Of a DNA stretch of 61,372 nucleotides, positions 1-61,372 are shown one piece after another (within the stretch, counting starts at the first letter, position 1; every line of letters begins with the position of its first letter). A program made the translations under genes and the position numbers. Location: IMG/VR virus record IMGVR_UViG_3300021560_000002, positions 1 through 61,372 of that record; one strand, written 5' to 3'. Below the pieces are notes generated by a model that was not told the origin of the DNA, made no database searches, and saw only the letters and a list, made by a program, of their open reading frames with translations. Source of the DNA: a virus (taxonomy: Duplodnaviria; Caudoviricetes).

Positions 1-123
1 CGCAGATCCACGACCAACAGGACTAGGAAGATACAGACCAGCGTCGCCGCCGTACGCAGCACCGCCGTCAGGATGTCGTTAAGCATGCGCAAGGGAGGAA
101 TCCGCGGCGACCGTAGCACAACC
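1..123. repeat. Terminal direct repeat, left copy (circular assembly overlap)
   Basis: Bases 1-123 match 61250-61372, and minus-strand genes run straight across the junction. Confidence 0.97.
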
Positions 124-2895
124 AGTTCGCGGCGGCAATGCCAATTCGTGCATCTCGGACCAATTCCTCCCCGCCGACGCTTCGACGTCAATGTAGAGCC
201 CCTCCGGCGCGATCGTGGGATGCTTGAGGACCGTAGACGGCGAGGTCAGCACGGGATAGACCTCGGCGATGTGCTGCTCGATATCCTCCTCCCGCAGATG
301 GAACATGAACGAGTCGTGGACGTTGTTGAACAAGCCATAGCGAGCGTCGAGCCCTGCTGCCGCCAGCTCCTTCATCTTCTCGCGGATGTGGCCGAAGGCG
401 ATGTTCGACAGCCAGAACGATATTGCTTCCTCAGATTGATCACCGTGGCCCCAGTCGCCCTTGCGACCATTCCAGCGGAAGACCTCATAGAAGCGCCGGA
501 TGTGCCCGAACTGCGTTCGCAGCATCATCTTCTCGTGGGCCTCGCGCTGTACCTTGCGCTGCCACACAAAGACCTTCGGGAACAGTTCCTTCTCGATAAT
601 CGTCAGGAACTTCTGCGCTTCCTTCTGTCCCACGAAGTTCTCCATATAGCGCTCGTAGAGACCCTTGGCCTTGAGGCCGTTGCCGATGCCCAAGATGGCG
701 TGCTTGGCCTGATCGTCGCGGACGTGCTTCCACGCCGGATTCTTCTTGAGCCATTTGAACCTGGCGCGTAGTTCGTCGTCGGACTCGCGCAGGATCGACG
801 GCCCGTCCCACAACTTGAGAATGTGTCCCGTAACGAACGAGTGCATGTCGAGACGGGCAAGGCGGATGTAGTTCGGATCTTCGGCTAAGAAGCCCAGCGT
901 CAGTACGTGGCAGGACTTAAAATCCCACTCGGAGATGAGGTGGCCAGGCTTGGCCGCGACCATCTTCCGCATCGACTTTGCGAGCGCTGGCGTCGGCTTG
1001 AGCTTCGGGAAGTTCTGGATGTTCGGGTTGCGCGAGGAGGTCTGCCCGATCGCCGTGTCGAAGGTAAATGTCGTGTGTACACAGCCGTCGGGGCCAGGAC
1101 GAAAGCCCTCGACGTAGGTGCCGCGCATCTTCGTCAAGCCTCGGAACTCGACGACTTTGAGATAAAACTTGTCGCCGGTCTTGTGCGCCAGACGTGTCAG
1201 CTCCTTGGCGTTGGTCGTGTCGGCAGGCTCATCGGAATCGCCCTTACTGCGGTGTTTGTCCTTCGGCCTCGGATGCCCCTTGGCGTCCATATACTCGAGC
1301 AGCTGCTGCCACGAGTTCGGATTGAAATTATAGACGCGGCACCAGCGGGTCGTAGCGCGTGCTACGGGCTCACCAGTCACCGCGTCCGTATCCGCGATGG
1401 TGAAGGGGCGTCGCTCGTAATGGTAGCGTTCCCCGTCGTCGCCGGATTCCTTGAAGTCGTTCGACGGCAATCCCATGACGTCGTTGCCGTCCTTGTCGCA
1501 CCATTTCTTGATCTCGGGGGGAACGCCCTTATAGCCGTCCTTCGGATGCACGCGGCCGAACCCCGCAGGCACCGCCGCCGCCAGTTCCGCGCCGACCGCC
1601 TGCTGCGCCCGGTCGAACTCGACGTCGAGCGCAACCCGCGCGACGTCGTCGATGGGCATCCCCCGGTCCTCCATCGCCGCGAGCGCCGGGCGGACGTTAT
1701 AGACCTGGCCGATGTACCCGCGCGTCTCGTCGCCCCAGAGGCCGTCCCGCCGCAGCGTCGCCTCGAGCATCCGGTACAGCCGCAGCGTCGCGTCGGCATC
1801 GCAGCAGCCGTAGAACTCAATATCCGTCGCCGCCAAATGTTTCCACGGGAACGGGAACGACGTGAACGACGCGGCGAACTGCAGATGCGCCGGGAGATCA
1901 GGCTGCCAGTGGTGGAACATCGCTAGGGTGTCGTGGATGACGCCCCGCACCTCGACTCCGTTGGCCCGGAGCACTTTGTTGTCGAACAGCCAGACGTTGT
2001 GTCCGCACTTGACGTTGGGCGTCGCCAGTATCTCTGCAATCAGTCCCCGAAACTCTCCGTCCCAAGGAACAGCAATCGCTTCCCCAAGTTCCGTAGAGAA
2101 TTGGACAAGTCTAATACCTGTGTCGACAAAGCCTTCTCGCGCGTCCTCATCGAGGGAAGCTGACTCAGAAGTTTCAATGTCGTAGCTAACCACAATTCCC
2201 GGTGTGCTTCGTACTCGATGTAGGTACGCTCGAACTTCTCCCACGCTGGGCCGGATGGCATAGTCTAGTCCTTTCGTCGTGAAGTTGTCGGCGTCGACGT
2301 CCCACAGGTACGCCGTATCGGTACCCTTGGCGACGTTCACCGCGCGCTGCAGAATCCTCGCGAACACGCCGTGATGCGACGCTTTCCCACGACGCAGGAA
2401 GGCGGGGTGGAAGTTCGGGATGACCGGGACTCCGCCCGGCCCTGGCAGCACATAGCCCACGAGGTGGGAGACTCCCTGTGCCTCCCCCGCCATCCCGGTC
2501 AGCACACGTGTCGCGACGCCGCCTAGCGCGACGATGCACCGGGGCCTGCGCTCGGCGATGACGGCGTCGAGGTTCGGCCGGCAGTGCGATAGCGCGGCGT
2601 ATTCCCACGGCGCTTTCTCCAGCCAATTGTTCCGGGGGCGGCAGCGCAGGACGTTGGTAACGCTGAACTGTTGACGGTCGTAGCCCATGCGACGCAGAAT
2701 GCGTTCTAATACTCCACCAGCGGGCGCCGATGGCCTAAAGGGTAGTCCCTCGCGCTGTTCGTGTTCGCCGCTTGCCTCGCCCACTAAGAGAACGCCGAGC
2801 GACCCAGTCCCCTCGACGGCGGAGAAGTCCGTCCCGTGGGAATAGCAGGCGCAGCCGACGCAGCCGTCCGGCTTCCTGCGTCCCCCAACGCTCAC
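79..2895 (-). CDS. polA: Family A DNA polymerase with N-terminal family-4 uracil-DNA glycosylase domain and 3'-5' exonuclease
   Basis: UDG: CxxC, VGEASG, TNVLRCRP, HPAF. Exo: YDIET, HNVWLFD, YGCCD. Pol: SSRNPNIQNFP, DFKSCH (motif A), AKHAILGIGNG (B), VHDSF (C). Start moved from 2913 to GTG 2895 (GTGA overlap with upstream ORF, GAGG upstream). Confidence 0.93.
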   Translation of the reverse strand: MSVGGRRKPDGCVGCACYSHGTDFSAVEGTGSLGVLLVGEASGEHEQREGLPFRPSAPAGGVLERILRRMGYDRQQFSVTNVLRCRPRNNWLEKAPWEYAALSHCRPNLDAVIAERRPRCIVALGGVATRVLTGMAGEAQGVSHLVGYVLPGPGGVPVIPNFHPAFLRRGKASHHGVFARILQRAVNVAKGTDTAYLWDVDADNFTTKGLDYAIRPSVGEVRAYLHRVRSTPGIVVSYDIETSESASLDEDAREGFVDTGIRLVQFSTELGEAIAVPWDGEFRGLIAEILATPNVKCGHNVWLFDNKVLRANGVEVRGVIHDTLAMFHHWQPDLPAHLQFAASFTSFPFPWKHLAATDIEFYGCCDADATLRLYRMLEATLRRDGLWGDETRGYIGQVYNVRPALAAMEDRGMPIDDVARVALDVEFDRAQQAVGAELAAAVPAGFGRVHPKDGYKGVPPEIKKWCDKDGNDVMGLPSNDFKESGDDGERYHYERRPFTIADTDAVTGEPVARATTRWCRVYNFNPNSWQQLLEYMDAKGHPRPKDKHRSKGDSDEPADTTNAKELTRLAHKTGDKFYLKVVEFRGLTKMRGTYVEGFRPGPDGCVHTTFTFDTAIGQTSSRNPNIQNFPKLKPTPALAKSMRKMVAAKPGHLISEWDFKSCHVLTLGFLAEDPNYIRLARLDMHSFVTGHILKLWDGPSILRESDDELRARFKWLKKNPAWKHVRDDQAKHAILGIGNGLKAKGLYERYMENFVGQKEAQKFLTIIEKELFPKVFVWQRKVQREAHEKMMLRTQFGHIRRFYEVFRWNGRKGDWGHGDQSEEAISFWLSNIAFGHIREKMKELAAAGLDARYGLFNNVHDSFMFHLREEDIEQHIAEVYPVLTSPSTVLKHPTIAPEGLYIDVEASAGRNWSEMHELALPPRTGCATVAADSSLAHA

Positions 2896-3008
2896 GACCT
2901 CAGCCACTCCCACGCGCGAATGACGGCGTAGACAATCGCCGCCCAGAGGCCGAAGCTAAACACCGCCGATGCTGTCCACGCTGCCGTGCGCATCCGCGCT
3001 GGTGTCAC
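2892..3008 (-). CDS. Small membrane protein (38 aa)
   Basis: MTPARMRTAAWTASAVFSFGLWAAIVYAVIRAWEWLRS; GTGA overlaps with both neighbours; below the ORF-track cutoff. Confidence 0.65.
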   Translation of the reverse strand: MTPARMRTAAWTASAVFSFGLWAAIVYAVIRAWEWLRS

Positions 3009-3289
3009 TGCATCACCCGGTCTAGAGCAGCCTCCGACGCCGGATCGACCACGCGCATTACTTCCGCATAGACGACGTCGTCGTTCTTGGCCTGTGGCGG
3101 CACGGTAACGTCGATCGCGATCTGCAGCAGTACGATCCGCCGTCCGCTTTTGCCGCCGTCGATCGCCGTGATGTTCGGCTCGATGACATCCATGACGTGC
3201 GCGATAATCCCGCCGTGCGCGATAGCCTCGTTCGGCCGCCAGTGTACGAGCTGCCCCTTCTGCAACTTGTTGCCAAGGGCGTCCCGCAT
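3005..3289 (-). CDS. Hypothetical protein (possible SH3-like barrel)
   Basis: MRDALGNKLQKGQLVHW pattern; GGAGG upstream; operon packing. Confidence 0.65.
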   Translation of the reverse strand: MRDALGNKLQKGQLVHWRPNEAIAHGGIIAHVMDVIEPNITAIDGGKSGRRIVLLQIAIDVTVPPQAKNDDVVYAEVMRVVDPASEAALDRVMQ

Positions 3290-3290
3290 T

Positions 3291-3551
3291 TCAGTTCCCT
3301 CCCGCATAGGCTTCCGGGTAATCATGCCGCATCCGCGCGATGGCGCGCGCTCGGCTACCCAGTTTCTTCGTCAGCATCCGCTCGACGCGCGCCCGGACCT
3401 CCGGGAAGTCCCGGATATTCTCCGCCGCCTGCTTCCGCGCCCATTCCGTCGTCTGGCCATGCTCGGAGACGATAACTGGAGGCTCGGTCGAGCGTCGCGC
3501 GTGCGGCGTCACAGCGCCGTCGGGCTTCTTCGTCGATCGCTTCGTTCTCAT
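3291..3551 (-). CDS. Hypothetical basic protein
   Basis: ATGA overlap with the upstream gene; fills the operon gap. Confidence 0.5.
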   Translation of the reverse strand: MRTKRSTKKPDGAVTPHARRSTEPPVIVSEHGQTTEWARKQAAENIRDFPEVRARVERMLTKKLGSRARAIARMRHDYPEAYAGGN

Positions 3552-3769
3552 AGATACTTGTCCTTGAGATCGCGTAGCCACCAGAGTTGCTTGACGCTAA
3601 TATCGTAGCCGACGTCCAGCTTATTCCCCATCGACTCAATGAACTCCCGCTCACAATCACTCATCAGCGACGATTGCCCGTCTAGCCCCATCTCGAAAAT
3701 GCTCCGCGCCTCATCGTTGATCTCCGACTGCGACAGCGTCGTCGACTCTCTTGTCGCCCTATAAGCCAT
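3548..3769 (-). CDS. Hypothetical phage protein
   Basis: SD upstream; SDCEREFIESM...ISVKQLWWL resembles a common small phage protein pattern. Confidence 0.7.
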   Translation of the reverse strand: MAYRATRESTTLSQSEINDEARSIFEMGLDGQSSLMSDCEREFIESMGNKLDVGYDISVKQLWWLRDLKDKYL

Positions 3770-3778
3770 CGCCGCCCC

Positions 3779-5170
3779 TCACAACCACCCCCTCACCCTC
3801 TCGTCAATCTTGCACTGCTGAACGAACCGCTCGCGGCTCCCGACGACCCGCAGCCCACCCGCCGTCCGGCATCGGCTAAGTGCGACGTACGCCATCGCAG
3901 GCTTGCCGAAAAACTGGTCGCGGACGTCGATCTGACACCTGTCGAGCGTCAGCCCCTGGCTCTTATGCACCGTCGAGGCATACGCCAGTCGCAGCGGAAA
4001 ATACTCCACCTGCCCGATGACCCACCCGCGCTTCTTCCCGACCTTGTGAATCTCCGGGCAGTACGACGGGTCGAGGGCTCCCACCTTCCGCCCATTCCAT
4101 CCCGCCGGCTCCTCGGCCGTCGTAACGTTCCTGACGATCCTGCCGATCCTGACCGTCTGGCCCGTCCTGACCAGCTTGACCGAGAAGTAAGGGATGCCGT
4201 AGTCGTCCGAGTATCCAGTGACGTGTCCGCAGTCTCCGTTGACGTAGGTGAACTCCGGCGTGTCGTTCGACAGAACCATCACGTACGCGCCGATTTTGAA
4301 GTCTGTCCTCGGCGGTATGCCCCACTCATGCGTCGTGCGGGATTCTCCCCACTCACGCCTCTGCTGCCCCCATCGGCGGGACGTCACGGTGATCCGTTCG
4401 CCTGCGACCTTCGCCAGTCCCAGCTCGTTGTACCGCGAGACCATGTCGTTCTTCGGGAGGATGGTCGTGCCGTCGAACGACGTATCGAGCGCCTGATGCC
4501 AGACCACTCCCGCCGACGTCAACGCCTCCGCGGCCTCGACGCCCCTGCCCGCTCGCGCGAAGTTCAACCCCTCTAGGAACACGCCGCCGTCCTGCCGCCA
4601 CACGCGGTCCAGCCGGACCGAGTTCGCCGCAAACCTCGGCCAGCAGTCGGCGTCGAAGGCGAACCGCGCCTTGATCGGGGGAAGCTGACAGAAGTCGCCG
4701 ACGGTCAGAATGCCCAGCGGCCGTTCGACGTCTCTGTATCGATTGACCTCCTCGGTCGCGCGATAGAGGATGTCGAGCTGCACGGCGTCCAGCATCGACT
4801 TCTCGTCGACGATGAGCCAGCGCCGTTCGACCGCGATATCATGCAGCCGCCGGACGATCTGACCCGACAGATAGGCGTCCTGCATCGACGCCGTATCGAA
4901 GTATCCAAGCGCCGAGTTTAGCGTCACGGCGCCAAGGTTCACCGCCGCGATCCCCGTAGTCGCCGTGAGCATTCCGTAGTCCTCGTTCTCACGGCAGCGG
5001 CGCAGCACCTCGAACGTCTTTCCCGTACCCGCCGCGCCTGAGAGATCCGCGCACGGGACGCCTGCTTCCACCTGCTCTACCTCTGTCGCCGCCTCCACAG
5101 CGGCAGCGTCCAAGCAGGCATCGGCAGGCGTCTCGTTCACGTTCGTTTCTGGCGTGGGAAAGTCTTCCAT
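3779..5170 (-). CDS. Pif1-family (SF1B) 5'-3' DNA helicase
   Basis: GAAGTGKT, TGIAA, VDEKSM, GDFCQLPP, FPLRLAYASTVHKSQGLTLD, YVALSRCR. Confidence 0.92.
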   Translation of the reverse strand: MEDFPTPETNVNETPADACLDAAAVEAATEVEQVEAGVPCADLSGAAGTGKTFEVLRRCRENEDYGMLTATTGIAAVNLGAVTLNSALGYFDTASMQDAYLSGQIVRRLHDIAVERRWLIVDEKSMLDAVQLDILYRATEEVNRYRDVERPLGILTVGDFCQLPPIKARFAFDADCWPRFAANSVRLDRVWRQDGGVFLEGLNFARAGRGVEAAEALTSAGVVWHQALDTSFDGTTILPKNDMVSRYNELGLAKVAGERITVTSRRWGQQRREWGESRTTHEWGIPPRTDFKIGAYVMVLSNDTPEFTYVNGDCGHVTGYSDDYGIPYFSVKLVRTGQTVRIGRIVRNVTTAEEPAGWNGRKVGALDPSYCPEIHKVGKKRGWVIGQVEYFPLRLAYASTVHKSQGLTLDRCQIDVRDQFFGKPAMAYVALSRCRTAGGLRVVGSRERFVQQCKIDERVRGWL

Positions 5171-5189
5171 CTACGTCTCAGACCGCCGC

Positions 5190-5951
5190 CTACGCCAGCC
5201 CTCGCGTTGGCTTCGCCTCGTTGACGCTCAGGAACGCCGCCACCCTTGCCTGCGCCCGGCACAGCGTCTTGCACGTCGGGCACGAGACGAACGGGTCATG
5301 TCCGACGTCGTTCTTGGCCGCCGGGAACCGCTGCATCCCGATGAGGAAGTCGCCGACGCGCTTGCCCGTCTTCTTCCCCTCTTCCTGACAGCGCTGGCAG
5401 CTTGCCCGCCATATCGTCTCGACGATGACGCTTGGCTCCGACGCCAGCGTCTTCATCAGCGCGTCCATGCGCGTTTTCTCGGTCGAGGGCGACTTCGCCG
5501 GTTGCCCGCCCGCCTTCGACGTGATCGTCGTCGCCTGGCTGACGTTCTTGCGCCGGTCGAGCACGCTCTTGACCCAGTATTCGGTGATGGTGACGCCGTC
5601 GAACTTCCCCGACAGATCCTGTAGATGCGCCTCGACGTTGGTGGCGAGGTACGGCTTGCCGTCGTTCATCTTGGGCGACGCTGCGGCCCTGACCGCCACC
5701 TGCTGCCCGTTGGCGTCCTCGATCGCGGCCGCCTTCAACTTCGCCAGCCACTTGCCGTCGGGCGGCGGTGGCGGTACGGCATACGCATCCGCCGCGACGT
5801 TCTCATCTAGCGCCTCCGACGACAATTGCGGGTCGTTTGGGTCGATGAACTGCTGCTTCTGTTCCTCGGCTGCCGACGCCGACGCTGGATTCGGGTCTCC
5901 GGCATCCGACGCTACTGGTGCAAAAGACGCTACTGGTGCAAAACTTGACAT
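5190..5951 (-). CDS. Putative single-stranded DNA-binding protein with Zn ribbon
   Basis: PPPDGKWLAKL-type start of an OB-like domain; two CxxC pairs; lies next to the Sak4-like ATPase. Confidence 0.5.
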   Translation of the reverse strand: MSSFAPVASFAPVASDAGDPNPASASAAEEQKQQFIDPNDPQLSSEALDENVAADAYAVPPPPPDGKWLAKLKAAAIEDANGQQVAVRAAASPKMNDGKPYLATNVEAHLQDLSGKFDGVTITEYWVKSVLDRRKNVSQATTITSKAGGQPAKSPSTEKTRMDALMKTLASEPSVIVETIWRASCQRCQEEGKKTGKRVGDFLIGMQRFPAAKNDVGHDPFVSCPTCKTLCRAQARVAAFLSVNEAKPTRGLA

Positions 5952-5976
5952 CGTATCCTCCGTCCCTCTTTTGAGA

Positions 5977-7044
5977 TTATGACTTCGTTGACGCTACTGC
6001 GCCCTCGGCTGCTGCCCCCGTTGAAACCTTCGCCGCCGCTGCCGGCCCTCGTAGCCGCGCCGCCGCCTGTTCCCGCCATCCCGCGAGCGTGTCCGCCTGC
6101 TCCGACGCCAACTTATCGAGTTCCCGCAGGTAATCGGCGAATGAGTCCGTCCCGTCGACCTTGGGCTCGAAGTATCCGCCGGGGAATCGCTTTACGAGCG
6201 CGCTGACTTTCTCCGGCGTTACGCGCGGCTTGCAGGGGAATGGAATCGATGTCACCGGGTCGAGATGCGGCTTGAAGTAGTAGCGGACGGTAACGTCGCG
6301 GACGATAGAGTCGATCGTCCCTCCGCCGTCTGGCGACGGAACCTTCTCTGTGCGGGTCATCGTGTAATCTTGTCCGTGGAGGAGGTCCCCGACCCAACTT
6401 CCGCACTGTGCTGTCGCCTTCTTGCCCGCGATCGACGGGCCAAACGTCGTGACCCGGTCGTCGTCCTCGGCCTTCGACTCCAGCGCCGTGTACAACACAT
6501 ACCGGCACGGCAGCGCGTTAAAGTTCATCACCAAGCCGTAGAGGAAGTTCTGCACGAAACCGTAGTCGCCGCGGGTCGTCGAGCGGAAGTGCCCGGTCTC
6601 GAGCTTCCCGTTGACGTTGACCGGCTGGCTGAACCCGCCGAGCTTATTGCGGTCTTCGCCGCCGACGCTGATCCCCGAATCCGGCAGGAACCGCAGCACG
6701 ACGTTGCCTATCGACGTCCATCCCTCGACCGCCACCGCGCCAACTTCCGCCCAGTTGATCGGCACGAGCTGGATGCGTTCCGGGTCGGTTTCCTCGACGT
6801 CCTTTGGCCAATAGCCGCGGGAGATGTTGCGCAGGATCGGCAGAGGGATCGTCGCCATCTCCACGCGGTACGGCCGAATCATCCCCGCGCGGACTTCCGG
6901 CTCGCAGGGCTCCCAGCCGCCGCCGTCGGTCGACAGCAGCAGCGTCGACTTCCCCGTAGTCTCCGCGATGTAGTGCGAGAACCACTTGACCTGCGATGTT
7001 TTGAGACAACCCGTCGGGGCGTAAAGACATCCACTACGCGCCAT
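5977..7044 (-). CDS. Sak4-like / AAA_24 P-loop ATPase (ssDNA annealing recombinase)
   Basis: YAPTGCLKTS Walker A, LLSTDGG, VAVEGWTS, DYG, YTALE, GPSIAGK; clustered with exonuclease and SSB candidate. Confidence 0.75.
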   Translation of the reverse strand: MARSGCLYAPTGCLKTSQVKWFSHYIAETTGKSTLLLSTDGGGWEPCEPEVRAGMIRPYRVEMATIPLPILRNISRGYWPKDVEETDPERIQLVPINWAEVGAVAVEGWTSIGNVVLRFLPDSGISVGGEDRNKLGGFSQPVNVNGKLETGHFRSTTRGDYGFVQNFLYGLVMNFNALPCRYVLYTALESKAEDDDRVTTFGPSIAGKKATAQCGSWVGDLLHGQDYTMTRTEKVPSPDGGGTIDSIVRDVTVRYYFKPHLDPVTSIPFPCKPRVTPEKVSALVKRFPGGYFEPKVDGTDSFADYLRELDKLASEQADTLAGWREQAAARLRGPAAAAKVSTGAAAEGAVASTKS

Positions 7045-7210
7045 TTGTTCCCCCCTCCACGCGATCAACGGCCTTCATCGCCTCGACGCGCAGAAACTCC
7101 CCGACCTTGACTCCCTGCTTCGCCGCGACCCGCTGAATTCGGGTAAGTGCGCGCCGGGACAGACGGACACTGACAATCTCGTCCTTCTTATTATCGTTTA
7201 CGTTTGTCAT
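7034..7210 (-). CDS. Ribbon-helix-helix DNA-binding protein
   Basis: IVSVRLS-helix-AAKQGVKVGEFLR pattern (CopG/Arc-like). Confidence 0.6.
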   Translation of the reverse strand: MTNVNDNKKDEIVSVRLSRRALTRIQRVAAKQGVKVGEFLRVEAMKAVDRVEGGTNGA

Positions 7211-7275
7211 ACGATTGTTTACGGCGTCGCGGAGTCTCTCACCATCCACGCCGGCTGTCAAGACCCAGTACCCAA

Positions 7276-7704
7276 CTATTTTTGCGCGGTATTCGGCGTT
7301 GCTGGTGGCTGGCTCGCTAGAGCCCCCGATACCTCGACGCGCTCGACGTCCACGTCGTCGATCGCAGTGCTCACCTCCAGTAGCACCGCCGCGCCACCGT
7401 CAGCCCAGAACCGATGCAGCGTCCCCGGAGTGATCCGCAGTGGCGACGAGAGCCCGGCGATCATCCTGACCCGCGTCGGCACGTCCCCCTCCGCCTCCTG
7501 CGTCTCGACGACCGCAGCGCCGTCGACGATGACGAACGTCTCGTCCTTCCGCGCGTGACGATGCAGCGACGACTGCCAGCCCTCACGCAGGAACAGGAAC
7601 TTGGCCCCATACTCCGGCGTGTCCACGAGCCACCGCTCGACGCCCCAAGCCTTCGCTACGATCTCGGAGCCGGGCAACGATGCCAACTGTTCAGCGATCG
7701 TCAT
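7276..7704 (-). CDS. Cupin-domain protein (sugar isomerase-like)
   Basis: KAWGVE, SSLHRHARKDETF, PGTLHRF, LEVST cupin motifs. Confidence 0.85.
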   Translation of the reverse strand: MTIAEQLASLPGSEIVAKAWGVERWLVDTPEYGAKFLFLREGWQSSLHRHARKDETFVIVDGAAVVETQEAEGDVPTRVRMIAGLSSPLRITPGTLHRFWADGGAAVLLEVSTAIDDVDVERVEVSGALASQPPATPNTAQK

Positions 7705-7934
7705 CGTCGTGCCCTCGCCAGCGCGTTCTCGACGATGCGATAGACGCGCTCGGCCGCTGCCACCGCCGACGCTCTCGTGACCTCAATCGTCGTAGACACT
7801 ATCTTGTCGTCTTCGTCATACTCGTGCTCAAGGGCCGTAGCGTCTTCGATCACCGTTTGTAAGTCGCGAATGTCGTGCTCCTGTAATACCCGCTCCGCCA
7901 CTACTTCGACTGCGGCTGCTCTGTCGTCTGCCAT
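7701..7934 (-). CDS. Hypothetical acidic protein
   Basis: GAGGAG SD; ATGA overlap with the cupin gene. Confidence 0.65.
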   Translation of the reverse strand: MADDRAAAVEVVAERVLQEHDIRDLQTVIEDATALEHEYDEDDKIVSTTIEVTRASAVAAAERVYRIVENALARARR

Positions 7935-7944
7935 GTCGTCTCCT

Positions 7945-8613
7945 CTATCTCAATGCCCACATCTTTCCGGCGATTATTCGGCTTACGTGCGCTGGGTGGA
8001 CGTTATACATCTTGGCGATCTGCGTCTGAGTAAGTCCACCGGACGCATGAAGCTCCCTAATTTTGGCCGCTGATTCCCTCGTTAATTTATTCTCATGGGG
8101 ATTACGCATTCCCTTTGGACGCCGACTCGCTCTCCATATCTCGATAACGCTACGAACCCGTTTTCTAGCCGTCTGAACCTCCTTAGGGGACTTGGGCTCC
8201 TCGGCCATTACCTGAGCAATACCCGTGACCGACCGCATCTCCACAAAGAACATATCGGCGATTCGATCCATCTGGGCATCGGAGAAGTACAATTTTTGGT
8301 TGCCGCTGCGAAACGAGTGACGAACGTTTTCACTGGGAGTAACGTACTCCAAATTGTCCGGTCGATTGTTGGTTCGGTTGCAATCTATATGATTGACCTC
8401 CATCCCCTGTGGCCTAGGTCCGAGGAAGGCAGATGCGACGAGGACATGTACGGCTACTCGTACCTGCCCAGTTAACGTTACTGCTAAATATCCAGTGCCT
8501 GTAGCTGGGCAAGGAGTCAACAAACGCATCGAGCGCACCCTACCTAAATCACTCACCTGATAACGGCCATCGCTTCCGGGAATATCTCGCCAAGATTCTT
8601 GCATCAGGCACAT
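7945..8613 (-). CDS. NUMOD4-HNH homing endonuclease
   Basis: ESWRDIPG..YQVSDLGRVRS (NUMOD4), VHVLVA..F, VNHIDCNRTNNRPDNLEY, C-terminal HTH; visibly lower GC. Confidence 0.92.
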   Translation of the reverse strand: MCLMQESWRDIPGSDGRYQVSDLGRVRSMRLLTPCPATGTGYLAVTLTGQVRVAVHVLVASAFLGPRPQGMEVNHIDCNRTNNRPDNLEYVTPSENVRHSFRSGNQKLYFSDAQMDRIADMFFVEMRSVTGIAQVMAEEPKSPKEVQTARKRVRSVIEIWRASRRPKGMRNPHENKLTRESAAKIRELHASGGLTQTQIAKMYNVHPAHVSRIIAGKMWALR

Positions 8614-10287
8614 CTATACTACTTTATCGCCTGAGTCAATAACATAAAATTCCTGCGGATGGTTTGCCTCTCTAATCTTATAAAGACCTGAGCCTATAGG
8701 GTCTTTGCGTATATCGTCGCTGCCATAACACAGATTTTGATAATTGCAGGGAACCGGCCAGACGCACGCGCGCCGGGTCTTCGGGAACCAGCGATTGAGC
8801 GCCGATCTTCGCGCGCCGTCGTCTCCAGCCTCTTCCGCCGCCCGTACCGCCGCGACGCCTCCGGCCACCGCCCGCTCCTGCGCCTCGGTCTCCTCAGCCC
8901 AGTCGAGCGACTCGTCCTCTTGGCGATAGACGATGACCGGAGGCGGCAGCGCGGCGTCGAGCGGATGAACGTCGGTCGAGCCGGTAGACTGCGCCGGACC
9001 CGTCCATCGCGCCGCAATGTCGCAGCCCAGGATGAAGGCATCGGACGATCGCTCCTCCGCTGTCGGCCCCTGGACCTCCGAAGCGTCCAGCATGTCGATC
9101 CACGCCTTGACCGACATCCGCTCCCAGACCTGCGCCGGAGGCCAGTTCTTCGCGTAGAGCCGCGACGTCGTCCCGTCGTCCTTGCGGTACCCGAACGACC
9201 AGTTCCACTGCTCGTCGCCCGCCGCCATCCCTGCGTTCAGGTACGCGCGCACCAGATGACTCTTCTGCACGTAGGGCGCAAAGCCGAAGCGGTCGGTCAA
9301 ACGATCGTCCTTGTCCCGCGAGCCTTTGAGGAGATAGTCGTAGCGGATAGCGAGGATGCGGGGCGGCGACGCCAGGACGCGGAGGAATGCCATTGTTCTA
9401 GCATCCGAGGATGTCCCGCCGACCTCGGCAGCCAGTTCAGAATCGGTTAGCTCGTCTTCCTTCAATTGCTGCGCTATCTCCCACCACTCCGCCAGCCGCC
9501 GCTCCACCTCCGGCGCCTCGCTCAGCCCCTGCATATCATGCTCGGCGTCCTTGAGCCTCCGCGTGTCGAGCACCGACGCCGTCTTGAACGACTGCAGCAC
9601 GAGCTGCCCCGACGTCCTGTCCAGCAGCAGCGCGTCGGGCCGGGACATGAACCAGAGTTCCTCGACGTCCCAAGCGAAGGCGACGTCTCCCAGCCGCCAC
9701 TCTCCCTCTCGTTCCACCTCCAGCACCTCGTACTGCTCGAGCAGCGGACGCAATCGCCGCCTGGCCCACGCCCGGACCAGCCCCTCGACCAGCGCTGACT
9801 GCTCGGCGAAGAGGAAGTCGTCGTAGGCAGACGTAGCAGATGTCGGCGTCGCCGTCGATACTGTCGAAGCGTCCAGCATCATCGGCGTCCCGAACGGCGC
9901 AGCCTCGGCGGCATTGGCTTCTACCAGTCCCGCGTCCGTGGCATCCTCCCGCTCCGCCGCAATCGCGTTCCGGTACTGCGCGAAGTCGTCGAGGGCGGCG
10001 ATGACCGCAGCGTCCTCCATCGCGGGCGTCGGAGCCACCTCTGGCAACGCCATCGCGTCTCGCAGCAACGACGCTAGCCCCTCATGCACCGCGCCGCCGA
10101 CTGCCAGCGGCAGAGACTTCCTCCGCGGCACGATCCCCCGGCCCTCTGGCCCTGCGTGATACTCCCACCAGCGCCGGCGGCGGCACGCCTGCGCCGTCTC
10201 GACCCGGCTGCGGTCAACGTAGATCCGTTTCGTCGTCATCGTCGTCTCCGTTCGCTCCCCCTCCGTCAGCTTCACCGTGTCGCTCAT
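8614..10287 (-). CDS. PD-(D/E)XK (AddB/Cas4-like) exonuclease with 1+3 Cys Fe-S signature
   Basis: SRVETAQACRRRRW, GGAVH, EVERE, RPDALL, SFKT, C-terminal ACVWPVPCNYQNLC; start at ATGA overlap 10287. Confidence 0.8.
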   Translation of the reverse strand: MSDTVKLTEGERTETTMTTKRIYVDRSRVETAQACRRRRWWEYHAGPEGRGIVPRRKSLPLAVGGAVHEGLASLLRDAMALPEVAPTPAMEDAAVIAALDDFAQYRNAIAAEREDATDAGLVEANAAEAAPFGTPMMLDASTVSTATPTSATSAYDDFLFAEQSALVEGLVRAWARRRLRPLLEQYEVLEVEREGEWRLGDVAFAWDVEELWFMSRPDALLLDRTSGQLVLQSFKTASVLDTRRLKDAEHDMQGLSEAPEVERRLAEWWEIAQQLKEDELTDSELAAEVGGTSSDARTMAFLRVLASPPRILAIRYDYLLKGSRDKDDRLTDRFGFAPYVQKSHLVRAYLNAGMAAGDEQWNWSFGYRKDDGTTSRLYAKNWPPAQVWERMSVKAWIDMLDASEVQGPTAEERSSDAFILGCDIAARWTGPAQSTGSTDVHPLDAALPPPVIVYRQEDESLDWAEETEAQERAVAGGVAAVRAAEEAGDDGARRSALNRWFPKTRRACVWPVPCNYQNLCYGSDDIRKDPIGSGLYKIREANHPQEFYVIDSGDKVV

Positions 10288-10667
10288 GGCCGCCCTCCCA
10301 ACGCTAGGCAGTGCCAACGCTTGTCCTCCGACATCAGCAGGAAGCGCGTCGGATCGGCGCAGGTGCGGTGATGGACGCGCTTTCCCGGAAACTTCCAACT
10401 CAAATCTCGGTCCGCAGCTTCTGCCGTTGCTCCACTACCGCAGCATTCGTATCCAGAGTGCTCTACCGTGTCCCATTCCTTCGGCTTCACGTCGAACGGG
10501 GCTGCCGTGCCAGTACCGAGCATTGGATACACAGCCCCGTTCTTGTCAGCGCAGATCAGCGCTCCGTCCAGAACTGAACAGGACAGCGGCTTCATCGTAC
10601 TGGACGTTTCGTTCTGCCCCATCGCCCCCGGCACCGCTAGCAGCAACAGCGCAATCGCGTATCTCAT
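10284..10667 (-). CDS. Secreted Cys-rich protein
   Basis: Signal peptide MRYAIALLLLAVPGAMG|Q; six Cys in the mature part. Confidence 0.7.
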   Translation of the reverse strand: MRYAIALLLLAVPGAMGQNETSSTMKPLSCSVLDGALICADKNGAVYPMLGTGTAAPFDVKPKEWDTVEHSGYECCGSGATAEAADRDLSWKFPGKRVHHRTCADPTRFLLMSEDKRWHCLALGGRP

Positions 10668-10846
10668 GGCTTCCCCGCCCTCCGTTCCTTATACACAACC
10701 TTCCCGCCCTCGATGACGGCGTGCTTGCCGGTGATGCGGTCGAGTTCGGCTCGGTACATGTCGCTATGCAGCTGTGTCCAGATCAGCGACCACGCCATAA
10801 GAACAGCACCGATGGCCACGCCAAGCCCCGCGTCTGCTCCGCTCAT
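10664..10846 (-). CDS. Small membrane protein
   Basis: One hydrophobic segment; ATGA overlaps. Confidence 0.6.
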   Translation of the reverse strand: MSGADAGLGVAIGAVLMAWSLIWTQLHSDMYRAELDRITGKHAVIEGGKVVYKERRAGKP

Positions 10847-11016
10847 CCCCGTCCTCCCGTTGTAAGCTTTCCATCGGCGGCTCTACGCTCATTGAGCTTG
10901 CGAAGCTGCGCCAAAATTTCCTCCTGCTCGTGAATTAGGAATATCCCAAGAGCGACGATTTGTGTAGAGATCCCGATAAACATCCAACCAATTTTCCACA
11001 TATCGGAGGCGCTCAC
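10843..11016 (-). CDS. Small membrane protein
   Basis: GTGA overlap start; hydrophobic IGWMFIGISTQIVALGIFLI. Confidence 0.55.
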   Translation of the reverse strand: MSASDMWKIGWMFIGISTQIVALGIFLIHEQEEILAQLRKLNERRAADGKLTTGGRG

Positions 11017-11432
11017 GGCTTCTGCTCCAGCGCGGCTTTGATTTCCGCTATACAGGCTCGGTATATGCGAGCGGACTCTCTGCGAACGGCAGCGGCAAGT
11101 GTATGTCCATCGCGTTCGTAACAACTAGCGTACTGTTCATTTCCTTGCGCGAACATTTCCCAACTCGCCGTCCGTTCCTCCAGCGCCTTCCTCAGACGCT
11201 CGTTGTCGCGCTGCAAGGCCGCAATGCAGCCCCTATACCGCTCCAGCACCGTCGCGCTCATTCGGATGCTTTCCTCAAAGACGCGCTGGCATCGATTCCG
11301 CTCCGCAGCTACGGCGGCGTCTAAGTCGGCTTGGGTGAACATCGGCATCTCGCCCACTTTCTCGTTTATTGTCAGTTTGGCGAACTTATTAGCGTTCCCA
11401 GAAGTATCACTCCCCATCTCCCACCTCCTCAT
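11013..11432 (-). CDS. Hypothetical coiled-coil protein
   Basis: ORF in a tightly packed operon; AAVAAERNRC pattern; start uncertain. Confidence 0.6.
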   Translation of the reverse strand: MRRWEMGSDTSGNANKFAKLTINEKVGEMPMFTQADLDAAVAAERNRCQRVFEESIRMSATVLERYRGCIAALQRDNERLRKALEERTASWEMFAQGNEQYASCYERDGHTLAAAVRRESARIYRACIAEIKAALEQKP

Positions 11433-11444
11433 CCCGCCCTGCGG

Positions 11445-11696
11445 CTACGCAATTCTGAACAATGCTGCGAACAAATGGTCTGATTCGCACCTTTCGTGCC
11501 AGACCCTAGCTCTCTTGTCCTTCAAGCGGTAGTTGTCCTTCACGGCGATTACATGCGCATTAGCCATCGCTTCATTGCGGTCAATCGCATGGATATATGT
11601 GGCGTTTTCCGTGTAGCTGTAGCTGACCACGGCGAAAAGGTCGAGCCTGCCTCTGGGAAATCCGTGTTTATCAACTTTGAATGCCTTCGCCATCAC
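11445..11696 (-). CDS. Hypothetical protein
   Basis: GTGA overlap; operon packing. Confidence 0.6.
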   Translation of the reverse strand: MMAKAFKVDKHGFPRGRLDLFAVVSYSYTENATYIHAIDRNEAMANAHVIAVKDNYRLKDKRARVWHERCESDHLFAALFRIA

Positions 11697-12133
11697 TTTC
11701 TCTCCGCGAGCTTTTCCAGCTCGGCGATGCGCTCACAGCAGTCGCCGCAATCGTCTCCGTGTCCAGTATGGTGTTGCCATATCCGCGCTTCCTTCAAAGC
11801 CGCCTCCGCCCGCACCCGGTCGAGCGCGGAGAGTTGGGGGCCGGTCAGCAGGGAACGGATTGCGGTGTCGTTCATTTTGAGCATACGGTTCATGCCGTTC
11901 ATAAAACTTTGGGCGTCTCCCTCGATCTGAAACTGTTGGCCTGGACGCCCTCCAATCACGTCGAGCATCCTCTCCGCCGTCGCCGCTATCTCGGCATCGC
12001 GCTGGCGCCCAAGGTCGGGGAGGAGGGCTTCGAGTTCGTCGGCACAGTAACCCATGTTAGCCGAGAAGCAATCGTTATTCATTTCGCGCCACTTCCCCAC
12101 CAGCTCCCTCAGCTTGCTCGTTCGGTCGGTCAC
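11693..12133 (-). CDS. Hypothetical protein
   Basis: GTGA overlap start with AAGGAG SD; CADELEALL and C-terminal HxxHxxxCxxC. Confidence 0.6.
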   Translation of the reverse strand: MTDRTSKLRELVGKWREMNNDCFSANMGYCADELEALLPDLGRQRDAEIAATAERMLDVIGGRPGQQFQIEGDAQSFMNGMNRMLKMNDTAIRSLLTGPQLSALDRVRAEAALKEARIWQHHTGHGDDCGDCCERIAELEKLAERK

Positions 12134-12348
12134 GGGCGCTCCTTGGGCGGGTTGCTCGTGAAGAGGCTCATGATGCGCCGCCACGGACTTCGCCATTTGA
12201 ATCCAGTAATCGCACCGCAAACTCCACAACACGCCGCCGTGTACTCTGGCCTAATCAGATAATGCTGAACGTTCCACGCATAGCAAGAATGCGGCGGATA
12301 GGCTGCCGCAGCCCGGTATTCAGCTACTTTGTTGTTTGTGTCGCTCAA
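12130..12348 (-). CDS. Small putative Zn-binding protein
   Basis: HSC...CCGVCG; GTGA overlaps. Confidence 0.55.
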   Translation of the reverse strand: MSDTNNKVAEYRAAAAYPPHSCYAWNVQHYLIRPEYTAACCGVCGAITGFKWRSPWRRIMSLFTSNPPKERP

Positions 12349-12719
12349 GCCTTCACCTCCGGCGCGTCCTCCGGCCCCGCAATGTCGGCTGGCGGGATGG
12401 CGGAGAGTTGTGATTCTGGAACGTCATGCTTCCAATCGGATATACGATAAAGGTAGCCATCGTTACTGTGCACACATTCAGTTACTTCGTAAGCGCCGCT
12501 AGCGTTAGCAACTTTGACAATCTGCCCCTTGCGTCCCTTTGTCGCCGCGCGAAACTTCGGCCTCGGCAGATCGGGCGGGATGAGAGTGAAGTTTCTTACC
12601 GTTCCGTTTGGCAACTTAATGGAAAAACCAGATTCGTTTGCGCCGACCACGGAAACGAACTGAACACCGTCGCCGCTATTGGTGGTTTCGTGGAACCTCT
12701 GCCCCTTCTCCAGTTTCAT
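12345..12719 (-). CDS. Hypothetical protein
   Basis: ATGA overlap with AGGAG SD. Confidence 0.6.
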   Translation of the reverse strand: MKLEKGQRFHETTNSGDGVQFVSVVGANESGFSIKLPNGTVRNFTLIPPDLPRPKFRAATKGRKGQIVKVANASGAYEVTECVHSNDGYLYRISDWKHDVPESQLSAIPPADIAGPEDAPEVKA

Positions 12720-12919
12720 CGCTGGGTCTCCTGTCCGCGCTGCTGCGCCTTGATGAACTCGGCAATTTCGATTAGCTCGGCAGCGGTGAACTCAATGCCT
12801 TCATCCTCATCGGCCCTAAATGTGCCGTCGCTCCGGTAGACCGTTCCGAGTACCTTTTCTCCACGCTGAACATACACCCAACTCTTACCGGTCGGCCCGA
12901 ACCTCAACTCTCCCGCCAT
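12716..12919 (-). CDS. Hypothetical protein
   Basis: GGAGG SD; operon packing. Confidence 0.6.
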   Translation of the reverse strand: MAGELRFGPTGKSWVYVQRGEKVLGTVYRSDGTFRADEDEGIEFTAAELIEIAEFIKAQQRGQETQR

Positions 12920-12930
12920 CGTCTGCCTCC

Positions 12931-13119
12931 TCAGCGGCCAGGAACGCTAACAATCTCGAATTCCATACCTTCAAGCATGATGTCTTTCTCCGGCCAGCTT
13001 TTTTCGTCGTTCGGATCAAGAGCATGCATGCCAAATGCAGCTCCGTAGCCGTCAAGGTAGTGGTAGACCAGCGTTGCCATCCTGCCGTCCTCAAACTTGA
13101 TTATCGTGCCTGCTTTCAT
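12931..13119 (-). CDS. Hypothetical protein
   Basis: GAGGAGGA SD before MKAGTIIKF. Confidence 0.6.
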   Translation of the reverse strand: MKAGTIIKFEDGRMATLVYHYLDGYGAAFGMHALDPNDEKSWPEKDIMLEGMEFEIVSVPGR

Positions 13120-13129
13120 TTCATCCTCC

Positions 13130-13333
13130 TCAGCGGCCCTCGGCCTTGGCGAGCATTCGTTTAAGCGACCGCTGCAACATCCTGCGTGGGATTGTGAAAT
13201 TGAATCCACACTTGTTACCAAGCTCATCGGCGCTAATGAAAACTTCGATGAACCTCTGGCTCTCGTAATACCAAATGCGACCAGTCCTAACTTTCTGCGG
13301 ACTCAAACTCGGACCTTTCGTAAACTCTGCCAT
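13130..13333 (-). CDS. Hypothetical protein
   Basis: GAGGAGGAG SD; operon packing. Confidence 0.6.
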   Translation of the reverse strand: MAEFTKGPSLSPQKVRTGRIWYYESQRFIEVFISADELGNKCGFNFTIPRRMLQRSLKRMLAKAEGR

Positions 13334-13374
13334 GCTCTCCTCCTCAGCCTGCTACAAGGGTGCTCGGCCCTCGA

Positions 13375-13602
13375 CTACGACTGCTGATTCTCCGGTTGAC
13401 TCGCCATCGCTTTCTTGGCGAAGAAACATGCCTCTTCAAGCTTCGTGCGGAAGATTGCAAACTCCCGCGACTTCGGGTTCTCAACGCTGATTCCAGATAG
13501 CGCAGCGACGCTGTAAAGCAACTGGTTGAAATCTCCCGCTATCGCCACCGCTTTCTGCTTCCCCTGCTCGTTCAACATATGCACCTCAAACGCCGCATCC
13601 AT
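13375..13602 (-). CDS. Acb2/Tad1-like helical hairpin protein (candidate anti-defence nucleotide sponge)
   Basis: SREFAIFRTKLEEACFFAKKAMA resembles the RE..la.TKLEEA..wa hairpin signature; GGAGA SD; 75 aa. Confidence 0.6.
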   Translation of the reverse strand: MDAAFEVHMLNEQGKQKAVAIAGDFNQLLYSVAALSGISVENPKSREFAIFRTKLEEACFFAKKAMASQPENQQS

Positions 13603-13684
13603 CGTTATCTCCTTTTCCCCGAGCACCCATGTAGAAAGCCGCCCACTCGTTCCCGTTCTCCCCGCTCCGTGGGTCGCCGGGGGA

Positions 13685-13981
13685 TTACTTAGCCTCTCCG
13701 TCGGTAATCCAACCATGCCAGTGCCCCGACGCGCTGGCGTCCACTGATGGCTGTACGGTCAAGTTCTCGAACGTTCCTGAGATTGACCACGAGGATCCTG
13801 CGTTGCACGGAACTACTTTCATATTCCAATCCGGCCCAAACTCCTTTTCGTACAGGTCAAACTGCTCGTGGTCAGAGATGACCGCGTTCTTGCACGTTAG
13901 CCAATCCTTGCGACAATGAGGACACAGAAACACAAACATATTCGGGTGAATCCATCGCGGCTCAAGTTCTGTCAGTCGCAT
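13685..13981 (-). CDS. DUF6527-like protein
   Basis: FLCPHC...W.ISG..ENLTVQPSV......HWHGWITDG. Confidence 0.7.
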   Translation of the reverse strand: MRLTELEPRWIHPNMFVFLCPHCRKDWLTCKNAVISDHEQFDLYEKEFGPDWNMKVVPCNAGSSWSISGTFENLTVQPSVDASASGHWHGWITDGEAK

Positions 13982-14520
13982 CCCGCATCACCTCCGTTTC
14001 GATGGAAAGTTAACAATCAGTCGCCAGAATCACACTGAGTTCCAGCACATAGTTCATCTCAGCGACCAGTCTGCTCAACGCCTTCTCGTAATCCACATTC
14101 TGCCGCCGCTCGCGGTTCTTGATAATCTTGAACACGCACCACAGAGCCGCTTGCAACTTGTCGTCCATCATCGGCCTATCTCCCCAGGGCGGCGTCTTGT
14201 CGGCGGAACCTGAAAGCTCAAATGGCCATCCCGCCGCTAGCAGGCCCGTACCCGCCGCCCCGAAGAGGTCCTCAGATCCGCTGGCAAGGGTGCTCGGTCT
14301 TGCTCACTGGCCGTTTTGTGCTGCACGGAATCTTGAGCGGCTGTCCGAGCACCCATGTCAACGTGTCCGCCCCTTCCCCTTCATCTCTCCTCCGGTCTGC
14401 GGCGCAAGGCACGCAACCGCTTGAACAGCGCCCGTTCTTCGTGCTTAAGATTGGCGTCGGAATATCCGAGCCAGTAGCCGTTGAAAAATAACGCTAGTAC
14501 CGCCAATGCAATCAGACAAC

Positions 14521-14832
14521 TCACGCCTTCTCCCCTGCCAGTGCGAGGGCCTCTTCGAGCTTCTCAATCACATCGTCGCAATCCTGAGAGTAAGGACTAC
14601 ACAACGCCTTCAGCGCCGCCCTGCACGCCTCCACCAGCGCCTTGTGAGAGTTGACTGAGCGGACGATATACTGGCCGTTCGCTTGGTCGGTATGAAAGTC
14701 TCGTCCATTGACCATTGCAATGAACTTCGTGCGCTCGCGGATGTCGCCGTAATCTGGAAAGATGCGCCCACCGTCGCTGCCCATCATCCGAAACCGCCAC
14801 GGCCTCGCCGTCGCCTTCGTCTCCGCGCTCAT
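14521..14832 (-). CDS. Hypothetical phage protein
   Basis: T.RPW...ANGQYIVRSVNSH.ALVEA pattern common in phage early genes. Confidence 0.7.
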   Translation of the reverse strand: MSAETKATARPWRFRMMGSDGGRIFPDYGDIRERTKFIAMVNGRDFHTDQANGQYIVRSVNSHKALVEACRAALKALCSPYSQDCDDVIEKLEEALALAGEKA

Positions 14833-15077
14833 TGGGTGTCCTTGATATTGTCAATAAAGGAATAGTCGTTGACGGTTTTACGATGCACTCTTTTATCTCC
14901 ACCCGGTATTGGGAATTTCTCATATGCCTTATCTTCGATAGCTCGGAGCACAGCAGGGTGGTTGTTCATAACCCACCGCCTACATGATGTTTGAATGAAG
15001 TTATTTCTCCTTGCGCCAATTGTGTTAACTTCGGCGTACCGCTTGTCCGTCTTCGTCCGCGTCAGCTTCTCCTTCAT
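14829..15077 (-). CDS. Hypothetical protein
   Basis: ATGA overlaps; GGAGG SD. Confidence 0.55.
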   Translation of the reverse strand: MKEKLTRTKTDKRYAEVNTIGARRNNFIQTSCRRWVMNNHPAVLRAIEDKAYEKFPIPGGDKRVHRKTVNDYSFIDNIKDTQ

Positions 15078-15514
15078 TGCCCGCCCTCCGCTAACAAGCT
15101 GTCAGGGCATCGCCATTCGACAATCTCCCGCACGACAGTCTTGGTTTCAAAGGTGACTGGAACCTTTTCCTCGACGGTTTCCTTGCCGATTACAACGCGC
15201 TTGCAGATAAGGTTGTGCTGTGCGCTGATCTGGTAAACAAGTCCAGACGGAAATTCGCATTTGAGATTGAAATATCCATCCTTAGAGGACTTTTCTGCTT
15301 TCGGAAGCAGCCGCGCGATTGCAGCAAATTCATCTTTAGAATAGACAATTGACGTAGCGTTACCCCAGTTATATAGAATAATAGGGATTGGGAGTCCTGG
15401 ATGCGATTCCAAAAAGTCAGCCATTTCTCGCAACTGTAAGATGTATTTCTCTCGTTCCATTTTCATCCTTTCCCATGCAAAGTTTGCACTGTCTTTCCCT
15501 GATACTCGTCCCAC
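15074..15514 (-). CDS. Hypothetical phage protein
   Basis: LREMADFLESHP.LP...CKRVVIG...VEWRCPDSLL; low GC; start uncertain. Confidence 0.7.
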   Translation of the reverse strand: MGRVSGKDSANFAWERMKMEREKYILQLREMADFLESHPGLPIPIILYNWGNATSIVYSKDEFAAIARLLPKAEKSSKDGYFNLKCEFPSGLVYQISAQHNLICKRVVIGKETVEEKVPVTFETKTVVREIVEWRCPDSLLAEGGQ

Positions 15515-15649
15515 TTATTCCAAGCTGTTCTGACCCCTTCCCATCCTCCGCGTATCCAGAAGCATCCGCCTGTAATGGCGAAGATGGTTGAAACCACGAT
15601 TCCGATAATGGCAGGCAGGGATTCCATTCAGCAGGCGTCCACTCGGCGT

Positions 15650-16099
15650 CTATTTAGCCCACAGCGCGGATTCGTCGCCAGCCTCGCGCTGGGTGTCCCC
15701 CTCCGCATTCGCCCTAGCAAACGCCCCGTCCTCGACCGTCGTCGCTGCGTTACCTGTGAACGGCGCCCACGGACTCCCCTCGGCCACCGCCGCCTCGCAC
15801 ACCGCCACGACGTACTCCCTGAACCGCAGCCCCCGCGCCGCCGCCGCCATCATCATCCGGCGATGCACCTCGGGCGGGAAGCGCCGGATCTGCAGCGACC
15901 GCTGCTCGCGCCGGCGCTTGGGCTCGGGCACGATCGGCGCTGAGGTGTCCAGCCGCGACGCTGTCGTCGCACGGACCGACGACGACGCTCTGCGCACATC
16001 CCGCTCCATCTCGGTCAGGTCCGCCGCGCGCTGCCGCTTGGCTTTCCGCGCCGCCTTCTCCGCCGCCCGCTCCGACTTCGATACTACATGATGTCCCAT
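15650..16099 (-). CDS. Putative transcriptional regulator with RHH domain
   Basis: LQIRRFPPEVHRRMMMAAAARGLRFREYV; first gene downstream of a leftward promoter. Confidence 0.6.
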   Translation of the reverse strand: MGHHVVSKSERAAEKAARKAKRQRAADLTEMERDVRRASSSVRATTASRLDTSAPIVPEPKRRREQRSLQIRRFPPEVHRRMMMAAAARGLRFREYVVAVCEAAVAEGSPWAPFTGNAATTVEDGAFARANAEGDTQREAGDESALWAK

Positions 16100-16119
16100 G
16101 CGTCCCTCTAATACTTCGT

Positions 16120-16149
16120 GTACTACCACGTCGCCGCCAGTCGTGTCAA
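16120..16149 (-). promoter_or_regulatory. Leftward sigma70-type promoter
   Basis: TTGACA-N18-TAGTAC with TG extended -10. Confidence 0.5.
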
Positions 16150-16339
16150 GTGTTTTCTGCATAGCGTTATCACCTGCTCCATCACCAGCGTCGTACTATT
16201 ACTCTCCCTGCGCGTCATGGCGTCGCACGCCGCTGACTCCCTCGTCCGCCATCAGCGTCGCGCCTTCCGCCGCGCTCGCCGTCCTACGCTCCTCCCCGCC
16301 CTTCCGCGTTCCCTGCCTCGCTCACTACAGCGATTCTCC

Positions 16340-16368
16340 TTGACTTCCTACTCGCCTAATGGTATTCA
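16340..16368 (+). promoter_or_regulatory. Rightward sigma70-type promoter for the AAA_25 gene
   Basis: TTGACT-N17-TATTCA with TG extended -10. Confidence 0.5.
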
Positions 16369-16480
16369 CCGATCCGCTGGGTAATGTCTGGCGCATGAGC
16401 TGCGGAGGAGACGGCCTGCAGTCGCCTCCTCCCGATTTTCTGTGTGTCGGAACTCCCACACTCATGCAAAGGACATTTCG

Positions 16481-17428
16481 ATGACCGACTCCGGCTTGGC
16501 CCCCGCAGTCCAGCCGTCTCCTCTCCGTTCCCCTTACCTGATCGACGCTATCCTCCACGAACACGAAGTCCATATAATCTCCGGGCCGTCCGGCGCGGGC
16601 AAAACCGTACTTGCCCTGCAGATCGCCAGTGACTTCCTCGAGGGACGCGAAGTCTTCGGGCACGCTGTATCCACTGTGCCTCTGTGCTACATCGCCTGCG
16701 AGCGCTCGAAAGCGTCGCTCAAACGCACGATGAGTCAGCTTGACATTCCCTGCTCGACGATACCTCACGATTCCCTGATCCATCCTCTCCGGCGCGACGA
16801 AAGCCGCACGCTCGACGACGCCTTCGCGCTTGCCCGGCGGGTCTGCCCATCCTGCAAGCTACTGTTCCTAGACGGACTTGCCTCTCTGTGCCCAGGCCGC
16901 ATTACCGACTACCGCGAACTCTCCCATTTTCTTATTGGCCTTTCCAAGCGCTGTAAGCATGAGCAAATTACCGTGGTCGGCATCGTCTATTCGTCGAAGG
17001 TACGCGACGGCTCAGGGTACATCGCGCCGCGCGACCGTATTGCCGGCTCCGCCGCATGGTCCACGCTTACCGATACGAAGATCCTCATTGAGCCTCTCAA
17101 GCCGTCCAATCCCGCTGACCCCAATCGCGTCGTTTCGCTGCTACCGACCTCCCATGCTGCCGAGGTATTCGCCTATCAATTCGTCGGCGGCCGCCTGCTA
17201 CCGACCTCCGAGGCCAACTGCCCAGCGCAAGCTGACCTTGATCGCTGGCTCGCTGGCCTGCCCGAGTCGCTGCAGGTCTGCACGCAGGACATCGTTGAAG
17301 CTGGTTCATCCGCTGGGCTCTCCCGTACCACCATCTACCGCTGGATCGATGATCAAGTCTCACTCGGGACGATGCTACGAGTCTCCCGCGGATGGTATCG
17401 AAAAGCGCCTTCGGGCGTCGTGCAATAG
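16481..17428 (+). CDS. AAA_25 / RepA-like (SF4) helicase-type ATPase with C-terminal winged helix
   Basis: SGPSGAGKT, YIACE, LLFLDG, IAGSAAW, GLSRTTIYRW; AAGGA SD before ATG 16481. Confidence 0.8.
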   Translation: MTDSGLAPAVQPSPLRSPYLIDAILHEHEVHIISGPSGAGKTVLALQIASDFLEGREVFGHAVSTVPLCYIACERSKASLKRTMSQLDIPCSTIPHDSLIHPLRRDESRTLDDAFALARRVCPSCKLLFLDGLASLCPGRITDYRELSHFLIGLSKRCKHEQITVVGIVYSSKVRDGSGYIAPRDRIAGSAAWSTLTDTKILIEPLKPSNPADPNRVVSLLPTSHAAEVFAYQFVGGRLLPTSEANCPAQADLDRWLAGLPESLQVCTQDIVEAGSSAGLSRTTIYRWIDDQVSLGTMLRVSRGWYRKAPSGVVQ

Positions 17429-17479
17429 CGGCGCCCGACGGTCGCCGCAGCCGCCGACAGCGGTCGCCGCGAAAGGCGT

Positions 17480-17715
17480 CGCGGGACGGCGTCGCGGGAC
17501 GGCGCCCCTTTTTACCTATATATATTATGTGTGGGACTTGGGACTAACTCCCTCAACTCCAATCCTCTCTATAATATCTGGCGTCCCACGACCATTGGGA
17601 CGATGTGGGACTTGGGACTAACTTTTGGGACTTGGGACTAATTGGGACTAGCGTTTGGGACGCCGAAGTCCTGCGATTACATAGACATGAGCCAGTTAGT
17701 CCCAAAATCCCACCA
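17480..17715. repeat. GGGAC(T) iteron array with AT-rich patch, candidate replication origin
   Basis: Nine TGGGAC copies (three as GGGACTTGGGACTAA), two CGGGAC, two inverted GTCCCA; AT tract at about 17508-17530; lies between convergent genes. Confidence 0.7.
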
Positions 17716-17743
17716 CCCTATCATCACACAGCGGCGAGTAACA

Positions 17744-17983
17744 TTACCGCTGAGTAATTATTCCGTCCTCGGTGACGTCGGCGCTGGAGCGTCCTAGTAC
17801 CTCTCGCTGACACCGCGCGCATACCCCGTGCGTCGTACCGCCCGACGCCTCCTGCCGCCAGCGTCGGCAGCCGTCGCAGCGTCCCCACCAGACGATAAGC
17901 CAGGCGCGTCGCAGGAACCTGCCGCCGCAAATGTGACACTTCGCCGCGTAGGGGAGGCCGCACCAGGCGCAGGCGGCGATCAC
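17744..17983 (-). CDS. Small Zn-finger protein
   Basis: CAWC, CHIC, CDGC, THGVCARC; GTGA overlap start. Confidence 0.65.
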   Translation of the reverse strand: MIAACAWCGLPYAAKCHICGGRFLRRAWLIVWWGRCDGCRRWRQEASGGTTHGVCARCQREVLGRSSADVTEDGIITQR

Positions 17984-18282
17984 TGAGCACCGCCGCGACC
18001 GCCGCCGCCGGGATCCTCGCGCAGACGGAAGTACCACCACCATTCCTCGGCCTCGCGCGACCAGTCCCGGCGCAGCTCCCACTCGCGGTACAGCTCAAGG
18101 CAGGAGTCGCCGGGGTAGACGACTAGCGCGATGCCGCCGTAGACAAACGAGAGCCCGCGGCCGACGGTATCGGCAGCGTCGCACATGAACGCGATGGCGT
18201 CGCCGATCGACAGCGGACCCGGCGAGCCGGGTGCGGGCGTGCGCGACGCTCCGTTGCCCTCAGATACCCCGCCCGCGCTCAC
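17980..18282 (-). CDS. Hypothetical protein
   Basis: GTGA overlaps; operon packing. Confidence 0.5.
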   Translation of the reverse strand: MSAGGVSEGNGASRTPAPGSPGPLSIGDAIAFMCDAADTVGRGLSFVYGGIALVVYPGDSCLELYREWELRRDWSREAEEWWWYFRLREDPGGGGRGGAQ

Positions 18283-18569
18283 GGCAGCCATCCTGTGACC
18301 TTGGCCGCCGTCCGCAGCGCCCACCACACCACGACGAGCGCTGCGACGCCGCAGACGCCCGCTAACGCCAATACGCCCCTTGCAGACTTCATGTCTCCGC
18401 CTCCGTTGGACCTCTTAGACCTCTCGGACTCCCAAGCCCTACTGCGCCCCCACCAGTGCAAACGTCAGCCAGATTGCCCCATACACCACCGCCGATGCGA
18501 CGATTACGTAGGCGACGAAGCGCACCAGGTCAAGCGTTGTCGGGGACATGCTTGGTTTTTCGTCAGCGT

Positions 18570-19085
18570 TCATGGCCGTCTCTCCACTTTGTCAATCGCA
18601 TTCGTCGCGACGGTCACATAATTCCTGATAAGATTCTTCAGTTTCCCTACTGTCCACTTTTCACCGGCACCCGTAAATCCGCCATTGGCCGCTCGATGCA
18701 GACCATCTGCGATGAACGTCAAAGTGGCCAGCAATTCCGGCGCCGCCGCGATCAGCTTCGCATTCACTCCCGCAAACGGATGAGCGGCTGGAATTTTTGC
18801 AACCCATTGGACGCCATCGGAGATGCCAATAACGTCCGGCGAGATAACCTCTTGCGTCCATGATCGCGACCGATACTCTGCTAGTAGCGCCTCGTAACGG
18901 TCCCATCCCGCGTCAAGAGCCTCACCGAGAGTCATGTCGCCTATTCGTCCTATTCGCTTCGTCTCATTCGCCATTTCGTCCCTCACCTGCCGATTTGTCT
19001 CTTGCTGACGCGCTGAATACCTGTTCGCGTCTCGATCCGCCGCCTGCCTGACCTCATTCATCCGTTGCTCGTGCGTCTTCGCCAT
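18570..19085 (-). CDS. Hypothetical phage protein (NAxLIAAAPELL family)
   Basis: NAKLIAAAPELLATL motif; GGAGG SD. Confidence 0.7.
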   Translation of the reverse strand: MAKTHEQRMNEVRQAADRDANRYSARQQETNRQVRDEMANETKRIGRIGDMTLGEALDAGWDRYEALLAEYRSRSWTQEVISPDVIGISDGVQWVAKIPAAHPFAGVNAKLIAAAPELLATLTFIADGLHRAANGGFTGAGEKWTVGKLKNLIRNYVTVATNAIDKVERRP

Positions 19086-19159
19086 TTTCACGCCTCCCTT
19101 TCGTCGCCCTTTGAAAAGGACGTGTCCCGTCCGATTCACCGCTCCCGCTACGTCTACCG

Positions 19160-19390
19160 CTATTCGACCGCCTCCACCTTAATCGCGCCTGTCTCGTCGC
19201 CGTTCACGTCATATAAGCGCCGTGACGTGAAGTTACGTTCGACTCCTACCTTGTTATAACCATCGACACGTTCCGCCACGTCTCTCAAAATACGTGCCAC
19301 TTCCGACCCGCACGTGACATCGAATGCAGCATTGTCCATTTGAATCCGAATCGTCATTCGCATCGTCCATACCCTCCGCCACGCTCTCAT
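19160..19390 (-). CDS. Hypothetical phage protein
   Basis: I.I.MDNAAF....EVARILR..A....LYDVNG..G pattern; start uncertain. Confidence 0.7.
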   Translation of the reverse strand: MRAWRRVWTMRMTIRIQMDNAAFDVTCGSEVARILRDVAERVDGYNKVGVERNFTSRRLYDVNGDETGAIKVEAVE

Positions 19391-19665
19391 CTCTGGCCGC
19401 CGTCTGAAAGCGTGTCGCAGCGCACGGCTACAAACCTATCGTTCACAATCAGCGCAGCACGGCCATCCGTACTTCGACACCTCGAACGGTAATGCGCTTG
19501 TCGTGTGAACTCCACAGAACACGCATCGTTCCGGCGCGTACAGTCCCAAGCGGCAATACAGCCAATCAACGGCCTTGCGGTATAACGTCAGCATCGTCCT
19601 CTCCCTCCTCAGTGCACGCCTGACGTGCATACGGCGGTCGCCACGCGCCGTTTCGGGATCCTCTG

Positions 19666-20115
19666 TTAGTGCGCGTCCAACGTCTCCGCGTCCTTGTAAT
19701 ACTCCGCTAGCGCCTCAACCGCCAACTCCGCTTCGATCACGCGCCGGTATTCGTCCGTGGCGTCGTCTACGCATCCGACAGACGCGATAACGTCGCCATC
19801 CCCATCGCGCAGCAAGCAGCATTCGCACGTTCGCGGATTGTTGAGATACGATTCGGAACTAAACTCGTTTACGTGGTCTCCCACGCGCCAGTCGTCATGC
19901 CATTCAAATCCCCACCCGTCAATCCGCTTTGCGTTCGCTTCCGCCGCTGCTAGCTCCCGCGCGCAGCGAATCCGTCCTTGCGCCTCTGTCTCCGTCTCCG
20001 GCTGATAGCTATATCCCGCGTGCTCCCAGAAGAACATTTCATCGCGCGATAGCAAGCGCTCCGCCTGCTTCCGCTCCTTCGCTTCCTTGCTCCGTCCCTG
20101 TTTCCGAGTGTCCAT
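19666..20115 (-). CDS. Hypothetical phage early protein
   Basis: FFWEHAGYSY...CARELAAAE...YRRVIEAELA; first gene after the strong leftward promoter. Confidence 0.75.
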   Translation of the reverse strand: MDTRKQGRSKEAKERKQAERLLSRDEMFFWEHAGYSYQPETETEAQGRIRCARELAAAEANAKRIDGWGFEWHDDWRVGDHVNEFSSESYLNNPRTCECCLLRDGDGDVIASVGCVDDATDEYRRVIEAELAVEALAEYYKDAETLDAH

Positions 20116-20217
20116 TAGCGTTCCCTCGTCTCTCCCGCGCCGTCGCCAATCGTCCCGGCGATTCGGTGGCTTACGTCTCGTATCCCGCCTAGCGTCCTGC
20201 TCAGCACCACGCTACGC

Positions 20218-20246
20218 ACTGTAGTATGCGCAGTATCAGCAGTCAA
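20218..20246 (-). promoter_or_regulatory. Strong leftward (early) sigma70 promoter
   Basis: TTGACT-N17-TACAGT upstream of the whole minus-strand arm. Confidence 0.65.
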
Positions 20247-20877
20247 GAGAAAAATAGTCCCAGTACGCGGAAAAGTTATCAGCGGTCTGTGGAAATGTGG
20301 ACGATAATGGCCGCTGACGTGCTATGCGACGCCGACCGCGACCGCAACCGCGACTCTCAGGGAAGAAACGTTACCGATTGCCTAAATACCGGCATGGACT
20401 ATGCGGAGATTGGCGAGCGGCCGAAATGTCGGCACGCCGACAATTTGTCTCCCCTGCCAGAATGTTCCGGCACTAGCGCGACGCATCGGACGGCGAAACA
20501 CGGCACTAGTACTGGGCCTAGCGATGACTAGGCGATGACTCGGATACAGCGTAGTCCCACGACTGCTAGTACTCTCGACGTGTATACAATCGTATACACT
20601 CACGCCGCGCCGACGACGCTCGCCGCTCCCCGCTGCGACGCCGCGACGATGCGCACGCTCGACGCCGCCGGCTTGGTCGACGCGATCGAGCTGGACGCCG
20701 ACGTTGACCGCGAGTTGTCCGTCGAGGGGGTGGGGGTGGAGTAGGACGTGACCGCGCCCGCCCTCGCTCACCTTTTTCACATTTTTATTTTCGTCGGAGT
20801 CGGCGTCGGGGGCGTCGGCGTCGCCACCATCACTATCGTCGCCGTCGGAGTCGTCGCCTTCGCGTCGGTACTAGACC

Positions 20878-20907
20878 TTGACAGACCATCGCGTGTCGTG
20901 CTATTCG
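20878..20907 (+). promoter_or_regulatory. Rightward promoter of the packaging operon
   Basis: TTGACA-N18-TATTCG with TG; ATG follows at 20915 with no SD (possibly leaderless). Confidence 0.5.
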
Positions 20908-20914
20908 TCCCGCC

Positions 20915-21664
20915 ATGACCAAGACTTCCGCTTCCGCTGCGCCCTCCCGCGTTCCCACCGTATCAGACCGTATCAACTTGCTGCGACGGCAGATAGCGGC
21001 GTTGCAGTCGGAGATTGTGGCGCTGGGAGGCGACGCAACGGCGCTGCCCGTCTGGGACTGCCTGCGCTGCCAGCATCAGTGGCGGGCGACGACGACCACG
21101 GTGCCGAAGCAGTGCCCGAAGTGCCGAACGCCGTACTGGGACCGTCCGCGAGGTCAGTCGCAGGCGCGGCGTGGCTCTGAGCAAGTGCCGGAGGTGCGCG
21201 GCGGCAGGGTGGACGCAGCGATGGGCGTGGCGACGGCGGAGGTGAAGACGGAGGTGGCGGTCACCGGGCGCAGGCCGCAGCCGACGCCAGAGCCGATCGC
21301 AGCAGCGCCTAGGACGCCTGTTCCACCGCCTAATGTGTTGGGGCTGGGCGCTGTGGACGCCGCCGACGCCGACTACGCTGCGGGAGTCATCCCGTTGCCA
21401 CCAGCGCCCGAGCCGACGTATCATCCAGCGGAACGGGCGCAATTGACGGAGGAGCGCGCCATCGAGGAATACACCAGCCAGCGTAACGCTATCGAGAGGG
21501 AGAACGCAGATGATATCGCAGACGCCAACGACTCAGCCGACGCCGACACAGAAGATTCCGACGACGCCGTACTGGCCGCAGCCGAGGATGACGCCGCCTC
21601 CGACGAGACTAGCGTCGTCGTCGAAGACGTCACCCGCAGCGCCCGCAGCGCCGACGCCGACTGA
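20915..21664 (+). CDS. Zn-ribbon protein with acidic tail
   Basis: CLRCQHQW...PKQCPKCRTPYWDRP; D/E/A-rich C-terminus. Confidence 0.75.
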   Translation: MTKTSASAAPSRVPTVSDRINLLRRQIAALQSEIVALGGDATALPVWDCLRCQHQWRATTTTVPKQCPKCRTPYWDRPRGQSQARRGSEQVPEVRGGRVDAAMGVATAEVKTEVAVTGRRPQPTPEPIAAAPRTPVPPPNVLGLGAVDAADADYAAGVIPLPPAPEPTYHPAERAQLTEERAIEEYTSQRNAIERENADDIADANDSADADTEDSDDAVLAAAEDDAASDETSVVVEDVTRSARSADAD

Positions 21665-22017
21665 CGCCTCGGCTCCCGCTGCTCGCGTCGTCGCCCGGCA
21701 GAACGCATCGTCCCGCGGCGTTGACGCTTACATCGCTCGGCGCTTCCTCGTCCGCTGGAAGGCGTGGGTGGCCATCGACGCCGCGCGCCGGGGAGCCGAC
21801 GCCAACGCCGCCATCGCCCACGCCGAAGCCGTTCACTACCGCCGAATGCAGCGGCTGCGCGCCATTGGCCTTCGCCGCCTGACCTTTCGCCTGGACGTAT
21901 CCGGCATCGACGACCCTCGCTTGGACGACGCCCACTTCAACTCGCTTCTTGCCGGACTCGTAGGACAACGAATCGCCCGGAACGCCCAGCGCTCCGCGGA
22001 TAAAAGGAGAACGCGCC

Positions 22018-22647
22018 GTGCCAACCGCCCGTGAAGTGGTACAGAACCGTCCGCTCGCCGCGTCGGAACTCCGCCGTCTCATCGCCGCCGACTTCGAGCG
22101 CCTGCTCGACGGCTTAGGCATCCTCAACACCTTCGTCGCCTTCGGCCGCGTGGGCTTCGATCTCCGCATCGCCATCCACACCGACAACGCGATGTCGCCC
22201 GAGCATACGATCGAGGTGCATTCGCTGCGCCGCGCCAAGCAGGAGGTGGAGGCGGATCCGGCGCTGGCCGCCGTCGAGACTCCTCCGCTCGCCGATGCCT
22301 CCGCCGACGCCGTCGTGTTCGCCGCCGAACGTTCCCGCCGCATCTCCTCGCCCAACGCCGAGCGTCTGCGCGCCGGACTCCCCGTCACCGTATTCGCACG
22401 AGCCGAAGACGGCAGCCGGGTGGACCACGAGGTCAGCTATCCCGCCGACTCCGCCGCAGGCGACGGAGACGTCACCGATAAGCCGGGGGACGTGGCCGCG
22501 GCCGAGGCGCGCGCGCGCTGGGGACTGCCTCCGCTGGGTGCGGCTCCGGTTGCCACCTCCGCCGTGGCTCCGGCGCCTGCCGTCGAAGTCGTCGAGTCCG
22601 TCACCCCCGCCGACGCCGCTGCCGCTGACCGAGCCGCTGGCGTCTGA
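22018..22647 (+). CDS. Hypothetical protein
   Basis: AAGGAG SD before GTG; codon style typical of the genome core. Confidence 0.7.
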   Translation: MPTAREVVQNRPLAASELRRLIAADFERLLDGLGILNTFVAFGRVGFDLRIAIHTDNAMSPEHTIEVHSLRRAKQEVEADPALAAVETPPLADASADAVVFAAERSRRISSPNAERLRAGLPVTVFARAEDGSRVDHEVSYPADSAAGDGDVTDKPGDVAAAEARARWGLPPLGAAPVATSAVAPAPAVEVVESVTPADAAAADRAAGV

Positions 22648-22668
22648 CGCCGCTGAGGCCCGCCGCCC

Positions 22669-22968
22669 GTGTTCCGATCGCTCCGCGCGTTCCGTCTCTA
22701 CCGGCTGCTGCGGCGGCTCGTCCGCTCGCTCGACGCCATTGCCGACTCCCATCGCCGCATTGCCGACTCGCTGGCCACGCTTGTCGCCGCACAGCAGACG
22801 CCGTCGCAGCCACGGCCGAAGCCGCAGCCGATGGTCTTCGGCGAACTTTCGATCTCCGAGGCGTCGTTGGAATGGGAGCGCCGGCGCGCTGTCGAGGCGG
22901 TGGGCATCGACCCCGACTACGGACGTGACGAGCGCGCCGGTCGCTCCGGGCGTGGGCCCGTAGCCTGA
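22669..22968 (+). CDS. Hypothetical protein
   Basis: GAGG SD; TGATG coupling to the next gene. Confidence 0.55.
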   Translation: MFRSLRAFRLYRLLRRLVRSLDAIADSHRRIADSLATLVAAQQTPSQPRPKPQPMVFGELSISEASLEWERRRAVEAVGIDPDYGRDERAGRSGRGPVA

Positions 22969-23777
22969 TGTCCGCCGCCGTCACCGTCGAAACCCTTCGC
23001 GACCGGGCCTACGCCGCTCTCGGCGTCACCCGCGAGCAGGTCTGGGCCGTGCCGTGCGTGACCCCGCAGATCCGGCAGCAGATGGCCGAGCTGCGCCGCG
23101 CCGACCGCACTGCCTCCGACGGACGCCGTACGCCCTCCGAGCCCATCTACTACGTTAATTGTTCCGACGATCCCGAAGCCCGGCGCTTCCGGGAAGCATG
23201 GTACACGCTGCCAAAGTCGCACCGAAAGATCGTGCCGCTCGAGGCCTACTGCGTCGCCGCCGGCATCTCGCCGATCCGGCTGCTCTCGATCATCGCGGCG
23301 TCGATCGTCCGGCTGAACGCCTCGGCGTCGGCCGTGCTCGCCGCCTCAGCTCATCCGCGCGTCGTGCGCAAGACGATTGAGATGGCCATGACCGACTACG
23401 GCGAAGCCGACCGCGCAACGCTCCACAAAGCCGTGGGCTTCCTGCCGACGCCCAAGGGCACGCAGATTTCCATAAACGCCACGGCGAACGCGCAGGCTCA
23501 GGCCGCAGCGGCTGCTGCTGCCATCCCCGCGCCGCCGCCGGAGGCTACTATCCGCAGGCTCGCCGAGCGGCTGAACGCCGCGCGCGGACTCCCCGCCGCG
23601 CAGCCGTCGGCCCTCTCCGCCGTCGACGCCGCATCCGCGCTTCCCTCCCCTGCCGCCGAAGTCATCCAGATGCCGACGCCGACCTACGTCTCCCGGCCCG
23701 ACGACTCGGGGTGGGACGACGCCGACGCTGACGCCGAGTCCGACTCCGCCGACGGCTGCTCCGACGCCGATGTATAG
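22968..23777 (+). CDS. Putative terminase small subunit
   Basis: Directly upstream of and overlapping TerL; helical; ..GFLPTPKG.QISIN segment. The call is positional. Confidence 0.5.
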   Translation: MSAAVTVETLRDRAYAALGVTREQVWAVPCVTPQIRQQMAELRRADRTASDGRRTPSEPIYYVNCSDDPEARRFREAWYTLPKSHRKIVPLEAYCVAAGISPIRLLSIIAASIVRLNASASAVLAASAHPRVVRKTIEMAMTDYGEADRATLHKAVGFLPTPKGTQISINATANAQAQAAAAAAAIPAPPPEATIRRLAERLNAARGLPAAQPSALSAVDAASALPSPAAEVIQMPTPTYVSRPDDSGWDDADADAESDSADGCSDADV

Positions 23778-25989
23778 TCGCTCAAAAGTCTCCGAACGCA
23801 TCGCCATCGCCGAAGCTGAGTTTGGCTTCTCCCTCGAACCGCACACTGTCGCCGAGGTGGACGCCTTCGACGCGCATCTAGTCGCCAGCGGGATGTACGA
23901 ATTCGACGACTCTGGCCGTCCATCCGCCGTCGTCCGCCTCTCTGACCTCGAGCGCGAGTGGATTCAGAACGAGCAGGCGCTGGTGCTGTGCGACGCCGAC
24001 TATTTCCTGTCCCATTATGCCTATATCAAGGACGAGCAGAACGTCATTCGCAGGTTCCAGTTCCGCACGCCGCAGCGGCTGCTCTATGAGATTATCGCTG
24101 GGCTGGAGGAGCGCGACGCCGCGATCGAAGTCATGATTTTGAAGGCGCGGCAGCTCGGCATGTCCACGCTGGTCGAGCTGCTCATCGCCCACCGCATCAT
24201 CTTCGGCTACGGCGTCAACGCCATCATCGGCTCGGCCGACCAAACCAAGACGGCGCTGATGGCCAACATGCTGTTCCTGTGCTACGACTACCTTCCGGTG
24301 TGGCTGCGTCCGCAGTGGACCCGGCGCGTCGAGTCCGACCGCGGGATGCTGGTCTTCGGCGCGTCCTCGTCCGGCGTCTCGTTCCAACACGGCGCGCAGG
24401 CTTCCGGAATCGCTCGCGGCACGACGCCCACGGTCTATCACCTGTCCGAGTGCGCGAGTTTCACCGATCCTGTCAATCAGATCGAAGCGTCGCTGTTTCG
24501 CGCCGTCCATGCGTCGCCAAACGTCTTCGGCATCCTCGAATCGACCGGCGAAGGCGACAAGGGTTGGTGGCCGGACACCTGGCGTCACGCTAAATCCAAC
24601 TGGCATCTGAACCGCGCACGCCTGTGCCCGCTATTCCTCCCCTGGTTCTGCGGCACCGACATCTACCCAACGCCGACGTGGATTGGCCAACGCCCGGTTC
24701 CAGCCGACTGGCGTCCGAACCGCGACACCCGCGAGCACGTCGCCAAGGCGGAACTCTACGTCCGCTCGTCTCCGCTGCTGTCACGTCACCTCGGCTCGGC
24801 GTGGCGGATGCCCCAGGCGCAGCAATGGTTCTGGGAAGTCGAGCACGAACAGGCCAAGGCGAAGGGTATCGAGTCTGTCTTCCTGCAGGAGATGGCGGGC
24901 GACGACGAAGAAGCGCTGCAGCGTTCGGTCGAGTCCGTCTTCGGGCACGAGACCATCGCCGAGATCTCCGCTACGCGCAACCGCGACTACGCCGTCTATG
25001 GACTCTCCGGACAGTCCATCGAAGACGACCACGAGCCGCCGCCTGACGACATCGACTACAACGCCGAGCGCATCCCGGTGCGCTACCAGTCGAAGAAGGC
25101 AGGCGCGGCCCCGTATCTCTGGGAGCTCATACCGCTGACCTTTTCGACGCCGCTGCGCGAGAACAACCCAGACGACGCCATAGGCAAGCTCATCGTCTTC
25201 CGGCCTCCGGCTCCCGGAGTCTCCTACTCGATCGGTGTTGACACCGGCGGCGGAAAGGGCGAGGACTCCACCGTCGTCTCCGTTTGGTCCATCGGCGCGC
25301 GCGGCCTCCCCGACATCCAAGCCGCCGAGTTCGCCTCTCCCTACGTCAATCACGTCGAGGCGTTCTCGTTTGTCTTCGCCATCGCCGCCTACTACGGCCA
25401 GTTCATGCGCGAGGGGATGACGCCTGAGTACCGCTGGCAGATGCCGTACCTGACCGTCGAGCAGGTTGAAGCCGTGGGAGACGTCTGTCAGCTCCAATGC
25501 ATTCGCATGGGCTATCCCGTGCGCAGCGTCCATGTCTTCACGCGGCTCGACTCTTCTCCCGCGCGCATCGCCCGGCAGAAGAAGACGGCGACCAAGCTCG
25601 GCTGGTATACCTACGGCTGGTCGCGGCCCATCCTGACCACCACCTTCGTCAACTCCGCCAAGAACAACTGGATCAAGATCAACTCGCCGTGGCTGGTCGA
25701 GGAGATGCGCCACTTCGAGGTGCATTCGACGGCGACGGGCAAGGAAAAGCTGGAGCACGAGGAAGGCGAGCACGACGACCGCATCTTCGCCGCCGCGATG
25801 GCGACGACGGCCCCCCACCTCACCGAGGACATGTCCGAGCGGTCGAAGAAGCGGCCGACAGAGGCCGCCGGACTCCCCCTGCTCGACCTTGCGCCGTACC
25901 GCGGGGGCGTCGTTTCGGCCGCCGACATCCGCCGCACCGCAAAATCCGCTAGCGAGTCGTGGGAAAGTCTGGTATACGGAGGCAGATGA
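23770..25989 (+). CDS. terL: Terminase large subunit
   Basis: ILKARQLGMST Walker A, HLSECA Walker B, LESTG, IGVDTGGG..EDST and HDDRIFA nuclease motifs. Confidence 0.95.
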   Translation: MYSRSKVSERIAIAEAEFGFSLEPHTVAEVDAFDAHLVASGMYEFDDSGRPSAVVRLSDLEREWIQNEQALVLCDADYFLSHYAYIKDEQNVIRRFQFRTPQRLLYEIIAGLEERDAAIEVMILKARQLGMSTLVELLIAHRIIFGYGVNAIIGSADQTKTALMANMLFLCYDYLPVWLRPQWTRRVESDRGMLVFGASSSGVSFQHGAQASGIARGTTPTVYHLSECASFTDPVNQIEASLFRAVHASPNVFGILESTGEGDKGWWPDTWRHAKSNWHLNRARLCPLFLPWFCGTDIYPTPTWIGQRPVPADWRPNRDTREHVAKAELYVRSSPLLSRHLGSAWRMPQAQQWFWEVEHEQAKAKGIESVFLQEMAGDDEEALQRSVESVFGHETIAEISATRNRDYAVYGLSGQSIEDDHEPPPDDIDYNAERIPVRYQSKKAGAAPYLWELIPLTFSTPLRENNPDDAIGKLIVFRPPAPGVSYSIGVDTGGGKGEDSTVVSVWSIGARGLPDIQAAEFASPYVNHVEAFSFVFAIAAYYGQFMREGMTPEYRWQMPYLTVEQVEAVGDVCQLQCIRMGYPVRSVHVFTRLDSSPARIARQKKTATKLGWYTYGWSRPILTTTFVNSAKNNWIKINSPWLVEEMRHFEVHSTATGKEKLEHEEGEHDDRIFAAAMATTAPHLTEDMSERSKKRPTEAAGLPLLDLAPYRGGVVSAADIRRTAKSASESWESLVYGGR

Positions 25990-26090
25990 TGTTCTACACA
26001 CTGATGGCGGTTTGGCTCGTGGCGTTCGCGCTATCCTACGCCGCGCTCGTGGCTATTCTTCTGCGGCGCGCGCGCCGGAGCCCCCGCTGA
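25986..26090 (+). CDS. Small membrane peptide (34 aa)
   Basis: MMFYTLMAVWLVAFALSYAALVAILLRRARRSPR; ATGA and TGATG couplings, GGAGG SD. Confidence 0.65.
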   Translation: MMFYTLMAVWLVAFALSYAALVAILLRRARRSPR

Positions 26091-26548
26091 TGGCAGGCGT
26101 GCTCAAGCCCGGCTGCATCGAAGCCGTAGAATACTTCGTGCGCAGCGACGGCCATCTCATCCTCGCTGCGTACTCCGGCCAGCCCGTGCCCGAGGGCTGC
26201 GTTCGCGAAGCCGCCGATACGCTGCACGCCGCCGAAGTCCTCGAGCGTAGGCTGGCCGAGCAGGACGCCCGTGAGCGCGCCGCCGAATACGACGGCTACG
26301 AAGCGTCCTTCGCCGCCTCTCGCCAGCGCGTCCGCGACAACCTCTCGGCGATTATGCAGTCGTCGGCGACGTCTCCGTGGGAGCGGGAGTTCATCGAACT
26401 CTGGTTCCGCGCGCGCGACGAGCGCCGGGAGAAATTCCGCCAGCGCTGGCTCGAGCGCACGACCTATCTCCACGCCCTGCACTTCGACACGCCGCGCGAC
26501 CGCCGCGTGGACGAGGAGCGAGTGAATCTCGACCGGGTTAACTTCTAG
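26090..26548 (+). CDS. Hypothetical protein
   Basis: TGATG-coupled start MAGVLKPG. Confidence 0.7.
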   Translation: MAGVLKPGCIEAVEYFVRSDGHLILAAYSGQPVPEGCVREAADTLHAAEVLERRLAEQDARERAAEYDGYEASFAASRQRVRDNLSAIMQSSATSPWEREFIELWFRARDERREKFRQRWLERTTYLHALHFDTPRDRRVDEERVNLDRVNF

Positions 26549-26554
26549 CCGACG

Positions 26555-27100
26555 ATGGCCGACAACGGACTATGCGAGTGCGGTTGTGGACAGAGGACGG
26601 CCATCGCTGACCGTAATCGGCGATCTCGGCGCTGGATAAAGGGGCAGCCTGTCCCGTTTATTCATGGACACAATCCGACGATTCCCTATCCGCAGCGGCT
26701 TCTGGGGTTCTGGGGAGGGTTTAAGACATTTCCCTCTCAAGGACTGCCTGATTGCGTAGAGTGGGGCCGTCTTGTTAGAACTAATGGGTACGGCGTGTCT
26801 GCCTCTATTTGTGGTGAGCGTCAGGTTCATCGAATAGCCTTCGTGTTGACATTTGGACAGCCGATTCCCAAGGATCGAGAGCTAGACCATCTCTGCCGCA
26901 ATAGGCTATGTGCCAATCCTTTTCACTTAGAGTTAGTCACGCGAAAGGTTAATTCTCGTCGTGGAGCTAAAGCGAAGCTGACTCAGGAACAAGCAGACGC
27001 TATAAAGTTGGATGCGCGGCCGACGCGAGAATTGGTTTCGCAGTACAACGTTAGTCGAGCTACGATTAAGGCCATTCGTCGCGGAGCTATCTGGAGTTAA
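26555..27100 (+). CDS. HNH homing endonuclease
   Basis: CECGCG, CVEW, GYG, VHRIAF, LDHLCRNRLCANPFHLE..T...N, HTH tail; lower GC. Confidence 0.92.
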   Translation: MADNGLCECGCGQRTAIADRNRRSRRWIKGQPVPFIHGHNPTIPYPQRLLGFWGGFKTFPSQGLPDCVEWGRLVRTNGYGVSASICGERQVHRIAFVLTFGQPIPKDRELDHLCRNRLCANPFHLELVTRKVNSRRGAKAKLTQEQADAIKLDARPTRELVSQYNVSRATIKAIRRGAIWS

Positions 27101-27101
27101 C

Positions 27102-29198
27102 TTGTCTGACAACGTTAAAATGTGGGACTGGCAATGTCCGCCCGCTGCGTGCTCGGATGCACAAAAGTTAGGATGGATTAACTCCGCGACCGAGGAGGGC
27201 CAAGCGTGGCTCGGATCGCAGCGCGGCTCGCGGGACTTCCGCCGCGCGCTCGACGTTCTCGCCGGGCTCGATACCATCTCTCGCTCCGCCGCGACCTACC
27301 GTTCCCAGCTCAATACTAACCCGCTGAAGCGCAACGTCCGGGAGATTGTTGGCACGCTCGCCCGGCTGCGTCCGGTCTGGGGCTACGGAGCCGACAACGC
27401 CGCCTTCAAGCCGCACGCGCAGATGATGAACCTGACCGTCCGCGCCTTGTACCTCGAAAACTTCTTCGACCTGCGCATCCGCGACGCGCTGATGTGGGCG
27501 GCGGCGACCTCGCGCGGTTTTCTGCATCCCATATTTCTGCGTCCGCCGGGGCAGCACGAGTCGTCGATCGAGCTGAAAGCCTATGGCGCGCCTTCCGTAC
27601 TCCCCGTCCAGCTTCCCTCCGACGGCAACTGGCAGCGCGCCTACGCCGTCTCCATCCTCGACGAGATGCCGATTTACCTGGCGCACGGGATGTGGCCGAG
27701 TAAGCAGGGCGTGCTGCGTCCCTCGTCGCCGCGCTACTGGTACGCGAACGACGCTATCCGCAAATCCGTCTCCGGCAACTGGATCCAGCGCATGTACTCG
27801 TGGACGCGGCGCGCGGCGGGATCGGACGCCCTGCAATCGAACCTGCTGATTCCCATCCGCAAGACCTACGTCATCGACCTTTCGATTAACTCGACCGACC
27901 GCCCGATTCCGATGGGCGAGCCAGGGACGACTTGGTCCTACACCGTCCCTTACATTGGCCAAGAGATTCCCATCGGCCGCGACCCCGTTACCGGGCAGCC
28001 GCTGACCCGCCGCGCCGACGAGAACGACGCGCGGCTGTATCCGAACCGCCGGCTGTTGATCTCCTCCGACACCGCCATGCTCTACGACGGCCCGAACTTC
28101 GACTGGCATGGGATGCTGCCCTTGGTCTCGTTCTCGCTCGACGACTGGCCGTGGGAGCCGCTCGGCTTCTCGCTCGTCCACGAAGGCTACGAGATCAACG
28201 AGGCGATCAAGGAACTCGACCGCGGCAACATGGACAAGGCGCGCGCGATGCTCGACCTGCCGATGGCCTATGACACCAACGCCGTGTCGCTGGCCGACGC
28301 CCGGCGCTTCGACCCGATGCAGCCGCGCGCGCGAGTTGGATTCGACAGCGCCGCGGGCTCCGACTTCGTGATGAAGCCGATTGTCGAGGCCGACGTTTAC
28401 AAGATCGACCCGACGACTCTCCAATTCCGCGAGCTGCTCAAGCAGGCGCTCTCCGAGCAATACGCGCTGACCGACGTCATGGCGCTCGGTAAGCTGCGCG
28501 CCGTCGGCGCGATGTCCGATCTGGAGAAGATCGTCGAAGCCAACGGGCCGATCGTCGAGGACATGTCGCGCGCGATGGAGCCGCCCATCCGCGACCTGGG
28601 CAACATGCTCAAGTTCCTGGTCTGCCAGTACATGACCACCGCGCGGGTGATGCAGTACGTCGGCGAAGACAACATGACGCCCGAGGCGTTCGACTATAAC
28701 CCGGCGTCGCTAGTGCCGTCGCATCTGCCGGGCGAGGACGCCGACTCCGCGTCTCCGACGACCCAGATGGAACGCGCGCGCATCTTCGCTGGCAACCTCC
28801 GCTTCCTGATCCTGCCGAACTCGCTGCACGAGATCACGCAGACGGCGCAGAAGCTGCTGCTCCTCCAACTCCGCAAGATCGGCGTTAAGATCGACTCGCA
28901 GACCGTCGCCGAGGCGTGCAACATCCCGAACTACGGCACGATTCCCGGCACGACAGTCATGGAGCGTTTCGCCGCTGAGCAGGAGATGGACCTGGAGTTC
29001 GCCGCGCGGATGAAAGCCATCGCCGAGGAAGAAGGGCTGATTCCGCAGCAGCCGGGAGCGCCTAACTCCGCCGGGCAGAAGCCGGGAGCTTCCGCGCCGG
29101 GCAAGGCGTCGGAAGGCCGTCCGCCGTCGTTTGAGTCCTCTCCGCAGCTCAAGTCCAAGGACAACGGTACGCGCTCGACGATTTCCACTTCCAAGTAA
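27102..29198 (+). CDS. Portal protein
   Basis: About 700 aa between TerL and scaffold/capsid; NPLKRNVREIVG.L helix and low-complexity tail; TTG start with GGAG SD (ATG 27120 is an alternative). Confidence 0.8.
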   Translation: MSDNVKMWDWQCPPAACSDAQKLGWINSATEEGQAWLGSQRGSRDFRRALDVLAGLDTISRSAATYRSQLNTNPLKRNVREIVGTLARLRPVWGYGADNAAFKPHAQMMNLTVRALYLENFFDLRIRDALMWAAATSRGFLHPIFLRPPGQHESSIELKAYGAPSVLPVQLPSDGNWQRAYAVSILDEMPIYLAHGMWPSKQGVLRPSSPRYWYANDAIRKSVSGNWIQRMYSWTRRAAGSDALQSNLLIPIRKTYVIDLSINSTDRPIPMGEPGTTWSYTVPYIGQEIPIGRDPVTGQPLTRRADENDARLYPNRRLLISSDTAMLYDGPNFDWHGMLPLVSFSLDDWPWEPLGFSLVHEGYEINEAIKELDRGNMDKARAMLDLPMAYDTNAVSLADARRFDPMQPRARVGFDSAAGSDFVMKPIVEADVYKIDPTTLQFRELLKQALSEQYALTDVMALGKLRAVGAMSDLEKIVEANGPIVEDMSRAMEPPIRDLGNMLKFLVCQYMTTARVMQYVGEDNMTPEAFDYNPASLVPSHLPGEDADSASPTTQMERARIFAGNLRFLILPNSLHEITQTAQKLLLLQLRKIGVKIDSQTVAEACNIPNYGTIPGTTVMERFAAEQEMDLEFAARMKAIAEEEGLIPQQPGAPNSAGQKPGASAPGKASEGRPPSFESSPQLKSKDNGTRSTISTSK

Positions 29199-29200
29199 CG

Positions 29201-29449
29201 ATGGCCGCGACGCTCCGACGACTTCCATCTCCCCCGCCATCGCCGTCCCAGCCGTCGCTGCCGCCCTGCGCCTCCCGCGACTCCCACTCGCTGACCCGTG
29301 AGCGCCAATTCGCGTCCAACATTCCGCTGATGGAGTTGTTCGTCATGCTGCGCAATGAGCGCGCCACGGGGACGATCCTGATCGACGTCCACGACGGCGG
29401 CGTCGGCGGCATCCGGTTCCGCGAGGAGCGCCGCATCGAGCCGCGCTAG
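29201..29449 (+). CDS. Small hypothetical protein
   Basis: Follows the portal; TGTILIDVHDGGVGGI beta-hairpin. Confidence 0.6.
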   Translation: MAATLRRLPSPPPSPSQPSLPPCASRDSHSLTRERQFASNIPLMELFVMLRNERATGTILIDVHDGGVGGIRFREERRIEPR

Positions 29450-29538
29450 CCCGCTGATCGCCTCTCTCCCTCTCTCTCTCTCCCCTTGACACTCGTGCTA
29501 TCCTCGTCCCGTTAGACTACTCTGACAACCCTCAGACT

Positions 29539-29573
29539 GGGCCGTGGCGATCGTCTCTGCTGCGGCCCTTTTT
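29539..29573 (+). terminator. Intrinsic terminator candidate
   Basis: GGGCCG...CGGCCC stem followed by T5. Confidence 0.55.
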
Positions 29574-29605
29574 CATCCTCTCCGTCACGATTCTGAAAAT
29601 AGTTG

Positions 29606-29635
29606 TTGACAAAGCGATTCCTGCGTGCGTAATGT
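29606..29635 (+). promoter_or_regulatory. Promoter upstream of the head operon
   Basis: TTGACA-N18-TAATGT with an AT-rich upstream element. Confidence 0.6.
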
Positions 29636-29641
29636 GCGTCC

Positions 29642-29744
29642 GGGTTCCAACTGGTCTCAGCCGCCGACGGCGCGAATCTGAGGCACCAAACGGCCCGCAT
29701 CGAGCGTCTCCCCGAAGACGTCTCCTTTGCGGGCTTTTTCTTTT
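29642..29744 (+). ncRNA. Candidate structured small RNA or attenuator leader
   Basis: Hairpin TGGT-CTCAG...CTGAG-ACCA, then GCCCGCA...TGCGGGC stem with TTTTTCTTTT, directly after a promoter. Confidence 0.45.
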
Positions 29745-29772
29745 GGGACCGACTCTGACACGGGAGAGTGGA

Positions 29773-29841
29773 ATGATCTCCAACGATCGTTTCGTCGCCA
29801 ACCGCCGGAAGCGTCATGGCGGCAAGCGCGGCCGCCGGTAG
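29773..29841 (+). CDS. Very small basic peptide (22 aa)
   Basis: MISNDRFVANRRKRHGGKRGRR; GGGAGAG SD. Confidence 0.5.
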   Translation: MISNDRFVANRRKRHGGKRGRR

Positions 29842-29959
29842 TCACCGTCCCTAAGCCGGAAACGAGCTGGCGCCACGCGGATGTGGGCCGCCAGTTCTCC
29901 GACTGACGGATCGACCGGAATTAGGGGCGGAGGGCCGTCGCCGCCTCCTTCGCAACCGT

Positions 29960-29997
29960 AGGACGCAGGACGCAGGACGCAGCGCCGCAGGACGCAG
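29960..29997 (+). repeat. AGGACGC heptamer tandem repeat
   Basis: Three perfect tandem copies plus one more nearby, intergenic. Confidence 0.75.
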
Positions 29998-30036
29998 TCG
30001 CCGCTGACGCGCGGCATCCGAGGGGAGAAAGCATCA

Positions 30037-30201
30037 ATGGCATACGGAAAGGGACGCAGCAAGTCCGGGGGGTTCGTCGGCAATCTGTCGAAGCTCGGCG
30101 GCTCCGGTCGCAAGCTGAACCTCAAGACCGATATGAAGACCGACTCGCATCACGCGGCTTCGATGAAGAAAGCGCACAAGCAGGCGCACAAGCGCGTCTG
30201 A
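30037..30201 (+). CDS. Small Lys/Gly-rich basic protein (54 aa)
   Basis: MAYGKGRSKSGG...KKAHKQAHKRV; GAGGGGAG SD. Confidence 0.65.
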   Translation: MAYGKGRSKSGGFVGNLSKLGGSGRKLNLKTDMKTDSHHAASMKKAHKQAHKRV

Positions 30202-30245
30202 GGACGCTACGACGCCCTCGCCGCCGACGCACACGAGACAGATGA

Positions 30246-30548
30246 ATGGCCTCAGCCACACGACCTTTGCCGCCGCCTCCGGGACAGGACTCGATTCCCG
30301 ACGGGCCTCCGCCCGACGCGACCTCGACGTCCGACTCTGGCGGAACGCAGCCCGCGCAGGAGTCTCCCGCGTCCTCGATGGGCACGCGGATGGTTCTCAA
30401 CGTGGTGCGCGACCTCCGCGCGATTGCCAAGGCGTTTCCAGCAGCGTCGCCAGCCGTCCACGAAATGCTGGCGCAGGTTCCAAAGATTCAACAGGCGATG
30501 TTCGCGTCCGCCAAGCCCGCAGAGCCTGCCGCTCCGCCCAACGCCTGA
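30246..30548 (+). CDS. Hypothetical protein (head module)
   Basis: Pro-rich N-terminus plus helical hairpin; lies before the scaffold. Confidence 0.65.
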   Translation: MASATRPLPPPPGQDSIPDGPPPDATSTSDSGGTQPAQESPASSMGTRMVLNVVRDLRAIAKAFPAASPAVHEMLAQVPKIQQAMFASAKPAEPAAPPNA

Positions 30549-30568
30549 CGCATGGGGGATGAACGACG

Positions 30569-31402
30569 ATGACTTACGCAGAGTATCTACGGTCCCTAGG
30601 GGCCACCGAAGACGAAGTCAAGGTGATGGACACGGGCATCGCCCGCCGCGCTTTCGATAAGCAGCAGGCGGATCTCGAAGCCGCCAACACCGCCCGCGAC
30701 GCCGCTGTCCGCGACCGCGAGACCAATATCAAGTGGGTGGACGAGCAAATCCGTCCCGCCTACGCCACGATGCAGAACGCGGTTATCAAGGCGCAGGCCG
30801 AGGAAGCCAGGGCGAAGCGAGCGCTGCTTTCGGCGCAGGAGCAGGGTCTTGTCGACGTCGCTAAGGACTTGGGCTATGACCCAGCTCCCCCCACGACGAC
30901 ACCAACGAAGACCGCTGACGGATTCGACGCCGCCCGCTACATGACGCGCGACGAGATTGTCAAACTCGCCGCCGACGAGGGCAACGCCATTGCCGTCGCG
31001 CAGGACATCGCCGCCGAACACGCCATCCTGTTCCCCGGCCAGCGGCTTAACTTCCGCGATCTGCTCTCCGAGGCCCGCCGCCAGAACACCACGGCCGAAG
31101 CGCTGTGGATGACGAAGTACAAAGTTTCCGAGGCTCGCGCCACGGCCGAAGCCAAGCGTGTAGCCGACCACGAAGCCGCGATTCGCAAGGACGAACGCGA
31201 GAAGGCGCAGGCGGAGTTCGCGTCGAAATACGCTAACCCAGCCACGTCTCCGCTGATGCCCTCGACGATGTCTTTCACGCCGCGCCCGAATACGCCGCAC
31301 GACAAGCAGCCGTGGGAGACGTCGCAATCGCAGCGCTCGAACGACCGCGTGATGAAGGTTGTGCCGAAGATCGTCGGCGACGCAATGCGGCAGGCGTCGT
31401 AG
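30569..31402 (+). CDS. Putative capsid scaffolding protein
   Basis: Helical/coiled-coil, charged, upstream of the major capsid gene. Confidence 0.65.
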   Translation: MTYAEYLRSLGATEDEVKVMDTGIARRAFDKQQADLEAANTARDAAVRDRETNIKWVDEQIRPAYATMQNAVIKAQAEEARAKRALLSAQEQGLVDVAKDLGYDPAPPTTTPTKTADGFDAARYMTRDEIVKLAADEGNAIAVAQDIAAEHAILFPGQRLNFRDLLSEARRQNTTAEALWMTKYKVSEARATAEAKRVADHEAAIRKDEREKAQAEFASKYANPATSPLMPSTMSFTPRPNTPHDKQPWETSQSQRSNDRVMKVVPKIVGDAMRQAS

Positions 31403-31409
31403 GGGAGAA

Positions 31410-31982
31410 ATGCGCGACCGCAAATACTATCGCCGGATACAAAGTCCTCGCATGGAATGGCGAGGCGCTGAGTATCTCGGATATAAGCTGGAGCCTACGG
31501 ACTGGGCTCGGCTGGCCGCGTATATCGACGGTGAGGGGTCGATCAACTTGGTCCCCCGAAAAACCCCGCACATGAAGTCCATGACATACTGTGCAAAGGT
31601 CGTTGTAACTAATACTGATTTTCGCTTGGCAAAGTGGTGCTACGACACCTTTGGCATGAAGTTCTACGGCCACTCAAACAATAATCGCCAAAATCCTAAT
31701 TGGAAGTCATGCGTAGTAGCGCAGGCGTGTGGATTCAAGGCCGCGTGGATTCTCAGAAATTGTCTTCCGTGGTTCGTGCTGAAAATGGCGCAGGCTGAGG
31801 TTGTGCTGGCGCACCAAGAAACCTTAGTTCCTGACGCCTTTCCTCGTGGGCAGGGATATCAGACGCCAACCGATATTCTTGAGATGCGTCTTGGTCTCAA
31901 GCAGCAGTTGACCGAACTCAACAAGCGCGGGCCTTCAAAGCTCGACGTGGCGTTACTAAATGAGACAGTTAAGGAGTCGTAA
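31410..31982 (+). CDS. Free-standing LAGLIDADG homing endonuclease
   Basis: ARLAAYIDGEGSI, VTNTD, LPWFVLK..QA; lower GC; GGGGAG SD. Confidence 0.85.
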   Translation: MRDRKYYRRIQSPRMEWRGAEYLGYKLEPTDWARLAAYIDGEGSINLVPRKTPHMKSMTYCAKVVVTNTDFRLAKWCYDTFGMKFYGHSNNNRQNPNWKSCVVAQACGFKAAWILRNCLPWFVLKMAQAEVVLAHQETLVPDAFPRGQGYQTPTDILEMRLGLKQQLTELNKRGPSKLDVALLNETVKES

Positions 31983-33128
31983 ATGGCAGATCCTACATTT
32001 GATCAACTTAGTGCGACCACGCTGGCAGAGCTGAAAGACGACGTCCTCTACGACGAATTCTTCGTCGACACCCCTTGGCTGCGGAAACTCCGCGCCTCGG
32101 GCGCCCTCGACGAGTTCATGGGCGGCCTGTTCATGCAGACGCCGTTCCAGTACAACCGCGTCAACGGCGGCGCGATCGCTCCTGGCTCCGACATTACCGT
32201 CGTGCAGGTGCAGATCCTCGCAGCGACGGCCTTCACGCCGAAGGAGTACGTCGAGCAGGTTCCGCTCAACCTGTTCCGCACCAACGTCATTCAAGGCGGC
32301 GGTCCGGCAGTCAAGGTGAAGGAAGTCGACGCCTACATGACCAACGCCGTGCAGGCGCTCAACACCGACATTGCCATCGACTTTTACCGCCACGGGCAGA
32401 ACATCTCCGGCTCCAATCGCGCGATCTACATCAACGGAATCTCCGAGGCGCTCAACGACGGCGTCAATCCTTCCTGGGACGGCAACGTCTTCACGACCTA
32501 CGGCGGCCAGACGCGCAACGGCGCGGTCGGCAACGTCCTGAACTCGATTCCGCTGTGGGTCGGCGACCAAGCGGGCAACACGGGGCAAATCACCTACAAG
32601 GCCGTCGTCGAAGGATACCTGAACGCCGTGCAGTCCCCGGACATCGGCCTCTGCAACAAAGCCCTCTATGCGTATCTGCTCGAGCGCCAAGAGCCCAAGC
32701 AGCGCGCGAATATGACTGAGCAGGACGTCACCATCGGCATGTCGGGCATCAAGCTGATGGACATGTATATATTCGTCGATAAGCTCGCGCCGTCGACCAA
32801 GTTCGGGCAGATTCTGCCGTCAGGACTCTCCCAGACGACCTCGATCAAGCCGGCGAACTTCACGACCCCGACGCTGACCTCGGCGCAGAACGCCATCTCG
32901 AACTTCCCGTCGGCGACGCTGTGCAAGCCGGGCGAGCCGCTGTTCCTGCTGCGCTCGCAGGGCTGGAAGCTCCGGCCCTCCGCCGACCCCGAGTACAACG
33001 GGAACTTCACGCCGCCGATCCGGTCGCAAACCAACCCGGACCTCGTCGTGACGTTCCTCAAGATGGCGCTCAACGCCTACACGACCGGGCCGCGCGACAA
33101 CACACAGTTCATCGGAGCGGGCTTCTAG
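31983..33128 (+). CDS. Major capsid protein
   Basis: 381 aa; LSATTL....D.LYD.FF...P start, NGISEA, YGGQTR; AAGGAG SD; strong codon bias. Confidence 0.88.
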   Translation: MADPTFDQLSATTLAELKDDVLYDEFFVDTPWLRKLRASGALDEFMGGLFMQTPFQYNRVNGGAIAPGSDITVVQVQILAATAFTPKEYVEQVPLNLFRTNVIQGGGPAVKVKEVDAYMTNAVQALNTDIAIDFYRHGQNISGSNRAIYINGISEALNDGVNPSWDGNVFTTYGGQTRNGAVGNVLNSIPLWVGDQAGNTGQITYKAVVEGYLNAVQSPDIGLCNKALYAYLLERQEPKQRANMTEQDVTIGMSGIKLMDMYIFVDKLAPSTKFGQILPSGLSQTTSIKPANFTTPTLTSAQNAISNFPSATLCKPGEPLFLLRSQGWKLRPSADPEYNGNFTPPIRSQTNPDLVVTFLKMALNAYTTGPRDNTQFIGAGF

Positions 33129-33191
33129 CGGTAGCGAGGTAGCGGCGACAACGATTTCAACCGGCGGCGGCGTCCGCAAGGAGAACAGACG

Positions 33192-33830
33192 ATGGCTGGC
33201 AATTACTTCGTAAAACAGGCGGACTTGCTCTCCGCCAGGTTCCTGAACGACGTCAACGACTCGGTCTCCGGCGGCGCGGTCGTTAGCGTGCCCTCGGGCG
33301 TCCAAGCTCCGCAGTCGTCACAGACACAGCCGGGCGACCGGATCTGCCTCGACGACGCGACGGCCTTGGCGCTGTCCGACACGACCATCGGCACTCTCTA
33401 CGGCGGTCTCTACATGTACGTCCAGTTCAAGACGACCACGCGCGCGGCCGTGCGCGGCGGTGTCTGCTTCTTCAAGACCGCCGACATCGGTACTGCCTAC
33501 ATCGTCTACGGCGACGCCGACCCCTCGACCACCGTTCCGACGCACATCGCGGGCATCCTCATCTGCGTCATCACCGCCAACAACTTTGGCTGGATTCAGA
33601 TTGCTGGCGCGGCGTCAGTTCTGTTCGACTCGGCGTCGCTGACCGCCGTCGCCGACGGCAACTGGGTCACGGCGAAGGTTTCGGCGTCAACCGCCTCGAC
33701 CGCCGACGTTGGCGCGACTGCTGGTGTCGTCACGCTTGCCGCGCTGCTCGGCGTAGCCTGCGGCATCCCGACTTCCGCCACCGTCTCAACCGTCATGCTG
33801 TTCCGCGGCGCGACTTGCGGCCGCATCTAG
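33192..33830 (+). CDS. Capsid cement/decoration protein
   Basis: Directly after the major capsid gene; YMYVQF...AGI....TANNFGWIQIAG pattern. Confidence 0.7.
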   Translation: MAGNYFVKQADLLSARFLNDVNDSVSGGAVVSVPSGVQAPQSSQTQPGDRICLDDATALALSDTTIGTLYGGLYMYVQFKTTTRAAVRGGVCFFKTADIGTAYIVYGDADPSTTVPTHIAGILICVITANNFGWIQIAGAASVLFDSASLTAVADGNWVTAKVSASTASTADVGATAGVVTLAALLGVACGIPTSATVSTVMLFRGATCGRI

Positions 33831-33859
33831 TCTAGCCTAGGGCTCAGGAGGCCGCAGCG

Positions 33860-34249
33860 ATGTCGAACACAATCATCCCCGGCTACGAGATGCCGGTTTC
33901 CGACAAGAAACTCGTCGTCTTCGACCACTACGGCCCGGCGTCTTACACGCAGTTCTCCTCGGGCACGGGCGGCGACATCATCAACGCCTCCGACCTCAAC
34001 GAAGGCGGATTCGACGACCTCGAAGCCGACATGACCGACCCGACGGGACAACTCTATGCCTTCGTCATTCCCGGCTCCGGCGCGGCCACCAACGTTGGCA
34101 ACGGCAACGCCTTCACTTCCGCCGTCGTCGTCTGGTACTCGCGTGTCAGCGCCACCGTCGGAGGGCAGTCGCAGACAGCCGGAACGCAGGTCGCCGCGTC
34201 CACTAACCTCTCGACGTTTGCCCTGCGCATCCGCGGGCTCTGCGTCTAG
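33860..34249 (+). CDS. Putative virion structural protein
   Basis: GPASY....GG...EVA-like ASTNLS pattern; AGGAGG SD. Confidence 0.65.
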   Translation: MSNTIIPGYEMPVSDKKLVVFDHYGPASYTQFSSGTGGDIINASDLNEGGFDDLEADMTDPTGQLYAFVIPGSGAATNVGNGNAFTSAVVVWYSRVSATVGGQSQTAGTQVAASTNLSTFALRIRGLCV

Positions 34250-34261
34250 GGAGGCCCGGCC

Positions 34262-35263
34262 ATTGCCTTCCAAGACCTTGCCGCTGAGATCCGGGGCTGC
34301 GTACCCAAACTCCCGTTCGCCTATTCCCGCACCCTAGTCAACCGCGCTTGGCTGACCATCCGGCGCTCGCAGCTCTGGTCGTTTCAGCTGTTCACGTCAT
34401 CGTGGATTACCCCGCCGCCCATCATGGGCGTGGGCACGGTCACGGCGACGCAAGGTTCCGACGCTCTCATCTTCGACGCCACGGCCATTGCCGCGATCAA
34501 CTCGTGGCAGGCGGCTAATCCTTATGTCCTGTCGACGCAGATGCAGTTCCGCATCGCCGTCGGCGGCATCTATTCCCTCATCCAGTACGACCCCATCGCT
34601 GGCGGCGCGACGCTTGACCGCCCGTTCGGAGACCCCGGTGGCTCCGGCCTCGCCTTCCAGCTTTATCAGCTTTACTACGCGACGCCCTACGCCGACTTCC
34701 GCGCGTGGCTGACGATCCGCAACCCGTCGATGTACACCAATTTCGACTTGACCGCGACCCGCTCGCAGATTGACGCTGTCGATCCTCAGCGCACCTGGTA
34801 CCAGTTCCCGACCAAAGCCGTGGCGTTCATGCGGGACCAGCGCGGCGCGGGGACCACCAACGCTTCCGCGACGCTCGGCTTTCCTCTGTTCGAGCTATGG
34901 GGCCAGCCCGTCACCCCGTTCACCTACCAGTGCTACGGGATTCGCTTGGGCGCCGACCTCGTCCAGCCGACTGACACTCTGCCGCTGCCGATCACCGAAG
35001 ACCTCGTTGCGGCAATGGCCCGCGTCTACGCCTATGAGTGGGCCGAGGCCAACAAGGACATGGCTCCGCGCGCCGTCGGCCCCGACTTTCGCTTTCTCAT
35101 CGGCGAAGCCAAGGACGTATACAGGAAACTATTGACAGAGGTACGGCGTGAGGATAGAGAGTATTGCGACAACTATTACGCTCAGACAGGGCTAAATGGC
35201 GGTCGCGTCAACGCCATCTACAATACTATTGCGGGGGTAGCGTCACCGTATGGGCCGTTCTAG
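34262..35263 (+). CDS. Head-tail adaptor / tail tubular protein (ATT start proposed)
   Basis: In-frame extension upstream of ATG 34424 reads (M)AFQDLAAEIRG...TLVNRAWLTIRRSQLWSF, an adaptor-like N-terminus; GGGAGG 7 nt before ATT. Confidence 0.65.
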   Translation: MAFQDLAAEIRGCVPKLPFAYSRTLVNRAWLTIRRSQLWSFQLFTSSWITPPPIMGVGTVTATQGSDALIFDATAIAAINSWQAANPYVLSTQMQFRIAVGGIYSLIQYDPIAGGATLDRPFGDPGGSGLAFQLYQLYYATPYADFRAWLTIRNPSMYTNFDLTATRSQIDAVDPQRTWYQFPTKAVAFMRDQRGAGTTNASATLGFPLFELWGQPVTPFTYQCYGIRLGADLVQPTDTLPLPITEDLVAAMARVYAYEWAEANKDMAPRAVGPDFRFLIGEAKDVYRKLLTEVRREDREYCDNYYAQTGLNGGRVNAIYNTIAGVASPYGPF

Positions 35264-36608
35264 CGCCGTCGCCGTGCCAACCGAAGACTGGGTTAACGCA
35301 CCTGACCCAGAGTACAAAGGGTCGCAGGCGAAGCACGTCGTCGCCGACCCGTCCGGCGCGCTGACTGAGTTCGCCGCGACGCAGGCGCAGGCCAGCGCTT
35401 ATCTCGCCGCGCATCTCATTCCCGGCCAGGACTGGATAGACCTGCTGAACCGTTCCTCGGCGCTCTACGTCCTCGGACGCACCGCCGAAGCTTTCTTGTG
35501 GGCGCGGCTGGCTCTGGACGCTCGCCGCACGACCTCGACGCTGCTCAATCTCGCGGTCATCCTTGAGACCTCCGGGCGGTTCCGCGACGCCATGCCCCTG
35601 ATCCGCGAGGCCAACGCACTCGATCCCTCCGACCCCTTCGCAGGCTCGCTGCTCGCCGACTCCCTCGTCCGCTCCGGCGATTGGGCCGAGGGCTGGTCCG
35701 TTCACACCCGCTACCACGCCAATTGGAACTTCCTGCGACCCTTCATCCCTCAGTGGGAGGGCGAAGACCTTCATGGCCGCCGTGTCCTCGTGCTCGCAGG
35801 CGGCGGCTATGGCGACAATGTCCTGTTCTCGCGGTGGATTCCGCGGCTCAAGGGCGCTGGGGCGGCGCACGTCACCTATCTCTGCCATCAGACGTTTGCA
35901 CCGCTGGCCCGAACGCTGGCAGGCGTTGACGCTGTCCTTGAGACCTCCGACGGCTACACTTCCGCGCTCGACGATGTTCGCCCCTCGGACTTCGACTGCT
36001 TCGTTTCCGTCCTCTCGCTCGCGGGACGCTTCGGCGTTCGCGTCGACTCCCCTCCCGCGACGCTCGTTGCTCGCCGTCCTTACATCCACGCCGACGCCGA
36101 TCGCCTCCGCCTGCGCCGCCTCTGTCTCGTCCGTGGCGCGACCCCCGTCGTCGGCTTCTGCTGGCGCGCGGGCGAGCACCAGATGCCCCGGAAGCACCGC
36201 ACGCTCTCCCCGGATGCCACCGTTCGCATCCTATCCACGCAGACTCGGGGCGGCGCTGATTGGGTATCGCTCGTACCCGATGCCGCCCCTCCCGCCGGCG
36301 TCTCTGACCGCGTCTCCGTCCTGCGCCCGGCCCTCCGCGACTGGGCCGACACCGCCGCCGTCGTCGCCTGCTGCGACCTTGTCGTCACCGTAGACACCGG
36401 CCTTGCGCATCTCGCCGGAGCCATGCACGTCCCGACGTGGGTCATCCTCCCCGGATTCTCCGCTTGGCCCTACTTGCTCGACCGCGACGATTCCCCGCTC
36501 TATCCGACGATGCGGCTGTTCCGCAATCGCGGCGAGGGCATGGCGGGGGCCGTCTCCGCCGTCTGCGATGCCCTAGCGTCTACTGTTCCCCATCGGAGGG
36601 CCGCGTGA
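35250..36608 (+). CDS. TPR-containing glycosyltransferase (GT9-like, GT-B fold)
   Basis: TPR helices, GGYGDNVLFSRW, VGFCWRAG, DWADTAAVVACCDLVVTVDTGLAHLAGAM..PTWV. Confidence 0.88.
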   Translation: MGRSSAVAVPTEDWVNAPDPEYKGSQAKHVVADPSGALTEFAATQAQASAYLAAHLIPGQDWIDLLNRSSALYVLGRTAEAFLWARLALDARRTTSTLLNLAVILETSGRFRDAMPLIREANALDPSDPFAGSLLADSLVRSGDWAEGWSVHTRYHANWNFLRPFIPQWEGEDLHGRRVLVLAGGGYGDNVLFSRWIPRLKGAGAAHVTYLCHQTFAPLARTLAGVDAVLETSDGYTSALDDVRPSDFDCFVSVLSLAGRFGVRVDSPPATLVARRPYIHADADRLRLRRLCLVRGATPVVGFCWRAGEHQMPRKHRTLSPDATVRILSTQTRGGADWVSLVPDAAPPAGVSDRVSVLRPALRDWADTAAVVACCDLVVTVDTGLAHLAGAMHVPTWVILPGFSAWPYLLDRDDSPLYPTMRLFRNRGEGMAGAVSAVCDALASTVPHRRAA

Positions 36609-37213
36609 TCTACTCGTCCGAGTACCTGGACTCCCTGCTCTCCCGGCTGCGTCCGCAGGTTAGCTATCCCGTGGTCCCAGGGCATCCCTGTCTCTACGAC
36701 GCCCTCCGCACGGTATGCCTGAACTTGCGGCCAACGTCGTATCTAGAGATCGGCGTCAACGACGGCGTCTCGCTTGCCGCAGTCCTCGACTCGGCTCCCG
36801 GCTGCTCCCGCCTGACCCTGTGCGACGAGTGGGGCGCAGTGGACGGCGGACGCGCTCGCGGCTCCCACGCGCATATCGGCGAGATGCTCCGGGCCATCAG
36901 CTACGCGGGCTACGTCCGCTTCCTCGACGGCGACTCCCGAACGCTGATTCCGCAGCTCCCCGCCGACGACGTCTACTCGCTCGTCCTTGTCGACGGCTGC
37001 CACTCCTACGACGGCTGTCTCGCCGACCTGCGCAGCGTCTGGCCGCACGTTGCGCCCCTCGGCACTCTCGTCCTCGACGACTGGGGCAGGCCCGATGTCT
37101 GCCGCGCCTTCGACGATTTCATCATCGGGCTGGCCGGGCAGCCGCAACCCGTCTATGTCTTCGAGACCCACGACCCGGCCGACGGAACTCTCGTGCTGCG
37201 GAGGTTGTCGTGA
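36605..37213 (+). CDS. Class I SAM-dependent methyltransferase (Methyltransf_24-like)
   Basis: [26 protein letters not shown]; GTGA-coupled to the glycosyltransferase. Confidence 0.88.
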
Positions 37214-39711
37214 TCCTGCGACGCAGTCTTCTGATCCTCGGAGTCATCCTCGGTTCCGCGCTTCCCGCCTCGGCGATGGAGGCCGCGCGCGGCTGGTGCG
37301 AGATGGGGAACAATCCCGTGGTCACCTCCGGCCTGACTTCGACGACCAAGGTGCAGCAATCGTTTCCGCGATGCACAGTTCAGGTCTTCGTCCACGGCGG
37401 CGGACTGGCGACCATCTTCTCCGACAACGTCGGCACGCCTCTGACGAACCCGTTCACCGCGCAGACTGACGGCCAGTGGATCTTCTACGCGGCCAACGGA
37501 CGGTACGACGTCACGATGTCTGGAGCCGGATTCCCGCAACCCGTTACCTACTCCGACATCCTCCTGTGCGACGGCTGCGGCGGTGGTGGAGGCGGCGGCG
37601 GTCCCACGATCCAGACCAACAGCGTCAACAATCTCGCGCAGAACGTACTGAACTTCGTCAATACCACCGGCGCATCCGGCATCAACGCCACGAACCCGTC
37701 CGGCGGCATCGAGAACATGAATATCGCCAATGAGGCGCCCGTGGGCTCCGGCTCCTCCGTTCTCATCGGCACGCTGACGGCGCTGCAGGCAGGACAGGTC
37801 ATCTGCGCGTCGTCGTCCTCGCTGCTGGTTAACTGTACGCTCGGAGTCCCGGTCAACGAGCAGAACGGAACGTCCTACGCCATCGTCGCCGCCGATCGCT
37901 CGCACGCTATCTTTCACCATAACAATTCCACCGCGACGTTCACGATTCCGCAGGCGTCCGCCGTCGGCTTTGGCGCTGGCTACCAGACCGGAATCGCCAA
38001 CGTCGGCACGGGCCAGACCATCACGCTGACCTCGTCGGTCTCGACCTTCACCTATGGCTCGCTCATCGGCTCCTCGACGCTGGTGCTGAACGCGGGCCAA
38101 TCGGTCTATCTCTACACCGACGGCGTCAACTGGTTCGGGATTATCGTGGGCGCAGGCGCTGGCGGCACGCTCGCCCGCGTTTGCATGATGGACTTCGGCA
38201 CGCAGAACGGCACGGCCCTTGCCAACGCCGACATCGCGCCGCAGCAGTTCGTCTGCCAGGTGCCCGACAACGCCACGCTGCTCGAGATCGATCTCACCGG
38301 GAACGCAGGCACGCCGTCGCTCATCCCCGAAGTCGAGCACTGCACTACCTTCACCGCAGGCGTCTGCACTGCCTACACCGATTCCGACCTCGTCTCCACG
38401 GCGCTCGCGACCAACGCTTCTGGCGTCGTCGCTTGCTCCTCCGTCGCTGGAGGCACGGGTCAGGACGGCGGGACGAACTGCTCTGCTACTCTCCAGAACA
38501 CGACGCTCGACAAGGGCGATTGGCTCGGCACGCGCACGGGCACGGCTGGCGGCACCGCAGCCTTCCTCAAAGCCGCTGTCTGGTTCACGACCGCAGGCGG
38601 CGGAGGCGGCGGCGGCGGAGGCTCCGGCACCGTGACATCCATCGCCACCACGTCGCCCCTCACCGGCGGCACTATCACGACGACCGGAACGATCGCCTGC
38701 GCAACCTGCGTAACTTCCGCCTCTGCGCTGACATCAAACGGCGTCGTCATTGGTGGCGGCGGCCAAGCATCCTCGACCATCTCCGCTGACACGACGACGA
38801 CTCACGCGCTGTTCGCGACGGCTACGGCTCCCGCGTTCCGCGCTATCACTAGCTCCGACCTCCCAGCGATTAACCTCGCGGCGTCCGGCGCTGGCGGCGT
38901 CACCGGCAACCTCCCGGTTACGAACCTCAACTCCGGCACGTCTGCGTCCTCGTCGACCTTCTGGCGTGGCGACGGCACTTGGTCCGCCGTGACATCGTCT
39001 GCCGGCGGCACCTCCGGCCAGATTCAGTGGAACAACTCTGGCTCCCTCGCTGGCTTCACGATGTCCGGCGACGCCACGACGAACACCTCGACCGGCGTTC
39101 TCACTCTCGCCAACTCTGGTGTCACCGCTGGCTCCTGCGGCGACACGACCCACTCCTGTGGCCTGACCGTAGACGCCAAGGGCCGCGTGACGGCGTTGTC
39201 GAACAACTCCATTGCGTCGTCGTCGTCGTTCGCGTCTCTGACCACCGGCACCAATACCTCCGCCGCGATGAATGTCGGCACGGGAGCGTCGCTCGGCCCC
39301 TCCGGCACCGGAACCATCACTGCGACGCAGGGCCAATCGACCGCCACGTTCCCGGCGCAGTTCTTTGAAGCCTCTGGCACGGCGCTGGTCTCCGGTGACT
39401 TTGTCCTGACCGGCTGGGGCTCCGGCGCCACGATATCCTCTGGCCCCTCCGGCACTGACCAAGCCGCCTTCTTCACCATTACCTCTGGCACGTCGCCGTC
39501 CGCCAACCCGACCATTGCGTTCACCTTCCACGATGGCGCTAAGACGCAGACTCCTGTGTGCATGGCGCAGCCGACCGGCGGTAATGACATCTTGGCCGAT
39601 TACACGGTCTCGGCACGCTCGACCACGGCCTATACGTGGGTGTTCAACGGAACGCCGACAGCTTCTAAGACTTACGAGCTAAGTTTCATCTGCTCAGGGA
39701 GAACACATTAA
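37210..39711 (+). CDS. Tail fibre with N-terminal signal peptide
   Basis: GTG start (GGAGG, GTGA overlap); [22 protein letters not shown]|; attachment-type domain [10 protein letters not shown]...[10 protein letters not shown]; fibre motifs [20 protein letters not shown] and TVDAKGRVT. Confidence 0.82.
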
Positions 39712-41852
39712 TGCGGCGGTTGTTATTGCTGTTAGGAACCTTTCTGTGCGTTACCTGCGTTTGGGGGCAGGCGACCACGTTCAACACGACGACAGGACGC
39801 CAGTACCAGCAGCCGTGTCCTGTGTCGGCGGGCTGCACGGGCGCAACGGCTACTACTCCGCCGACGAATCCCTTGCCGATTAAGGCGCTGACGATTCAAT
39901 ACCCCAACGAGGGGACGACCGGGACAACGCTGAATAAGCTGGTCAAGATTGTCAACGACCCTCCGGTAGCCATCCTTCTCGGAACATCGGACACGAACCT
40001 GGCCTTCGGCGTCGTGTCTTCTGGCGCTGGCACAACCGGCAACGCAAACGTGGATGTTTACGGGGAAACGTCCTGCGTATTTGACGGAGCTACAACGGCG
40101 CTCGATTATGTGATTTCCTCGACTACGACCGCAGGGGATTGTCACGATTCCGGCTCTGGGTCTACGTTCCCGGTAGGCGTCGTTGTTGTTGGCCGCGTGC
40201 TTTCCACTAATGGCGGTGGCGGAACCTACACTCTCAACCTATTCACGCCGGACGTTTCCGCCTCTTCATCGGGGCCGAACGGTAAAGGCAGCACGATACA
40301 GGTCAACGGGACAAACTCAAAGACGACCGCCAATTTCAATGCCACGACGCCAGCAGCCAGCGCCGGGAATCTGAATATACCGTTTGCCAGCTCGAACTCC
40401 GGGAATACAACGAGCGTTTCCGTGGCAGTGCCAATCAGCGGCAACGGGACTAAGGTAGCCTCGACATCGGGAACTTTCACTGCCGGACACATCGTAACCA
40501 GCGATGCCAGCCAAAATCTGGTAGATAGCGGATCTGGATTGACCGTTCCGTTCACATCGCAGATTCCGAATAACGGGACAGGAACGACGGTCAACAATGT
40601 TGCGGTGGCTGTAGGCGCGGCTAATTCCGTGCAGACCGCTGCGACCACGGACACCGGAACATCCGGCAACGCCATCGTCGGCATCGTCTCGGCGGGAGCA
40701 GGTACGACCGGCAAGGCAACCGTCATCATCCTCGGCCCGGCATCCTGCGTCTTCGACAACGCGACGACCGCTGGCGATGGCGTAGTGCCATCCATCATTA
40801 CTGGCGGAAAATGTCACGATGTAACTACCTCATTCGGCTCCAATAACGGCTCCTTCATCATAGGCCGCGTCGAGACGACCAACGGCTCCGCAGGCACGTA
40901 TGTCGTGGATGTGGGACTCGCGGGTCAGACCGGCACATGGAACAATCTCACGGGAAATACAGGGCCGCGAGCTTTCGGTTACGGACAGTGGGGGATGATT
41001 CCTTACGCGATGAACTTGTTCCAAGAGGGATTCACGAATGGTTCATCTATCTCCACCAGCGGCGGCGCTACTCTTCATACACGCAACGGCAATAACACGC
41101 ATTACATTGGTTGGGGATGGTCGTCTAGTGGTAACAGTGGCGCGGATGCTGAAATTGATCTTTCCCAAGGTCTGTTCTCGAAACTCTTTATCAGCAGCGG
41201 CGCGTTCTACAATTCTCCGGCGAACAAAGGTAGCTGCACGGGCACGGTAGACTATACCGCGAACCTCGGCAACTTGTTCCTGTGCAGCCTGACAGGCAAC
41301 ACCACGCTCACGACGAGCCGGAACGACGCAGGCCAACTCATCATCGCGCGCCAGTGTCAGGACGCTACCGGAGGCCGCACGCTAACATGGCCTTCTTCTT
41401 ACGTCGGCGCTTCCGCGATGCCAGCGATTCTCTCGACCTGCATGGCGCAATTGTTCGTTGACGTGGACGGCGGAACGACCATTCAGGCCGTGGCTCCGCC
41501 TGTGCCGATTACCGTGGAGAAGACTTCTCAGACCTCCGCCATTGCAACGACGACGCTGACCAATCTGACCTCCGACGGTTTCTACCGCGCTACCGCCGCG
41601 CTCGATTGCGATTCCTCTTCCGCCGCCGCGACTGTGAACATTACATTCGGATGGACTGACCCATCCGGCACAGCGCAGACCTCGACGCTTGGCTCCGCCG
41701 TCGTCTGCACGACCCTCGGCGCGGCCAGCATCGGCAATCTAACCGTCTCATTCCGCGCGAAGTCCGGCACGGCCATCACCTACTCCACGGCCATCGTCAA
41801 CACGCCGACCTACGACGTGAGCGTGGCGCTGGAGACGTTGGCGATAAAATGA
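39711..41852 (+). CDS. Fibre/decoration protein with signal peptide and two cement-like repeats
   Basis: [19 protein letters not shown]|Q; duplicated SAGAGTTG.A.V...G..SCVFD.ATTA.D.V..S..T.G.CHD; QDATGGRTLTWP fibre module. Confidence 0.75.
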   Translation: MRRLLLLLGTFLCVTCVWGQATTFNTTTGRQYQQPCPVSAGCTGATATTPPTNPLPIKALTIQYPNEGTTGTTLNKLVKIVNDPPVAILLGTSDTNLAFGVVSSGAGTTGNANVDVYGETSCVFDGATTALDYVISSTTTAGDCHDSGSGSTFPVGVVVVGRVLSTNGGGGTYTLNLFTPDVSASSSGPNGKGSTIQVNGTNSKTTANFNATTPAASAGNLNIPFASSNSGNTTSVSVAVPISGNGTKVASTSGTFTAGHIVTSDASQNLVDSGSGLTVPFTSQIPNNGTGTTVNNVAVAVGAANSVQTAATTDTGTSGNAIVGIVSAGAGTTGKATVIILGPASCVFDNATTAGDGVVPSIITGGKCHDVTTSFGSNNGSFIIGRVETTNGSAGTYVVDVGLAGQTGTWNNLTGNTGPRAFGYGQWGMIPYAMNLFQEGFTNGSSISTSGGATLHTRNGNNTHYIGWGWSSSGNSGADAEIDLSQGLFSKLFISSGAFYNSPANKGSCTGTVDYTANLGNLFLCSLTGNTTLTTSRNDAGQLIIARQCQDATGGRTLTWPSSYVGASAMPAILSTCMAQLFVDVDGGTTIQAVAPPVPITVEKTSQTSAIATTTLTNLTSDGFYRATAALDCDSSSAAATVNITFGWTDPSGTAQTSTLGSAVVCTTLGAASIGNLTVSFRAKSGTAITYSTAIVNTPTYDVSVALETLAIK

Positions 41853-43279
41853 CCCGCGCGGCCCTGATTCTCCTGACGGCTCTCGCCTGCGTATCCTCCG
41901 TGCTCGCGCAGGGTATGGCCGACTCTGGTGGAGGAACCATTGCTTCCACGGCGTCCATCGCCACGACTGCAACCGGAGTCGTCGCTAACGGCATCTGGAT
42001 TGTTACCGTAGACCCGACGCAGACAGGTACTCCATCAGTCAGCTTCGTATCGCTCCATGATACCTTCGGCTTGATCTTCACGCAGATCGCCGCCGATAGT
42101 GCGGAGCATCGCGTCTTCTGCGCTCCCATCGGCTCTAATTCTGGTAGCGATACTCTGACGGTCACCTACTCCGGCCCCGCCACCAACGGAAGCATCGTTG
42201 CACAGGAATTTCTGGATGCAACCTGCACGCTGGACGGCACACCGCAGATTACGACTTCCCCGACGAACCCGATCAACGGAAACTACACGATTACCGCCAA
42301 TCAGGACTTGGTGCTGACACCGCTATTCGCCAACTTCGGTGCTGGCGGCGGCTGCGCTGATGGGAACGTACCTAGCGGGAATACCCTCGGCATCGTCCCT
42401 TATTGGATTGTCGTGACGCCCTCCGGCACGACTTTCAGCCAGGCTTGTGCGCCGAATAGCGCAGGCGGCGTTCTCATCATGCTAGCTCTGTTGCCCTCAA
42501 CCCTTGGCCCATTCCCTGCGCCGATTCGCACTGGCGCTTCGGCAAACTGTCAGAATCCATGCGCCGCAGGAACCAACGTGGTACTGAATGTCCTCAAGGG
42601 AGAGACGTTGATCTATTCCGCTGACTGGTGCGCCAATCCGACTTGCTCTTCCCTTGCAGGCAGTATTGTCTCGATGAGTGATTCGCAGTCGAACGCGGTG
42701 ACATGCACATCGCAATCCGGCCCGAATTCCCACTCGCAGATATGCTTCACGCACGCCTCAGCTTCCGGCTCGCTCACTGTGAACTTTACAAACATCGGCG
42801 CTGGAGGCACACACTTCTACAAAGGCATATTCGTCGCAGTCGCGCTTCATGGCGGAACCTTCGGCCCCTGCGACTGGTGTAGCACCGGCGGCGCTACTAG
42901 CGGCAGCGGCAATCTCATTCAGGTCAGCACCACATCTACCCCTGCGGCCTACGATACGGAACTCTGGGTTGGCAGCGTCATAAATTTCAACACCGTCGCT
43001 TGCCGATCAAATGCTGTGTGGGCACCATACTGGCCGCTAGTGACTCCGGTGACGCCGCCATCATCCATCCAGAGCATGAACGTAACGTTCTACAACAATG
43101 TCGCCTTCGCCATCGTTCACGGCGTCGCGGGAACTATCCCTGAGATGACATTCGACTGCACGCAGTCAGCGGGATTGCTCAACTGGTCAGGCAGCTTTAT
43201 GTCGCTGAAATACGTGCCGCCATCCGGCCTACGTTCGCAGGTCTACGACGACGACCTCGACAACAGGATACGACCATGA
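41849..43279 (+). CDS. Secreted Cys-rich beta-sandwich protein (putative adhesin)
   Basis: MTRAALILLTALACVSSVLA|Q; Ser/Thr/Gly-rich; paralogous to 53460-54236. Confidence 0.7.
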   Translation: MTRAALILLTALACVSSVLAQGMADSGGGTIASTASIATTATGVVANGIWIVTVDPTQTGTPSVSFVSLHDTFGLIFTQIAADSAEHRVFCAPIGSNSGSDTLTVTYSGPATNGSIVAQEFLDATCTLDGTPQITTSPTNPINGNYTITANQDLVLTPLFANFGAGGGCADGNVPSGNTLGIVPYWIVVTPSGTTFSQACAPNSAGGVLIMLALLPSTLGPFPAPIRTGASANCQNPCAAGTNVVLNVLKGETLIYSADWCANPTCSSLAGSIVSMSDSQSNAVTCTSQSGPNSHSQICFTHASASGSLTVNFTNIGAGGTHFYKGIFVAVALHGGTFGPCDWCSTGGATSGSGNLIQVSTTSTPAAYDTELWVGSVINFNTVACRSNAVWAPYWPLVTPVTPPSSIQSMNVTFYNNVAFAIVHGVAGTIPEMTFDCTQSAGLLNWSGSFMSLKYVPPSGLRSQVYDDDLDNRIRP

Positions 43280-45825
43280 GACAGAACGAACGAGACTGGC
43301 TGGCGGCAACGATCTGGACGGTGATGATCGCCATCGTCGGCCTGCTGCTGTGCGAGGGAGTGCAGGCGACTGACTTTCCCGTCCATGGCGGCGGCAACAT
43401 TCAGACAGCGATAAACTCCGCCGCGTCGGCTGGCGTCGGCTCGACTATCACGATTGACGTTCAAGGCTCCGGCGGATCGTTCACTCCACAGATCCTCACC
43501 CTCCCCGTCGTCACCGGATGCACTACAGGCCAATACGTTACCATCCGCACGGCGTCTTTCGCATCGCTTCCCAACCGGCGCATCCTGCCGACGGATTCTG
43601 CGCTGATGCCGAAGATTACGCGCACCGGGCTGGACGCCGGAGGTCTATTCGACCTCGCTCCCGGCACAAACGGCGGCTGCTGGAAGCTACAAGGGCTTGA
43701 GTTAACGACCGACGCGGTGAGCCAGATGGTCTTCGCCCTCGTCAACTTTCAAGACACTGGCAGCTCTCATCTCTACATTGACCGCTGCTGGATTCATTCC
43801 GCGGAAGGCTCGACGGGACGCACTGTGCCGTACAACTCTTCAGCAGGCTTGGGCGGCGTCCTCTCTGACGGCTCCGATGTAACCATCATCAACAGCTATA
43901 TCAACGGCTGGTGGGGGTTGCCGCTAGGGGCGTCGGCGGGTGCAACGATGACGCAATCGTCCGCTATTATCTCTGACGTTGGCCCCTGCAATACTTGCAC
44001 ATGGACCAACAACTACCTCGAAGGCGGCTATACCCACATACAGATGGGAGGATCGCCGCAGAACGCGACCGTCGGCGGCACTGTTTCGGCATCGCCAGCG
44101 CCGACTACGACCTCCGCTACTATTTCCTCCGTAAGCAGCCTCTCCGTGGGAATGCCAATCGCACTCCAGGTCCCTTGGTCATCATCGTACTGCAAGCGCG
44201 ACAACACGCATCCTTGCTGGGGAAACGGCGTCGTGCAGACTATCGTCGGCAATGCTATTACCTTCTCCGCGCTGACAGGCGAGCTGCCGGATGGCACGCC
44301 AAAAAGTACGGCGGCTCCCTCATCTGGCGGCAATGCGGTCTGGTCAGGAACGCAGCTATCCGGTATCACGATTAACCTGAACGAAATGGTCTTCAACTAC
44401 GCCTTCGAGTTCTGGCTGCGCTTTACCAGCGGCAACGGAAACCACGATAAAGGCTACATGGAAATCAAGAACGGCACGACTCTCGACCTCGAAGGGAACG
44501 TCTTCGGTGAGTGGGGCGGCTGGCCGTCAGTCTTCGGCATGGGGAACGAAGAGAATCAGGTGGGCGACTCCCCCTTCGCCACACAGTCGAACATCACCGT
44601 CAAGAACAACTGGATTCGCGGCTTCACCAACTGTGTCTACTTCGGAGACTCCATCTCCGGCGCTTATCTCGGCTTTCTCAACACCGCCGCATCGAATATC
44701 GCCATCACCAACAATATCTGCGAGCAGCCGGACACGCTCTCGATTGACGCCGCTCCAGCGACGGCCACGGTATTCAACGTCGGCAAATCCGGTTACGTCC
44801 ATCAGCACAATACAATTCTGACCGGATACAGCAACGTTTACTCCGGGTCGGTGATGACCTTTGATCAGTCGCCAGCAGCCGCCTACGGTTCGCTCTGGAC
44901 TCCCAATCCGGCATTCGCGGACGACCTGATCGGTTGGGGAAACTACGGCGTGGGTTGCTCTGCCGGAGCACTTGTCAACTGTCTCGGCAGCTACACTTCC
45001 AGCCATCTGCTGATACCGCTATGCACGGCGAGTGCCTGTACCTCTCCAGCGAACCCCGTTGCCGATGGCACGTTCGCATCCTCGACCGCCGAACCGGGCT
45101 GGGCCTCAATCCTATTCACGAACGCCGCCGCGCATATCTGGTCGCTGACTCCCTCCTCTCCCGGATATCACGCTGCTTCGGACGGCACTGACATCGGCGT
45201 GAACTGGCCGAATCTCTGCGCGGCAATGAGCAACGACAACCCGTTGCCAGCGGGCTGCGGCTCCTCTCCGCCGCCTACGGCCACGCTGACCGTCGCGTCT
45301 TCTAATCCCGGTTCCGGTTGCTCGTTCACCAATTCTCCTCCCGACAACGGTAGCATCAGTTCTGGAACAACGCCGACGACGCTGACTTTCAACACGGGAA
45401 CACTGGTCACGGTGACCTACGCCGCCACCTGCGGAAGCAATACCTCTCCGACGCTAGTAGGGTATAGCTCGTCTACGGGAAACGTTGGGACGGTGACTAT
45501 CTCTGCCAGTGTCACCGGAACTGCCGTCTACCAGGGATCAGCGCCGATCGTGCCGCCGGGTGTCGTGCCGCTAATGGTTAGCGCCCCCGCCGGCTCGCAG
45601 GTCACGCTGCAACCGCCTGACGCCAACGGCATAACCTCTGGCTCGTCGTTCTCGCTGACGCAGCCATCGACGCTGACGTTTGTCCCGCTACCCCTCATCC
45701 CGCCGCCGCCCGTCTCCCTATCCGGCTCCTGCCAAGGACCGCCAGCGACGCGCAAGGGCCAGAAGACGACGTGTACATGGACGGCAACTGGAACCGCAAC
45801 GCAGTGTTCGTGTGTATTACACTGA
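43276..45825 (+). CDS. Secreted right-handed beta-helix protein (putative depolymerase)
   Basis: Hydrophobic N-terminus ending VQA|; IQTAINSA, IDRCWIH, NNYLEG, EIKN...LEGNVF, NITVKNNWI Asn-ladder repeats. Confidence 0.75.
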   Translation: MRQNERDWLAATIWTVMIAIVGLLLCEGVQATDFPVHGGGNIQTAINSAASAGVGSTITIDVQGSGGSFTPQILTLPVVTGCTTGQYVTIRTASFASLPNRRILPTDSALMPKITRTGLDAGGLFDLAPGTNGGCWKLQGLELTTDAVSQMVFALVNFQDTGSSHLYIDRCWIHSAEGSTGRTVPYNSSAGLGGVLSDGSDVTIINSYINGWWGLPLGASAGATMTQSSAIISDVGPCNTCTWTNNYLEGGYTHIQMGGSPQNATVGGTVSASPAPTTTSATISSVSSLSVGMPIALQVPWSSSYCKRDNTHPCWGNGVVQTIVGNAITFSALTGELPDGTPKSTAAPSSGGNAVWSGTQLSGITINLNEMVFNYAFEFWLRFTSGNGNHDKGYMEIKNGTTLDLEGNVFGEWGGWPSVFGMGNEENQVGDSPFATQSNITVKNNWIRGFTNCVYFGDSISGAYLGFLNTAASNIAITNNICEQPDTLSIDAAPATATVFNVGKSGYVHQHNTILTGYSNVYSGSVMTFDQSPAAAYGSLWTPNPAFADDLIGWGNYGVGCSAGALVNCLGSYTSSHLLIPLCTASACTSPANPVADGTFASSTAEPGWASILFTNAAAHIWSLTPSSPGYHAASDGTDIGVNWPNLCAAMSNDNPLPAGCGSSPPPTATLTVASSNPGSGCSFTNSPPDNGSISSGTTPTTLTFNTGTLVTVTYAATCGSNTSPTLVGYSSSTGNVGTVTISASVTGTAVYQGSAPIVPPGVVPLMVSAPAGSQVTLQPPDANGITSGSSFSLTQPSTLTFVPLPLIPPPPVSLSGSCQGPPATRKGQKTTCTWTATGTATQCSCVLH

Positions 45826-45846
45826 ACGGACGAGGAGGCAACGAAG

Positions 45847-46269
45847 ATGGACCCAGCAACCAGCGCCGGAACAGCCCATGTCGGGAGCACGCTCATCGCC
45901 GTCGGTGCGATGCAGTGGCTCAAGAAGGCATCGTGGTTTCCGCTGCTCAAAGACGGGCAGCGCGTGCTAAACCGCACAGTCAGCGTATTCGTCGCCCTTG
46001 GGATTCAGGCGGGCATCAGCTACACCTACACGTCGACGGCCAACGGCGGCCACTCGATCACGCTTCTGCTGCCGAGCTACTACGCGATGGCCGTGGGCTT
46101 GTTCCACTGGGCGTCTCAGTATCTCTATCAGGAGACTGGCTATACCTTCCTCACCGGCCTGCAGGCGTTTCAGGAGGGAGCCGGGAAGCTCTCTGGCATC
46201 CTCGCACACATGCAGGACGTGACGGATACGCGCCGGGACGCGGTGAAGGTAGAGCCGGTAGTGCCGTAG
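45847..46269 (+). CDS. Membrane protein (holin-like)
   Basis: Two to three hydrophobic segments; GAGGAGG SD. Confidence 0.55.
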   Translation: MDPATSAGTAHVGSTLIAVGAMQWLKKASWFPLLKDGQRVLNRTVSVFVALGIQAGISYTYTSTANGGHSITLLLPSYYAMAVGLFHWASQYLYQETGYTFLTGLQAFQEGAGKLSGILAHMQDVTDTRRDAVKVEPVVP

Positions 46270-46300
46270 ACCAAGTCCAATCACAGGGGGCCAAGGGGCC

Positions 46301-46576
46301 ATGCACTTCGATATGACAATCACGCTGGGCGGCGTTATCCAGACTGTCTCCATTATCTGCGTCATCTTCGGCGGCGTATGGACGCTGCGCGGAAAGTTGG
46401 ATGCGCTGATGGAGACGTTTCAAGCGGACATTCGTGACGCCAACGAAGGCACGTACCGCCGCCATCGTCAGAACACGCAACGTCTTGACTTCATGCTGAA
46501 CTTGATTAACGCTTTGCGGCGGGACAACGGACAGGCGGAAATTCCCTGTCCGTACCGCACAATTCTCGACCCCTGA
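46301..46576 (+). CDS. Single-TM membrane protein (holin/antiholin-like)
   Basis: ITLGGVIQTVSIICVIFGGVW plus coiled segment. Confidence 0.6.
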   Translation: MHFDMTITLGGVIQTVSIICVIFGGVWTLRGKLDALMETFQADIRDANEGTYRRHRQNTQRLDFMLNLINALRRDNGQAEIPCPYRTILDP

Positions 46577-46597
46577 CAGGGGAGACGGAGGAAGCCG

Positions 46598-46804
46598 ATG
46601 TCACATTTCACCCGCGACCGCATGACCGGAGACCGCGACGAGACCAACGCCGAGGACGTCGCTCGGACGCGCCCGTTCGGGCAGACCCGCTATCACCATC
46701 GCAACGACCAGACCGACGAAGAACTCGACCGCGTCGCAGAGCCCGGCGAGGGCACTGAGGATCGCTGCGCCATCTTCAATCGCCAGCTCCGGGGAGAACG
46801 CTGA
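46598..46804 (+). CDS. Hypothetical charged protein
   Basis: GGAGG SD; TGATG coupling. Confidence 0.6.
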   Translation: MSHFTRDRMTGDRDETNAEDVARTRPFGQTRYHHRNDQTDEELDRVAEPGEGTEDRCAIFNRQLRGER

Positions 46805-46980
46805 TGCCGATTTCTAAGCACTACGGCGGCCACGGCGACGAGGTCATGTCGTCGATGAAGAAGACCTACGGCGACTCGGAAAAAGCCAAGCGCGTTTTTT
46901 ACGCTACCGAAAACGCCCGCAAAAACGACCGGAAGCCGCGCGGCCGCAAGCGCATCCGCAAGCAGGGCGGCAAGCGCTGA
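46804..46980 (+). CDS. Small basic phage protein (58 aa)
   Basis: MKKTYG...KAKRVFYATEN motif plus Arg/Lys tail. Confidence 0.7.
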   Translation: MPISKHYGGHGDEVMSSMKKTYGDSEKAKRVFYATENARKNDRKPRGRKRIRKQGGKR

Positions 46981-47008
46981 CCTCTGACGAAGACGAAGGA
47001 GTCCGCCC

Positions 47009-48385
47009 CTGCCCTCCTACACCTACATCACGCTCGCGCAGGCCCGGCAGCAGTTGGCCCAGCGGCTTTACGACGCCGCGCAGACGTTCTGGGCGTCCGC
47101 GGAACTCACCGTCTACATTGTCGAGGCGCTGCGCACCTTCAACGCGCTAACGTCGTTCTGGCGCGGAGACTTCGTCTTCAAGTCGAACGACCCCTCGCTC
47201 ATCGGAACGCAGTGGTACGACCTTACCGCCGTCGCCAACACGCTCCGCCCATACACCGTTACCGACGCATCTCTATTCCAGACCATCGAGTACCACCTGC
47301 TCGAGCCCGCGAACCTTCCCTCTGTCCCGTGGTCCGGCTCATCGCAATTCTCCGTCGACGACATCCTGCAAGCCATCGCGCGGCGCCGCGACGAACTTCT
47401 CTCGCTCACCGGATGCACGCAGACGCGGAGGCTCGTCGGCGCGGCCGCCGGACGCACTTTGCTCCCGGATACCGTCATCGACGTCCGCCGTCTCAGCTAT
47501 CTCCCGAATGCGCCCGGCGTCCCCTCCGTCCTGTGGCCCGCCGACGCTTGGGACGAGCAGTCGTTCAACGCCTTCTACACCATCCTCCCGGCGGGGACTC
47601 CCGGCACTCCCTCGACCTATCTCCTGTCGACGCAGCCGCCGCTTTCATTCGACGTCGATACGCCGCCGTCGTTCGCCGGCTCCTATGAACTCATCACCGT
47701 CGAGGCCGGGGCCGCGGCTAACCCCGCTGTGCCGTCGCTGCTCTCCATCCCCGACGACTGGTCGTGGGCGGTTAAGTGGGGGGCGCTGGCCGACCTGTTC
47801 TCCCGCGACTCTCTCTCCCGCGATCCTCTGCGCGCGGAATACTGCCAGCGCCGCTACGACATGGCGCAGCGGCTGCTGACATCGGCCCCGGCGCTGCTCG
47901 CTCTGCGCCTCGATAACGTCGCGCTGCAAATCGACTCCCTGCGCCTGCTCGATCTCTACGACACTTCGTGGGAGGCGCAAGCAGCCGGGACGCCCCTCGC
48001 TGCCGGGCACGCGGGACTCAACCTAGTCACGCTTGCCCCTGCCGCCGACACCAACGGAGCCGCCGGGTTCTACATGCTCGACGCCACGGTCGTCTCGAAC
48101 GCCCCGGTTCCCTCCGTCGACGCCGACCCCGTGCAGGTCTCCCGCGACGACTTAGACGCCGTGCTCGGCTATGCTCAGCACCTGGCGACGCTCAAATCCG
48201 GCGGCGCAGAGTTCACCGCCACTCTCCCGCTGCTCCAGCGCTTCCTCGACCAGTGCGCCGTCTACAACTCAAAGCTGCGGGAGTTCGCCGAGTTCACAAC
48301 CACGCTGCTCGGCGTCTCGGCGCGCGAGTCCCAGACCAATCCCCGGATGGAGCCGTCTACTGTGGAGGCCGCCAGTGGCGAGTGA
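47009..48385 (+). CDS. Tail adaptor/tubular protein (CTG start proposed)
   Basis: AAGGAG 7 nt before in-frame CTG gives (M)PSYTYITLAQARQQLAQRLYD..FW...EL..YI.EA; two adaptor-like repeats. Confidence 0.7.
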   Translation: MPSYTYITLAQARQQLAQRLYDAAQTFWASAELTVYIVEALRTFNALTSFWRGDFVFKSNDPSLIGTQWYDLTAVANTLRPYTVTDASLFQTIEYHLLEPANLPSVPWSGSSQFSVDDILQAIARRRDELLSLTGCTQTRRLVGAAAGRTLLPDTVIDVRRLSYLPNAPGVPSVLWPADAWDEQSFNAFYTILPAGTPGTPSTYLLSTQPPLSFDVDTPPSFAGSYELITVEAGAAANPAVPSLLSIPDDWSWAVKWGALADLFSRDSLSRDPLRAEYCQRRYDMAQRLLTSAPALLALRLDNVALQIDSLRLLDLYDTSWEAQAAGTPLAAGHAGLNLVTLAPAADTNGAAGFYMLDATVVSNAPVPSVDADPVQVSRDDLDAVLGYAQHLATLKSGGAEFTATLPLLQRFLDQCAVYNSKLREFAEFTTTLLGVSARESQTNPRMEPSTVEAASGE

Positions 48386-51300
48386 GCAGTTCAATCGGCC
48401 GCGCGCGGGACTGCGCTACGCAGGCATCGGACTGCGCACGACAGACGTCGCCGACGCCTTGCCGCCCAACCGCTCGCCTTACCTCCAGAACGTACGCACG
48501 ACGCGGGACTCGAACCTGCAGACACGCCCTGGCCAGACGCTATCCTTTGCGCTGACCGGAGACACCGCGCATTACATCGCCGACCTGCGGGCCTACTCGG
48601 CCCTCGGAACCGACAATCTCCCCCGCGTTGTCGCCTACGCCGTCGATGGCCGCGTTTGGCTCGACTCTGGCGCAGGTGTCGTCGGCTCGCTCGCCATTAC
48701 CTCGGCGACGCCGCTCGGCGCGTCTCTCATCCCGTTCCGCCCGAACCAGTCTCCTGTCCCGTACCTCTACATTGCCAACGGGACCGACTATCAGAAGTTC
48801 TCGGCTCCCAGCCCCGCCGTGACGCAGCAGAAAGTGGGAATCGCCGAGCCGCAGTCTCCGCCCGACGCCGCTCTGGATTCCCTCGCCATCGGCCAGTTCA
48901 CCTTCACCGGAACCTATACCCACGGCGGCACGGCGACCGGCGTGACCGGAGGCTCCCGCGTCTCGGACATCGCAGGCACGGTGCTGCCGGACCCGACGCC
49001 AGGCTCGGCCGTCTGGTCTATCCAAGTCTCCTCGTCGATCTCCTACCAAAAGCTGATGCAGGTAGCGATTGGCCCGACGGTCTTCGTGATCCAGGACGTC
49101 ATCCCGCCGCTCGCTACCGCCCTTGCCATCTCCGCGATCGCCTACTTCACCGGGACCACCGGGCGCTGCATCATCGTTCCGGCTAACCTATCCGCAGGCC
49201 CCGGCAGCGAGGAATCCTCCATCTACACGCAGAATATCCTCGCGTCGCTGCGCCGCGGAGCGCTCATCTCCGTCGGCGCAGAAGTCTGCATCGTTTGGTC
49301 GGTGACCATCGGCCCTGACGGCTCGGTAGCCATCGAAACCTCGACGACCGGGACGCACACTATCGCCGACTCACTGACATCGCTGCCGACGGTGACCGTC
49401 GTCGGCGGCTCTCCCACCGCCGGGCAAGGCATCGCCGCCGCACAAGTCTCCTATCAGGTGGCATCGGGCGTTGGCACGCAGACCGCCACGCTCAACACAA
49501 ACCCCTTCGTCACCTCCGGCGGCACGGCGTTCCAGCCCGACGACCTCATCTCCGTCGGCATTCTGCTCAACGTCGCCCTAGACAACATCCAGACGCTCAC
49601 CGAGGTCAAACTGCTGATCGACATCGACGACGGCTCGTTTACCAAAAACTTCTACTACTACGCCATCCGCGCGTCCGACATCGCGCAGGCGCTCGCGCCG
49701 ACGAACCCGCAGACACAGCTGGCCGTCGCGCAGACGGTGGACCAGCGCGCGACCGTCGACGAGGAAGCTGCCGCCGCCGCCAACAACCAGCTCGCGACGG
49801 CGTCGTCGGCACAGCTCGTCCCCGGAACCGACCAATGGACGCAGATTGTTTTCCCGATCTCCGCGTTGACGCGCGTCGGCGGTGACCAGACCAAATCGCT
49901 GCAGAACGCCGTCAAGATCCAGTTCCTTTGGAATTGCACAGGGACGATCAACGTGGCAACCGATAACGTTGTCACCGTCTTCGGCACGAACCAACCCGAC
50001 GTCGGCGATGTCGGCGCTCCCTATCAATACCGGGTGCGGCCGCGATCGTCGGTCACCGGAGCCGTCGGCAACCCCTCCCCCGAGACACGCTACGGAGTCT
50101 CCGCCCGGCGCACGTCCGTCCTCGTCGCTCTCCCGTCCGCCGCCTACGACGCACAGATCGACACCTGGGACGTCTTCCGCTACGGCGGCTCGGTCAACTC
50201 TTGGCGGCAGATCGGCTCGACGCCGTCGTCGAACACGTCCTTCGTGGACAATTTCGACGACGCTGCAGCGACGGCCGGCGACGCACTCGACTTCGACAAC
50301 TTCGAGCCGTGGCCGTCGGTCGACATTCCTCTGAACGCCACGACGATCTCAGTCACCGGAACCATCGCGCTCGTCACCATCGCTGCGCCGACCAACGCTC
50401 TGCGCTTTCTCCCCGGCAACCTCGTGCAGCTCGGCGGACAGAACGTCGTCACGCTGCGCTCGCGCCCGGTGTTAATCTCCGGCACGACATATCGCTTTGA
50501 GTTCGAGGAGAACGCCGGGGCGCTGGGAGCCGTCTCCGTGCAGATCTACGAACCAGCTCTCGCCCGCCAGTTCCTCCCGTATATGTTTGGCCCGGACGCC
50601 TCGGGCACGGTGCTAGCTGTCGGCGACCCGCTCCGTCCCGGCACGCTCTACTTCGCCAAGCCGTCCCAGCCGGACTCTGCGCCCGACTCCTATAACATCG
50701 AAATCACGCCGCCGTCGGAGCCTTTGCTCGGCGGTGTCATCGTCGACGGCCTGGCGTTCGTCGCGTCGCCGGAACGCTGGTGGGCGCTCTACCCGCAATT
50801 CGGCAACGCGGCGCAGCGGTACTCCGTCGTGCAGCAGCCGGCGCTGCGCGGACTGGCCGCTCCTCGTGGCCTCGCCACCGACGGCGTCTCGTTCTACTAC
50901 TGGGCCAAGGACGGCATTTACTCCTCGACCAAGGGACTGCTCACCGCCGACCTCTATAACCTGTTTCCACACGACGGCGTTCCCGGCGTCAACGTGACCT
51001 ACAACGGACGCACGGTGTTCGCTCCCGACTATCGCTACGCGCAGCAGTTTCGCCTCACCTTCTCCAATGGCTACCTCTACGCCATCTACGCCGACCAGAC
51101 ACAAACCTTCCGCTGCCTTGTCTACGATGCTCTCCGTGCGGCTTGGACTCTCGACGTCTACACCCCGCCCGTCTCCGCCTGCTACCACCCGGAGCAACAG
51201 GCCGGAACGCTGCTCGACACGGCGACTCCCACGCGCTACCCGGAACTGCTGATGGCGACGATGCCGTTCGTCTCCCACACGCCGCAGTCCGCGGCCGTCG

Positions 51301-52022
51301 TCGTGCAGACCGACCTCTCCGACGACTACGCCGGGCAAATCGCCTGCATCGTGGATTCCGCCGAAGCCTCCGCCGGAGACGACCGCGCGCCGAAGCAGTG
51401 GGGCGACCTATTCGTCGATGTGACGCCCGTCGCCGCTGGAGCCGCGCTCACTGCGCAGCCGATGTCGCTCGGAGCCGCCGCTGCGCCCGCCGTCGTCGTC
51501 CCGGCGACCACGCTGCGCACCCGCACTCCCGTATCGGTCGGCGGCATCGTCCTCTCCGCCTACCTCGGACTCGAACTAACTTGGACGGACAAGTATTCCG
51601 GCGGCGGTCAGACCGCCCCGACGCGGCTGCACCTCTGGCAGCCGTCGTTCGCCATCCAGCCCGCCGCGACCGTCGCGTGGGCGACCATCGGCTCGAACTT
51701 CGGCTGCGAAGGCTACTTCCACATCCGCCAGCTCGTCCTCGCGTATATATCGTCGGCGGCGATTACCCTGACGCTGACGCCGTTCGACGGCCAGGCCCCG
51801 GCGGTGGTGACGCTGCCGTCGTCCTCTGGCGTCCTCGTCAAGCGTTTCTTCCCGCTGACGGCGAACAAGGGGCTGCTGTATGCCGTCGCTGCGGCATCGT
51901 CGGCTCCGTTTCAACTCTACCTCGACGACTCGGAAATCGCCGTCGGGCCGTGGGCGCGCACTGGACCCTACGTCATCGCGCGCGACTTCGGAGGAAGGAC
52001 GGTGGAGAATGCCGCGATCTAA
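48375..52022 (+). CDS. Tail tubular/stabilization protein (P22 gp10-like)
   Basis: 1215 aa; G.....D.LPPN....LQNV start, LYFAKP..PD, FYYWAKDGIY, LVYD....W beta-propeller patterns; GGAGG SD. Confidence 0.75.
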   Translation: MASEQFNRPRAGLRYAGIGLRTTDVADALPPNRSPYLQNVRTTRDSNLQTRPGQTLSFALTGDTAHYIADLRAYSALGTDNLPRVVAYAVDGRVWLDSGAGVVGSLAITSATPLGASLIPFRPNQSPVPYLYIANGTDYQKFSAPSPAVTQQKVGIAEPQSPPDAALDSLAIGQFTFTGTYTHGGTATGVTGGSRVSDIAGTVLPDPTPGSAVWSIQVSSSISYQKLMQVAIGPTVFVIQDVIPPLATALAISAIAYFTGTTGRCIIVPANLSAGPGSEESSIYTQNILASLRRGALISVGAEVCIVWSVTIGPDGSVAIETSTTGTHTIADSLTSLPTVTVVGGSPTAGQGIAAAQVSYQVASGVGTQTATLNTNPFVTSGGTAFQPDDLISVGILLNVALDNIQTLTEVKLLIDIDDGSFTKNFYYYAIRASDIAQALAPTNPQTQLAVAQTVDQRATVDEEAAAAANNQLATASSAQLVPGTDQWTQIVFPISALTRVGGDQTKSLQNAVKIQFLWNCTGTINVATDNVVTVFGTNQPDVGDVGAPYQYRVRPRSSVTGAVGNPSPETRYGVSARRTSVLVALPSAAYDAQIDTWDVFRYGGSVNSWRQIGSTPSSNTSFVDNFDDAAATAGDALDFDNFEPWPSVDIPLNATTISVTGTIALVTIAAPTNALRFLPGNLVQLGGQNVVTLRSRPVLISGTTYRFEFEENAGALGAVSVQIYEPALARQFLPYMFGPDASGTVLAVGDPLRPGTLYFAKPSQPDSAPDSYNIEITPPSEPLLGGVIVDGLAFVASPERWWALYPQFGNAAQRYSVVQQPALRGLAAPRGLATDGVSFYYWAKDGIYSSTKGLLTADLYNLFPHDGVPGVNVTYNGRTVFAPDYRYAQQFRLTFSNGYLYAIYADQTQTFRCLVYDALRAAWTLDVYTPPVSACYHPEQQAGTLLDTATPTRYPELLMATMPFVSHTPQSAAVVVQTDLSDDYAGQIACIVDSAEASAGDDRAPKQWGDLFVDVTPVAAGAALTAQPMSLGAAAAPAVVVPATTLRTRTPVSVGGIVLSAYLGLELTWTDKYSGGGQTAPTRLHLWQPSFAIQPAATVAWATIGSNFGCEGYFHIRQLVLAYISSAAITLTLTPFDGQAPAVVTLPSSSGVLVKRFFPLTANKGLLYAVAAASSAPFQLYLDDSEIAVGPWARTGPYVIARDFGGRTVENAAI

Positions 52023-52347
52023 GCCACGAGCGACGGCGCCTGCTGCGACCGCTCAGCGCTGGTATCCGACGACACAGCAACTCTCCGACCCGGCGACGCT
52101 GGAGCGCTCGTTCCGGCAACTCCTGACGCAGCACTACGCGCTGCAGGATGAGGTGGCGGCGATGAAGACGGCGCAGGCAGCGGGAGGGACAGGCGCGACC
52201 GCTACGGCTCCCAAGTATCCCCCCGGCTCCGGGCCGACCGACACGCAGCTCTGCGGCCTGCACGTCGAGCCCGTCGACCCCGGCGCGCTCGCTGATGGCA
52301 CGAAGCTAACCTATGTCAAAAAGACGGGGACATTCAAGTTCATGTAG
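52009..52347 (+). CDS. Hypothetical tail protein
   Basis: GGAG SD; overlaps the end of the stabilization gene. Confidence 0.6.
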   Translation: MPRSKPRATAPAATAQRWYPTTQQLSDPATLERSFRQLLTQHYALQDEVAAMKTAQAAGGTGATATAPKYPPGSGPTDTQLCGLHVEPVDPGALADGTKLTYVKKTGTFKFM

Positions 52348-52393
52348 CCGAGGTACGGGGAACGTGGTATAAGCGCAAACGGAGGAATAGACG

Positions 52394-52837
52394 ATGACGA
52401 CGTCGGTTCAGAAGAACAAATACGGCCCTTTCTGGCCCCAGGGATGTATCCTAGTCCCGACTCCCGGCACCCCAGTTCGTCTCACGTCACTCATTGACCC
52501 GAACTCTGTCAACGCTCCAGAAGCCGCGACCTCGTCCACCGCCGACGAATACACACCAGCGTTCCACACTATCTTTCTCCAAGGGTATACGACCAACGGC
52601 GCGCCGGGAAATCACGGCCTCGTCCCGAACTCCGGCAATATCTACGTCATCATCAAGGGCGGCGCGGGATCTAACAATCGCGACGACTCCGGCTCGATCC
52701 TCTACGTCCTCGGTCCGGGACTCAACCTGTTCCTGAACGCAGCCGAGCTAAACCTGAATGCCTTCAACCCCTATCAATTCTGGTTCGACGCTGACACCGC
52801 CAACGACGGCGTGCTGGCCGTGGGAGTCGTGGGATGA
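52394..52837 (+). CDS. Putative virion structural protein (jelly-roll)
   Basis: TPGTPVRLT, NSGNIYV, FDADTANDGVL; GGAGG SD; no signal peptide. Confidence 0.7.
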   Translation: MTTSVQKNKYGPFWPQGCILVPTPGTPVRLTSLIDPNSVNAPEAATSSTADEYTPAFHTIFLQGYTTNGAPGNHGLVPNSGNIYVIIKGGAGSNNRDDSGSILYVLGPGLNLFLNAAELNLNAFNPYQFWFDADTANDGVLAVGVVG

Positions 52838-52851
52838 ACGGGAGGCGCGGA

Positions 52852-53460
52852 ATGAACGTTCTCAAGCTGTCGCTAAAGCTGTCGCTAGCCGCTGCCGTCG
52901 TCGTCGCTCTCGCCGCGCTGCCATCCCGTCCGCAATCCGGCGGCTCCGGCCCTCCGTTCAACGCACAGTTCGGCGCGGGAGCTCCGACGGTGAACTGTAC
53001 GCCGCCGTCGCAGGGGGCGCTGGCCCGGATGCTCTACTGGGACACGACCAACTTCGTCTGGTATTACTGTTCGGCGGCGAACACTTGGACGTTGTTCGGC
53101 TCAGGCGCAGCCCCTGCCACTCGCTATACCATCCGCACCTGCCAGCCGGGTCTAGGCGATGGCCTAAACGCCATCCCCGCAGGAACCTATCTGGTATCGG
53201 AATGCTTGAACGAGTTCGGCTCGACGTTCACAATCACCGCGATTAAATGCTTCACTGACAACAACGGGACGAGCACGCTCAATGTGACGAACTCGGCGGC
53301 GACTGGTCTTCTTACCGGCGCGGTTACCTGCACAAACGCATTCGCCGCAGGAACGCAGAGCGCGACAACTACGCTGGCATCCGGGGATTATGCAAAATGG
53401 ACTTTCGTTGCTGACGGCACGTCGAAGCAAGTGACCTTCGTTCTTACGGGGACGCTGTAA
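52852..53460 (+). CDS. Short fibre/adapter with signal peptide
   Basis: MNVLKLSLKLSLAAAVVVALAALPSRP|Q; GAGAP..C.....LYWDTT...YYC..ANTW fibre knuckle; six Cys (alternative start 52834). Confidence 0.7.
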   Translation: MNVLKLSLKLSLAAAVVVALAALPSRPQSGGSGPPFNAQFGAGAPTVNCTPPSQGALARMLYWDTTNFVWYYCSAANTWTLFGSGAAPATRYTIRTCQPGLGDGLNAIPAGTYLVSECLNEFGSTFTITAIKCFTDNNGTSTLNVTNSAATGLLTGAVTCTNAFAAGTQSATTTLASGDYAKWTFVADGTSKQVTFVLTGTL

Positions 53461-54236
53461 TGCGACGCTGGATACTGTTAACACTAGCAGCGTTGGCTTG
53501 CGGAGCTTCGGCTCACGCCGCCTGCTCTAACACAGCTTTTGGGGCTGCGACGTGCATACATGCCGCCAGCAACACCAATGCCAGTAGCGGCAGTTCCGTG
53601 ATAACAACCCTTTCAACTACGGCTGGTCATCTCTATGTCTTGCAAGCCCAATGGTGTCAAAACAGTAGCTGCAACTCAGCAACGACTAGTAGCAACGGAA
53701 CCATAGCTGCAACCGGATGTACGGAGACTTTCCATGTCGCCGCCGCCAGCACCGCCGACTTGAGTTTTAGCGGTGTTTTTATGGCAGTCAAAACTTGGTA
53801 TGTATTCAATTCAGCCGGTAGCTGTACCAGCTTCACAATAACGGTTACTGGATCGCCTTTCTATATGCAACTTGCGGTTAGCGAATGGAGCGGCCCTTCT
53901 TCTTTTTCGCAGACGGACAGCTATGACAAGGGGGGCACGGCTATCTTCAACCCTTGCACGACTTGTACCGTCAGCACTTCATCTTCCACCACACACGCGA
54001 CGGAGCTTATCATCGGATTTGAGAATAATGGCGGACAAACCGCAACGCCAGTGTCACCAGCTATAGTGGTTGTCGTCAATGCGACGAACGGCCGAGCTTT
54101 CGTAGCCGCTAATACGGTTAGTTCCACGGGTACGCAGTCAATGTCATGGACGCAATCGTCAAGTTCCGCGCAAATGGCGCTAGCTACGTTCAATCTGGGT
54201 TCACCCATACCAAGGAAGAAAATGGGGCCGTTTTGA
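53460..54236 (+). CDS. Secreted Cys-rich beta-sandwich protein (putative adhesin)
   Basis: MRRWILLTLAALACGASAHA|A; eight mature Cys; lower GC than its neighbours. Confidence 0.72.
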   Translation: MRRWILLTLAALACGASAHAACSNTAFGAATCIHAASNTNASSGSSVITTLSTTAGHLYVLQAQWCQNSSCNSATTSSNGTIAATGCTETFHVAAASTADLSFSGVFMAVKTWYVFNSAGSCTSFTITVTGSPFYMQLAVSEWSGPSSFSQTDSYDKGGTAIFNPCTTCTVSTSSSTTHATELIIGFENNGGQTATPVSPAIVVVVNATNGRAFVAANTVSSTGTQSMSWTQSSSSAQMALATFNLGSPIPRKKMGPF

Positions 54237-54667
54237 TGACGACGACCGACATCACCTACCGCTGGATCGATGGCCCCACGGCCTCCGACGCCGATTGGAC
54301 GCGCATCGACGGCATCCTTGCGACGCGCGGCTGGATGCGGCTTAACCGCCGCGTCACGCGGATACTCGTCGCTGAGTCCGACGGCGGCACGCTCCTCGGC
54401 TTCTTCGTGTTTCAACTCGTCCCGCACACGGAACCGTTGTGGGTCGCGCCGTCCGCACGCGGCACCGACATCCCGCAGCAACTCGCCGACCGGATGCGCG
54501 AGTTCCTAGTCGCCGACGGCGCGCGCGGTTGGATGCTGGTCGCCGACTCTCCCGTTGTCGAGCGCATGGCGCGGGAGCGCGGAATGCGGCGCGTCGAATC
54601 TCCGGTCTATATCGATGTCGCGGAGTCACGCTCAAAGGAGGCCGCCGATGGCAGGCATATTCAGTAA
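54236..54667 (+). CDS. GNAT-fold protein of the virion morphogenesis module
   Basis: WVAPSARGT motif A, RMARERGMR; lies before the ejection proteins as in many podoviruses. Confidence 0.7.
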   Translation: MTTTDITYRWIDGPTASDADWTRIDGILATRGWMRLNRRVTRILVAESDGGTLLGFFVFQLVPHTEPLWVAPSARGTDIPQQLADRMREFLVADGARGWMLVADSPVVERMARERGMRRVESPVYIDVAESRSKEAADGRHIQ

Positions 54668-55199
54668 AGGCGCTACCACCGACCGCGACGCCGTTCGCCT
54701 CGGCCGCACGTTCGAGAAGAACGTTTTCCAGTTCGGTCTGCCGGCGGGAGAGGAATCCGTCGGCGCAGGACAGGCGGCGCAGGGCGCGGCGCAGAACTAT
54801 TTCTCGAACATCGTCTCAGGCTCCCGCGCAGGCATCATGCAGGCAGCGGCGCCGGAAATCGCCTCGACGCTCTCCGCGTCGGACGCCTCGAAGCGGCAGC
54901 TCGCGACGTCGGGCACCGCGCGCGGCGGTGGCGTAGCGTCCACGAACCAGCAGCGCAACGACGCGACGCGGTCGACCGTCGACAACTCCATCCTCGCCGC
55001 ACGCCCGGCCGCTGCGCAGGCTCTCGTCAACCTCGGCGGCTCCGAGGTCGCTGGCGGATCTGGCCTGCTCGGCATCACAGGCTCGACGGCCGGGAACCTC
55101 GCGTCGGAAGCCTCAGGCACTCGCCAACAGGACATCTCCTCGAACGAAGGCGCGTTCTCGACCATCGCCAACGCCATCGGCTTTGTGATGGGGCTCTGA
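54648..55199 (+). CDS. Putative DNA ejection/pilot protein
   Basis: Ala/Gly/Ser-rich amphipathic; AAGGAGG SD; podoviral position. Confidence 0.65.
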   Translation: MAGIFSKGATTDRDAVRLGRTFEKNVFQFGLPAGEESVGAGQAAQGAAQNYFSNIVSGSRAGIMQAAAPEIASTLSASDASKRQLATSGTARGGGVASTNQQRNDATRSTVDNSILAARPAAAQALVNLGGSEVAGGSGLLGITGSTAGNLASEASGTRQQDISSNEGAFSTIANAIGFVMGL

Positions 55200-55212
55200 G
55201 GAAGGGGGACGC

Positions 55213-57201
55213 ATGGGAGCAACGCCAACGCCGCCGATCATGGAAACTGAGTCCGGGTTGCCCCCGGCTCCGGCAGCGACCGTTCCGTCGGCGTCGGCCC
55301 CGGCAGCTCCGGCTGCTCCCGCTGCGCTCGCCGCTCCCGTCCAATCCATCCCGCTCGACAAGAAGGAACGTATCACGGCTCTCCTACAAGGCCGCGTCCT
55401 GAACGCCGTAACGGGGATGCCATCGTCGAAGCTCTCCGACACCATCCAGCAGCACTATCAGCAGCGCATCGCCGAAGCGAGGATGCACCAGCAGAACGCA
55501 CAGACGCTGGCGAGCATTCTAGCGACCGGCCGCGACCCGAAAACCGGAGCCGCGCTGACGCCGGAGCAGGAAGCAGAGTATCAACATCAGTACGACGCAG
55601 CGATGGCGGCGTATCAGAAAGCCGCAGGCGTCGACAAAGCGTCCAAGGAGCATGTTAACAAGGCGAAGCAGTTCGTCGATCACATCATCACGTTGGGGCG
55701 GCAGCGTCGCGCGCAGGCGGGGACGACGGTGGGTCCAGGAGGCTCAGCCGCTGCGGCCCCGGCAGGCGCGGTGTCCGGCGCTGCCTCTCCTGCGGCTGTC
55801 AAAGATCCCGGCATGGGAGGACTGCCACCAGCGCCTGCCGGGACACCTGCAACGACGACTTCGATTCCCGGATCCCAGCAATCGGCGCTTCCGCCAGCGC
55901 CAGAGCCGACAATGACGGCGCAGCAGGCTCTCGCCGTGCCAGAACTCCAACGCGAGATGACATCGCAGAACGCCATCGCCGACAAGGTAGCCGAGCAGAA
56001 GGCCGTCGGCGCGGAATCGCTTGCCGAGCGACGCCAATCCGCCCAAGCCGCAGGACTGCAACCGGGCACTCGCGAGTACGAGGAGTTCCTCGCAACCGGC
56101 AAGTTCCCGACGGGTACATCTTTCCGTCCGCAGGTGCTGTCAAAACAGGTTTCCGGCGCTGACCTAATCAAAGCCGACCCCTCGCTGCGCACGGTGACGG
56201 GCGAAGCGCTAGATCCGGCTGGCCGCTACGACGTAGTGAACGATCCCGCATCCGGGACGCGCTATGCGACGCCGTCGGGAATGTTTGCGTCACAACTAGC
56301 TGCGCCGAAAGCTGTGGGCGAGGCTGGCGGTCCGCCCGTCGGTATTACGCGCAACGGCAAGTTCCTGCAGCCGGGGGACGCCGAGTGGGCGCCTGCTGAC
56401 CAGAAGCAGCTCGACGCCATGCGCAAGAGCTACGACGAGGCCAACGCGGCCAAGGACCGGAGGATGGCCATCTCCGCGCGCGTCCGCGCCGACGCTTATG
56501 CTCGCAGCCGCGTCGTCAGCGTCATCGACAAGGACACCGGAGAACTTGTCGAGACCACCGCCGCTGACGTTGCCTCTAATCCCTCGAAATACGCTGGAGC
56601 GTCCACCGCCGTCCAAGCGATGCAACGCGACGCCATTTTCCAAGAGATCGGCACGTCCGCCGACATCCTCCAGAAGTCGATCAACGACCTCGGAGACTCG
56701 GCATTCGACGCCTCCTCGCGCGCGCAGATGGCAACGGTGTTGCGCGACGCAGACCCGCGATCAGCGCTATCCACCTTCCTGAACTCCACCGCGGCGTCTA
56801 CGCTTACCGACCAGCAGGTAGCCTACGTGACTGCGCTTGCCAATCTCGAGGAGTCGGCGATGTCGCTGCGCACCGTCGCTGGCATGGGCCAAGGCTCAGA
56901 CATGCTGCGCAGCGCGATCGTCGGGATGCTGCCGGGAGCAGCGACGCCGTCTCGCGCCTACGCCAACCGCCAGTTGAGCCTATTCCGCACGCAGGTTGGC
57001 CAGCTGCACAAGGGGCTCCCTGGACTCGGAGCGACGGTGCGTCGCGGCAATCTGCCGAATGCTCCCGCTACCTCCACGCAACTCCCCGACGGCGGAGGCA
57101 AAACTCTTGACGCCATGACTGCCAAGCAATTCCTCGACGCCGCTGGCGGGGATAAAGACGCCGCGCGCAAACTAGCCAAGCAGCATAACTGGAAGTTCTA
57201 G
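55213..57201 (+). CDS. Putative internal virion/ejection protein
   Basis: 662 aa, Ala/Gln-rich helical; ends AGGDKDAARKLAKQHNWKF. Confidence 0.65.
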   Translation: MGATPTPPIMETESGLPPAPAATVPSASAPAAPAAPAALAAPVQSIPLDKKERITALLQGRVLNAVTGMPSSKLSDTIQQHYQQRIAEARMHQQNAQTLASILATGRDPKTGAALTPEQEAEYQHQYDAAMAAYQKAAGVDKASKEHVNKAKQFVDHIITLGRQRRAQAGTTVGPGGSAAAAPAGAVSGAASPAAVKDPGMGGLPPAPAGTPATTTSIPGSQQSALPPAPEPTMTAQQALAVPELQREMTSQNAIADKVAEQKAVGAESLAERRQSAQAAGLQPGTREYEEFLATGKFPTGTSFRPQVLSKQVSGADLIKADPSLRTVTGEALDPAGRYDVVNDPASGTRYATPSGMFASQLAAPKAVGEAGGPPVGITRNGKFLQPGDAEWAPADQKQLDAMRKSYDEANAAKDRRMAISARVRADAYARSRVVSVIDKDTGELVETTAADVASNPSKYAGASTAVQAMQRDAIFQEIGTSADILQKSINDLGDSAFDASSRAQMATVLRDADPRSALSTFLNSTAASTLTDQQVAYVTALANLEESAMSLRTVAGMGQGSDMLRSAIVGMLPGAATPSRAYANRQLSLFRTQVGQLHKGLPGLGATVRRGNLPNAPATSTQLPDGGGKTLDAMTAKQFLDAAGGDKDAARKLAKQHNWKF

Positions 57202-57215
57202 GGCAGAAGACGACG

Positions 57216-58730
57216 ATGCCGCTACCCGCCGCTCCCCAACAGTCCGGCTCACAGGACGTATTCGACAAGGTCGCCGGAGCGTCCGCCGCTCCCGCCGCTC
57301 CCGCGGCTAAGAGCGGCGACGTCTTCGACCAAGCCGCAACTGCGGCGCCACAGCCGCAGGGAGCCGCGGTGCCGACCGCCGACGCTCCGTTCACCGAAGA
57401 CGAACGCCGCCGCGCGACCTCCGCGCTCCGCTGGACCGAAAACAAGGCCGTCGCTAGCGGCCGCGTCCCGCCGTCTGAATCCGACATCGCCGATTACATC
57501 CACGCCGAGCGCAGAGGGGAGATTCCGCAGACGCGCGGAGCCGCCGTCGCCAAGACCGCCGCGCGCACCGGCTCTGCGATGATCCCCATGGTCGGAGGCA
57601 TCGTCGGCGGCCCCGAGGGATTCGCCGCAGGCACCGCCGCCGACTCTATCATCCAAGACCTGATCAGCGGCAAGAAGGCAGACGTCAACAAAGCCGCCAC
57701 GGACACTGCGGTCGCCCTCGCCGCTGGCAAGATCACCGAGGGTGCGCTGAACTTGATCGGCCGTGCGGCGTTGCGGATGCCTCCGGTGCAGAAGGCCGTC
57801 GAGGGGATCTTCCGCGCTCTGCCTTCGGACCATCCCGACTATCGTGGACACGTCGTAGCCTCGCTTTGGGACTTACAGCAGATGGCGAAGAACGGAACGA
57901 TCCCCGAGCGCGCCGCCGGCGGCATCGTCAACCCCGAGATGTACTTCCGGCAGATGTCATCGGCTATCGACACCCGCCTCCAGCAGATGTACAACACGGA
58001 GTACTTTCCGCAGATTCAAGTCGCCGCACGTGAAGGACTCGGTGTGCAGTTGACTGAGCATCCAGACGTTTTGCGTCAAGCCTTGCGGCACGTTGCACGC
58101 AGTGAGGACGCCGACTCTCCTGTGCGTACGCTTGCTCTGCGGCTGATGGAAAATCCCAATCAGCGCATCCCAATCGAAGACGCCGCAGCTTTAGACAAGT
58201 CTGTGAACGCCCATCTGCGAACTCTCCAAGCAGCATCAGGCGAACAGCGCTATGTAAAGATGATGAAGTCAGCCACGCTTTCCTCGCTTGATCGCTTGGA
58301 CACCGATCTCGGCAACCTTATCAACTCACGACTCCAAGACATCGACCAGCCTGGCATCCGCAGCTACGGGCGTCGGTACGCCGCGCTCTCCGCTCTCAAA
58401 TCAGAGTTGGAATCACAGAAGAACGCCCTCGAGCGGATGCGTAAAATTCCGTCGGCTACGGAGATTGCAACCTCTAAGGGTCGGGCGCTAAAGAAAGTCG
58501 TAGGTGGAAATCCCGGCGCGCAGCTTGAGGATGCTATTAACATCCTCCGCCAAATGCCAGACCTCCAAGCTGCGGCGATTGGCGCTCGCCCGGTCGTCTA
58601 CAACGCCGAAGATGCAGGAACAGCGCCGATCCGCTCCGCCCGGCGGCCTATTGAAGACATCACGCGCGGCGGGGGCCGAGGCGCTCCCGTCCGATCGGCT
58701 CTTCCGCCTCCGCCCCCGACGACGCAGTGA
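57216..58730 (+). CDS. Putative internal virion/ejection protein
   Basis: Repeated DVFD motif, Gly-rich hydrophobic hairpin (VGGIVGGPEGFAAG). Confidence 0.65.
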   Translation: MPLPAAPQQSGSQDVFDKVAGASAAPAAPAAKSGDVFDQAATAAPQPQGAAVPTADAPFTEDERRRATSALRWTENKAVASGRVPPSESDIADYIHAERRGEIPQTRGAAVAKTAARTGSAMIPMVGGIVGGPEGFAAGTAADSIIQDLISGKKADVNKAATDTAVALAAGKITEGALNLIGRAALRMPPVQKAVEGIFRALPSDHPDYRGHVVASLWDLQQMAKNGTIPERAAGGIVNPEMYFRQMSSAIDTRLQQMYNTEYFPQIQVAAREGLGVQLTEHPDVLRQALRHVARSEDADSPVRTLALRLMENPNQRIPIEDAAALDKSVNAHLRTLQAASGEQRYVKMMKSATLSSLDRLDTDLGNLINSRLQDIDQPGIRSYGRRYAALSALKSELESQKNALERMRKIPSATEIATSKGRALKKVVGGNPGAQLEDAINILRQMPDLQAAAIGARPVVYNAEDAGTAPIRSARRPIEDITRGGGRGAPVRSALPPPPPTTQ

Positions 58731-59857
58731 CCAGCTTCGACTTCACCCTCACCGCCCGCTCGCTCTCGGATTGGCAGACGTGCCGCCGCCGCGCTCTGCT
58801 CTCCGCCGACTACTCCGTGCTCCGTCCGCGGCCCAAGGCTGTCTTCGACCGCCTGCTGCGGGAGGGCGTCGCTGCCATCGGCCGCGGCGAGGACGCTTCC
58901 GCTGTCGCCGCGACGCTCCGCGCCGACTTCCTCGATGCCGCGCGTTCTCCGGGACTCGACCTCTGCTCGGGGTCGAACGTCTACGCCATCGCTAAGGACT
59001 GGACGACGATGCTGACGACGGTGCTGTTGTCCGTCGCTCGAGGCTCGGTCGCCGTCACCCACGCCGTCCAGCCCGTGCGCCTTGCCCCGTCGCTGGTCTG
59101 GCAGCCGTCGTCTCCCGCCGACGACTCCGGCGAGCTTCACCGCTGGATCACCGCCGCTGACTTCTCGCCCGACGACCTTGCGCGCGAACTGCACGGCTGG
59201 ACGGTGTTCGGCGACTTGGCGGTGCTTCGCGTTCCGCTGACCCTCCATGTCGTCCTCACCGGCAGCGTTCGCAACGGCCGGCGCTACTCCCCTTGGACGC
59301 GCATCTTCCGTCACCCAGGTCTGCCGCACATGAACCCGCATTTCGTGGCGAAGTCGGGCGCACCCCTGCGCCAATGGAAGCCGGAGTGGTTGTCAGACGC
59401 CGCTTATCCCGACTACGACGCTTGGGTCGAGCAGATGCACAAGGAGGGAGTGGCTGACTCGCTCATCCGCGTCTATCGCGTCAACGTTCCCTCCGACGCC
59501 GTCTGCGCTACGGCCGTCCGGCAGATCATCGAGGAATCGTTCGCGTTGCGCGTGGCGCTGGAGAATCGCGGCGAGGATGCTGCGTCGTCCGCCGTGCGGC
59601 GGCCGTGGTCGGCGTGGCCGATGTCCCGCGGCGCCTGCGACGGAATCGTCCCGTGCCCGTGGCAGGAGTGCTGTCACGCCGAGGGAGCCGTCGAGCCTGC
59701 GGCGACGGGACTCTATGAGCTGCGGACTCAGTCGGCGATGTCGCCGACGACGCTCAGAGTCTTGTCGTCGGACGCAGCGACCAGTTCCCGCACGGCTCGC
59801 GGCATGATGACGCAGCCTTCCGACGCCGTGCCGGGCTCCGTCACGCTGTCACCATGA
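58727..59857 (+). CDS. Degenerate Cas4/AddB-like protein
   Basis: SLSDWQTCRRRA...ACDGIVPCPWQECC, same 1+3 Cys frame as 8614-10287 but no PD..(D/E)xK. Confidence 0.6.
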   Translation: MTSFDFTLTARSLSDWQTCRRRALLSADYSVLRPRPKAVFDRLLREGVAAIGRGEDASAVAATLRADFLDAARSPGLDLCSGSNVYAIAKDWTTMLTTVLLSVARGSVAVTHAVQPVRLAPSLVWQPSSPADDSGELHRWITAADFSPDDLARELHGWTVFGDLAVLRVPLTLHVVLTGSVRNGRRYSPWTRIFRHPGLPHMNPHFVAKSGAPLRQWKPEWLSDAAYPDYDAWVEQMHKEGVADSLIRVYRVNVPSDAVCATAVRQIIEESFALRVALENRGEDAASSAVRRPWSAWPMSRGACDGIVPCPWQECCHAEGAVEPAATGLYELRTQSAMSPTTLRVLSSDAATSSRTARGMMTQPSDAVPGSVTLSP

Positions 59858-60105
59858 ATCAGGAATCCCGCGCGCCCGAACATCTCGTTGTCCGCCGATG
59901 GCGACAGCGGCAGCACGAACGGCCCGTGCGTCAGCGTATCCTTCGGAGGGCCAATCGTATACGTCCCGGCGGGAATCGGCCCGACGTTGTGCTCTGCCTG
60001 CGCGGCTGGATCGTTCTTGCCGTCCCCCGCGCCTGAGTATCCCGTGGCGACGACGTCCCCAGCTGGAGACGTCAGTCGCCCGGTGCGTTGTTCGTAGGTC
60101 CACAT
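59728..60105 (-). CDS. Tlde1/DUF2778 L,D-transpeptidase-fold peptidoglycan enzyme (endolysin candidate)
   Basis: MWTYEQ.TG, GYSG, GPIPAG.Y, GRAGFLIHGD......ASEGCV. Confidence 0.85.
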   Translation of the reverse strand: MWTYEQRTGRLTSPAGDVVATGYSGAGDGKNDPAAQAEHNVGPIPAGTYTIGPPKDTLTHGPFVLPLSPSADNEMFGRAGFLIHGDSVTEPGTASEGCVIMPRAVRELVAASDDKTLSVVGDIAD

Positions 60106-60121
60106 GAGGAGGGCGCGCGGA

Positions 60122-60517
60122 CTACGGAGCCAGGGTGGTTGTCGGCGCGGGCTTCGTCGTTGTCGCTGGAGAGGACGTCGCCGTCGCCCCGATCGCCGCC
60201 TTCGCCGACGCAATCACCGCGCGAATATCGGTGACGACTCCCTCGTTCAACTGCACGTTCAGTCCGTTCGACGCCGATGCTTGCCCCAGATCCTCCACCG
60301 CCTGCGCAACCTGGTTCATCACGGTGTCGGTGACGTCGAACGCCTTCTGCGAGTTCGGCAGCAGCCCCTCGAGCACAGGCTTCACCGCCTGCTCGACGGT
60401 CGAGATGCCGGAGACGACAACCGGAGCTTCCACGGCCGCCTTCTCGAACCACGTCTTGACTTCCCCGCCGACTTTCTTAAAATCAGTAAACAGCGTGCCT
60501 AGTATTGACATCGTCAT
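60122..60517 (-). CDS. Hypothetical amphipathic protein (lysis module)
   Basis: AAGGA SD; between the TM/coiled-coil gene and Tlde1. Confidence 0.65.
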   Translation of the reverse strand: MTMSILGTLFTDFKKVGGEVKTWFEKAAVEAPVVVSGISTVEQAVKPVLEGLLPNSQKAFDVTDTVMNQVAQAVEDLGQASASNGLNVQLNEGVVTDIRAVIASAKAAIGATATSSPATTTKPAPTTTLAP

Positions 60518-60660
60518 CTACTTCCTTTCTTGGTATATTTGGCTCTATGAGCCTCTTTGTACCTCTTCATGCGTCCATCTATAGCGTAGCTTCTATTTCT
60601 GAGTCTTCGGCATTCCTTGCATTGTCGTATATAGTCGCCACCAAGTAGTCTCTTTGTCCG
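60514..60660 (-). pseudogene. Start-less low-GC fragment, probable HNH endonuclease C-terminal remnant
   Basis: Frame reads RTKRLLGGDYIRQCKECRRLRNRSY...KKGSR* after an in-frame TGA; the stop overlaps the next ATG. Confidence 0.4.
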
Positions 60661-60669
60661 TCACCGTGT

Positions 60670-61335
60670 CTACCATCCGAAGAACTTTCCTACCAGCCTG
60701 ACCGCTTCCTCCGCCAGCCACTTGAGCTTAGACGGCGGCGTCGTCAGCGCCTTCAACTCGTAATCCGCGGCTTTGCGCGCGTCGGACATGGTCGCGGCCA
60801 GGTCCACCGACGCCGTCTGCGCGTTGTGCGTCGTCGCAGCCACCGCATCGAGCGACTGCCTGACCTGTGCGCCGCCGACGGTCTCTGCCGCTGCACGCAG
60901 CGTCGCTGTTGTTTGATTGGTAATCCCAGCGACTGACAGCGTCACCGTATCGGCCAGTCCCGCGAGTTTCTTCTCGTCGTCAGCGGCTCCGGCTAGCACC
61001 TCAGCGGCATTGGAGTCCTCGCGGCTGATGGCGACTGCCGCCGCCGACAGTACCTGCCGCGCCTGCTCCGCGACGCCGTGCACATCCGCCGCCTGCTGCG
61101 CAAACGCCTTCTGTTCGGCGAGGGCGACGTGGCGGGTAGCGTCGGCCAGTCCCGCGACCTCCGCCTCTGTCCGCGTCGTGTTGACCTCAATCGCCTCAAC
61201 CGACGCCAAGGCCGACTGCGTGGCCGACGACAGCGCCGCGGACTCGCGCCGCAGATCCACGACCAACAGGACTAGGAAGATACAGACCAGCGTCGCCGCC
61301 GTACGCAGCACCGCCGTCAGGATGTCGTTAAGCAT
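60670..61335 (-). CDS. Membrane-anchored coiled-coil protein (i-spanin-like candidate)
   Basis: N-terminal TM then long Ala-rich helix; its ATG overlaps the polA end across the circular junction. Confidence 0.6.
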   Translation of the reverse strand: MLNDILTAVLRTAATLVCIFLVLLVVDLRRESAALSSATQSALASVEAIEVNTTRTEAEVAGLADATRHVALAEQKAFAQQAADVHGVAEQARQVLSAAAVAISREDSNAAEVLAGAADDEKKLAGLADTVTLSVAGITNQTTATLRAAAETVGGAQVRQSLDAVAATTHNAQTASVDLAATMSDARKAADYELKALTTPPSKLKWLAEEAVRLVGKFFGW

Positions 61336-61372
61336 GCGCAAGGGAGGAATCCGCGGCGACCGTAGCACAACC
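61250..61372. repeat. Terminal direct repeat, right copy
   Basis: Identical to 1-123. Confidence 0.97.

What the first reader, a model, noticed from the sequence alone, without database searches (positions are those of the whole stretch)
310..1044. PolA with a systematically rewired nascent-base-pair pocket (R668Q, E710H, F762L, Y766N, N845S, Q849S, E883S equivalents)
Seen, aligned by eye to E. coli Pol I: TAIGQTSS vs TATGRLSS; DFKSCHVL vs DYSQIELR; AKHAILGIGNG vs AKAINFGLIYG; AISFWLSNIA vs AINAPMQGTA; VHDSF vs VHDEL. Catalytic D705, D882, K758, H734, H881 and all three Exo motifs are retained. Established: E710 is the steric gate against rNTPs, and R668/E710/Y766/N845/Q849 form the minor-groove-sensing fidelity network and are highly conserved. 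Inference: simultaneous change of the whole network with intact catalytic residues looks like a change of specificity rather than decay. Possibilities are rNTP use or priming, modified nucleotides, or lesion/abasic bypass coupled to the fused UDG.
Basis: partly seen in the sequence, partly recalled or inferred. Interest (0 to 1): 0.82.

Follow-up and report, generated by a model that had tools for sequence, protein, structure and literature searches.

The report
Phage DNA polymerase with rewired pocket
The only DNA polymerase of this complete, uncultivated phage genome belongs to a large, apparently undescribed branch of family A polymerases that has replaced several active-site residues usually treated as near-universal, yet looks fully functional.

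Summary
ORF 79-2913(-) encodes a 944-aa fusion of a family-4 UDG, a 3'-5' exonuclease and a PolA. HMMER and MAFFT alignments to Klenow, Taq, T7 and T5 give R668Q, E710H, F762L, Y766N, N845S, Q849S and E883S, with D705, H734, K758, H881, D882 and the Exo residues kept.

The changes are not private to this genome and are not decay.
- Among 120 sequences at 52-68% identity, Q is 120/120, H 118/120 and L 120/120.
- Among 150 representatives of 50%-identity clusters, the R668 site is Q 129, S 5, never R. The E710 site is H 144 of 145.
- The clade is monophyletic. Related UDG-PolAs and N4 keep R, an acidic gate residue and Y.

The rewiring is layered. Q/H/L, N845A, an R841-site Glu and an Arg shifted to K-5 are clade-wide. 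Y766N and loss of Q849 are late changes in the window's subclade. F762L and E883S are common in other phage PolAs.

The gene lies in a conserved replication module, is the only polymerase found, and relatives carry inteins in these motifs.

I found no evidence for rNTP use, priming or modified bases. The best reading is a replicative proofreading polymerase with a co-evolved alternative pocket: a new PolA variant.

The parts
79..2913 (-). Whole gene: 944-aa UDG / 3'-5' exonuclease / family A DNA polymerase fusion (P0001), GTG start
   Evidence: Pfam PF03167 at 67.9 bits (cut-off 24.3) and PF00476 at 84.1 bits (cut-off 34.3). phrog_17 DNA polymerase, 2e-47. The family alignment supports the long N-terminus with Cys18/Cys21. 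The database gene call of 869 aa (P0002) would lose the first 75 residues (inferred from its length and 92% coverage), which hold GEASG.
2326..2880 (-). Family-4 UDG domain (residues 12-196) with Fe-S cysteines C18, C21, C91, C111, motif GEASG (45-49), N87 and H169-P170
   Evidence: PDB sequence hits to family-4 UDGs, 4.5e-18. Residue conservation. Coordinates checked.
1654..2241 (-). 3'-5' exonuclease domain (about residues 225-420): Exo I D245/E247, Exo II D311, Exo III Y368/D372
   Evidence: All five residues are 120/120. The AF2 model matches the Klenow, Bst and Pol theta exo+pol folds, TM by target 0.70-0.79.
154..1332 (-). Polymerase domain (residues 528-920)
   Evidence: Pfam stretch 528-920. 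Six-frame PF00476 match at 154-1332, 83 bits.
1009..1056 (-). TGR-motif equivalent TAIGQTSSRNPNIQNF. Q624 (1042-1044) replaces R668. R628 sits four residues later.
   Evidence: Q is 120/120. In 150 representatives: Q 129, S 5, gaps 16, never R.
898..930 (-). Motif A EWDFKSCHVLT. Catalytic D664 = D705. H669 (907-909) replaces the steric-gate E710.
   Evidence: H is 118/120. H is 144 of 145 aligned representatives.
673..723 (-). Motif B / O helix VRDDQAKHAILGIGNGL. K737 = K758, L741 = F762, N745 = Y766. R732 is at K-5 and D733 sits at the R754 position.
   Evidence: MAFFT with E. coli, T7 and T5. AF2 helix 726-744. L 120/120; N 102 and F 18 of 120. In representatives F 100, N 24, L 12, Y 2.
382..432 (-). 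Motif 6 / helix Q EEAISFWLSNIAFGHIR. E828 at the R841 position, S832 = N845, S836 = Q849, N837 = G850.
   Evidence: Frequencies.
301..327 (-). Motif C NNVHDSFMF. H866/D867 = H881/D882. S868 (310-312) replaces E883.
   Evidence: S 101, A 16, N 2, D 1 of 120.
3779..5170 (-). Dda-like / Pif1-like SF1 helicase just upstream of the polymerase in the same transcription direction
   Evidence: Pfam AAA_30 and PIF1. phrog_325 Dda-like helicase, 2e-52. Syntenic in relatives.
5977..7068 (-). Sak4-like ATPase, part of the conserved replication/recombination module
   Evidence: phrog_124, 1.1e-05. Homologue found in 24 of 37 related loci.
8614..10398 (-). PD-(D/E)XK (RecB/Cas4-like) nuclease of the module
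   Evidence: Atlas feature score 0.97 and structure TM 0.66/0.81 to PDDEXK_1 clusters. Weak phrog_1218 exonuclease hit.

Best explanation
The gene encodes the phage's replicative, proofreading DNA-dependent DNA polymerase. It has a family-4 UDG domain that looks active, a DEDDy exonuclease and a PolA core. It belongs to a large, deep, uncultivated clade in which the nascent-base-pair pocket was rebuilt with a different but equally constrained set of residues.

Shown:
- Canonical fold.
- Two catalytic Asp, the O-helix Lys and both His retained.
- Substituted positions fixed across the clade.
- Coupled substitutions within the pocket.
- A conserved replication module, and no other polymerase found.

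Inferred:
- The enzyme still uses ordinary dNTPs on DNA.
- The imidazole of H669 takes over the steric-gate floor under C2' of the incoming sugar, much as aromatic gate residues do in other polymerase families.
- Minor-groove and triphosphate contacts lost with R668, N845, Q849 and R754 are supplied by clade-specific conserved residues. Candidates are Q624, R/K628, N837, R732 and, in the crown group, K666.
- The net effect is on kinetics and fidelity, not on substrate class.
- The UDG domain probably checks template DNA for uracil, as shown for SP15-like UDG-PolAs.
For: - Pfam, PHROG and PDB hits.
- AF2 model with mean pLDDT 83.5 and pTM 0.79. Most of the pol core has block pLDDT above 85. Foldseek top hits are Klenow, Bst and Pol theta, TM by target 0.70-0.79.
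- D664, H691, K737, H866, D867 and the five Exo residues are 120/120.
- Q624 is 120/120, H669 118/120, L741 120/120 and N837 119/120. The same pattern holds in 150 cluster representatives at 36-69% identity.
- The clade is large: 380 representatives at E<=1e-30.
- Covariation: the set C668/H738/N745 against Y668/P738/F745, the latter in 16 sequences.
- Inteins sit in the TGQ motif (about residues 626-630) and in motif B (about 740) in 6 of 120 homologues. Two IMG/VR loci (L036, L039) also have a motif B intein.
- Synteny of nuclease, Sak4-like ATPase, a 253-aa protein, helicase and polymerase. N4 has comparable gene content.
- Only one PF00476 match in the complete DTR genome, and 0 of 5 genomes with a family B polymerase.
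- In Tt72 PolA the E710-equivalent Ala mutant keeps 35% activity and the natural Ser at E883 is tolerated (PMC9324360, passages read).
- 106 of 113 full-length representatives carry the UDG domain, with E46, N87, H169 and the Cys ligands mostly kept.
- UDG template scanning is shown for YerA41 and phiLo enzymes (PMC13697223, abstract and sections read).
Against: - No biochemistry exists for any member.
- Mutating R668, Q849, E710 or N845 in Klenow impairs catalysis or fidelity (PMC10520511, passages read), so an 'ordinary' phenotype is not guaranteed.
- Which residues compensate is inference. The tools return no model coordinates, so no contact could be checked.
- An acidic or amide residue at the R754 position and Glu at the R841 position are unexplained by this reading.
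- No primase was recognised in 5 complete genomes. This leaves a gap in the replication scheme that the reading does not fill.
Confidence: 0.6

Rival explanations
1. Relaxed minor-groove checking as an adaptation to the fused UDG. The UDG makes abasic sites in the template, and the polymerase lacks the R668/N845/Q849 sensors and the motif B Tyr that fills the gap opposite an abasic site. It would therefore be tuned to bypass or handle AP sites and lesions itself.
For: - UDG motifs are conserved clade-wide.
- SP15-like UDG-PolAs excise template dU and bypass the AP site with dA (PMC13697223, abstract).
- KlenTaq Tyr671 (the Y766 equivalent) occupies the missing base and guides purine insertion (PMC11273360, passage read). 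That residue is F, L or N here.
- 0 of 5 clade genomes carry an ATP-dependent ligase or a PolX palm, which accompany SP15-like enzymes. The PolX control was weak: over the cut-off in 0 control genomes.
Against: - Four related UDG-PolAs with intact UDG motifs (vir526, Mel-JY34, MW202489, MW202554) keep R, an acidic gate residue, Y and Q, so UDG fusion does not require the rewiring.
- A strictly conserved proofreading exonuclease argues for accurate synthesis.
- No assay exists.
Confidence: 0.15
2. Changed substrate class. The pocket accommodates rNTPs or another sugar, a nucleotide modified on the minor-groove side, or lets the enzyme prime de novo.
For: - Loss of the Glu steric gate, of the motif B Tyr and of three conserved Arg contacts.
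- No primase-type domain in 5 complete clade genomes: Prim-Pol, Toprim_2, Toprim_3, Zn_ribbon_DnaG and D5_N are all 0 of 5. No blastp match to N4 gp43 primase.
Against: - His is as bulky as Glu, so it is likely still a gate (inference).
- A DNA-specific UDG and a DEDDy proofreader are retained.
- ThyA-like, PurZ-like and TGT/DpdA-like genes are 0 of 5, and Pfam scans of 40 window ORFs found no nucleotide-metabolism gene.
- The deviations do not move towards T7 RNAP (recalled motifs; T7 RNAP was not aligned to the clade).
- A missing primase is equally explained by host primase use, by recombination-dependent initiation (Sak4-like ATPase, nuclease and helicase are present) or by an unrecognised primase among the many unannotated ORFs.
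Confidence: 0.12
3. The polymerase active site is degenerate, and the protein survives for its UDG, exonuclease or scaffold role.
For: Residues usually called invariant are missing.
Against: - The replacement residues are themselves fixed over hundreds of diverged sequences, together with both catalytic Asp, Lys and His.
- It is the only polymerase in a complete genome.
- Inteins sit in the motifs.
- The AF2 palm and fingers are modelled with high confidence.
Confidence: 0.03

Closest known systems
Bacterial Pol I large fragment (Klenow, Bst, KlenTaq)
   Same: Exo+pol fold (Foldseek TM by target 0.70-0.79). Motif order TGR-A-B-6-C. D705, H734, K758, H881, D882 and the DEDDy exonuclease residues are kept.
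   Different: About 17-19% identity. R668Q, E710H, F762L, Y766N, N845S, Q849S, E883S, R841-site Glu, Arg shifted to K-5. N-terminal UDG instead of a 5' nuclease.
N4-like UDG-PolA (cluster 17 of Czernecki et al. 2023, PMC10201439)
   Same: UDG-exo-pol architecture. The replication module also holds a helicase, an exonuclease and a Sak4-like protein.
   Different: N4 gp39 has the canonical SGRLSS, DFASLE and F/Y in motif B, and lacks the UDG motifs. The paper says N4-like UDGs lost their catalytic residues. Only 24.7% identity over 170 residues. N4 has a primase, and none is recognised here.
SP15-like and SPO1-like UDG-PolAs (Missoury et al. 2026, PMC13697223)
   Same: Fusion to a UDG with conserved catalytic motifs. 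This is the likely model for how UDG and polymerase cooperate.
   Different: Those enzymes are about 1300 aa with two inserts and a C-terminal domain. They come from phages with hypermodified thymine and co-occur with PolX and ligase. They pack the sugar against a motif B Phe, and E710 is cited as the gate. Here the protein is 944 aa. tblastn with residues 1-480 matched SP-15 only over the UDG part (27.9% over residues 19-178); the pol domain was not checked against SP-15. ThyA-like, PolX and ligase are 0 of 5.
UDG-PolAs of about 40-44 kb phages (Microcystis phage Mel-JY34, vir526, MW202489, MW202554)
   Same: Nearest GenBank phage relatives of the UDG+exo part (22.7-28.8% identity). UDG motifs are intact in Mel-JY34, the only one printed.
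   Different: All four keep Arg in TGR, Glu or Asp at the gate, Tyr at B4 and Gln in motif 6. They branch outside the Q/H clade.
DpoZ polymerases of 2-aminoadenine phages
   Same: Phe at motif B position 4, and Leu at position 3 in the phiVC8-like group (PMC10201439). These are the commonest states in this clade.
   Different: DpoZ keeps the other conserved positions according to that paper. PurZ-like genes are 0 of 5 here.
T5 and Thermus phage Tt72 PolA
   Same: Natural HDS motif C, that is Ser at E883 (PMC9324360).
   Different: They keep TGR Arg, the gate Glu and the motif B Tyr (for T5).

Membership tests
Family A DNA polymerase (PF00476) | Profile match over the curated cut-off, and the PolA fold | tested here: met
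   84.1 bits against a cut-off of 34.3. Foldseek top hits are Klenow, Bst and Pol theta.
Family A DNA polymerase (PF00476) | Catalytic Asp of motifs A and C, motif B Lys, motif C His | tested here: met
   D664, D867, K737 and H866 are 120/120.
Family A DNA polymerase (PF00476) | Arg of the TGR motif (R668) | tested here: not met
   Gln in 120/120. Never Arg in 134 aligned representatives.
Family A DNA polymerase (PF00476) | Glu steric gate (position A2, E710) | tested here: not met
   His in 118/120 and in 144/145.
Family A DNA polymerase (PF00476) | Tyr at motif B position 4 (Y766) | tested here: not met
   N745 here. N 102 and F 18 of 120. F 100, N 24, L 12, Y 2, R 1 of 139 aligned representatives.
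Family-4 uracil-DNA glycosylase | Profile match, four Fe-S cysteines, a GE(A/G)PG-type motif A and an HP(A/S) motif B (motif definitions recalled) | tested here: met
   PF03167 at 67.9 bits against 24.3. PDB family-4 UDG hits. C18, C21, C91, C111, E46, N87 and H169 are conserved. Motif A reads GEASG, with Ser in place of Pro. Activity was not assayed.
DEDDy 3'-5' proofreading exonuclease | Exo I D-x-E, Exo II D, Exo III Y-x3-D | tested here: met
   D245, E247, D311, Y368 and D372 are 120/120.
N4-like UDG-PolA (cluster 17) | UDG domain without catalytic residues, and close sequence similarity to N4 gp39 | tested here: not met
   UDG motifs are kept here and absent in N4 gp39. blastp gives 24.7% over 170 residues.
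SP15-like UDG-PolA | Insert 1, Insert 2 and a C-terminal domain (about 1300 aa), in phages with thymine-modification genes | tested here: not met
   944 aa. The SP-15 match was restricted to the UDG part in a search with residues 1-480 only. ThyA-like 0 of 5. The inserts were judged from length only; the paper's supplementary alignment was not available.
DpoZ | Co-occurrence with PurZ (2-aminoadenine pathway) | tested here: not met
   PF00709 is 0 of 5 complete clade genomes; the control hit 14 of 14.

The most novel reading that the evidence does not exclude
The Q/H clade has given up the family A minor-groove and sugar checkpoints: the TGR Arg, the Glu gate, the motif B Tyr, N845 and Q849. 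On this reading it did so because it polymerises something other than plain dNTPs on plain DNA. Candidates are ribonucleotide or other sugar-variant substrates, a nucleotide altered on the minor-groove side, or de novo chain starts that would replace the primase that could not be found in five complete genomes.
Probability: 0.12. Interest if true: 0.85.

Novelty: new variant of a known kind. Interest (0 to 1): 0.62.

Why it matters
Family A polymerases are among the best-studied enzymes. The TGR arginine, the glutamate steric gate and the O-helix tyrosine are treated as near-universal. They are marked as highly conserved positions in all 19 clusters of the 2023 reclassification (PMC10201439, passages read).

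A natural clade lacks all three yet is clearly under selection. It has at least 380 cluster representatives at 50% identity with E<=1e-30, mostly on complete phage genomes of about 55-65 kb. This amounts to a ready-made natural experiment on how sugar selection and minor-groove proofreading can be built differently.

It offers new enzyme scaffolds for altered fidelity, lesion bypass or unnatural substrates. It also shows that surveys keyed on canonical residues may miss a whole polymerase lineage.

Tried and rejected
Tried without result:
- No isolated phage in the GenBank phage collection is more than about 27% identical, so there was no characterised close relative to lean on.
- HMMER left motif B unaligned to Taq and Klenow. 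Motif B rests on MAFFT and the AF2 helix.
- The structure tools return no coordinates, so no contact in the pocket (for example H669-N745, or R628 reaching the primer terminus) could be checked.
- The 594-aa neighbour was tested as a possible primase. It had no PDB sequence hit, and the Atlas points to a PD-(D/E)XK nuclease.
- Bradyrhizobium elkanii phages (62.9 kb, 67% GC, Leu762 PolA; preprint 10.1101/2025.10.06.680108, passages read) were considered as possible cultured members. Their record was not in the collection, so this lead is untested.
- ARAGORN found no tRNA or tmRNA in the window.
- dN/dS was not attempted, because relatives with DNA are at most 67% identical in protein and synonymous sites would be saturated.

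Rejected:
- Decay of the active site (see rivals).
- RNAP-like drift. HDS in motif C is shared with T5, Tt72 and other phage DNA polymerases.
- Membership of the N4-like, SP15-like or DpoZ groups (see membership tests).

Literature: searches found no paper describing a PolA clade with Gln at the TGR Arg or His at the steric gate. Nasko et al. 2018 holds none of the terms 668, 710, 766 or uracil. Supplementary Fig. S2 of PMC10201439 (unclustered UDG-PolAs) and Fig. S1 of PMC13697223 could contain members of this clade.

Full report
**What is there.** The window is a complete IMG/VR virus record with direct terminal repeats. It is 61,372 bp, about 63% G+C, and CheckV puts it at 100% complete. 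The minus-strand ORF 79-2913 encodes a 944-aa protein, P0001. Pfam finds a UDG-superfamily domain at residues 38-178 (67.9 bits) and DNA_pol_A at residues 528-920 (84.1 bits). PHROGs gives phrog_17, DNA polymerase. PDB sequence searches hit family-4 UDGs at the N-terminus and Taq, Klenow and Bst in the polymerase part. The finding's coordinates, 310-1044, run from the codon of S868 to the codon of Q624.

**Checking the alignment.** A profile of 40 family members aligns to Taq and Klenow across the TGR motif and motif A. Here TAIGQLSSRNPNIQNFP lies against TATGRLSS.DPNLQNIP, and WDFKSCHVL against LDYSQIELR. It also aligns across motifs 6 and C, where NNVHDSL lies against LQVHDEL. HMMER left motif B unaligned. 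MAFFT with E. coli Pol I, T7 and T5 polymerases puts AKHAILGIGNG against AKAINFGLIYG. An AlphaFold2 model (mean pLDDT 83.5, pTM 0.79) has a helix at 726-744 that ends just before N745, as the O helix ends at Y766.

The resulting equivalences, using E. coli numbering checked:

| E. coli residue | This protein |
|---|---|
| R668 | Q624 |
| D705 | D664 (kept) |
| E710 | H669 |
| H734 | H691 (kept) |
| K758 | K737 (kept) |
| F762 | L741 |
| Y766 | N745 |
| N845 | S832 |
| Q849 | S836 |
| G850 | N837 |
| H881/D882 | H866/D867 (kept) |
| E883 | S868 |

Two further changes were not in the finding. The Arg that normally sits four residues before the motif B Lys (R754) is one residue further away (R732), with Asp (D733) in its place. 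The R841 position is Glu (E828). The model's best structural matches are Klenow, Bst and Pol theta, with TM by target 0.70-0.79.

**Private or clade-wide?** The word-index search found 347 relatives at E<=0.001. The best 120 are 52-66% identical, and nearly all carry UDG plus PolA. Twenty-five of the 120 come from contigs of 61-66 kb, and many of the rest from shorter fragments. I aligned 120 sequences, the query plus 119 homologues:
- Q624 is 120/120 and H669 is 118/120 (F in 2).
- L741 is 120/120.
- N745 is 102/120 (F in 18).
- S868 is 101/120 (A 16, N 2, D 1).
- N837 is 119/120.
- The catalytic and Exo residues are 120/120.

An exhaustive search with the pol domain (residues 472-944) against 1.84 billion cluster representatives found 4058 proteins at E<=0.001, 840 at E<=1e-10 and 380 at E<=1e-30. 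States in the best 150, which are 36-69% identical:

| Site | States in the 150 representatives |
|---|---|
| R668 | Q 129, S 5, gaps 16, never R |
| E710 | H 144, F 1, gaps 5 |
| F762 | L 120, H 13, other 9, gaps 8 |
| Y766 | F 100, N 24, L 12, Y 2, R 1, gaps 11 |
| N845 | A 119, S 13, other 3 |
| Q849 | A 86, S 27, Q 17, other 5 |
| E883 | S 76, A 39, E 9, D 8, other 3 |
| K-5 (one before R754) | R 141 of 143 |
| R754 | D 98, N 35, E 5, R 1, G 1 |

IMG/VR loci down to 31% identity show the same Q, H and L in 33 of 33 loci with a readable pol domain.

**Outgroups and order of events.** The nearest GenBank phage relatives of the UDG+exo part are vir526, Mel-JY34, MW202489 and MW202554, at 22.7-28.8% identity. 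All four keep Arg in TGR, Glu or Asp at the gate, Tyr at B4 and Gln in motif 6. So do E. coli, T7 and T5, and N4 gp39.

A FastTree of the pol domain used 51 rows: the query, every fourth homologue, 13 loci and 7 references, rooted on T7. It puts all Q/H sequences in one clade on a long stem. Basal lineages have F or L at B4 and some keep Q849. The window sits in a crown group with N at B4 and N at the G850 site. I did not print support values or test alternative topologies.

So the rewiring is layered.
- Old and clade-wide: R668Q, E710H, F762L, N845A/S, the Arg shift and the R841-site Glu.
- Late, in the window's subclade: Y766N and loss of Q849.
- Not special to this clade: F762L and E883S. 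Leu at B3 marks several PolA clusters (PMC10201439, passages). T5, MW202554 and Mel-JY34 have HDS. Tt72 PolA has Ser at the E883 site (PMC9324360, passages).

**Functional or decayed?** Several lines argue for function.
- The replacement residues are as conserved as the catalytic ones.
- Pocket positions covary. C668/H738/N745 occurs in 72+14 and more sequences, against Y668/P738/F745 in 16. These 16 largely form one subclade, so they count as few independent events.
- Inteins interrupt the TGQ motif (about residues 626 and 630) and motif B (about 740) in 6 of 120 homologues. Motif B inteins also occur in loci L036 and L039. From general knowledge, inteins typically sit in conserved sites of essential genes.
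- The gene closes a conserved module: PD-(D/E)XK nuclease, Sak4-like ATPase, a 253-aa protein, Dda-like helicase, then polymerase. N4's module has similar content.
- It is the only PF00476 match in the complete genome. No family B polymerase was found in 5 complete clade genomes.
- 106 of 113 representatives of at least 800 aa carry the UDG domain, mostly with E46, N87, H169 and the four cysteines.

**Is there evidence for a new specificity?** I found none.
- In five complete or near-complete clade genomes (the window and the records of L011, L016, L030 and L039), ThyA-like (PF00303), PurZ-like (PF00709) and TGT/DpdA (PF01702) genes are each 0 of 5. The named control genomes responded in 10 to 14 of 14.
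- Pfam scans of 40 window ORFs show no nucleotide-metabolism gene.
- PolX palm and ATP-dependent ligase, which accompany SP15-like UDG-PolAs (PMC13697223), are 0 of 5. The PolX control was weak.
- Five primase-type domains (Prim-Pol, Toprim_2, Toprim_3, Zn_ribbon_DnaG, D5_N) are also 0 of 5. N4's primase has no blastp match in the window.

The missing primase is the one observation that keeps the priming idea alive. Host primase use, recombination-dependent initiation or an unrecognised primase are simpler explanations.

**How it most likely works.**
- Shown: a canonical PolA fold, with two catalytic Asp, the O-helix Lys, both His, an intact DEDDy exonuclease and a UDG with its motifs.
- Established: R668, N845 and Q849 read the minor groove of the terminal base pair. 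E710 with F762 and Y766 forms the sugar gate. Mutating them lowers activity or fidelity in Klenow (PMC10520511, passages). In Tt72 PolA the gate Glu-to-Ala mutant still has 35% activity (PMC9324360).
- Inferred: H669 provides the steric floor under C2'. Q624 keeps a shorter hydrogen bond to the primer-terminus minor groove. Clade-specific conserved residues restore contacts and charge balance. Candidates are R/K628, N837 and R732, plus K666 in the crown group. The UDG scans template DNA as in YerA41 and phiLo polymerases (PMC13697223, abstract and sections 15-16 and 19 in part).

I put 0.6 on an ordinary-substrate replicative polymerase with altered kinetics or fidelity. I put 0.15 on a pocket tuned for AP-site or lesion handling, 0.12 on a changed substrate class or priming, and 0.03 on decay.

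**Comparison with what is known.** UDG-PolA fusions are known: N4-like with an inactive UDG, and SPO1-like and SP15-like with an active one (PMC10201439, PMC13697223). This protein fails the membership tests for N4-like, SP15-like and DpoZ, but works like a UDG-PolA. It is a family A polymerase by profile, fold and catalytic residues. It lacks three of the positions that the 2023 reclassification marks as highly conserved in all 19 clusters.

My literature searches found no description of a PolA lineage with Gln at the TGR Arg or His at the gate.

MAG hits suggest a soil setting. They come from Terracidiphilus and Acidobacteriota, and from Solirubrobacterales. This is a weak hint about hosts, not a host assignment.

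**Verdict.** It is a new variant of a known kind, and worth an enzymologist's time.

Noticed in passing
window 13375-13716 (-): A 113-aa ORF matches the Acb2/Tad1 hairpin domain (PF24729, E 4.8e-06, 27.1 bits against a cut-off of 27). It is a possible anti-CBASS/Thoeris nucleotide sponge.
   Followed up: no
whole window, and the records behind L011, L016, L030 and L039: No primase-type domain (Prim-Pol, Toprim_2, Toprim_3, Zn_ribbon_DnaG, D5_N) in 5 of 5 complete or near-complete clade genomes. The only primase/helicase-like hit is the AAA_25 ATPase at 16442-17428 (+), matched in its helicase part.
   Followed up: partly
P0030, P0034, P0086, P0089, P0092, P0094; L036 and L039: Inteins of about 270-320 aa sit inside the TGQ motif (about residues 626 and 630) and inside motif B (about residue 740) of clade polymerases.
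   Followed up: partly
window 79-2913 (-), residues about 760-765: 57 of 120 family members carry a roughly 32-aa insertion with two CxxC pairs (a zinc-ribbon-like element) in the fingers. The window's protein lacks it.
   Followed up: partly
window 2689-2913 (-): The database gene call for this protein (P0002, 869 aa) would start at Met76, judging from its length and 92% coverage. That would cut off the Fe-S cysteines C18/C21 and the GEASG motif. The family alignment supports the longer 944-aa ORF.
   Followed up: yes
L049 3040-3651 (+): A roughly 200-aa fragment matching only the exonuclease part (residues 189-399, 48% identity) lies inside a 2.5-Mb contig of an Acidobacteriota MAG. It may be a prophage remnant and a host hint.
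   Followed up: partly
L044 and L045 (Mel-JY34, MW202489): These outgroup UDG-PolAs have His at the F762 (B3) position (FVHGTNYG, FAHGTNYL). His also occurs there in 13 of 150 clade representatives.
   Followed up: no
window 7276-7704 (-) and 35250-36608 (+): A cupin-fold protein sits in the replication module (phrog_7851 'cysteine dioxygenase', 4.3e-15). A TPR protein with a weak glycosyltransferase-9 match (1e-05) sits among the structural genes. Both functions are unknown.
   Followed up: no
whole window: Most ORFs have no Pfam or PHROG match. Only the large terminase (23770-25989) and the major head protein (31983-33128) were recognised among the 20 plus-strand (20.9-59.9 kb) proteins scanned (10 of them by PHROGs). 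This is a very poorly charted phage lineage.
   Followed up: partly

Follow-up and report, generated by a model that had tools for sequence, protein, structure and literature searches.

Signal peptide-like leaders on the fibre-type proteins of an Acidobacteriota podovirus suggest folding of host-recognition parts outside the cytoplasm and their late joining to the particle

The stretch of DNA analysed here (61,372 nucleotides, referred to as the window) comprises the complete 61-kb genome of a podovirus-type soil phage whose host is an Acidobacteriota. The features described in this paragraph are encoded on the plus strand. A leaderless head-tail adaptor-type protein (34262..35263), which is conserved at 52-59% in relatives, is followed by a block (35250..37213) coding for a TPR/GT9-like glycosyltransferase (35250-36608) and a SAM methyltransferase (36437-37213), both leaderless and located directly upstream of the first of six genes whose products start with a leader. 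The first of these, SP1 (37210..39711, 833 aa), is a tail fibre/tailspike homologue in which the leader (residues 1-22, 37210-37275) precedes a conserved, anchor-type N-terminal beta-sandwich (residues ~23-120, 37276-37569) containing the pair Cys30/Cys55. It is followed by SP2 (39711..41852, 713 aa; leader residues 1-19, 39711-39767), SP3 (41849..43279, 476 aa; leader residues 1-20, 41849-41908) and SP4 (43276..45825, 849 aa), a predicted right-handed, depolymerase-like beta-helix protein whose N-terminus is either a long leader or a signal anchor (residues 1-31, 43276-43368). SP5 (52852..53460, 202 aa; leader residues ~1-21, 52852-52914) and SP6 (53460..54236, 258 aa; leader residues 1-20, 53460-53519) are encoded downstream of two conserved, leaderless and Cys-poor tail proteins (47054-48385, 443 aa; 48375-52022, ~1215 aa) which are homologous to the gp30/gp31 set of phage Tunturi_1, where gp30 and gp31 are labelled 'structural protein' and 'virion structural protein'. 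The six ORFs were found as an earlier, sequence-only reading of this DNA had described them, and the support it reported for their starts, i.e., Shine-Dalgarno motifs or stop/start overlaps, was likewise confirmed: SP1 starts with a GTG that follows GGAGG-N5 and overlaps the upstream stop (GTGA), 39711 and 53460 start within TAATG overlaps, 41849 and 43276 within ATGA overlaps, with weak Shine-Dalgarno motifs at the latter two, and 52852 with GGGAGG-N6-ATG.

Leaders were judged by a crude rule (nine-residue Kyte-Doolittle mean >=2.2, K/R in the n-region, no D/E, small residues at -3/-1) together with conservation, not by a trained signal-peptide predictor. All six ORFs begin, as had been claimed, with charged residues followed by a hydrophobic core and then a cleavage region, whereby the n-region is basic in each and the best nine-residue mean amounts to 2.7-3.2. 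Six of the 81 called ORFs were flagged by the rule, namely five of the six leader genes and, as the only one among the other 75, a dubious antisense ORF (16118-16384). The sixth leader gene, 43276, fails solely for D/E in its n-region, and its homologue P0069 possesses a canonical leader before the same mature N-terminus. Among the window ORFs no leader was flagged on capsid, scaffold, adaptor, nozzle-like or ejection-type/internal proteins, in line with the earlier reading; the cleavage site SRP|Q it proposed for 52852 appears unlikely, ALA|A being the better match to the -3/-1 rule. Applied to control phages, the rule flagged three of 52 proteins in T7, all of them hypotheticals of 49-112 aa and none structural, none of 29 in Tunturi_4 and four of 28 in Tunturi_1, these four being its large fibre-region proteins.

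Similarity among the 59 homologues identified for SP1 (502-1347 aa) is confined to the first ~120 residues, their C-termini being swapped, and the distal part of SP1 is variable and mosaic with modules shuffled among relatives. A profile search with the SP1 N-terminus returned 5524 representatives at E<=1e-3 and placed the domain N-terminally in the best 150, a set biased towards the leader and both conserved Cys as the search profile included them. The sequence-only reading had proposed to check whether homologues keep their leaders: 174 of 186 unique SP1-family N-termini do, in register with the domain. Among these 174, K/R occurs within the first nine residues in 170, D/E within the leader in seven only, and a -3/-1 site in 172, with Ala at -1 in 144 and at -3 in 125; the site is located exactly seven residues before the conserved Cys in 129 of the 172, and the median leader length is 21. 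Column identity is 35% for the leader as compared to 61% for the domain, meaning that the physicochemical pattern is kept while the leader sequence drifts. An SP1 orthologue with leader is present in five of five complete relatives, four of which possess two to three more ORFs that the rule flags and that are >=590 aa long (G002 has none). These patterns are what genuine SPase I signal peptides under selection would show, and they support the view that the leaders are stably kept across a large phage lineage, comprising many uncultured relatives as well as Tunturi 1 and 2. The idea that the hydrophobic N-termini are chance features or products of wrong starts may draw on the single crude rule by which leaders were called and on the weak Shine-Dalgarno motifs at 41849 and 43276, but is hardly credible given the register of leader and domain across the family, the leaders on the orthologues in all complete relatives and in the cultured Tunturi_1, and the control phages, in which, Tunturi_1 with its leader-bearing fibres aside, no structural protein matched.

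Recognisable fibre modules had been assigned to the leader-bearing proteins as a group, a claim that was upheld in part: shared folds or modules were identified for 37210, 39711 and 43276 only, and Pfam and PHROG lent no support, with zero significant families for all six. The case is clearest for SP1. The AlphaFold2 model of its residues 1-157 reached a mean pLDDT of 83.5 over all 157 residues and comprises a beta-sandwich (24-119) whose ten-residue blocks average 92-98. Searching BFVD with this anchor model gave 18 matches at E<=1e-3, with pectate-lyase superfamily, tail spike and EPS depolymerase among their names, and matches to the PDB were weak (best E = 0.016, Pan3 tail complex, chain unspecified; none at E<=1e-3). 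By sequence, the domain matches the very start of the tail protein-depolymerase from Escherichia phage vB_EcoM_ECOO78 (KY705409), the position it also has in SP1, and like SP1 this depolymerase and the fibres of two related podophage contigs (L046, L047) possess variable distal parts (e.g., pectate-lyase-like) and are encoded in the tail region. The SP1 gene itself resides in the virion module near adaptor and tail genes and directly follows the adaptor gene in the relatives L007 and L016 and in Tunturi_1. Identification of SP1 as a genuine tail fibre/tailspike homologue is thus supported, and a domain that is conserved to this degree while the C-termini are swapped shows the pattern of a virion anchor. 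These findings bear on the main rival explanation, according to which export is the fate of all six proteins and none becomes part of the virion. Instead, they would be periplasmic, outer-membrane or secreted enzymes or adhesins, which possibly cut host exopolysaccharide from inside for release, mask receptors against superinfection or alter the cell surface, and host binding by the virion would fall to the conserved tail proteins that have no leader. This explanation, which takes up the secreted decoys or surface modifiers named as an alternative by the sequence-only reading, is still live but considered rather unlikely, as leaderless tail depolymerases and fibres from related and unrelated phages have the SP1 N-domain as their N-terminal module, as the conservation of this domain is that of an anchor, and as no leaderless variable fibre-like protein was visible elsewhere in the window.

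The remaining leader-bearing proteins are less uniform in what they suggest. SP2 possesses a fibre module (residues ~56-243) which is repeated near residue 400 and recurs in viral fibre-like ORFs. SP4 looks, as far as modelling goes, like a host-type secreted beta-helix enzyme: its helix follows the leader immediately, a phage anchor domain being absent, its Atlas model (pTM 0.67) matched beta-helix clusters at a TM of 0.51-0.56 by query, its feature hits score 0.84-0.87 and hence below the 0.9 mark, and its nearest structural neighbours are bacterial secreted beta-helix proteins; the PDB matches of a second, poor model (pLDDT 48) to phage tailspikes are at TM<=0.2. SP3 is an orphan and, like SP5, has no informative relatives, and the homologue search for SP6 found nothing. 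Export without virion membership would sit well with such an SP4 and with the lack of fibre evidence for SP3, SP5 and SP6. The same holds for the SP1-family member P0047 (L044), an isolated gene on a 1.18-Mb Acidobacteriota contig. No gene of the phage described here is located within 10 kb of it, documenting that the leader-plus-domain architecture can exist apart from a virion. A variable, exported host-recognition set would comprise at least the fibre SP1 and probably also SP2 and the putative beta-helix enzyme SP4.

The many Cys noted earlier were borne out by counting: the six mature proteins hold 79 Cys in 3192 residues (2.5%; SP2 12, SP3 14, SP5 6 and SP6 8) as compared to 0.86% in 22 other late proteins, and the median Cys content of leader-bearing SP1-family members is 1.94%. 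More specifically, both conserved Cys are present in 64 of 64 leader-bearing N-termini but in none of five leaderless ones, and a further 113 leader-bearing representatives possess both without exception. One leaderless-looking representative, P0147, keeps both. Overall, five of six cleanly leaderless relatives are without the pair. The leaderless ECOO78 depolymerase has neither of the two Cys that SP1 has, and L046 and L047 combine the same domain with the absence of a leader and Cys-poor fibres (0.74-0.86%); all three miss one or both conserved Cys. Comparison of sequences therefore supports the notion that the Cys pairing predicted for SP1 (Cys30/Cys55) tracks the leader. An even number of Cys was found in 50 of 55 SP1-family members (p = 1e-10), in 23 of 28 leader proteins of seven phages (p = 4.6e-4) and in five of the six leader proteins of the window, the non-leader window proteins being even in 12 cases, odd in 20 and free of Cys in nine. 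In line with the sequence-only reading, which had seen none, Pfam scans revealed no phage thiol oxidoreductase among 10 proteins of the late region, 20 early ones and another 10 ORFs that are mostly small. DsbA-like genes were found in three of three Acidobacteriota MAGs holding family members; in the same MAGs DsbB was found in none and VKOR in one.

The Cys data also bear on a second rival, which accepts the proteins as virion fibres but assumes that the incorporated pool stays cytoplasmic, either because export is saturated or shut off late or because a downstream start skips the leader, which would then have a secondary, minor role, e.g., in supplying a small exported pool. The SP1 of the window indeed has an ATG at the first codon past the predicted cleavage site, and cytoplasmic assembly of tailed-phage fibres is the accepted view, as a figure legend of a 2026 preprint states for the P22 tailspike. 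However, Met at +1 is rare in the SP1 family (6 of 172), which renders a second start no conserved feature, the AxA site fixed seven residues before the domain argues for selected cleavage, and the link between leader and Cys pair together with the even Cys counts points to an oxidising compartment as the place where the functional form folds. A cytoplasmic origin of the incorporated fibres is consequently regarded as improbable.

Comparison with cultured phages adds to both sides of the question. Tunturi_1 and Tunturi_2 (PP887698, PP885685), isolated as Tunturiibacter phages, are cultured Acidobacteriota podoviruses of ~63 kb and in this resemble the window. In Tunturi_2 a tblastn match to the SP1 anchor domain was found, and Tunturi_1 was examined in detail. 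TerL, portal, capsid, adaptor and both large tail proteins of Tunturi_1 are 30-35% identical to those of the window, and its adaptor gene is followed by a block of large, Cys-rich, leader-bearing proteins (leaders on gp12, gp13, gp14, gp16 and gp17), of which gp12 contains the SP1 anchor domain, whereas the distal fibre parts differ from those of the window. This block adjoins recognisable lysis genes, a neighbourhood that would favour an export function apart from the virion, whereas in the window no holin, endolysin or spanin was recognised. The available text of the report on these phages mentions neither leaders nor signal peptides and contains no virion proteomics (PMC11924767). Tunturi_3, which infects the same host strain, and Tunturi_4, from the same host genus, are unrelated phages with leaderless, Cys-poor fibres, and hence the trait is not imposed by the host. 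By analogy, a precedent for leader-bearing proteins in virions is given by the cultured podovirus Cellulophaga phage phi18:3 (NC_021794), whose gp085-087, three consecutive large proteins with signal-peptide-like leaders, are recorded as structural or tail proteins 'based on experimental MS/MS proteomics', which argues against the rival of export without virion membership. However, phi18:3 has a host from an unrelated phylum (Bacteroidota), no sequence similarity to the window was seen, gp085-087 contain 0-3 Cys each unlike the Cys-rich set described here, and the record is silent on leader cleavage. The nearest printed case points the other way: for Porphyromonas gingivalis phages, genes with Sec signal peptides adapted to host signal peptidase rules were described which, in the part of that paper available, are capsid proteins, spanins and five unknown genes rather than tail fibres and are read as modifiers of the host outer membrane (PMC10367356). 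In the literature, no paper was found that describes export leaders on tail fibres.

The SP1-type leaders and paired Cys suggest that the parts recognising the host acquire their fold outside the cytoplasm and are added to the particle at a late stage. Of the interpretation given by the sequence-only reading, the leader signals, the fibre homology of SP1 and the link between Cys and leader held; export, disulfide formation, virion membership of each of the six leader proteins, and the time and place of docking are what we infer. The mechanism suggested here assumes that the host-recognition set is made as Sec/SPase I preproteins, which would cross the inner membrane, lose their leader of ~20 residues and fold in the periplasm with all cysteines paired by host DsbA-type oxidases. 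Meanwhile, the leaderless head, adaptor, nozzle-like and internal proteins would form fibreless particles in the cytoplasm. The SP1 N-terminal beta-sandwich may then dock on the tail only once the compartments mix, i.e., upon breach of the inner membrane at lysis or just after release, whereby the adaptor-type protein (34262..35263) is a candidate docking partner; SP3, SP5 and SP6 may ride on SP1 or remain soluble periplasmic helpers. The lysis step is assumed, as no lysis genes were recognised in the window. P22 tailspikes and T4 fibres attach in vitro to finished particles in a last, spontaneous assembly step, which makes docking after compartment mixing mechanistically plausible, even though P22 and T4, unlike the mechanism proposed, have leaderless fibres, and synthesis as well as joining of the two partners takes place in their host's cytoplasm. 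Sec export with oxidative folding of the receptor-binding set and late docking onto cytoplasmic particles is the reading preferred here, held with slightly less than even confidence. Its strict form, a two-compartment virion with a cytoplasmic core whose whole receptor-binding apparatus is Sec-exported, SPase I-trimmed and disulfide-locked, the halves meeting at lysis, is put forward more tentatively.

Tailed-phage assembly is described in textbooks as taking place wholly in the cytoplasm. If the preferred reading holds true, Sec passage and oxidative folding of fibres would add a second assembly compartment; in its strict form, lysis would not only release the particles but also be part of their assembly. 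Infectivity would be tied to host Sec, signal peptidase and Dsb, creating new points of host dependency and resistance, and the cysteine-rich fibres of soil phages would find an explanation. In practical terms, such receptor-binding proteins would best be expressed in the periplasm and without their own leader. The idea is testable, since the lineage includes Tunturi 1 and 2, the first cultured Acidobacteriota podoviruses, and Tunturi_3 with its leaderless fibres is usable as an internal control from the same host strain.

The six late genes of the window whose products begin with a Sec/SPase I-like signal peptide (hereafter leader; SP1 to SP6, starting at 37210, 39711, 41849, 43276, 52852 and 53460) were found to translate as the sequence-only reading had described, and their starts, in agreement with that reading, have the support of overlapping stop and start codons or of Shine-Dalgarno sequences. 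Leaders were scored by a crude rule of our own (hydropathy, charge and a -3/-1 test) together with family conservation, whereby the rule flags 6 of the 81 called ORFs, namely five of the six leader genes and one dubious antisense ORF. Capsid, scaffold, adaptor, tail-core and internal proteins of the window are not flagged by it. Applied to other phages, the same rule flags 3 of 52 ORFs in T7, all of them hypotheticals of 49-112 aa, none of 29 in the unrelated comparison phage Tunturi_4 and 4 of 28 in Tunturi_1, a podovirus akin to the window. In SP4 (43276), the one leader protein not flagged, the hydrophobic core spans 19 residues, but Asp/Glu occur in the n-region; the SP4 homologue P0069 carries a textbook leader before the same mature N-terminus. 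Pfam and PHROGs returned no significant family for any of the six leader proteins. A Tat signal was rejected by eye, as the leaders are short and very hydrophobic and no twin-arginine consensus was seen in the N-termini, and a lipoprotein signal was rejected for the six window proteins, none of which has a lipobox in register; SGC motifs are present in one protein each of two relatives (G004_b and G005_c). A textbook leader is likewise found on a 127-aa ORF of the early arm (10284-10667, minus strand) with no Pfam or PHROG match, the product of which may be an exported early protein serving, e.g., superinfection exclusion.

Homologues of SP1 largely keep the leader, a point that the sequence-only reading had left to be checked: it is complete in 174 of 186 unique N-termini of the family. 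A lysine or arginine is located among the first nine residues of 170 of these 174, any aspartate or glutamate occurs within the leader of only 7, and a -3/-1 site is present in 172, lying exactly seven residues before a conserved cysteine in 129; alanine occupies position -1 in 144 and position -3 in 125, and the median leader length is 21. Identity between family members amounts to 35% over the leader columns and to 61% over the domain columns. A leader whose sequence drifts while its architecture is kept behaves like a signal peptide under selection, and the opposing idea that the leaders are an artefact was considered barely credible. A conserved second start behind the leader was also rejected, with methionine at +1 in just 6 of 172 cases. 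The profile search gave 5524 representatives at E<=1e-3, of which 319 at E<=1e-30, a ranking which favours leader-bearing members because the profile contained the leader.

The six mature leader proteins hold 79 cysteines in 3192 residues (2.5%) as compared to 0.86% in 22 other late proteins, which confirms the cysteine richness ascribed to them earlier. Two of these cysteines, residues 30 and 55 of SP1, form a pair that goes along with the leader: in a first set of 70 N-termini it is complete in 64 of 64 with a leader and in none of five leaderless ones, four of which have neither cysteine and one of which has one, the remaining N-terminus being ambiguous (P0043 was counted as leader-bearing and P0056 as ambiguous). 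In a second set, leader and both cysteines were identified in 113 of 117 N-termini; of those without a clear leader (P0075, P0095, P0141 and P0147) three look 5'-truncated, and P0147, a representative protein whose start is taken as deposited, looks truly leaderless yet keeps both cysteines and is hence an exception to the link. Two leaderless forms (L046 and L047) reside on contigs of related podophages that also encode relatives of the window capsid and of both tail-core proteins, L046 additionally encoding an adaptor relative, and the fibres of these contigs contain just 0.74-0.86% cysteine. Exported proteins with disulfide bonds characteristically show an excess of even cysteine counts, a principle that is also applied in published work. 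The count is even in five of the six mature leader proteins of the window, in 50 of 55 leader-bearing SP1-family members behind the leader (binomial p = 1e-10) and in 23 of 28 leader proteins of seven phages (p = 4.6e-4), whereby these p-values overstate independence because the sequences are related to each other; the count of 55 leaves out P0043 and P0056 (5'-truncated or ambiguous) and the leaderless P0062 and P0063. Among the non-leader proteins of the window the number of cysteines is even in 12, odd in 20 and zero in 9. Taken together, a cleavage site at a fixed position, the association of the cysteine pair with the leader and the even counts speak for a working form that has undergone translocation, cleavage and oxidation, and the opposite assumption of a virion pool that stays cytoplasmic was regarded as improbable. 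In agreement with the sequence-only reading, no thiol oxidoreductase was detected among the window proteins scanned with Pfam; in three MAGs with family members, DsbA-like genes were identified in all three, VKOR in one and DsbB in none.

Conservation of SP1 among the five complete relatives is confined to roughly its 120 N-terminal residues (55-76% identity), and its 59 homologues range from 502 to 1347 residues, with some distal domains being pectate-lyase-like or chitin-binding. Constancy of the N-terminus combined with exchange of the distal parts typically marks an anchor, and the SP1 N-terminus was read as such. AlphaFold2 modelled residues 1-157 (alignment A1) with a mean pLDDT of 83.5, giving a leader helix (3-15) and a beta-sandwich (24-119), the latter being the predicted anchor domain. 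Comparison of the model with predicted viral structures gave 18 matches at E<=1e-3, the names among them including pectate-lyase superfamily, tail spike (Pantoea phage Vid5) and EPS depolymerase, while the best match in the PDB was a weak one to the Pan3 cyanopodophage tail complex (chains m and o, E = 0.016), with none at E<=1e-3. Solved structures gave no match for SP4 or for the anchor profile. A tblastn search located the anchor domain at residues 16-69 in the E. coli phage ECOO78 tail protein-depolymerase, which begins with this domain and lacks a leader, whereas in SP1 the leader precedes it. By these sequence and model comparisons, the product of gene 37210 is a genuine homologue of tail fibres/tailspikes. 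A two-chain complex prediction of the adaptor (alignment A3) with SP1 residues 23-125 (A1) scored 0.00 and was counted neither for nor against binding.

The homology and conservation of the anchor domain, and the absence of further variable fibre genes, speak for a function of at least SP1 on the virion. Should this and the argument for translocation both hold, an exported fibre and a cytoplasmic particle would meet only once the inner membrane is breached. Such late docking is plausible because the addition of fibre or spike is a spontaneous last assembly step in P22 and T4. Export and late docking of the leader proteins, for both parts of which we infer the case from sequence, was judged to fall slightly short of an even chance. 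A cultured precedent for leader-bearing proteins in purified virions is given by gp085-087 of Cellulophaga phage phi18:3, which have leaders at their start and are annotated from MS/MS. Export without virion membership was considered rather unlikely, though a weightier competitor than a cytoplasmic pool, with a small remainder of the probability left unassigned. One SP1-family member was counted in favour of this competitor and against late docking: it is encoded by a lone chromosomal gene at 10001-12466 of L044, a 1.18-Mb contig of an Acidobacteriota MAG, and combines leader, anchor domain and a pectate-lyase-like domain. Its neighbours are methyltransferase genes and a TonB-dependent receptor gene, none of the window phage's genes lies within 10 kb, and it may represent a remnant of a prophage or a tailspike that was domesticated. 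The nearest printed statement found concerns Porphyromonas phages, in which the signal peptides encoded on capsid, spanin and unknown genes are read as host-surface modifiers (PMC10367356). The usual view is represented by the legend of a 2026 preprint, according to which the P22 tailspike requires no export and hence lacks a signal peptide. A description of exported tail fibres in tailed phages was not found in the openly accessible literature searched; the window contributes cultured relatives, leaderless sister forms, the link of leader and cysteine pair, the even cysteine counts and, as a control, a phage that infects the same host strain.

The other leader proteins are less uniform. The Atlas model of SP4 aligns from residue 20-28 onward with right-handed beta-helix clusters (TM 0.51-0.56), its neighbours being mostly secreted Acidobacteriota proteins, and the AlphaFold2 model from 5 sequences is poor (pLDDT 48); its PDB matches to phage tailspikes at TM<=0.2 are a mere hint. 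The anchor domain is absent from SP4. Second tailspikes ride on first ones in branched systems, and by analogy SP4 could ride on SP1; alternatively, it could act as an exported enzyme in soluble form. SP2 contains a duplicated module which recurs in nine viral contigs, directly behind a leader in three and within longer fibre-like ORFs in six; its Atlas neighbours are all viral and weak, and in the five complete relatives nothing beyond short modules is conserved. SP3 is an orphan without homologue in the word-indexed search, and SP6 has no relative among the viral contigs. The leader genes (37210-45825 and 52852-54236) show a third-position G+C of 0.67-0.76 as compared to 0.79-0.87 in core virion genes, with a Ser/Thr/Gly/Asn/Ala content of 49-58%, which fits cassettes exchanged between phages.

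An SP1 orthologue with leader is encoded in all five complete relatives, four of which each have another two or three ORFs of 590 aa or more that the rule flags, with none in G002; four such proteins (G001_b, G003_d, G004_b and G005_c) have a second conserved post-leader N-terminus in common and are linked by module shuffling. Tunturi_1, a cultured podovirus of Tunturiibacter psychrotolerans X5P2 (PMC11924767), shares 30-35% identity with the window over terminase, portal, capsid, adaptor and both tail-core proteins. Its leaders are located on gp12, which has the same anchor domain, gp13, gp14 ('tail spike'), gp16 and gp17 ('virion structural protein'), with 1.5-2.7% cysteine in four of these five and two cysteines in the small gp16. 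The passages of PMC11924767 considered make no mention of signal peptides, fibres or proteomics. In contrast, leaders are missing from the tail and fibre proteins of the podovirus Tunturi_3, which infects the same host strain, and of the siphovirus Tunturi_4, whose host belongs to the same genus; the cysteine content of these proteins is 0-0.85%, and the idea of a host imposing leaders on all its phages was rejected on these grounds. Judged by these comparisons, the leader trait is one of the phage lineage and not of the host. SP1-family members were found in Acidobacteriota, Sulfotelmatobacter and Bryobacterales MAG contigs, which suggests Acidobacteriota as likely hosts.

The window is a complete IMG/VR virus record of 61,372 bases with direct terminal repeats and a G+C content of about 62%; no tRNA gene was detected in it, and neither integrase nor signal peptidase was seen among the proteins scanned. 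Among the left-arm genes (79 to about 20,000, minus strand) are those of a helicase, an HNH endonuclease and a family A DNA polymerase, the last of which is a single 944-aa ORF (79-2913, minus strand) with a fused N-terminal domain of the uracil-DNA-glycosylase superfamily (UDG-like). Also on the minus strand, 13375-13716 matches the Pfam Acb2/Tad1 hairpin domain (E = 4.8e-6, barely above the gathering score), its product being a candidate anti-defence signal sponge. The right arm (plus strand) carries the virion and leader genes: the large terminase TerL (23770-25989) and the major head protein (31983-33128), both assigned by PHROGs/Pfam, are followed by an adaptor-type protein, a TPR/GT9-like glycosyltransferase and a methyltransferase, then by the four large leader genes SP1 to SP4, the conserved tail proteins (47054-48385 and 48375-52022), the two small leader genes SP5 and SP6 and internal-protein-like genes. 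PHROGs/Pfam matches to the other late proteins are limited to TerL, capsid, glycosyltransferase, methyltransferase and a weak GNAT match. Endolysin, holin and spanin gave no Pfam or PHROG match anywhere in the window, which was weighed against late docking; the position expected for the lysis cassette from synteny with Tunturi_1 is near 45847-46980, a region within which a membrane-type ORF of 91 aa is located (46301-46576). In the stretch 34250-34424, where the adaptor-type gene is expected to begin, ATT stands where 11 relatives start with GTG, TTG or ATG, and the window has no ATG, GTG or TTG at the position these relatives use, in agreement with an ATT start claimed separately beforehand. 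The TPR and GT9 (heptosyltransferase-like) glycosyltransferase (35250-36608), 35-40% conserved in four of the five relatives, lies directly upstream of the Ser/Thr-rich fibre gene and is reminiscent of autotransporter heptosyltransferases, which modify adhesins before export.
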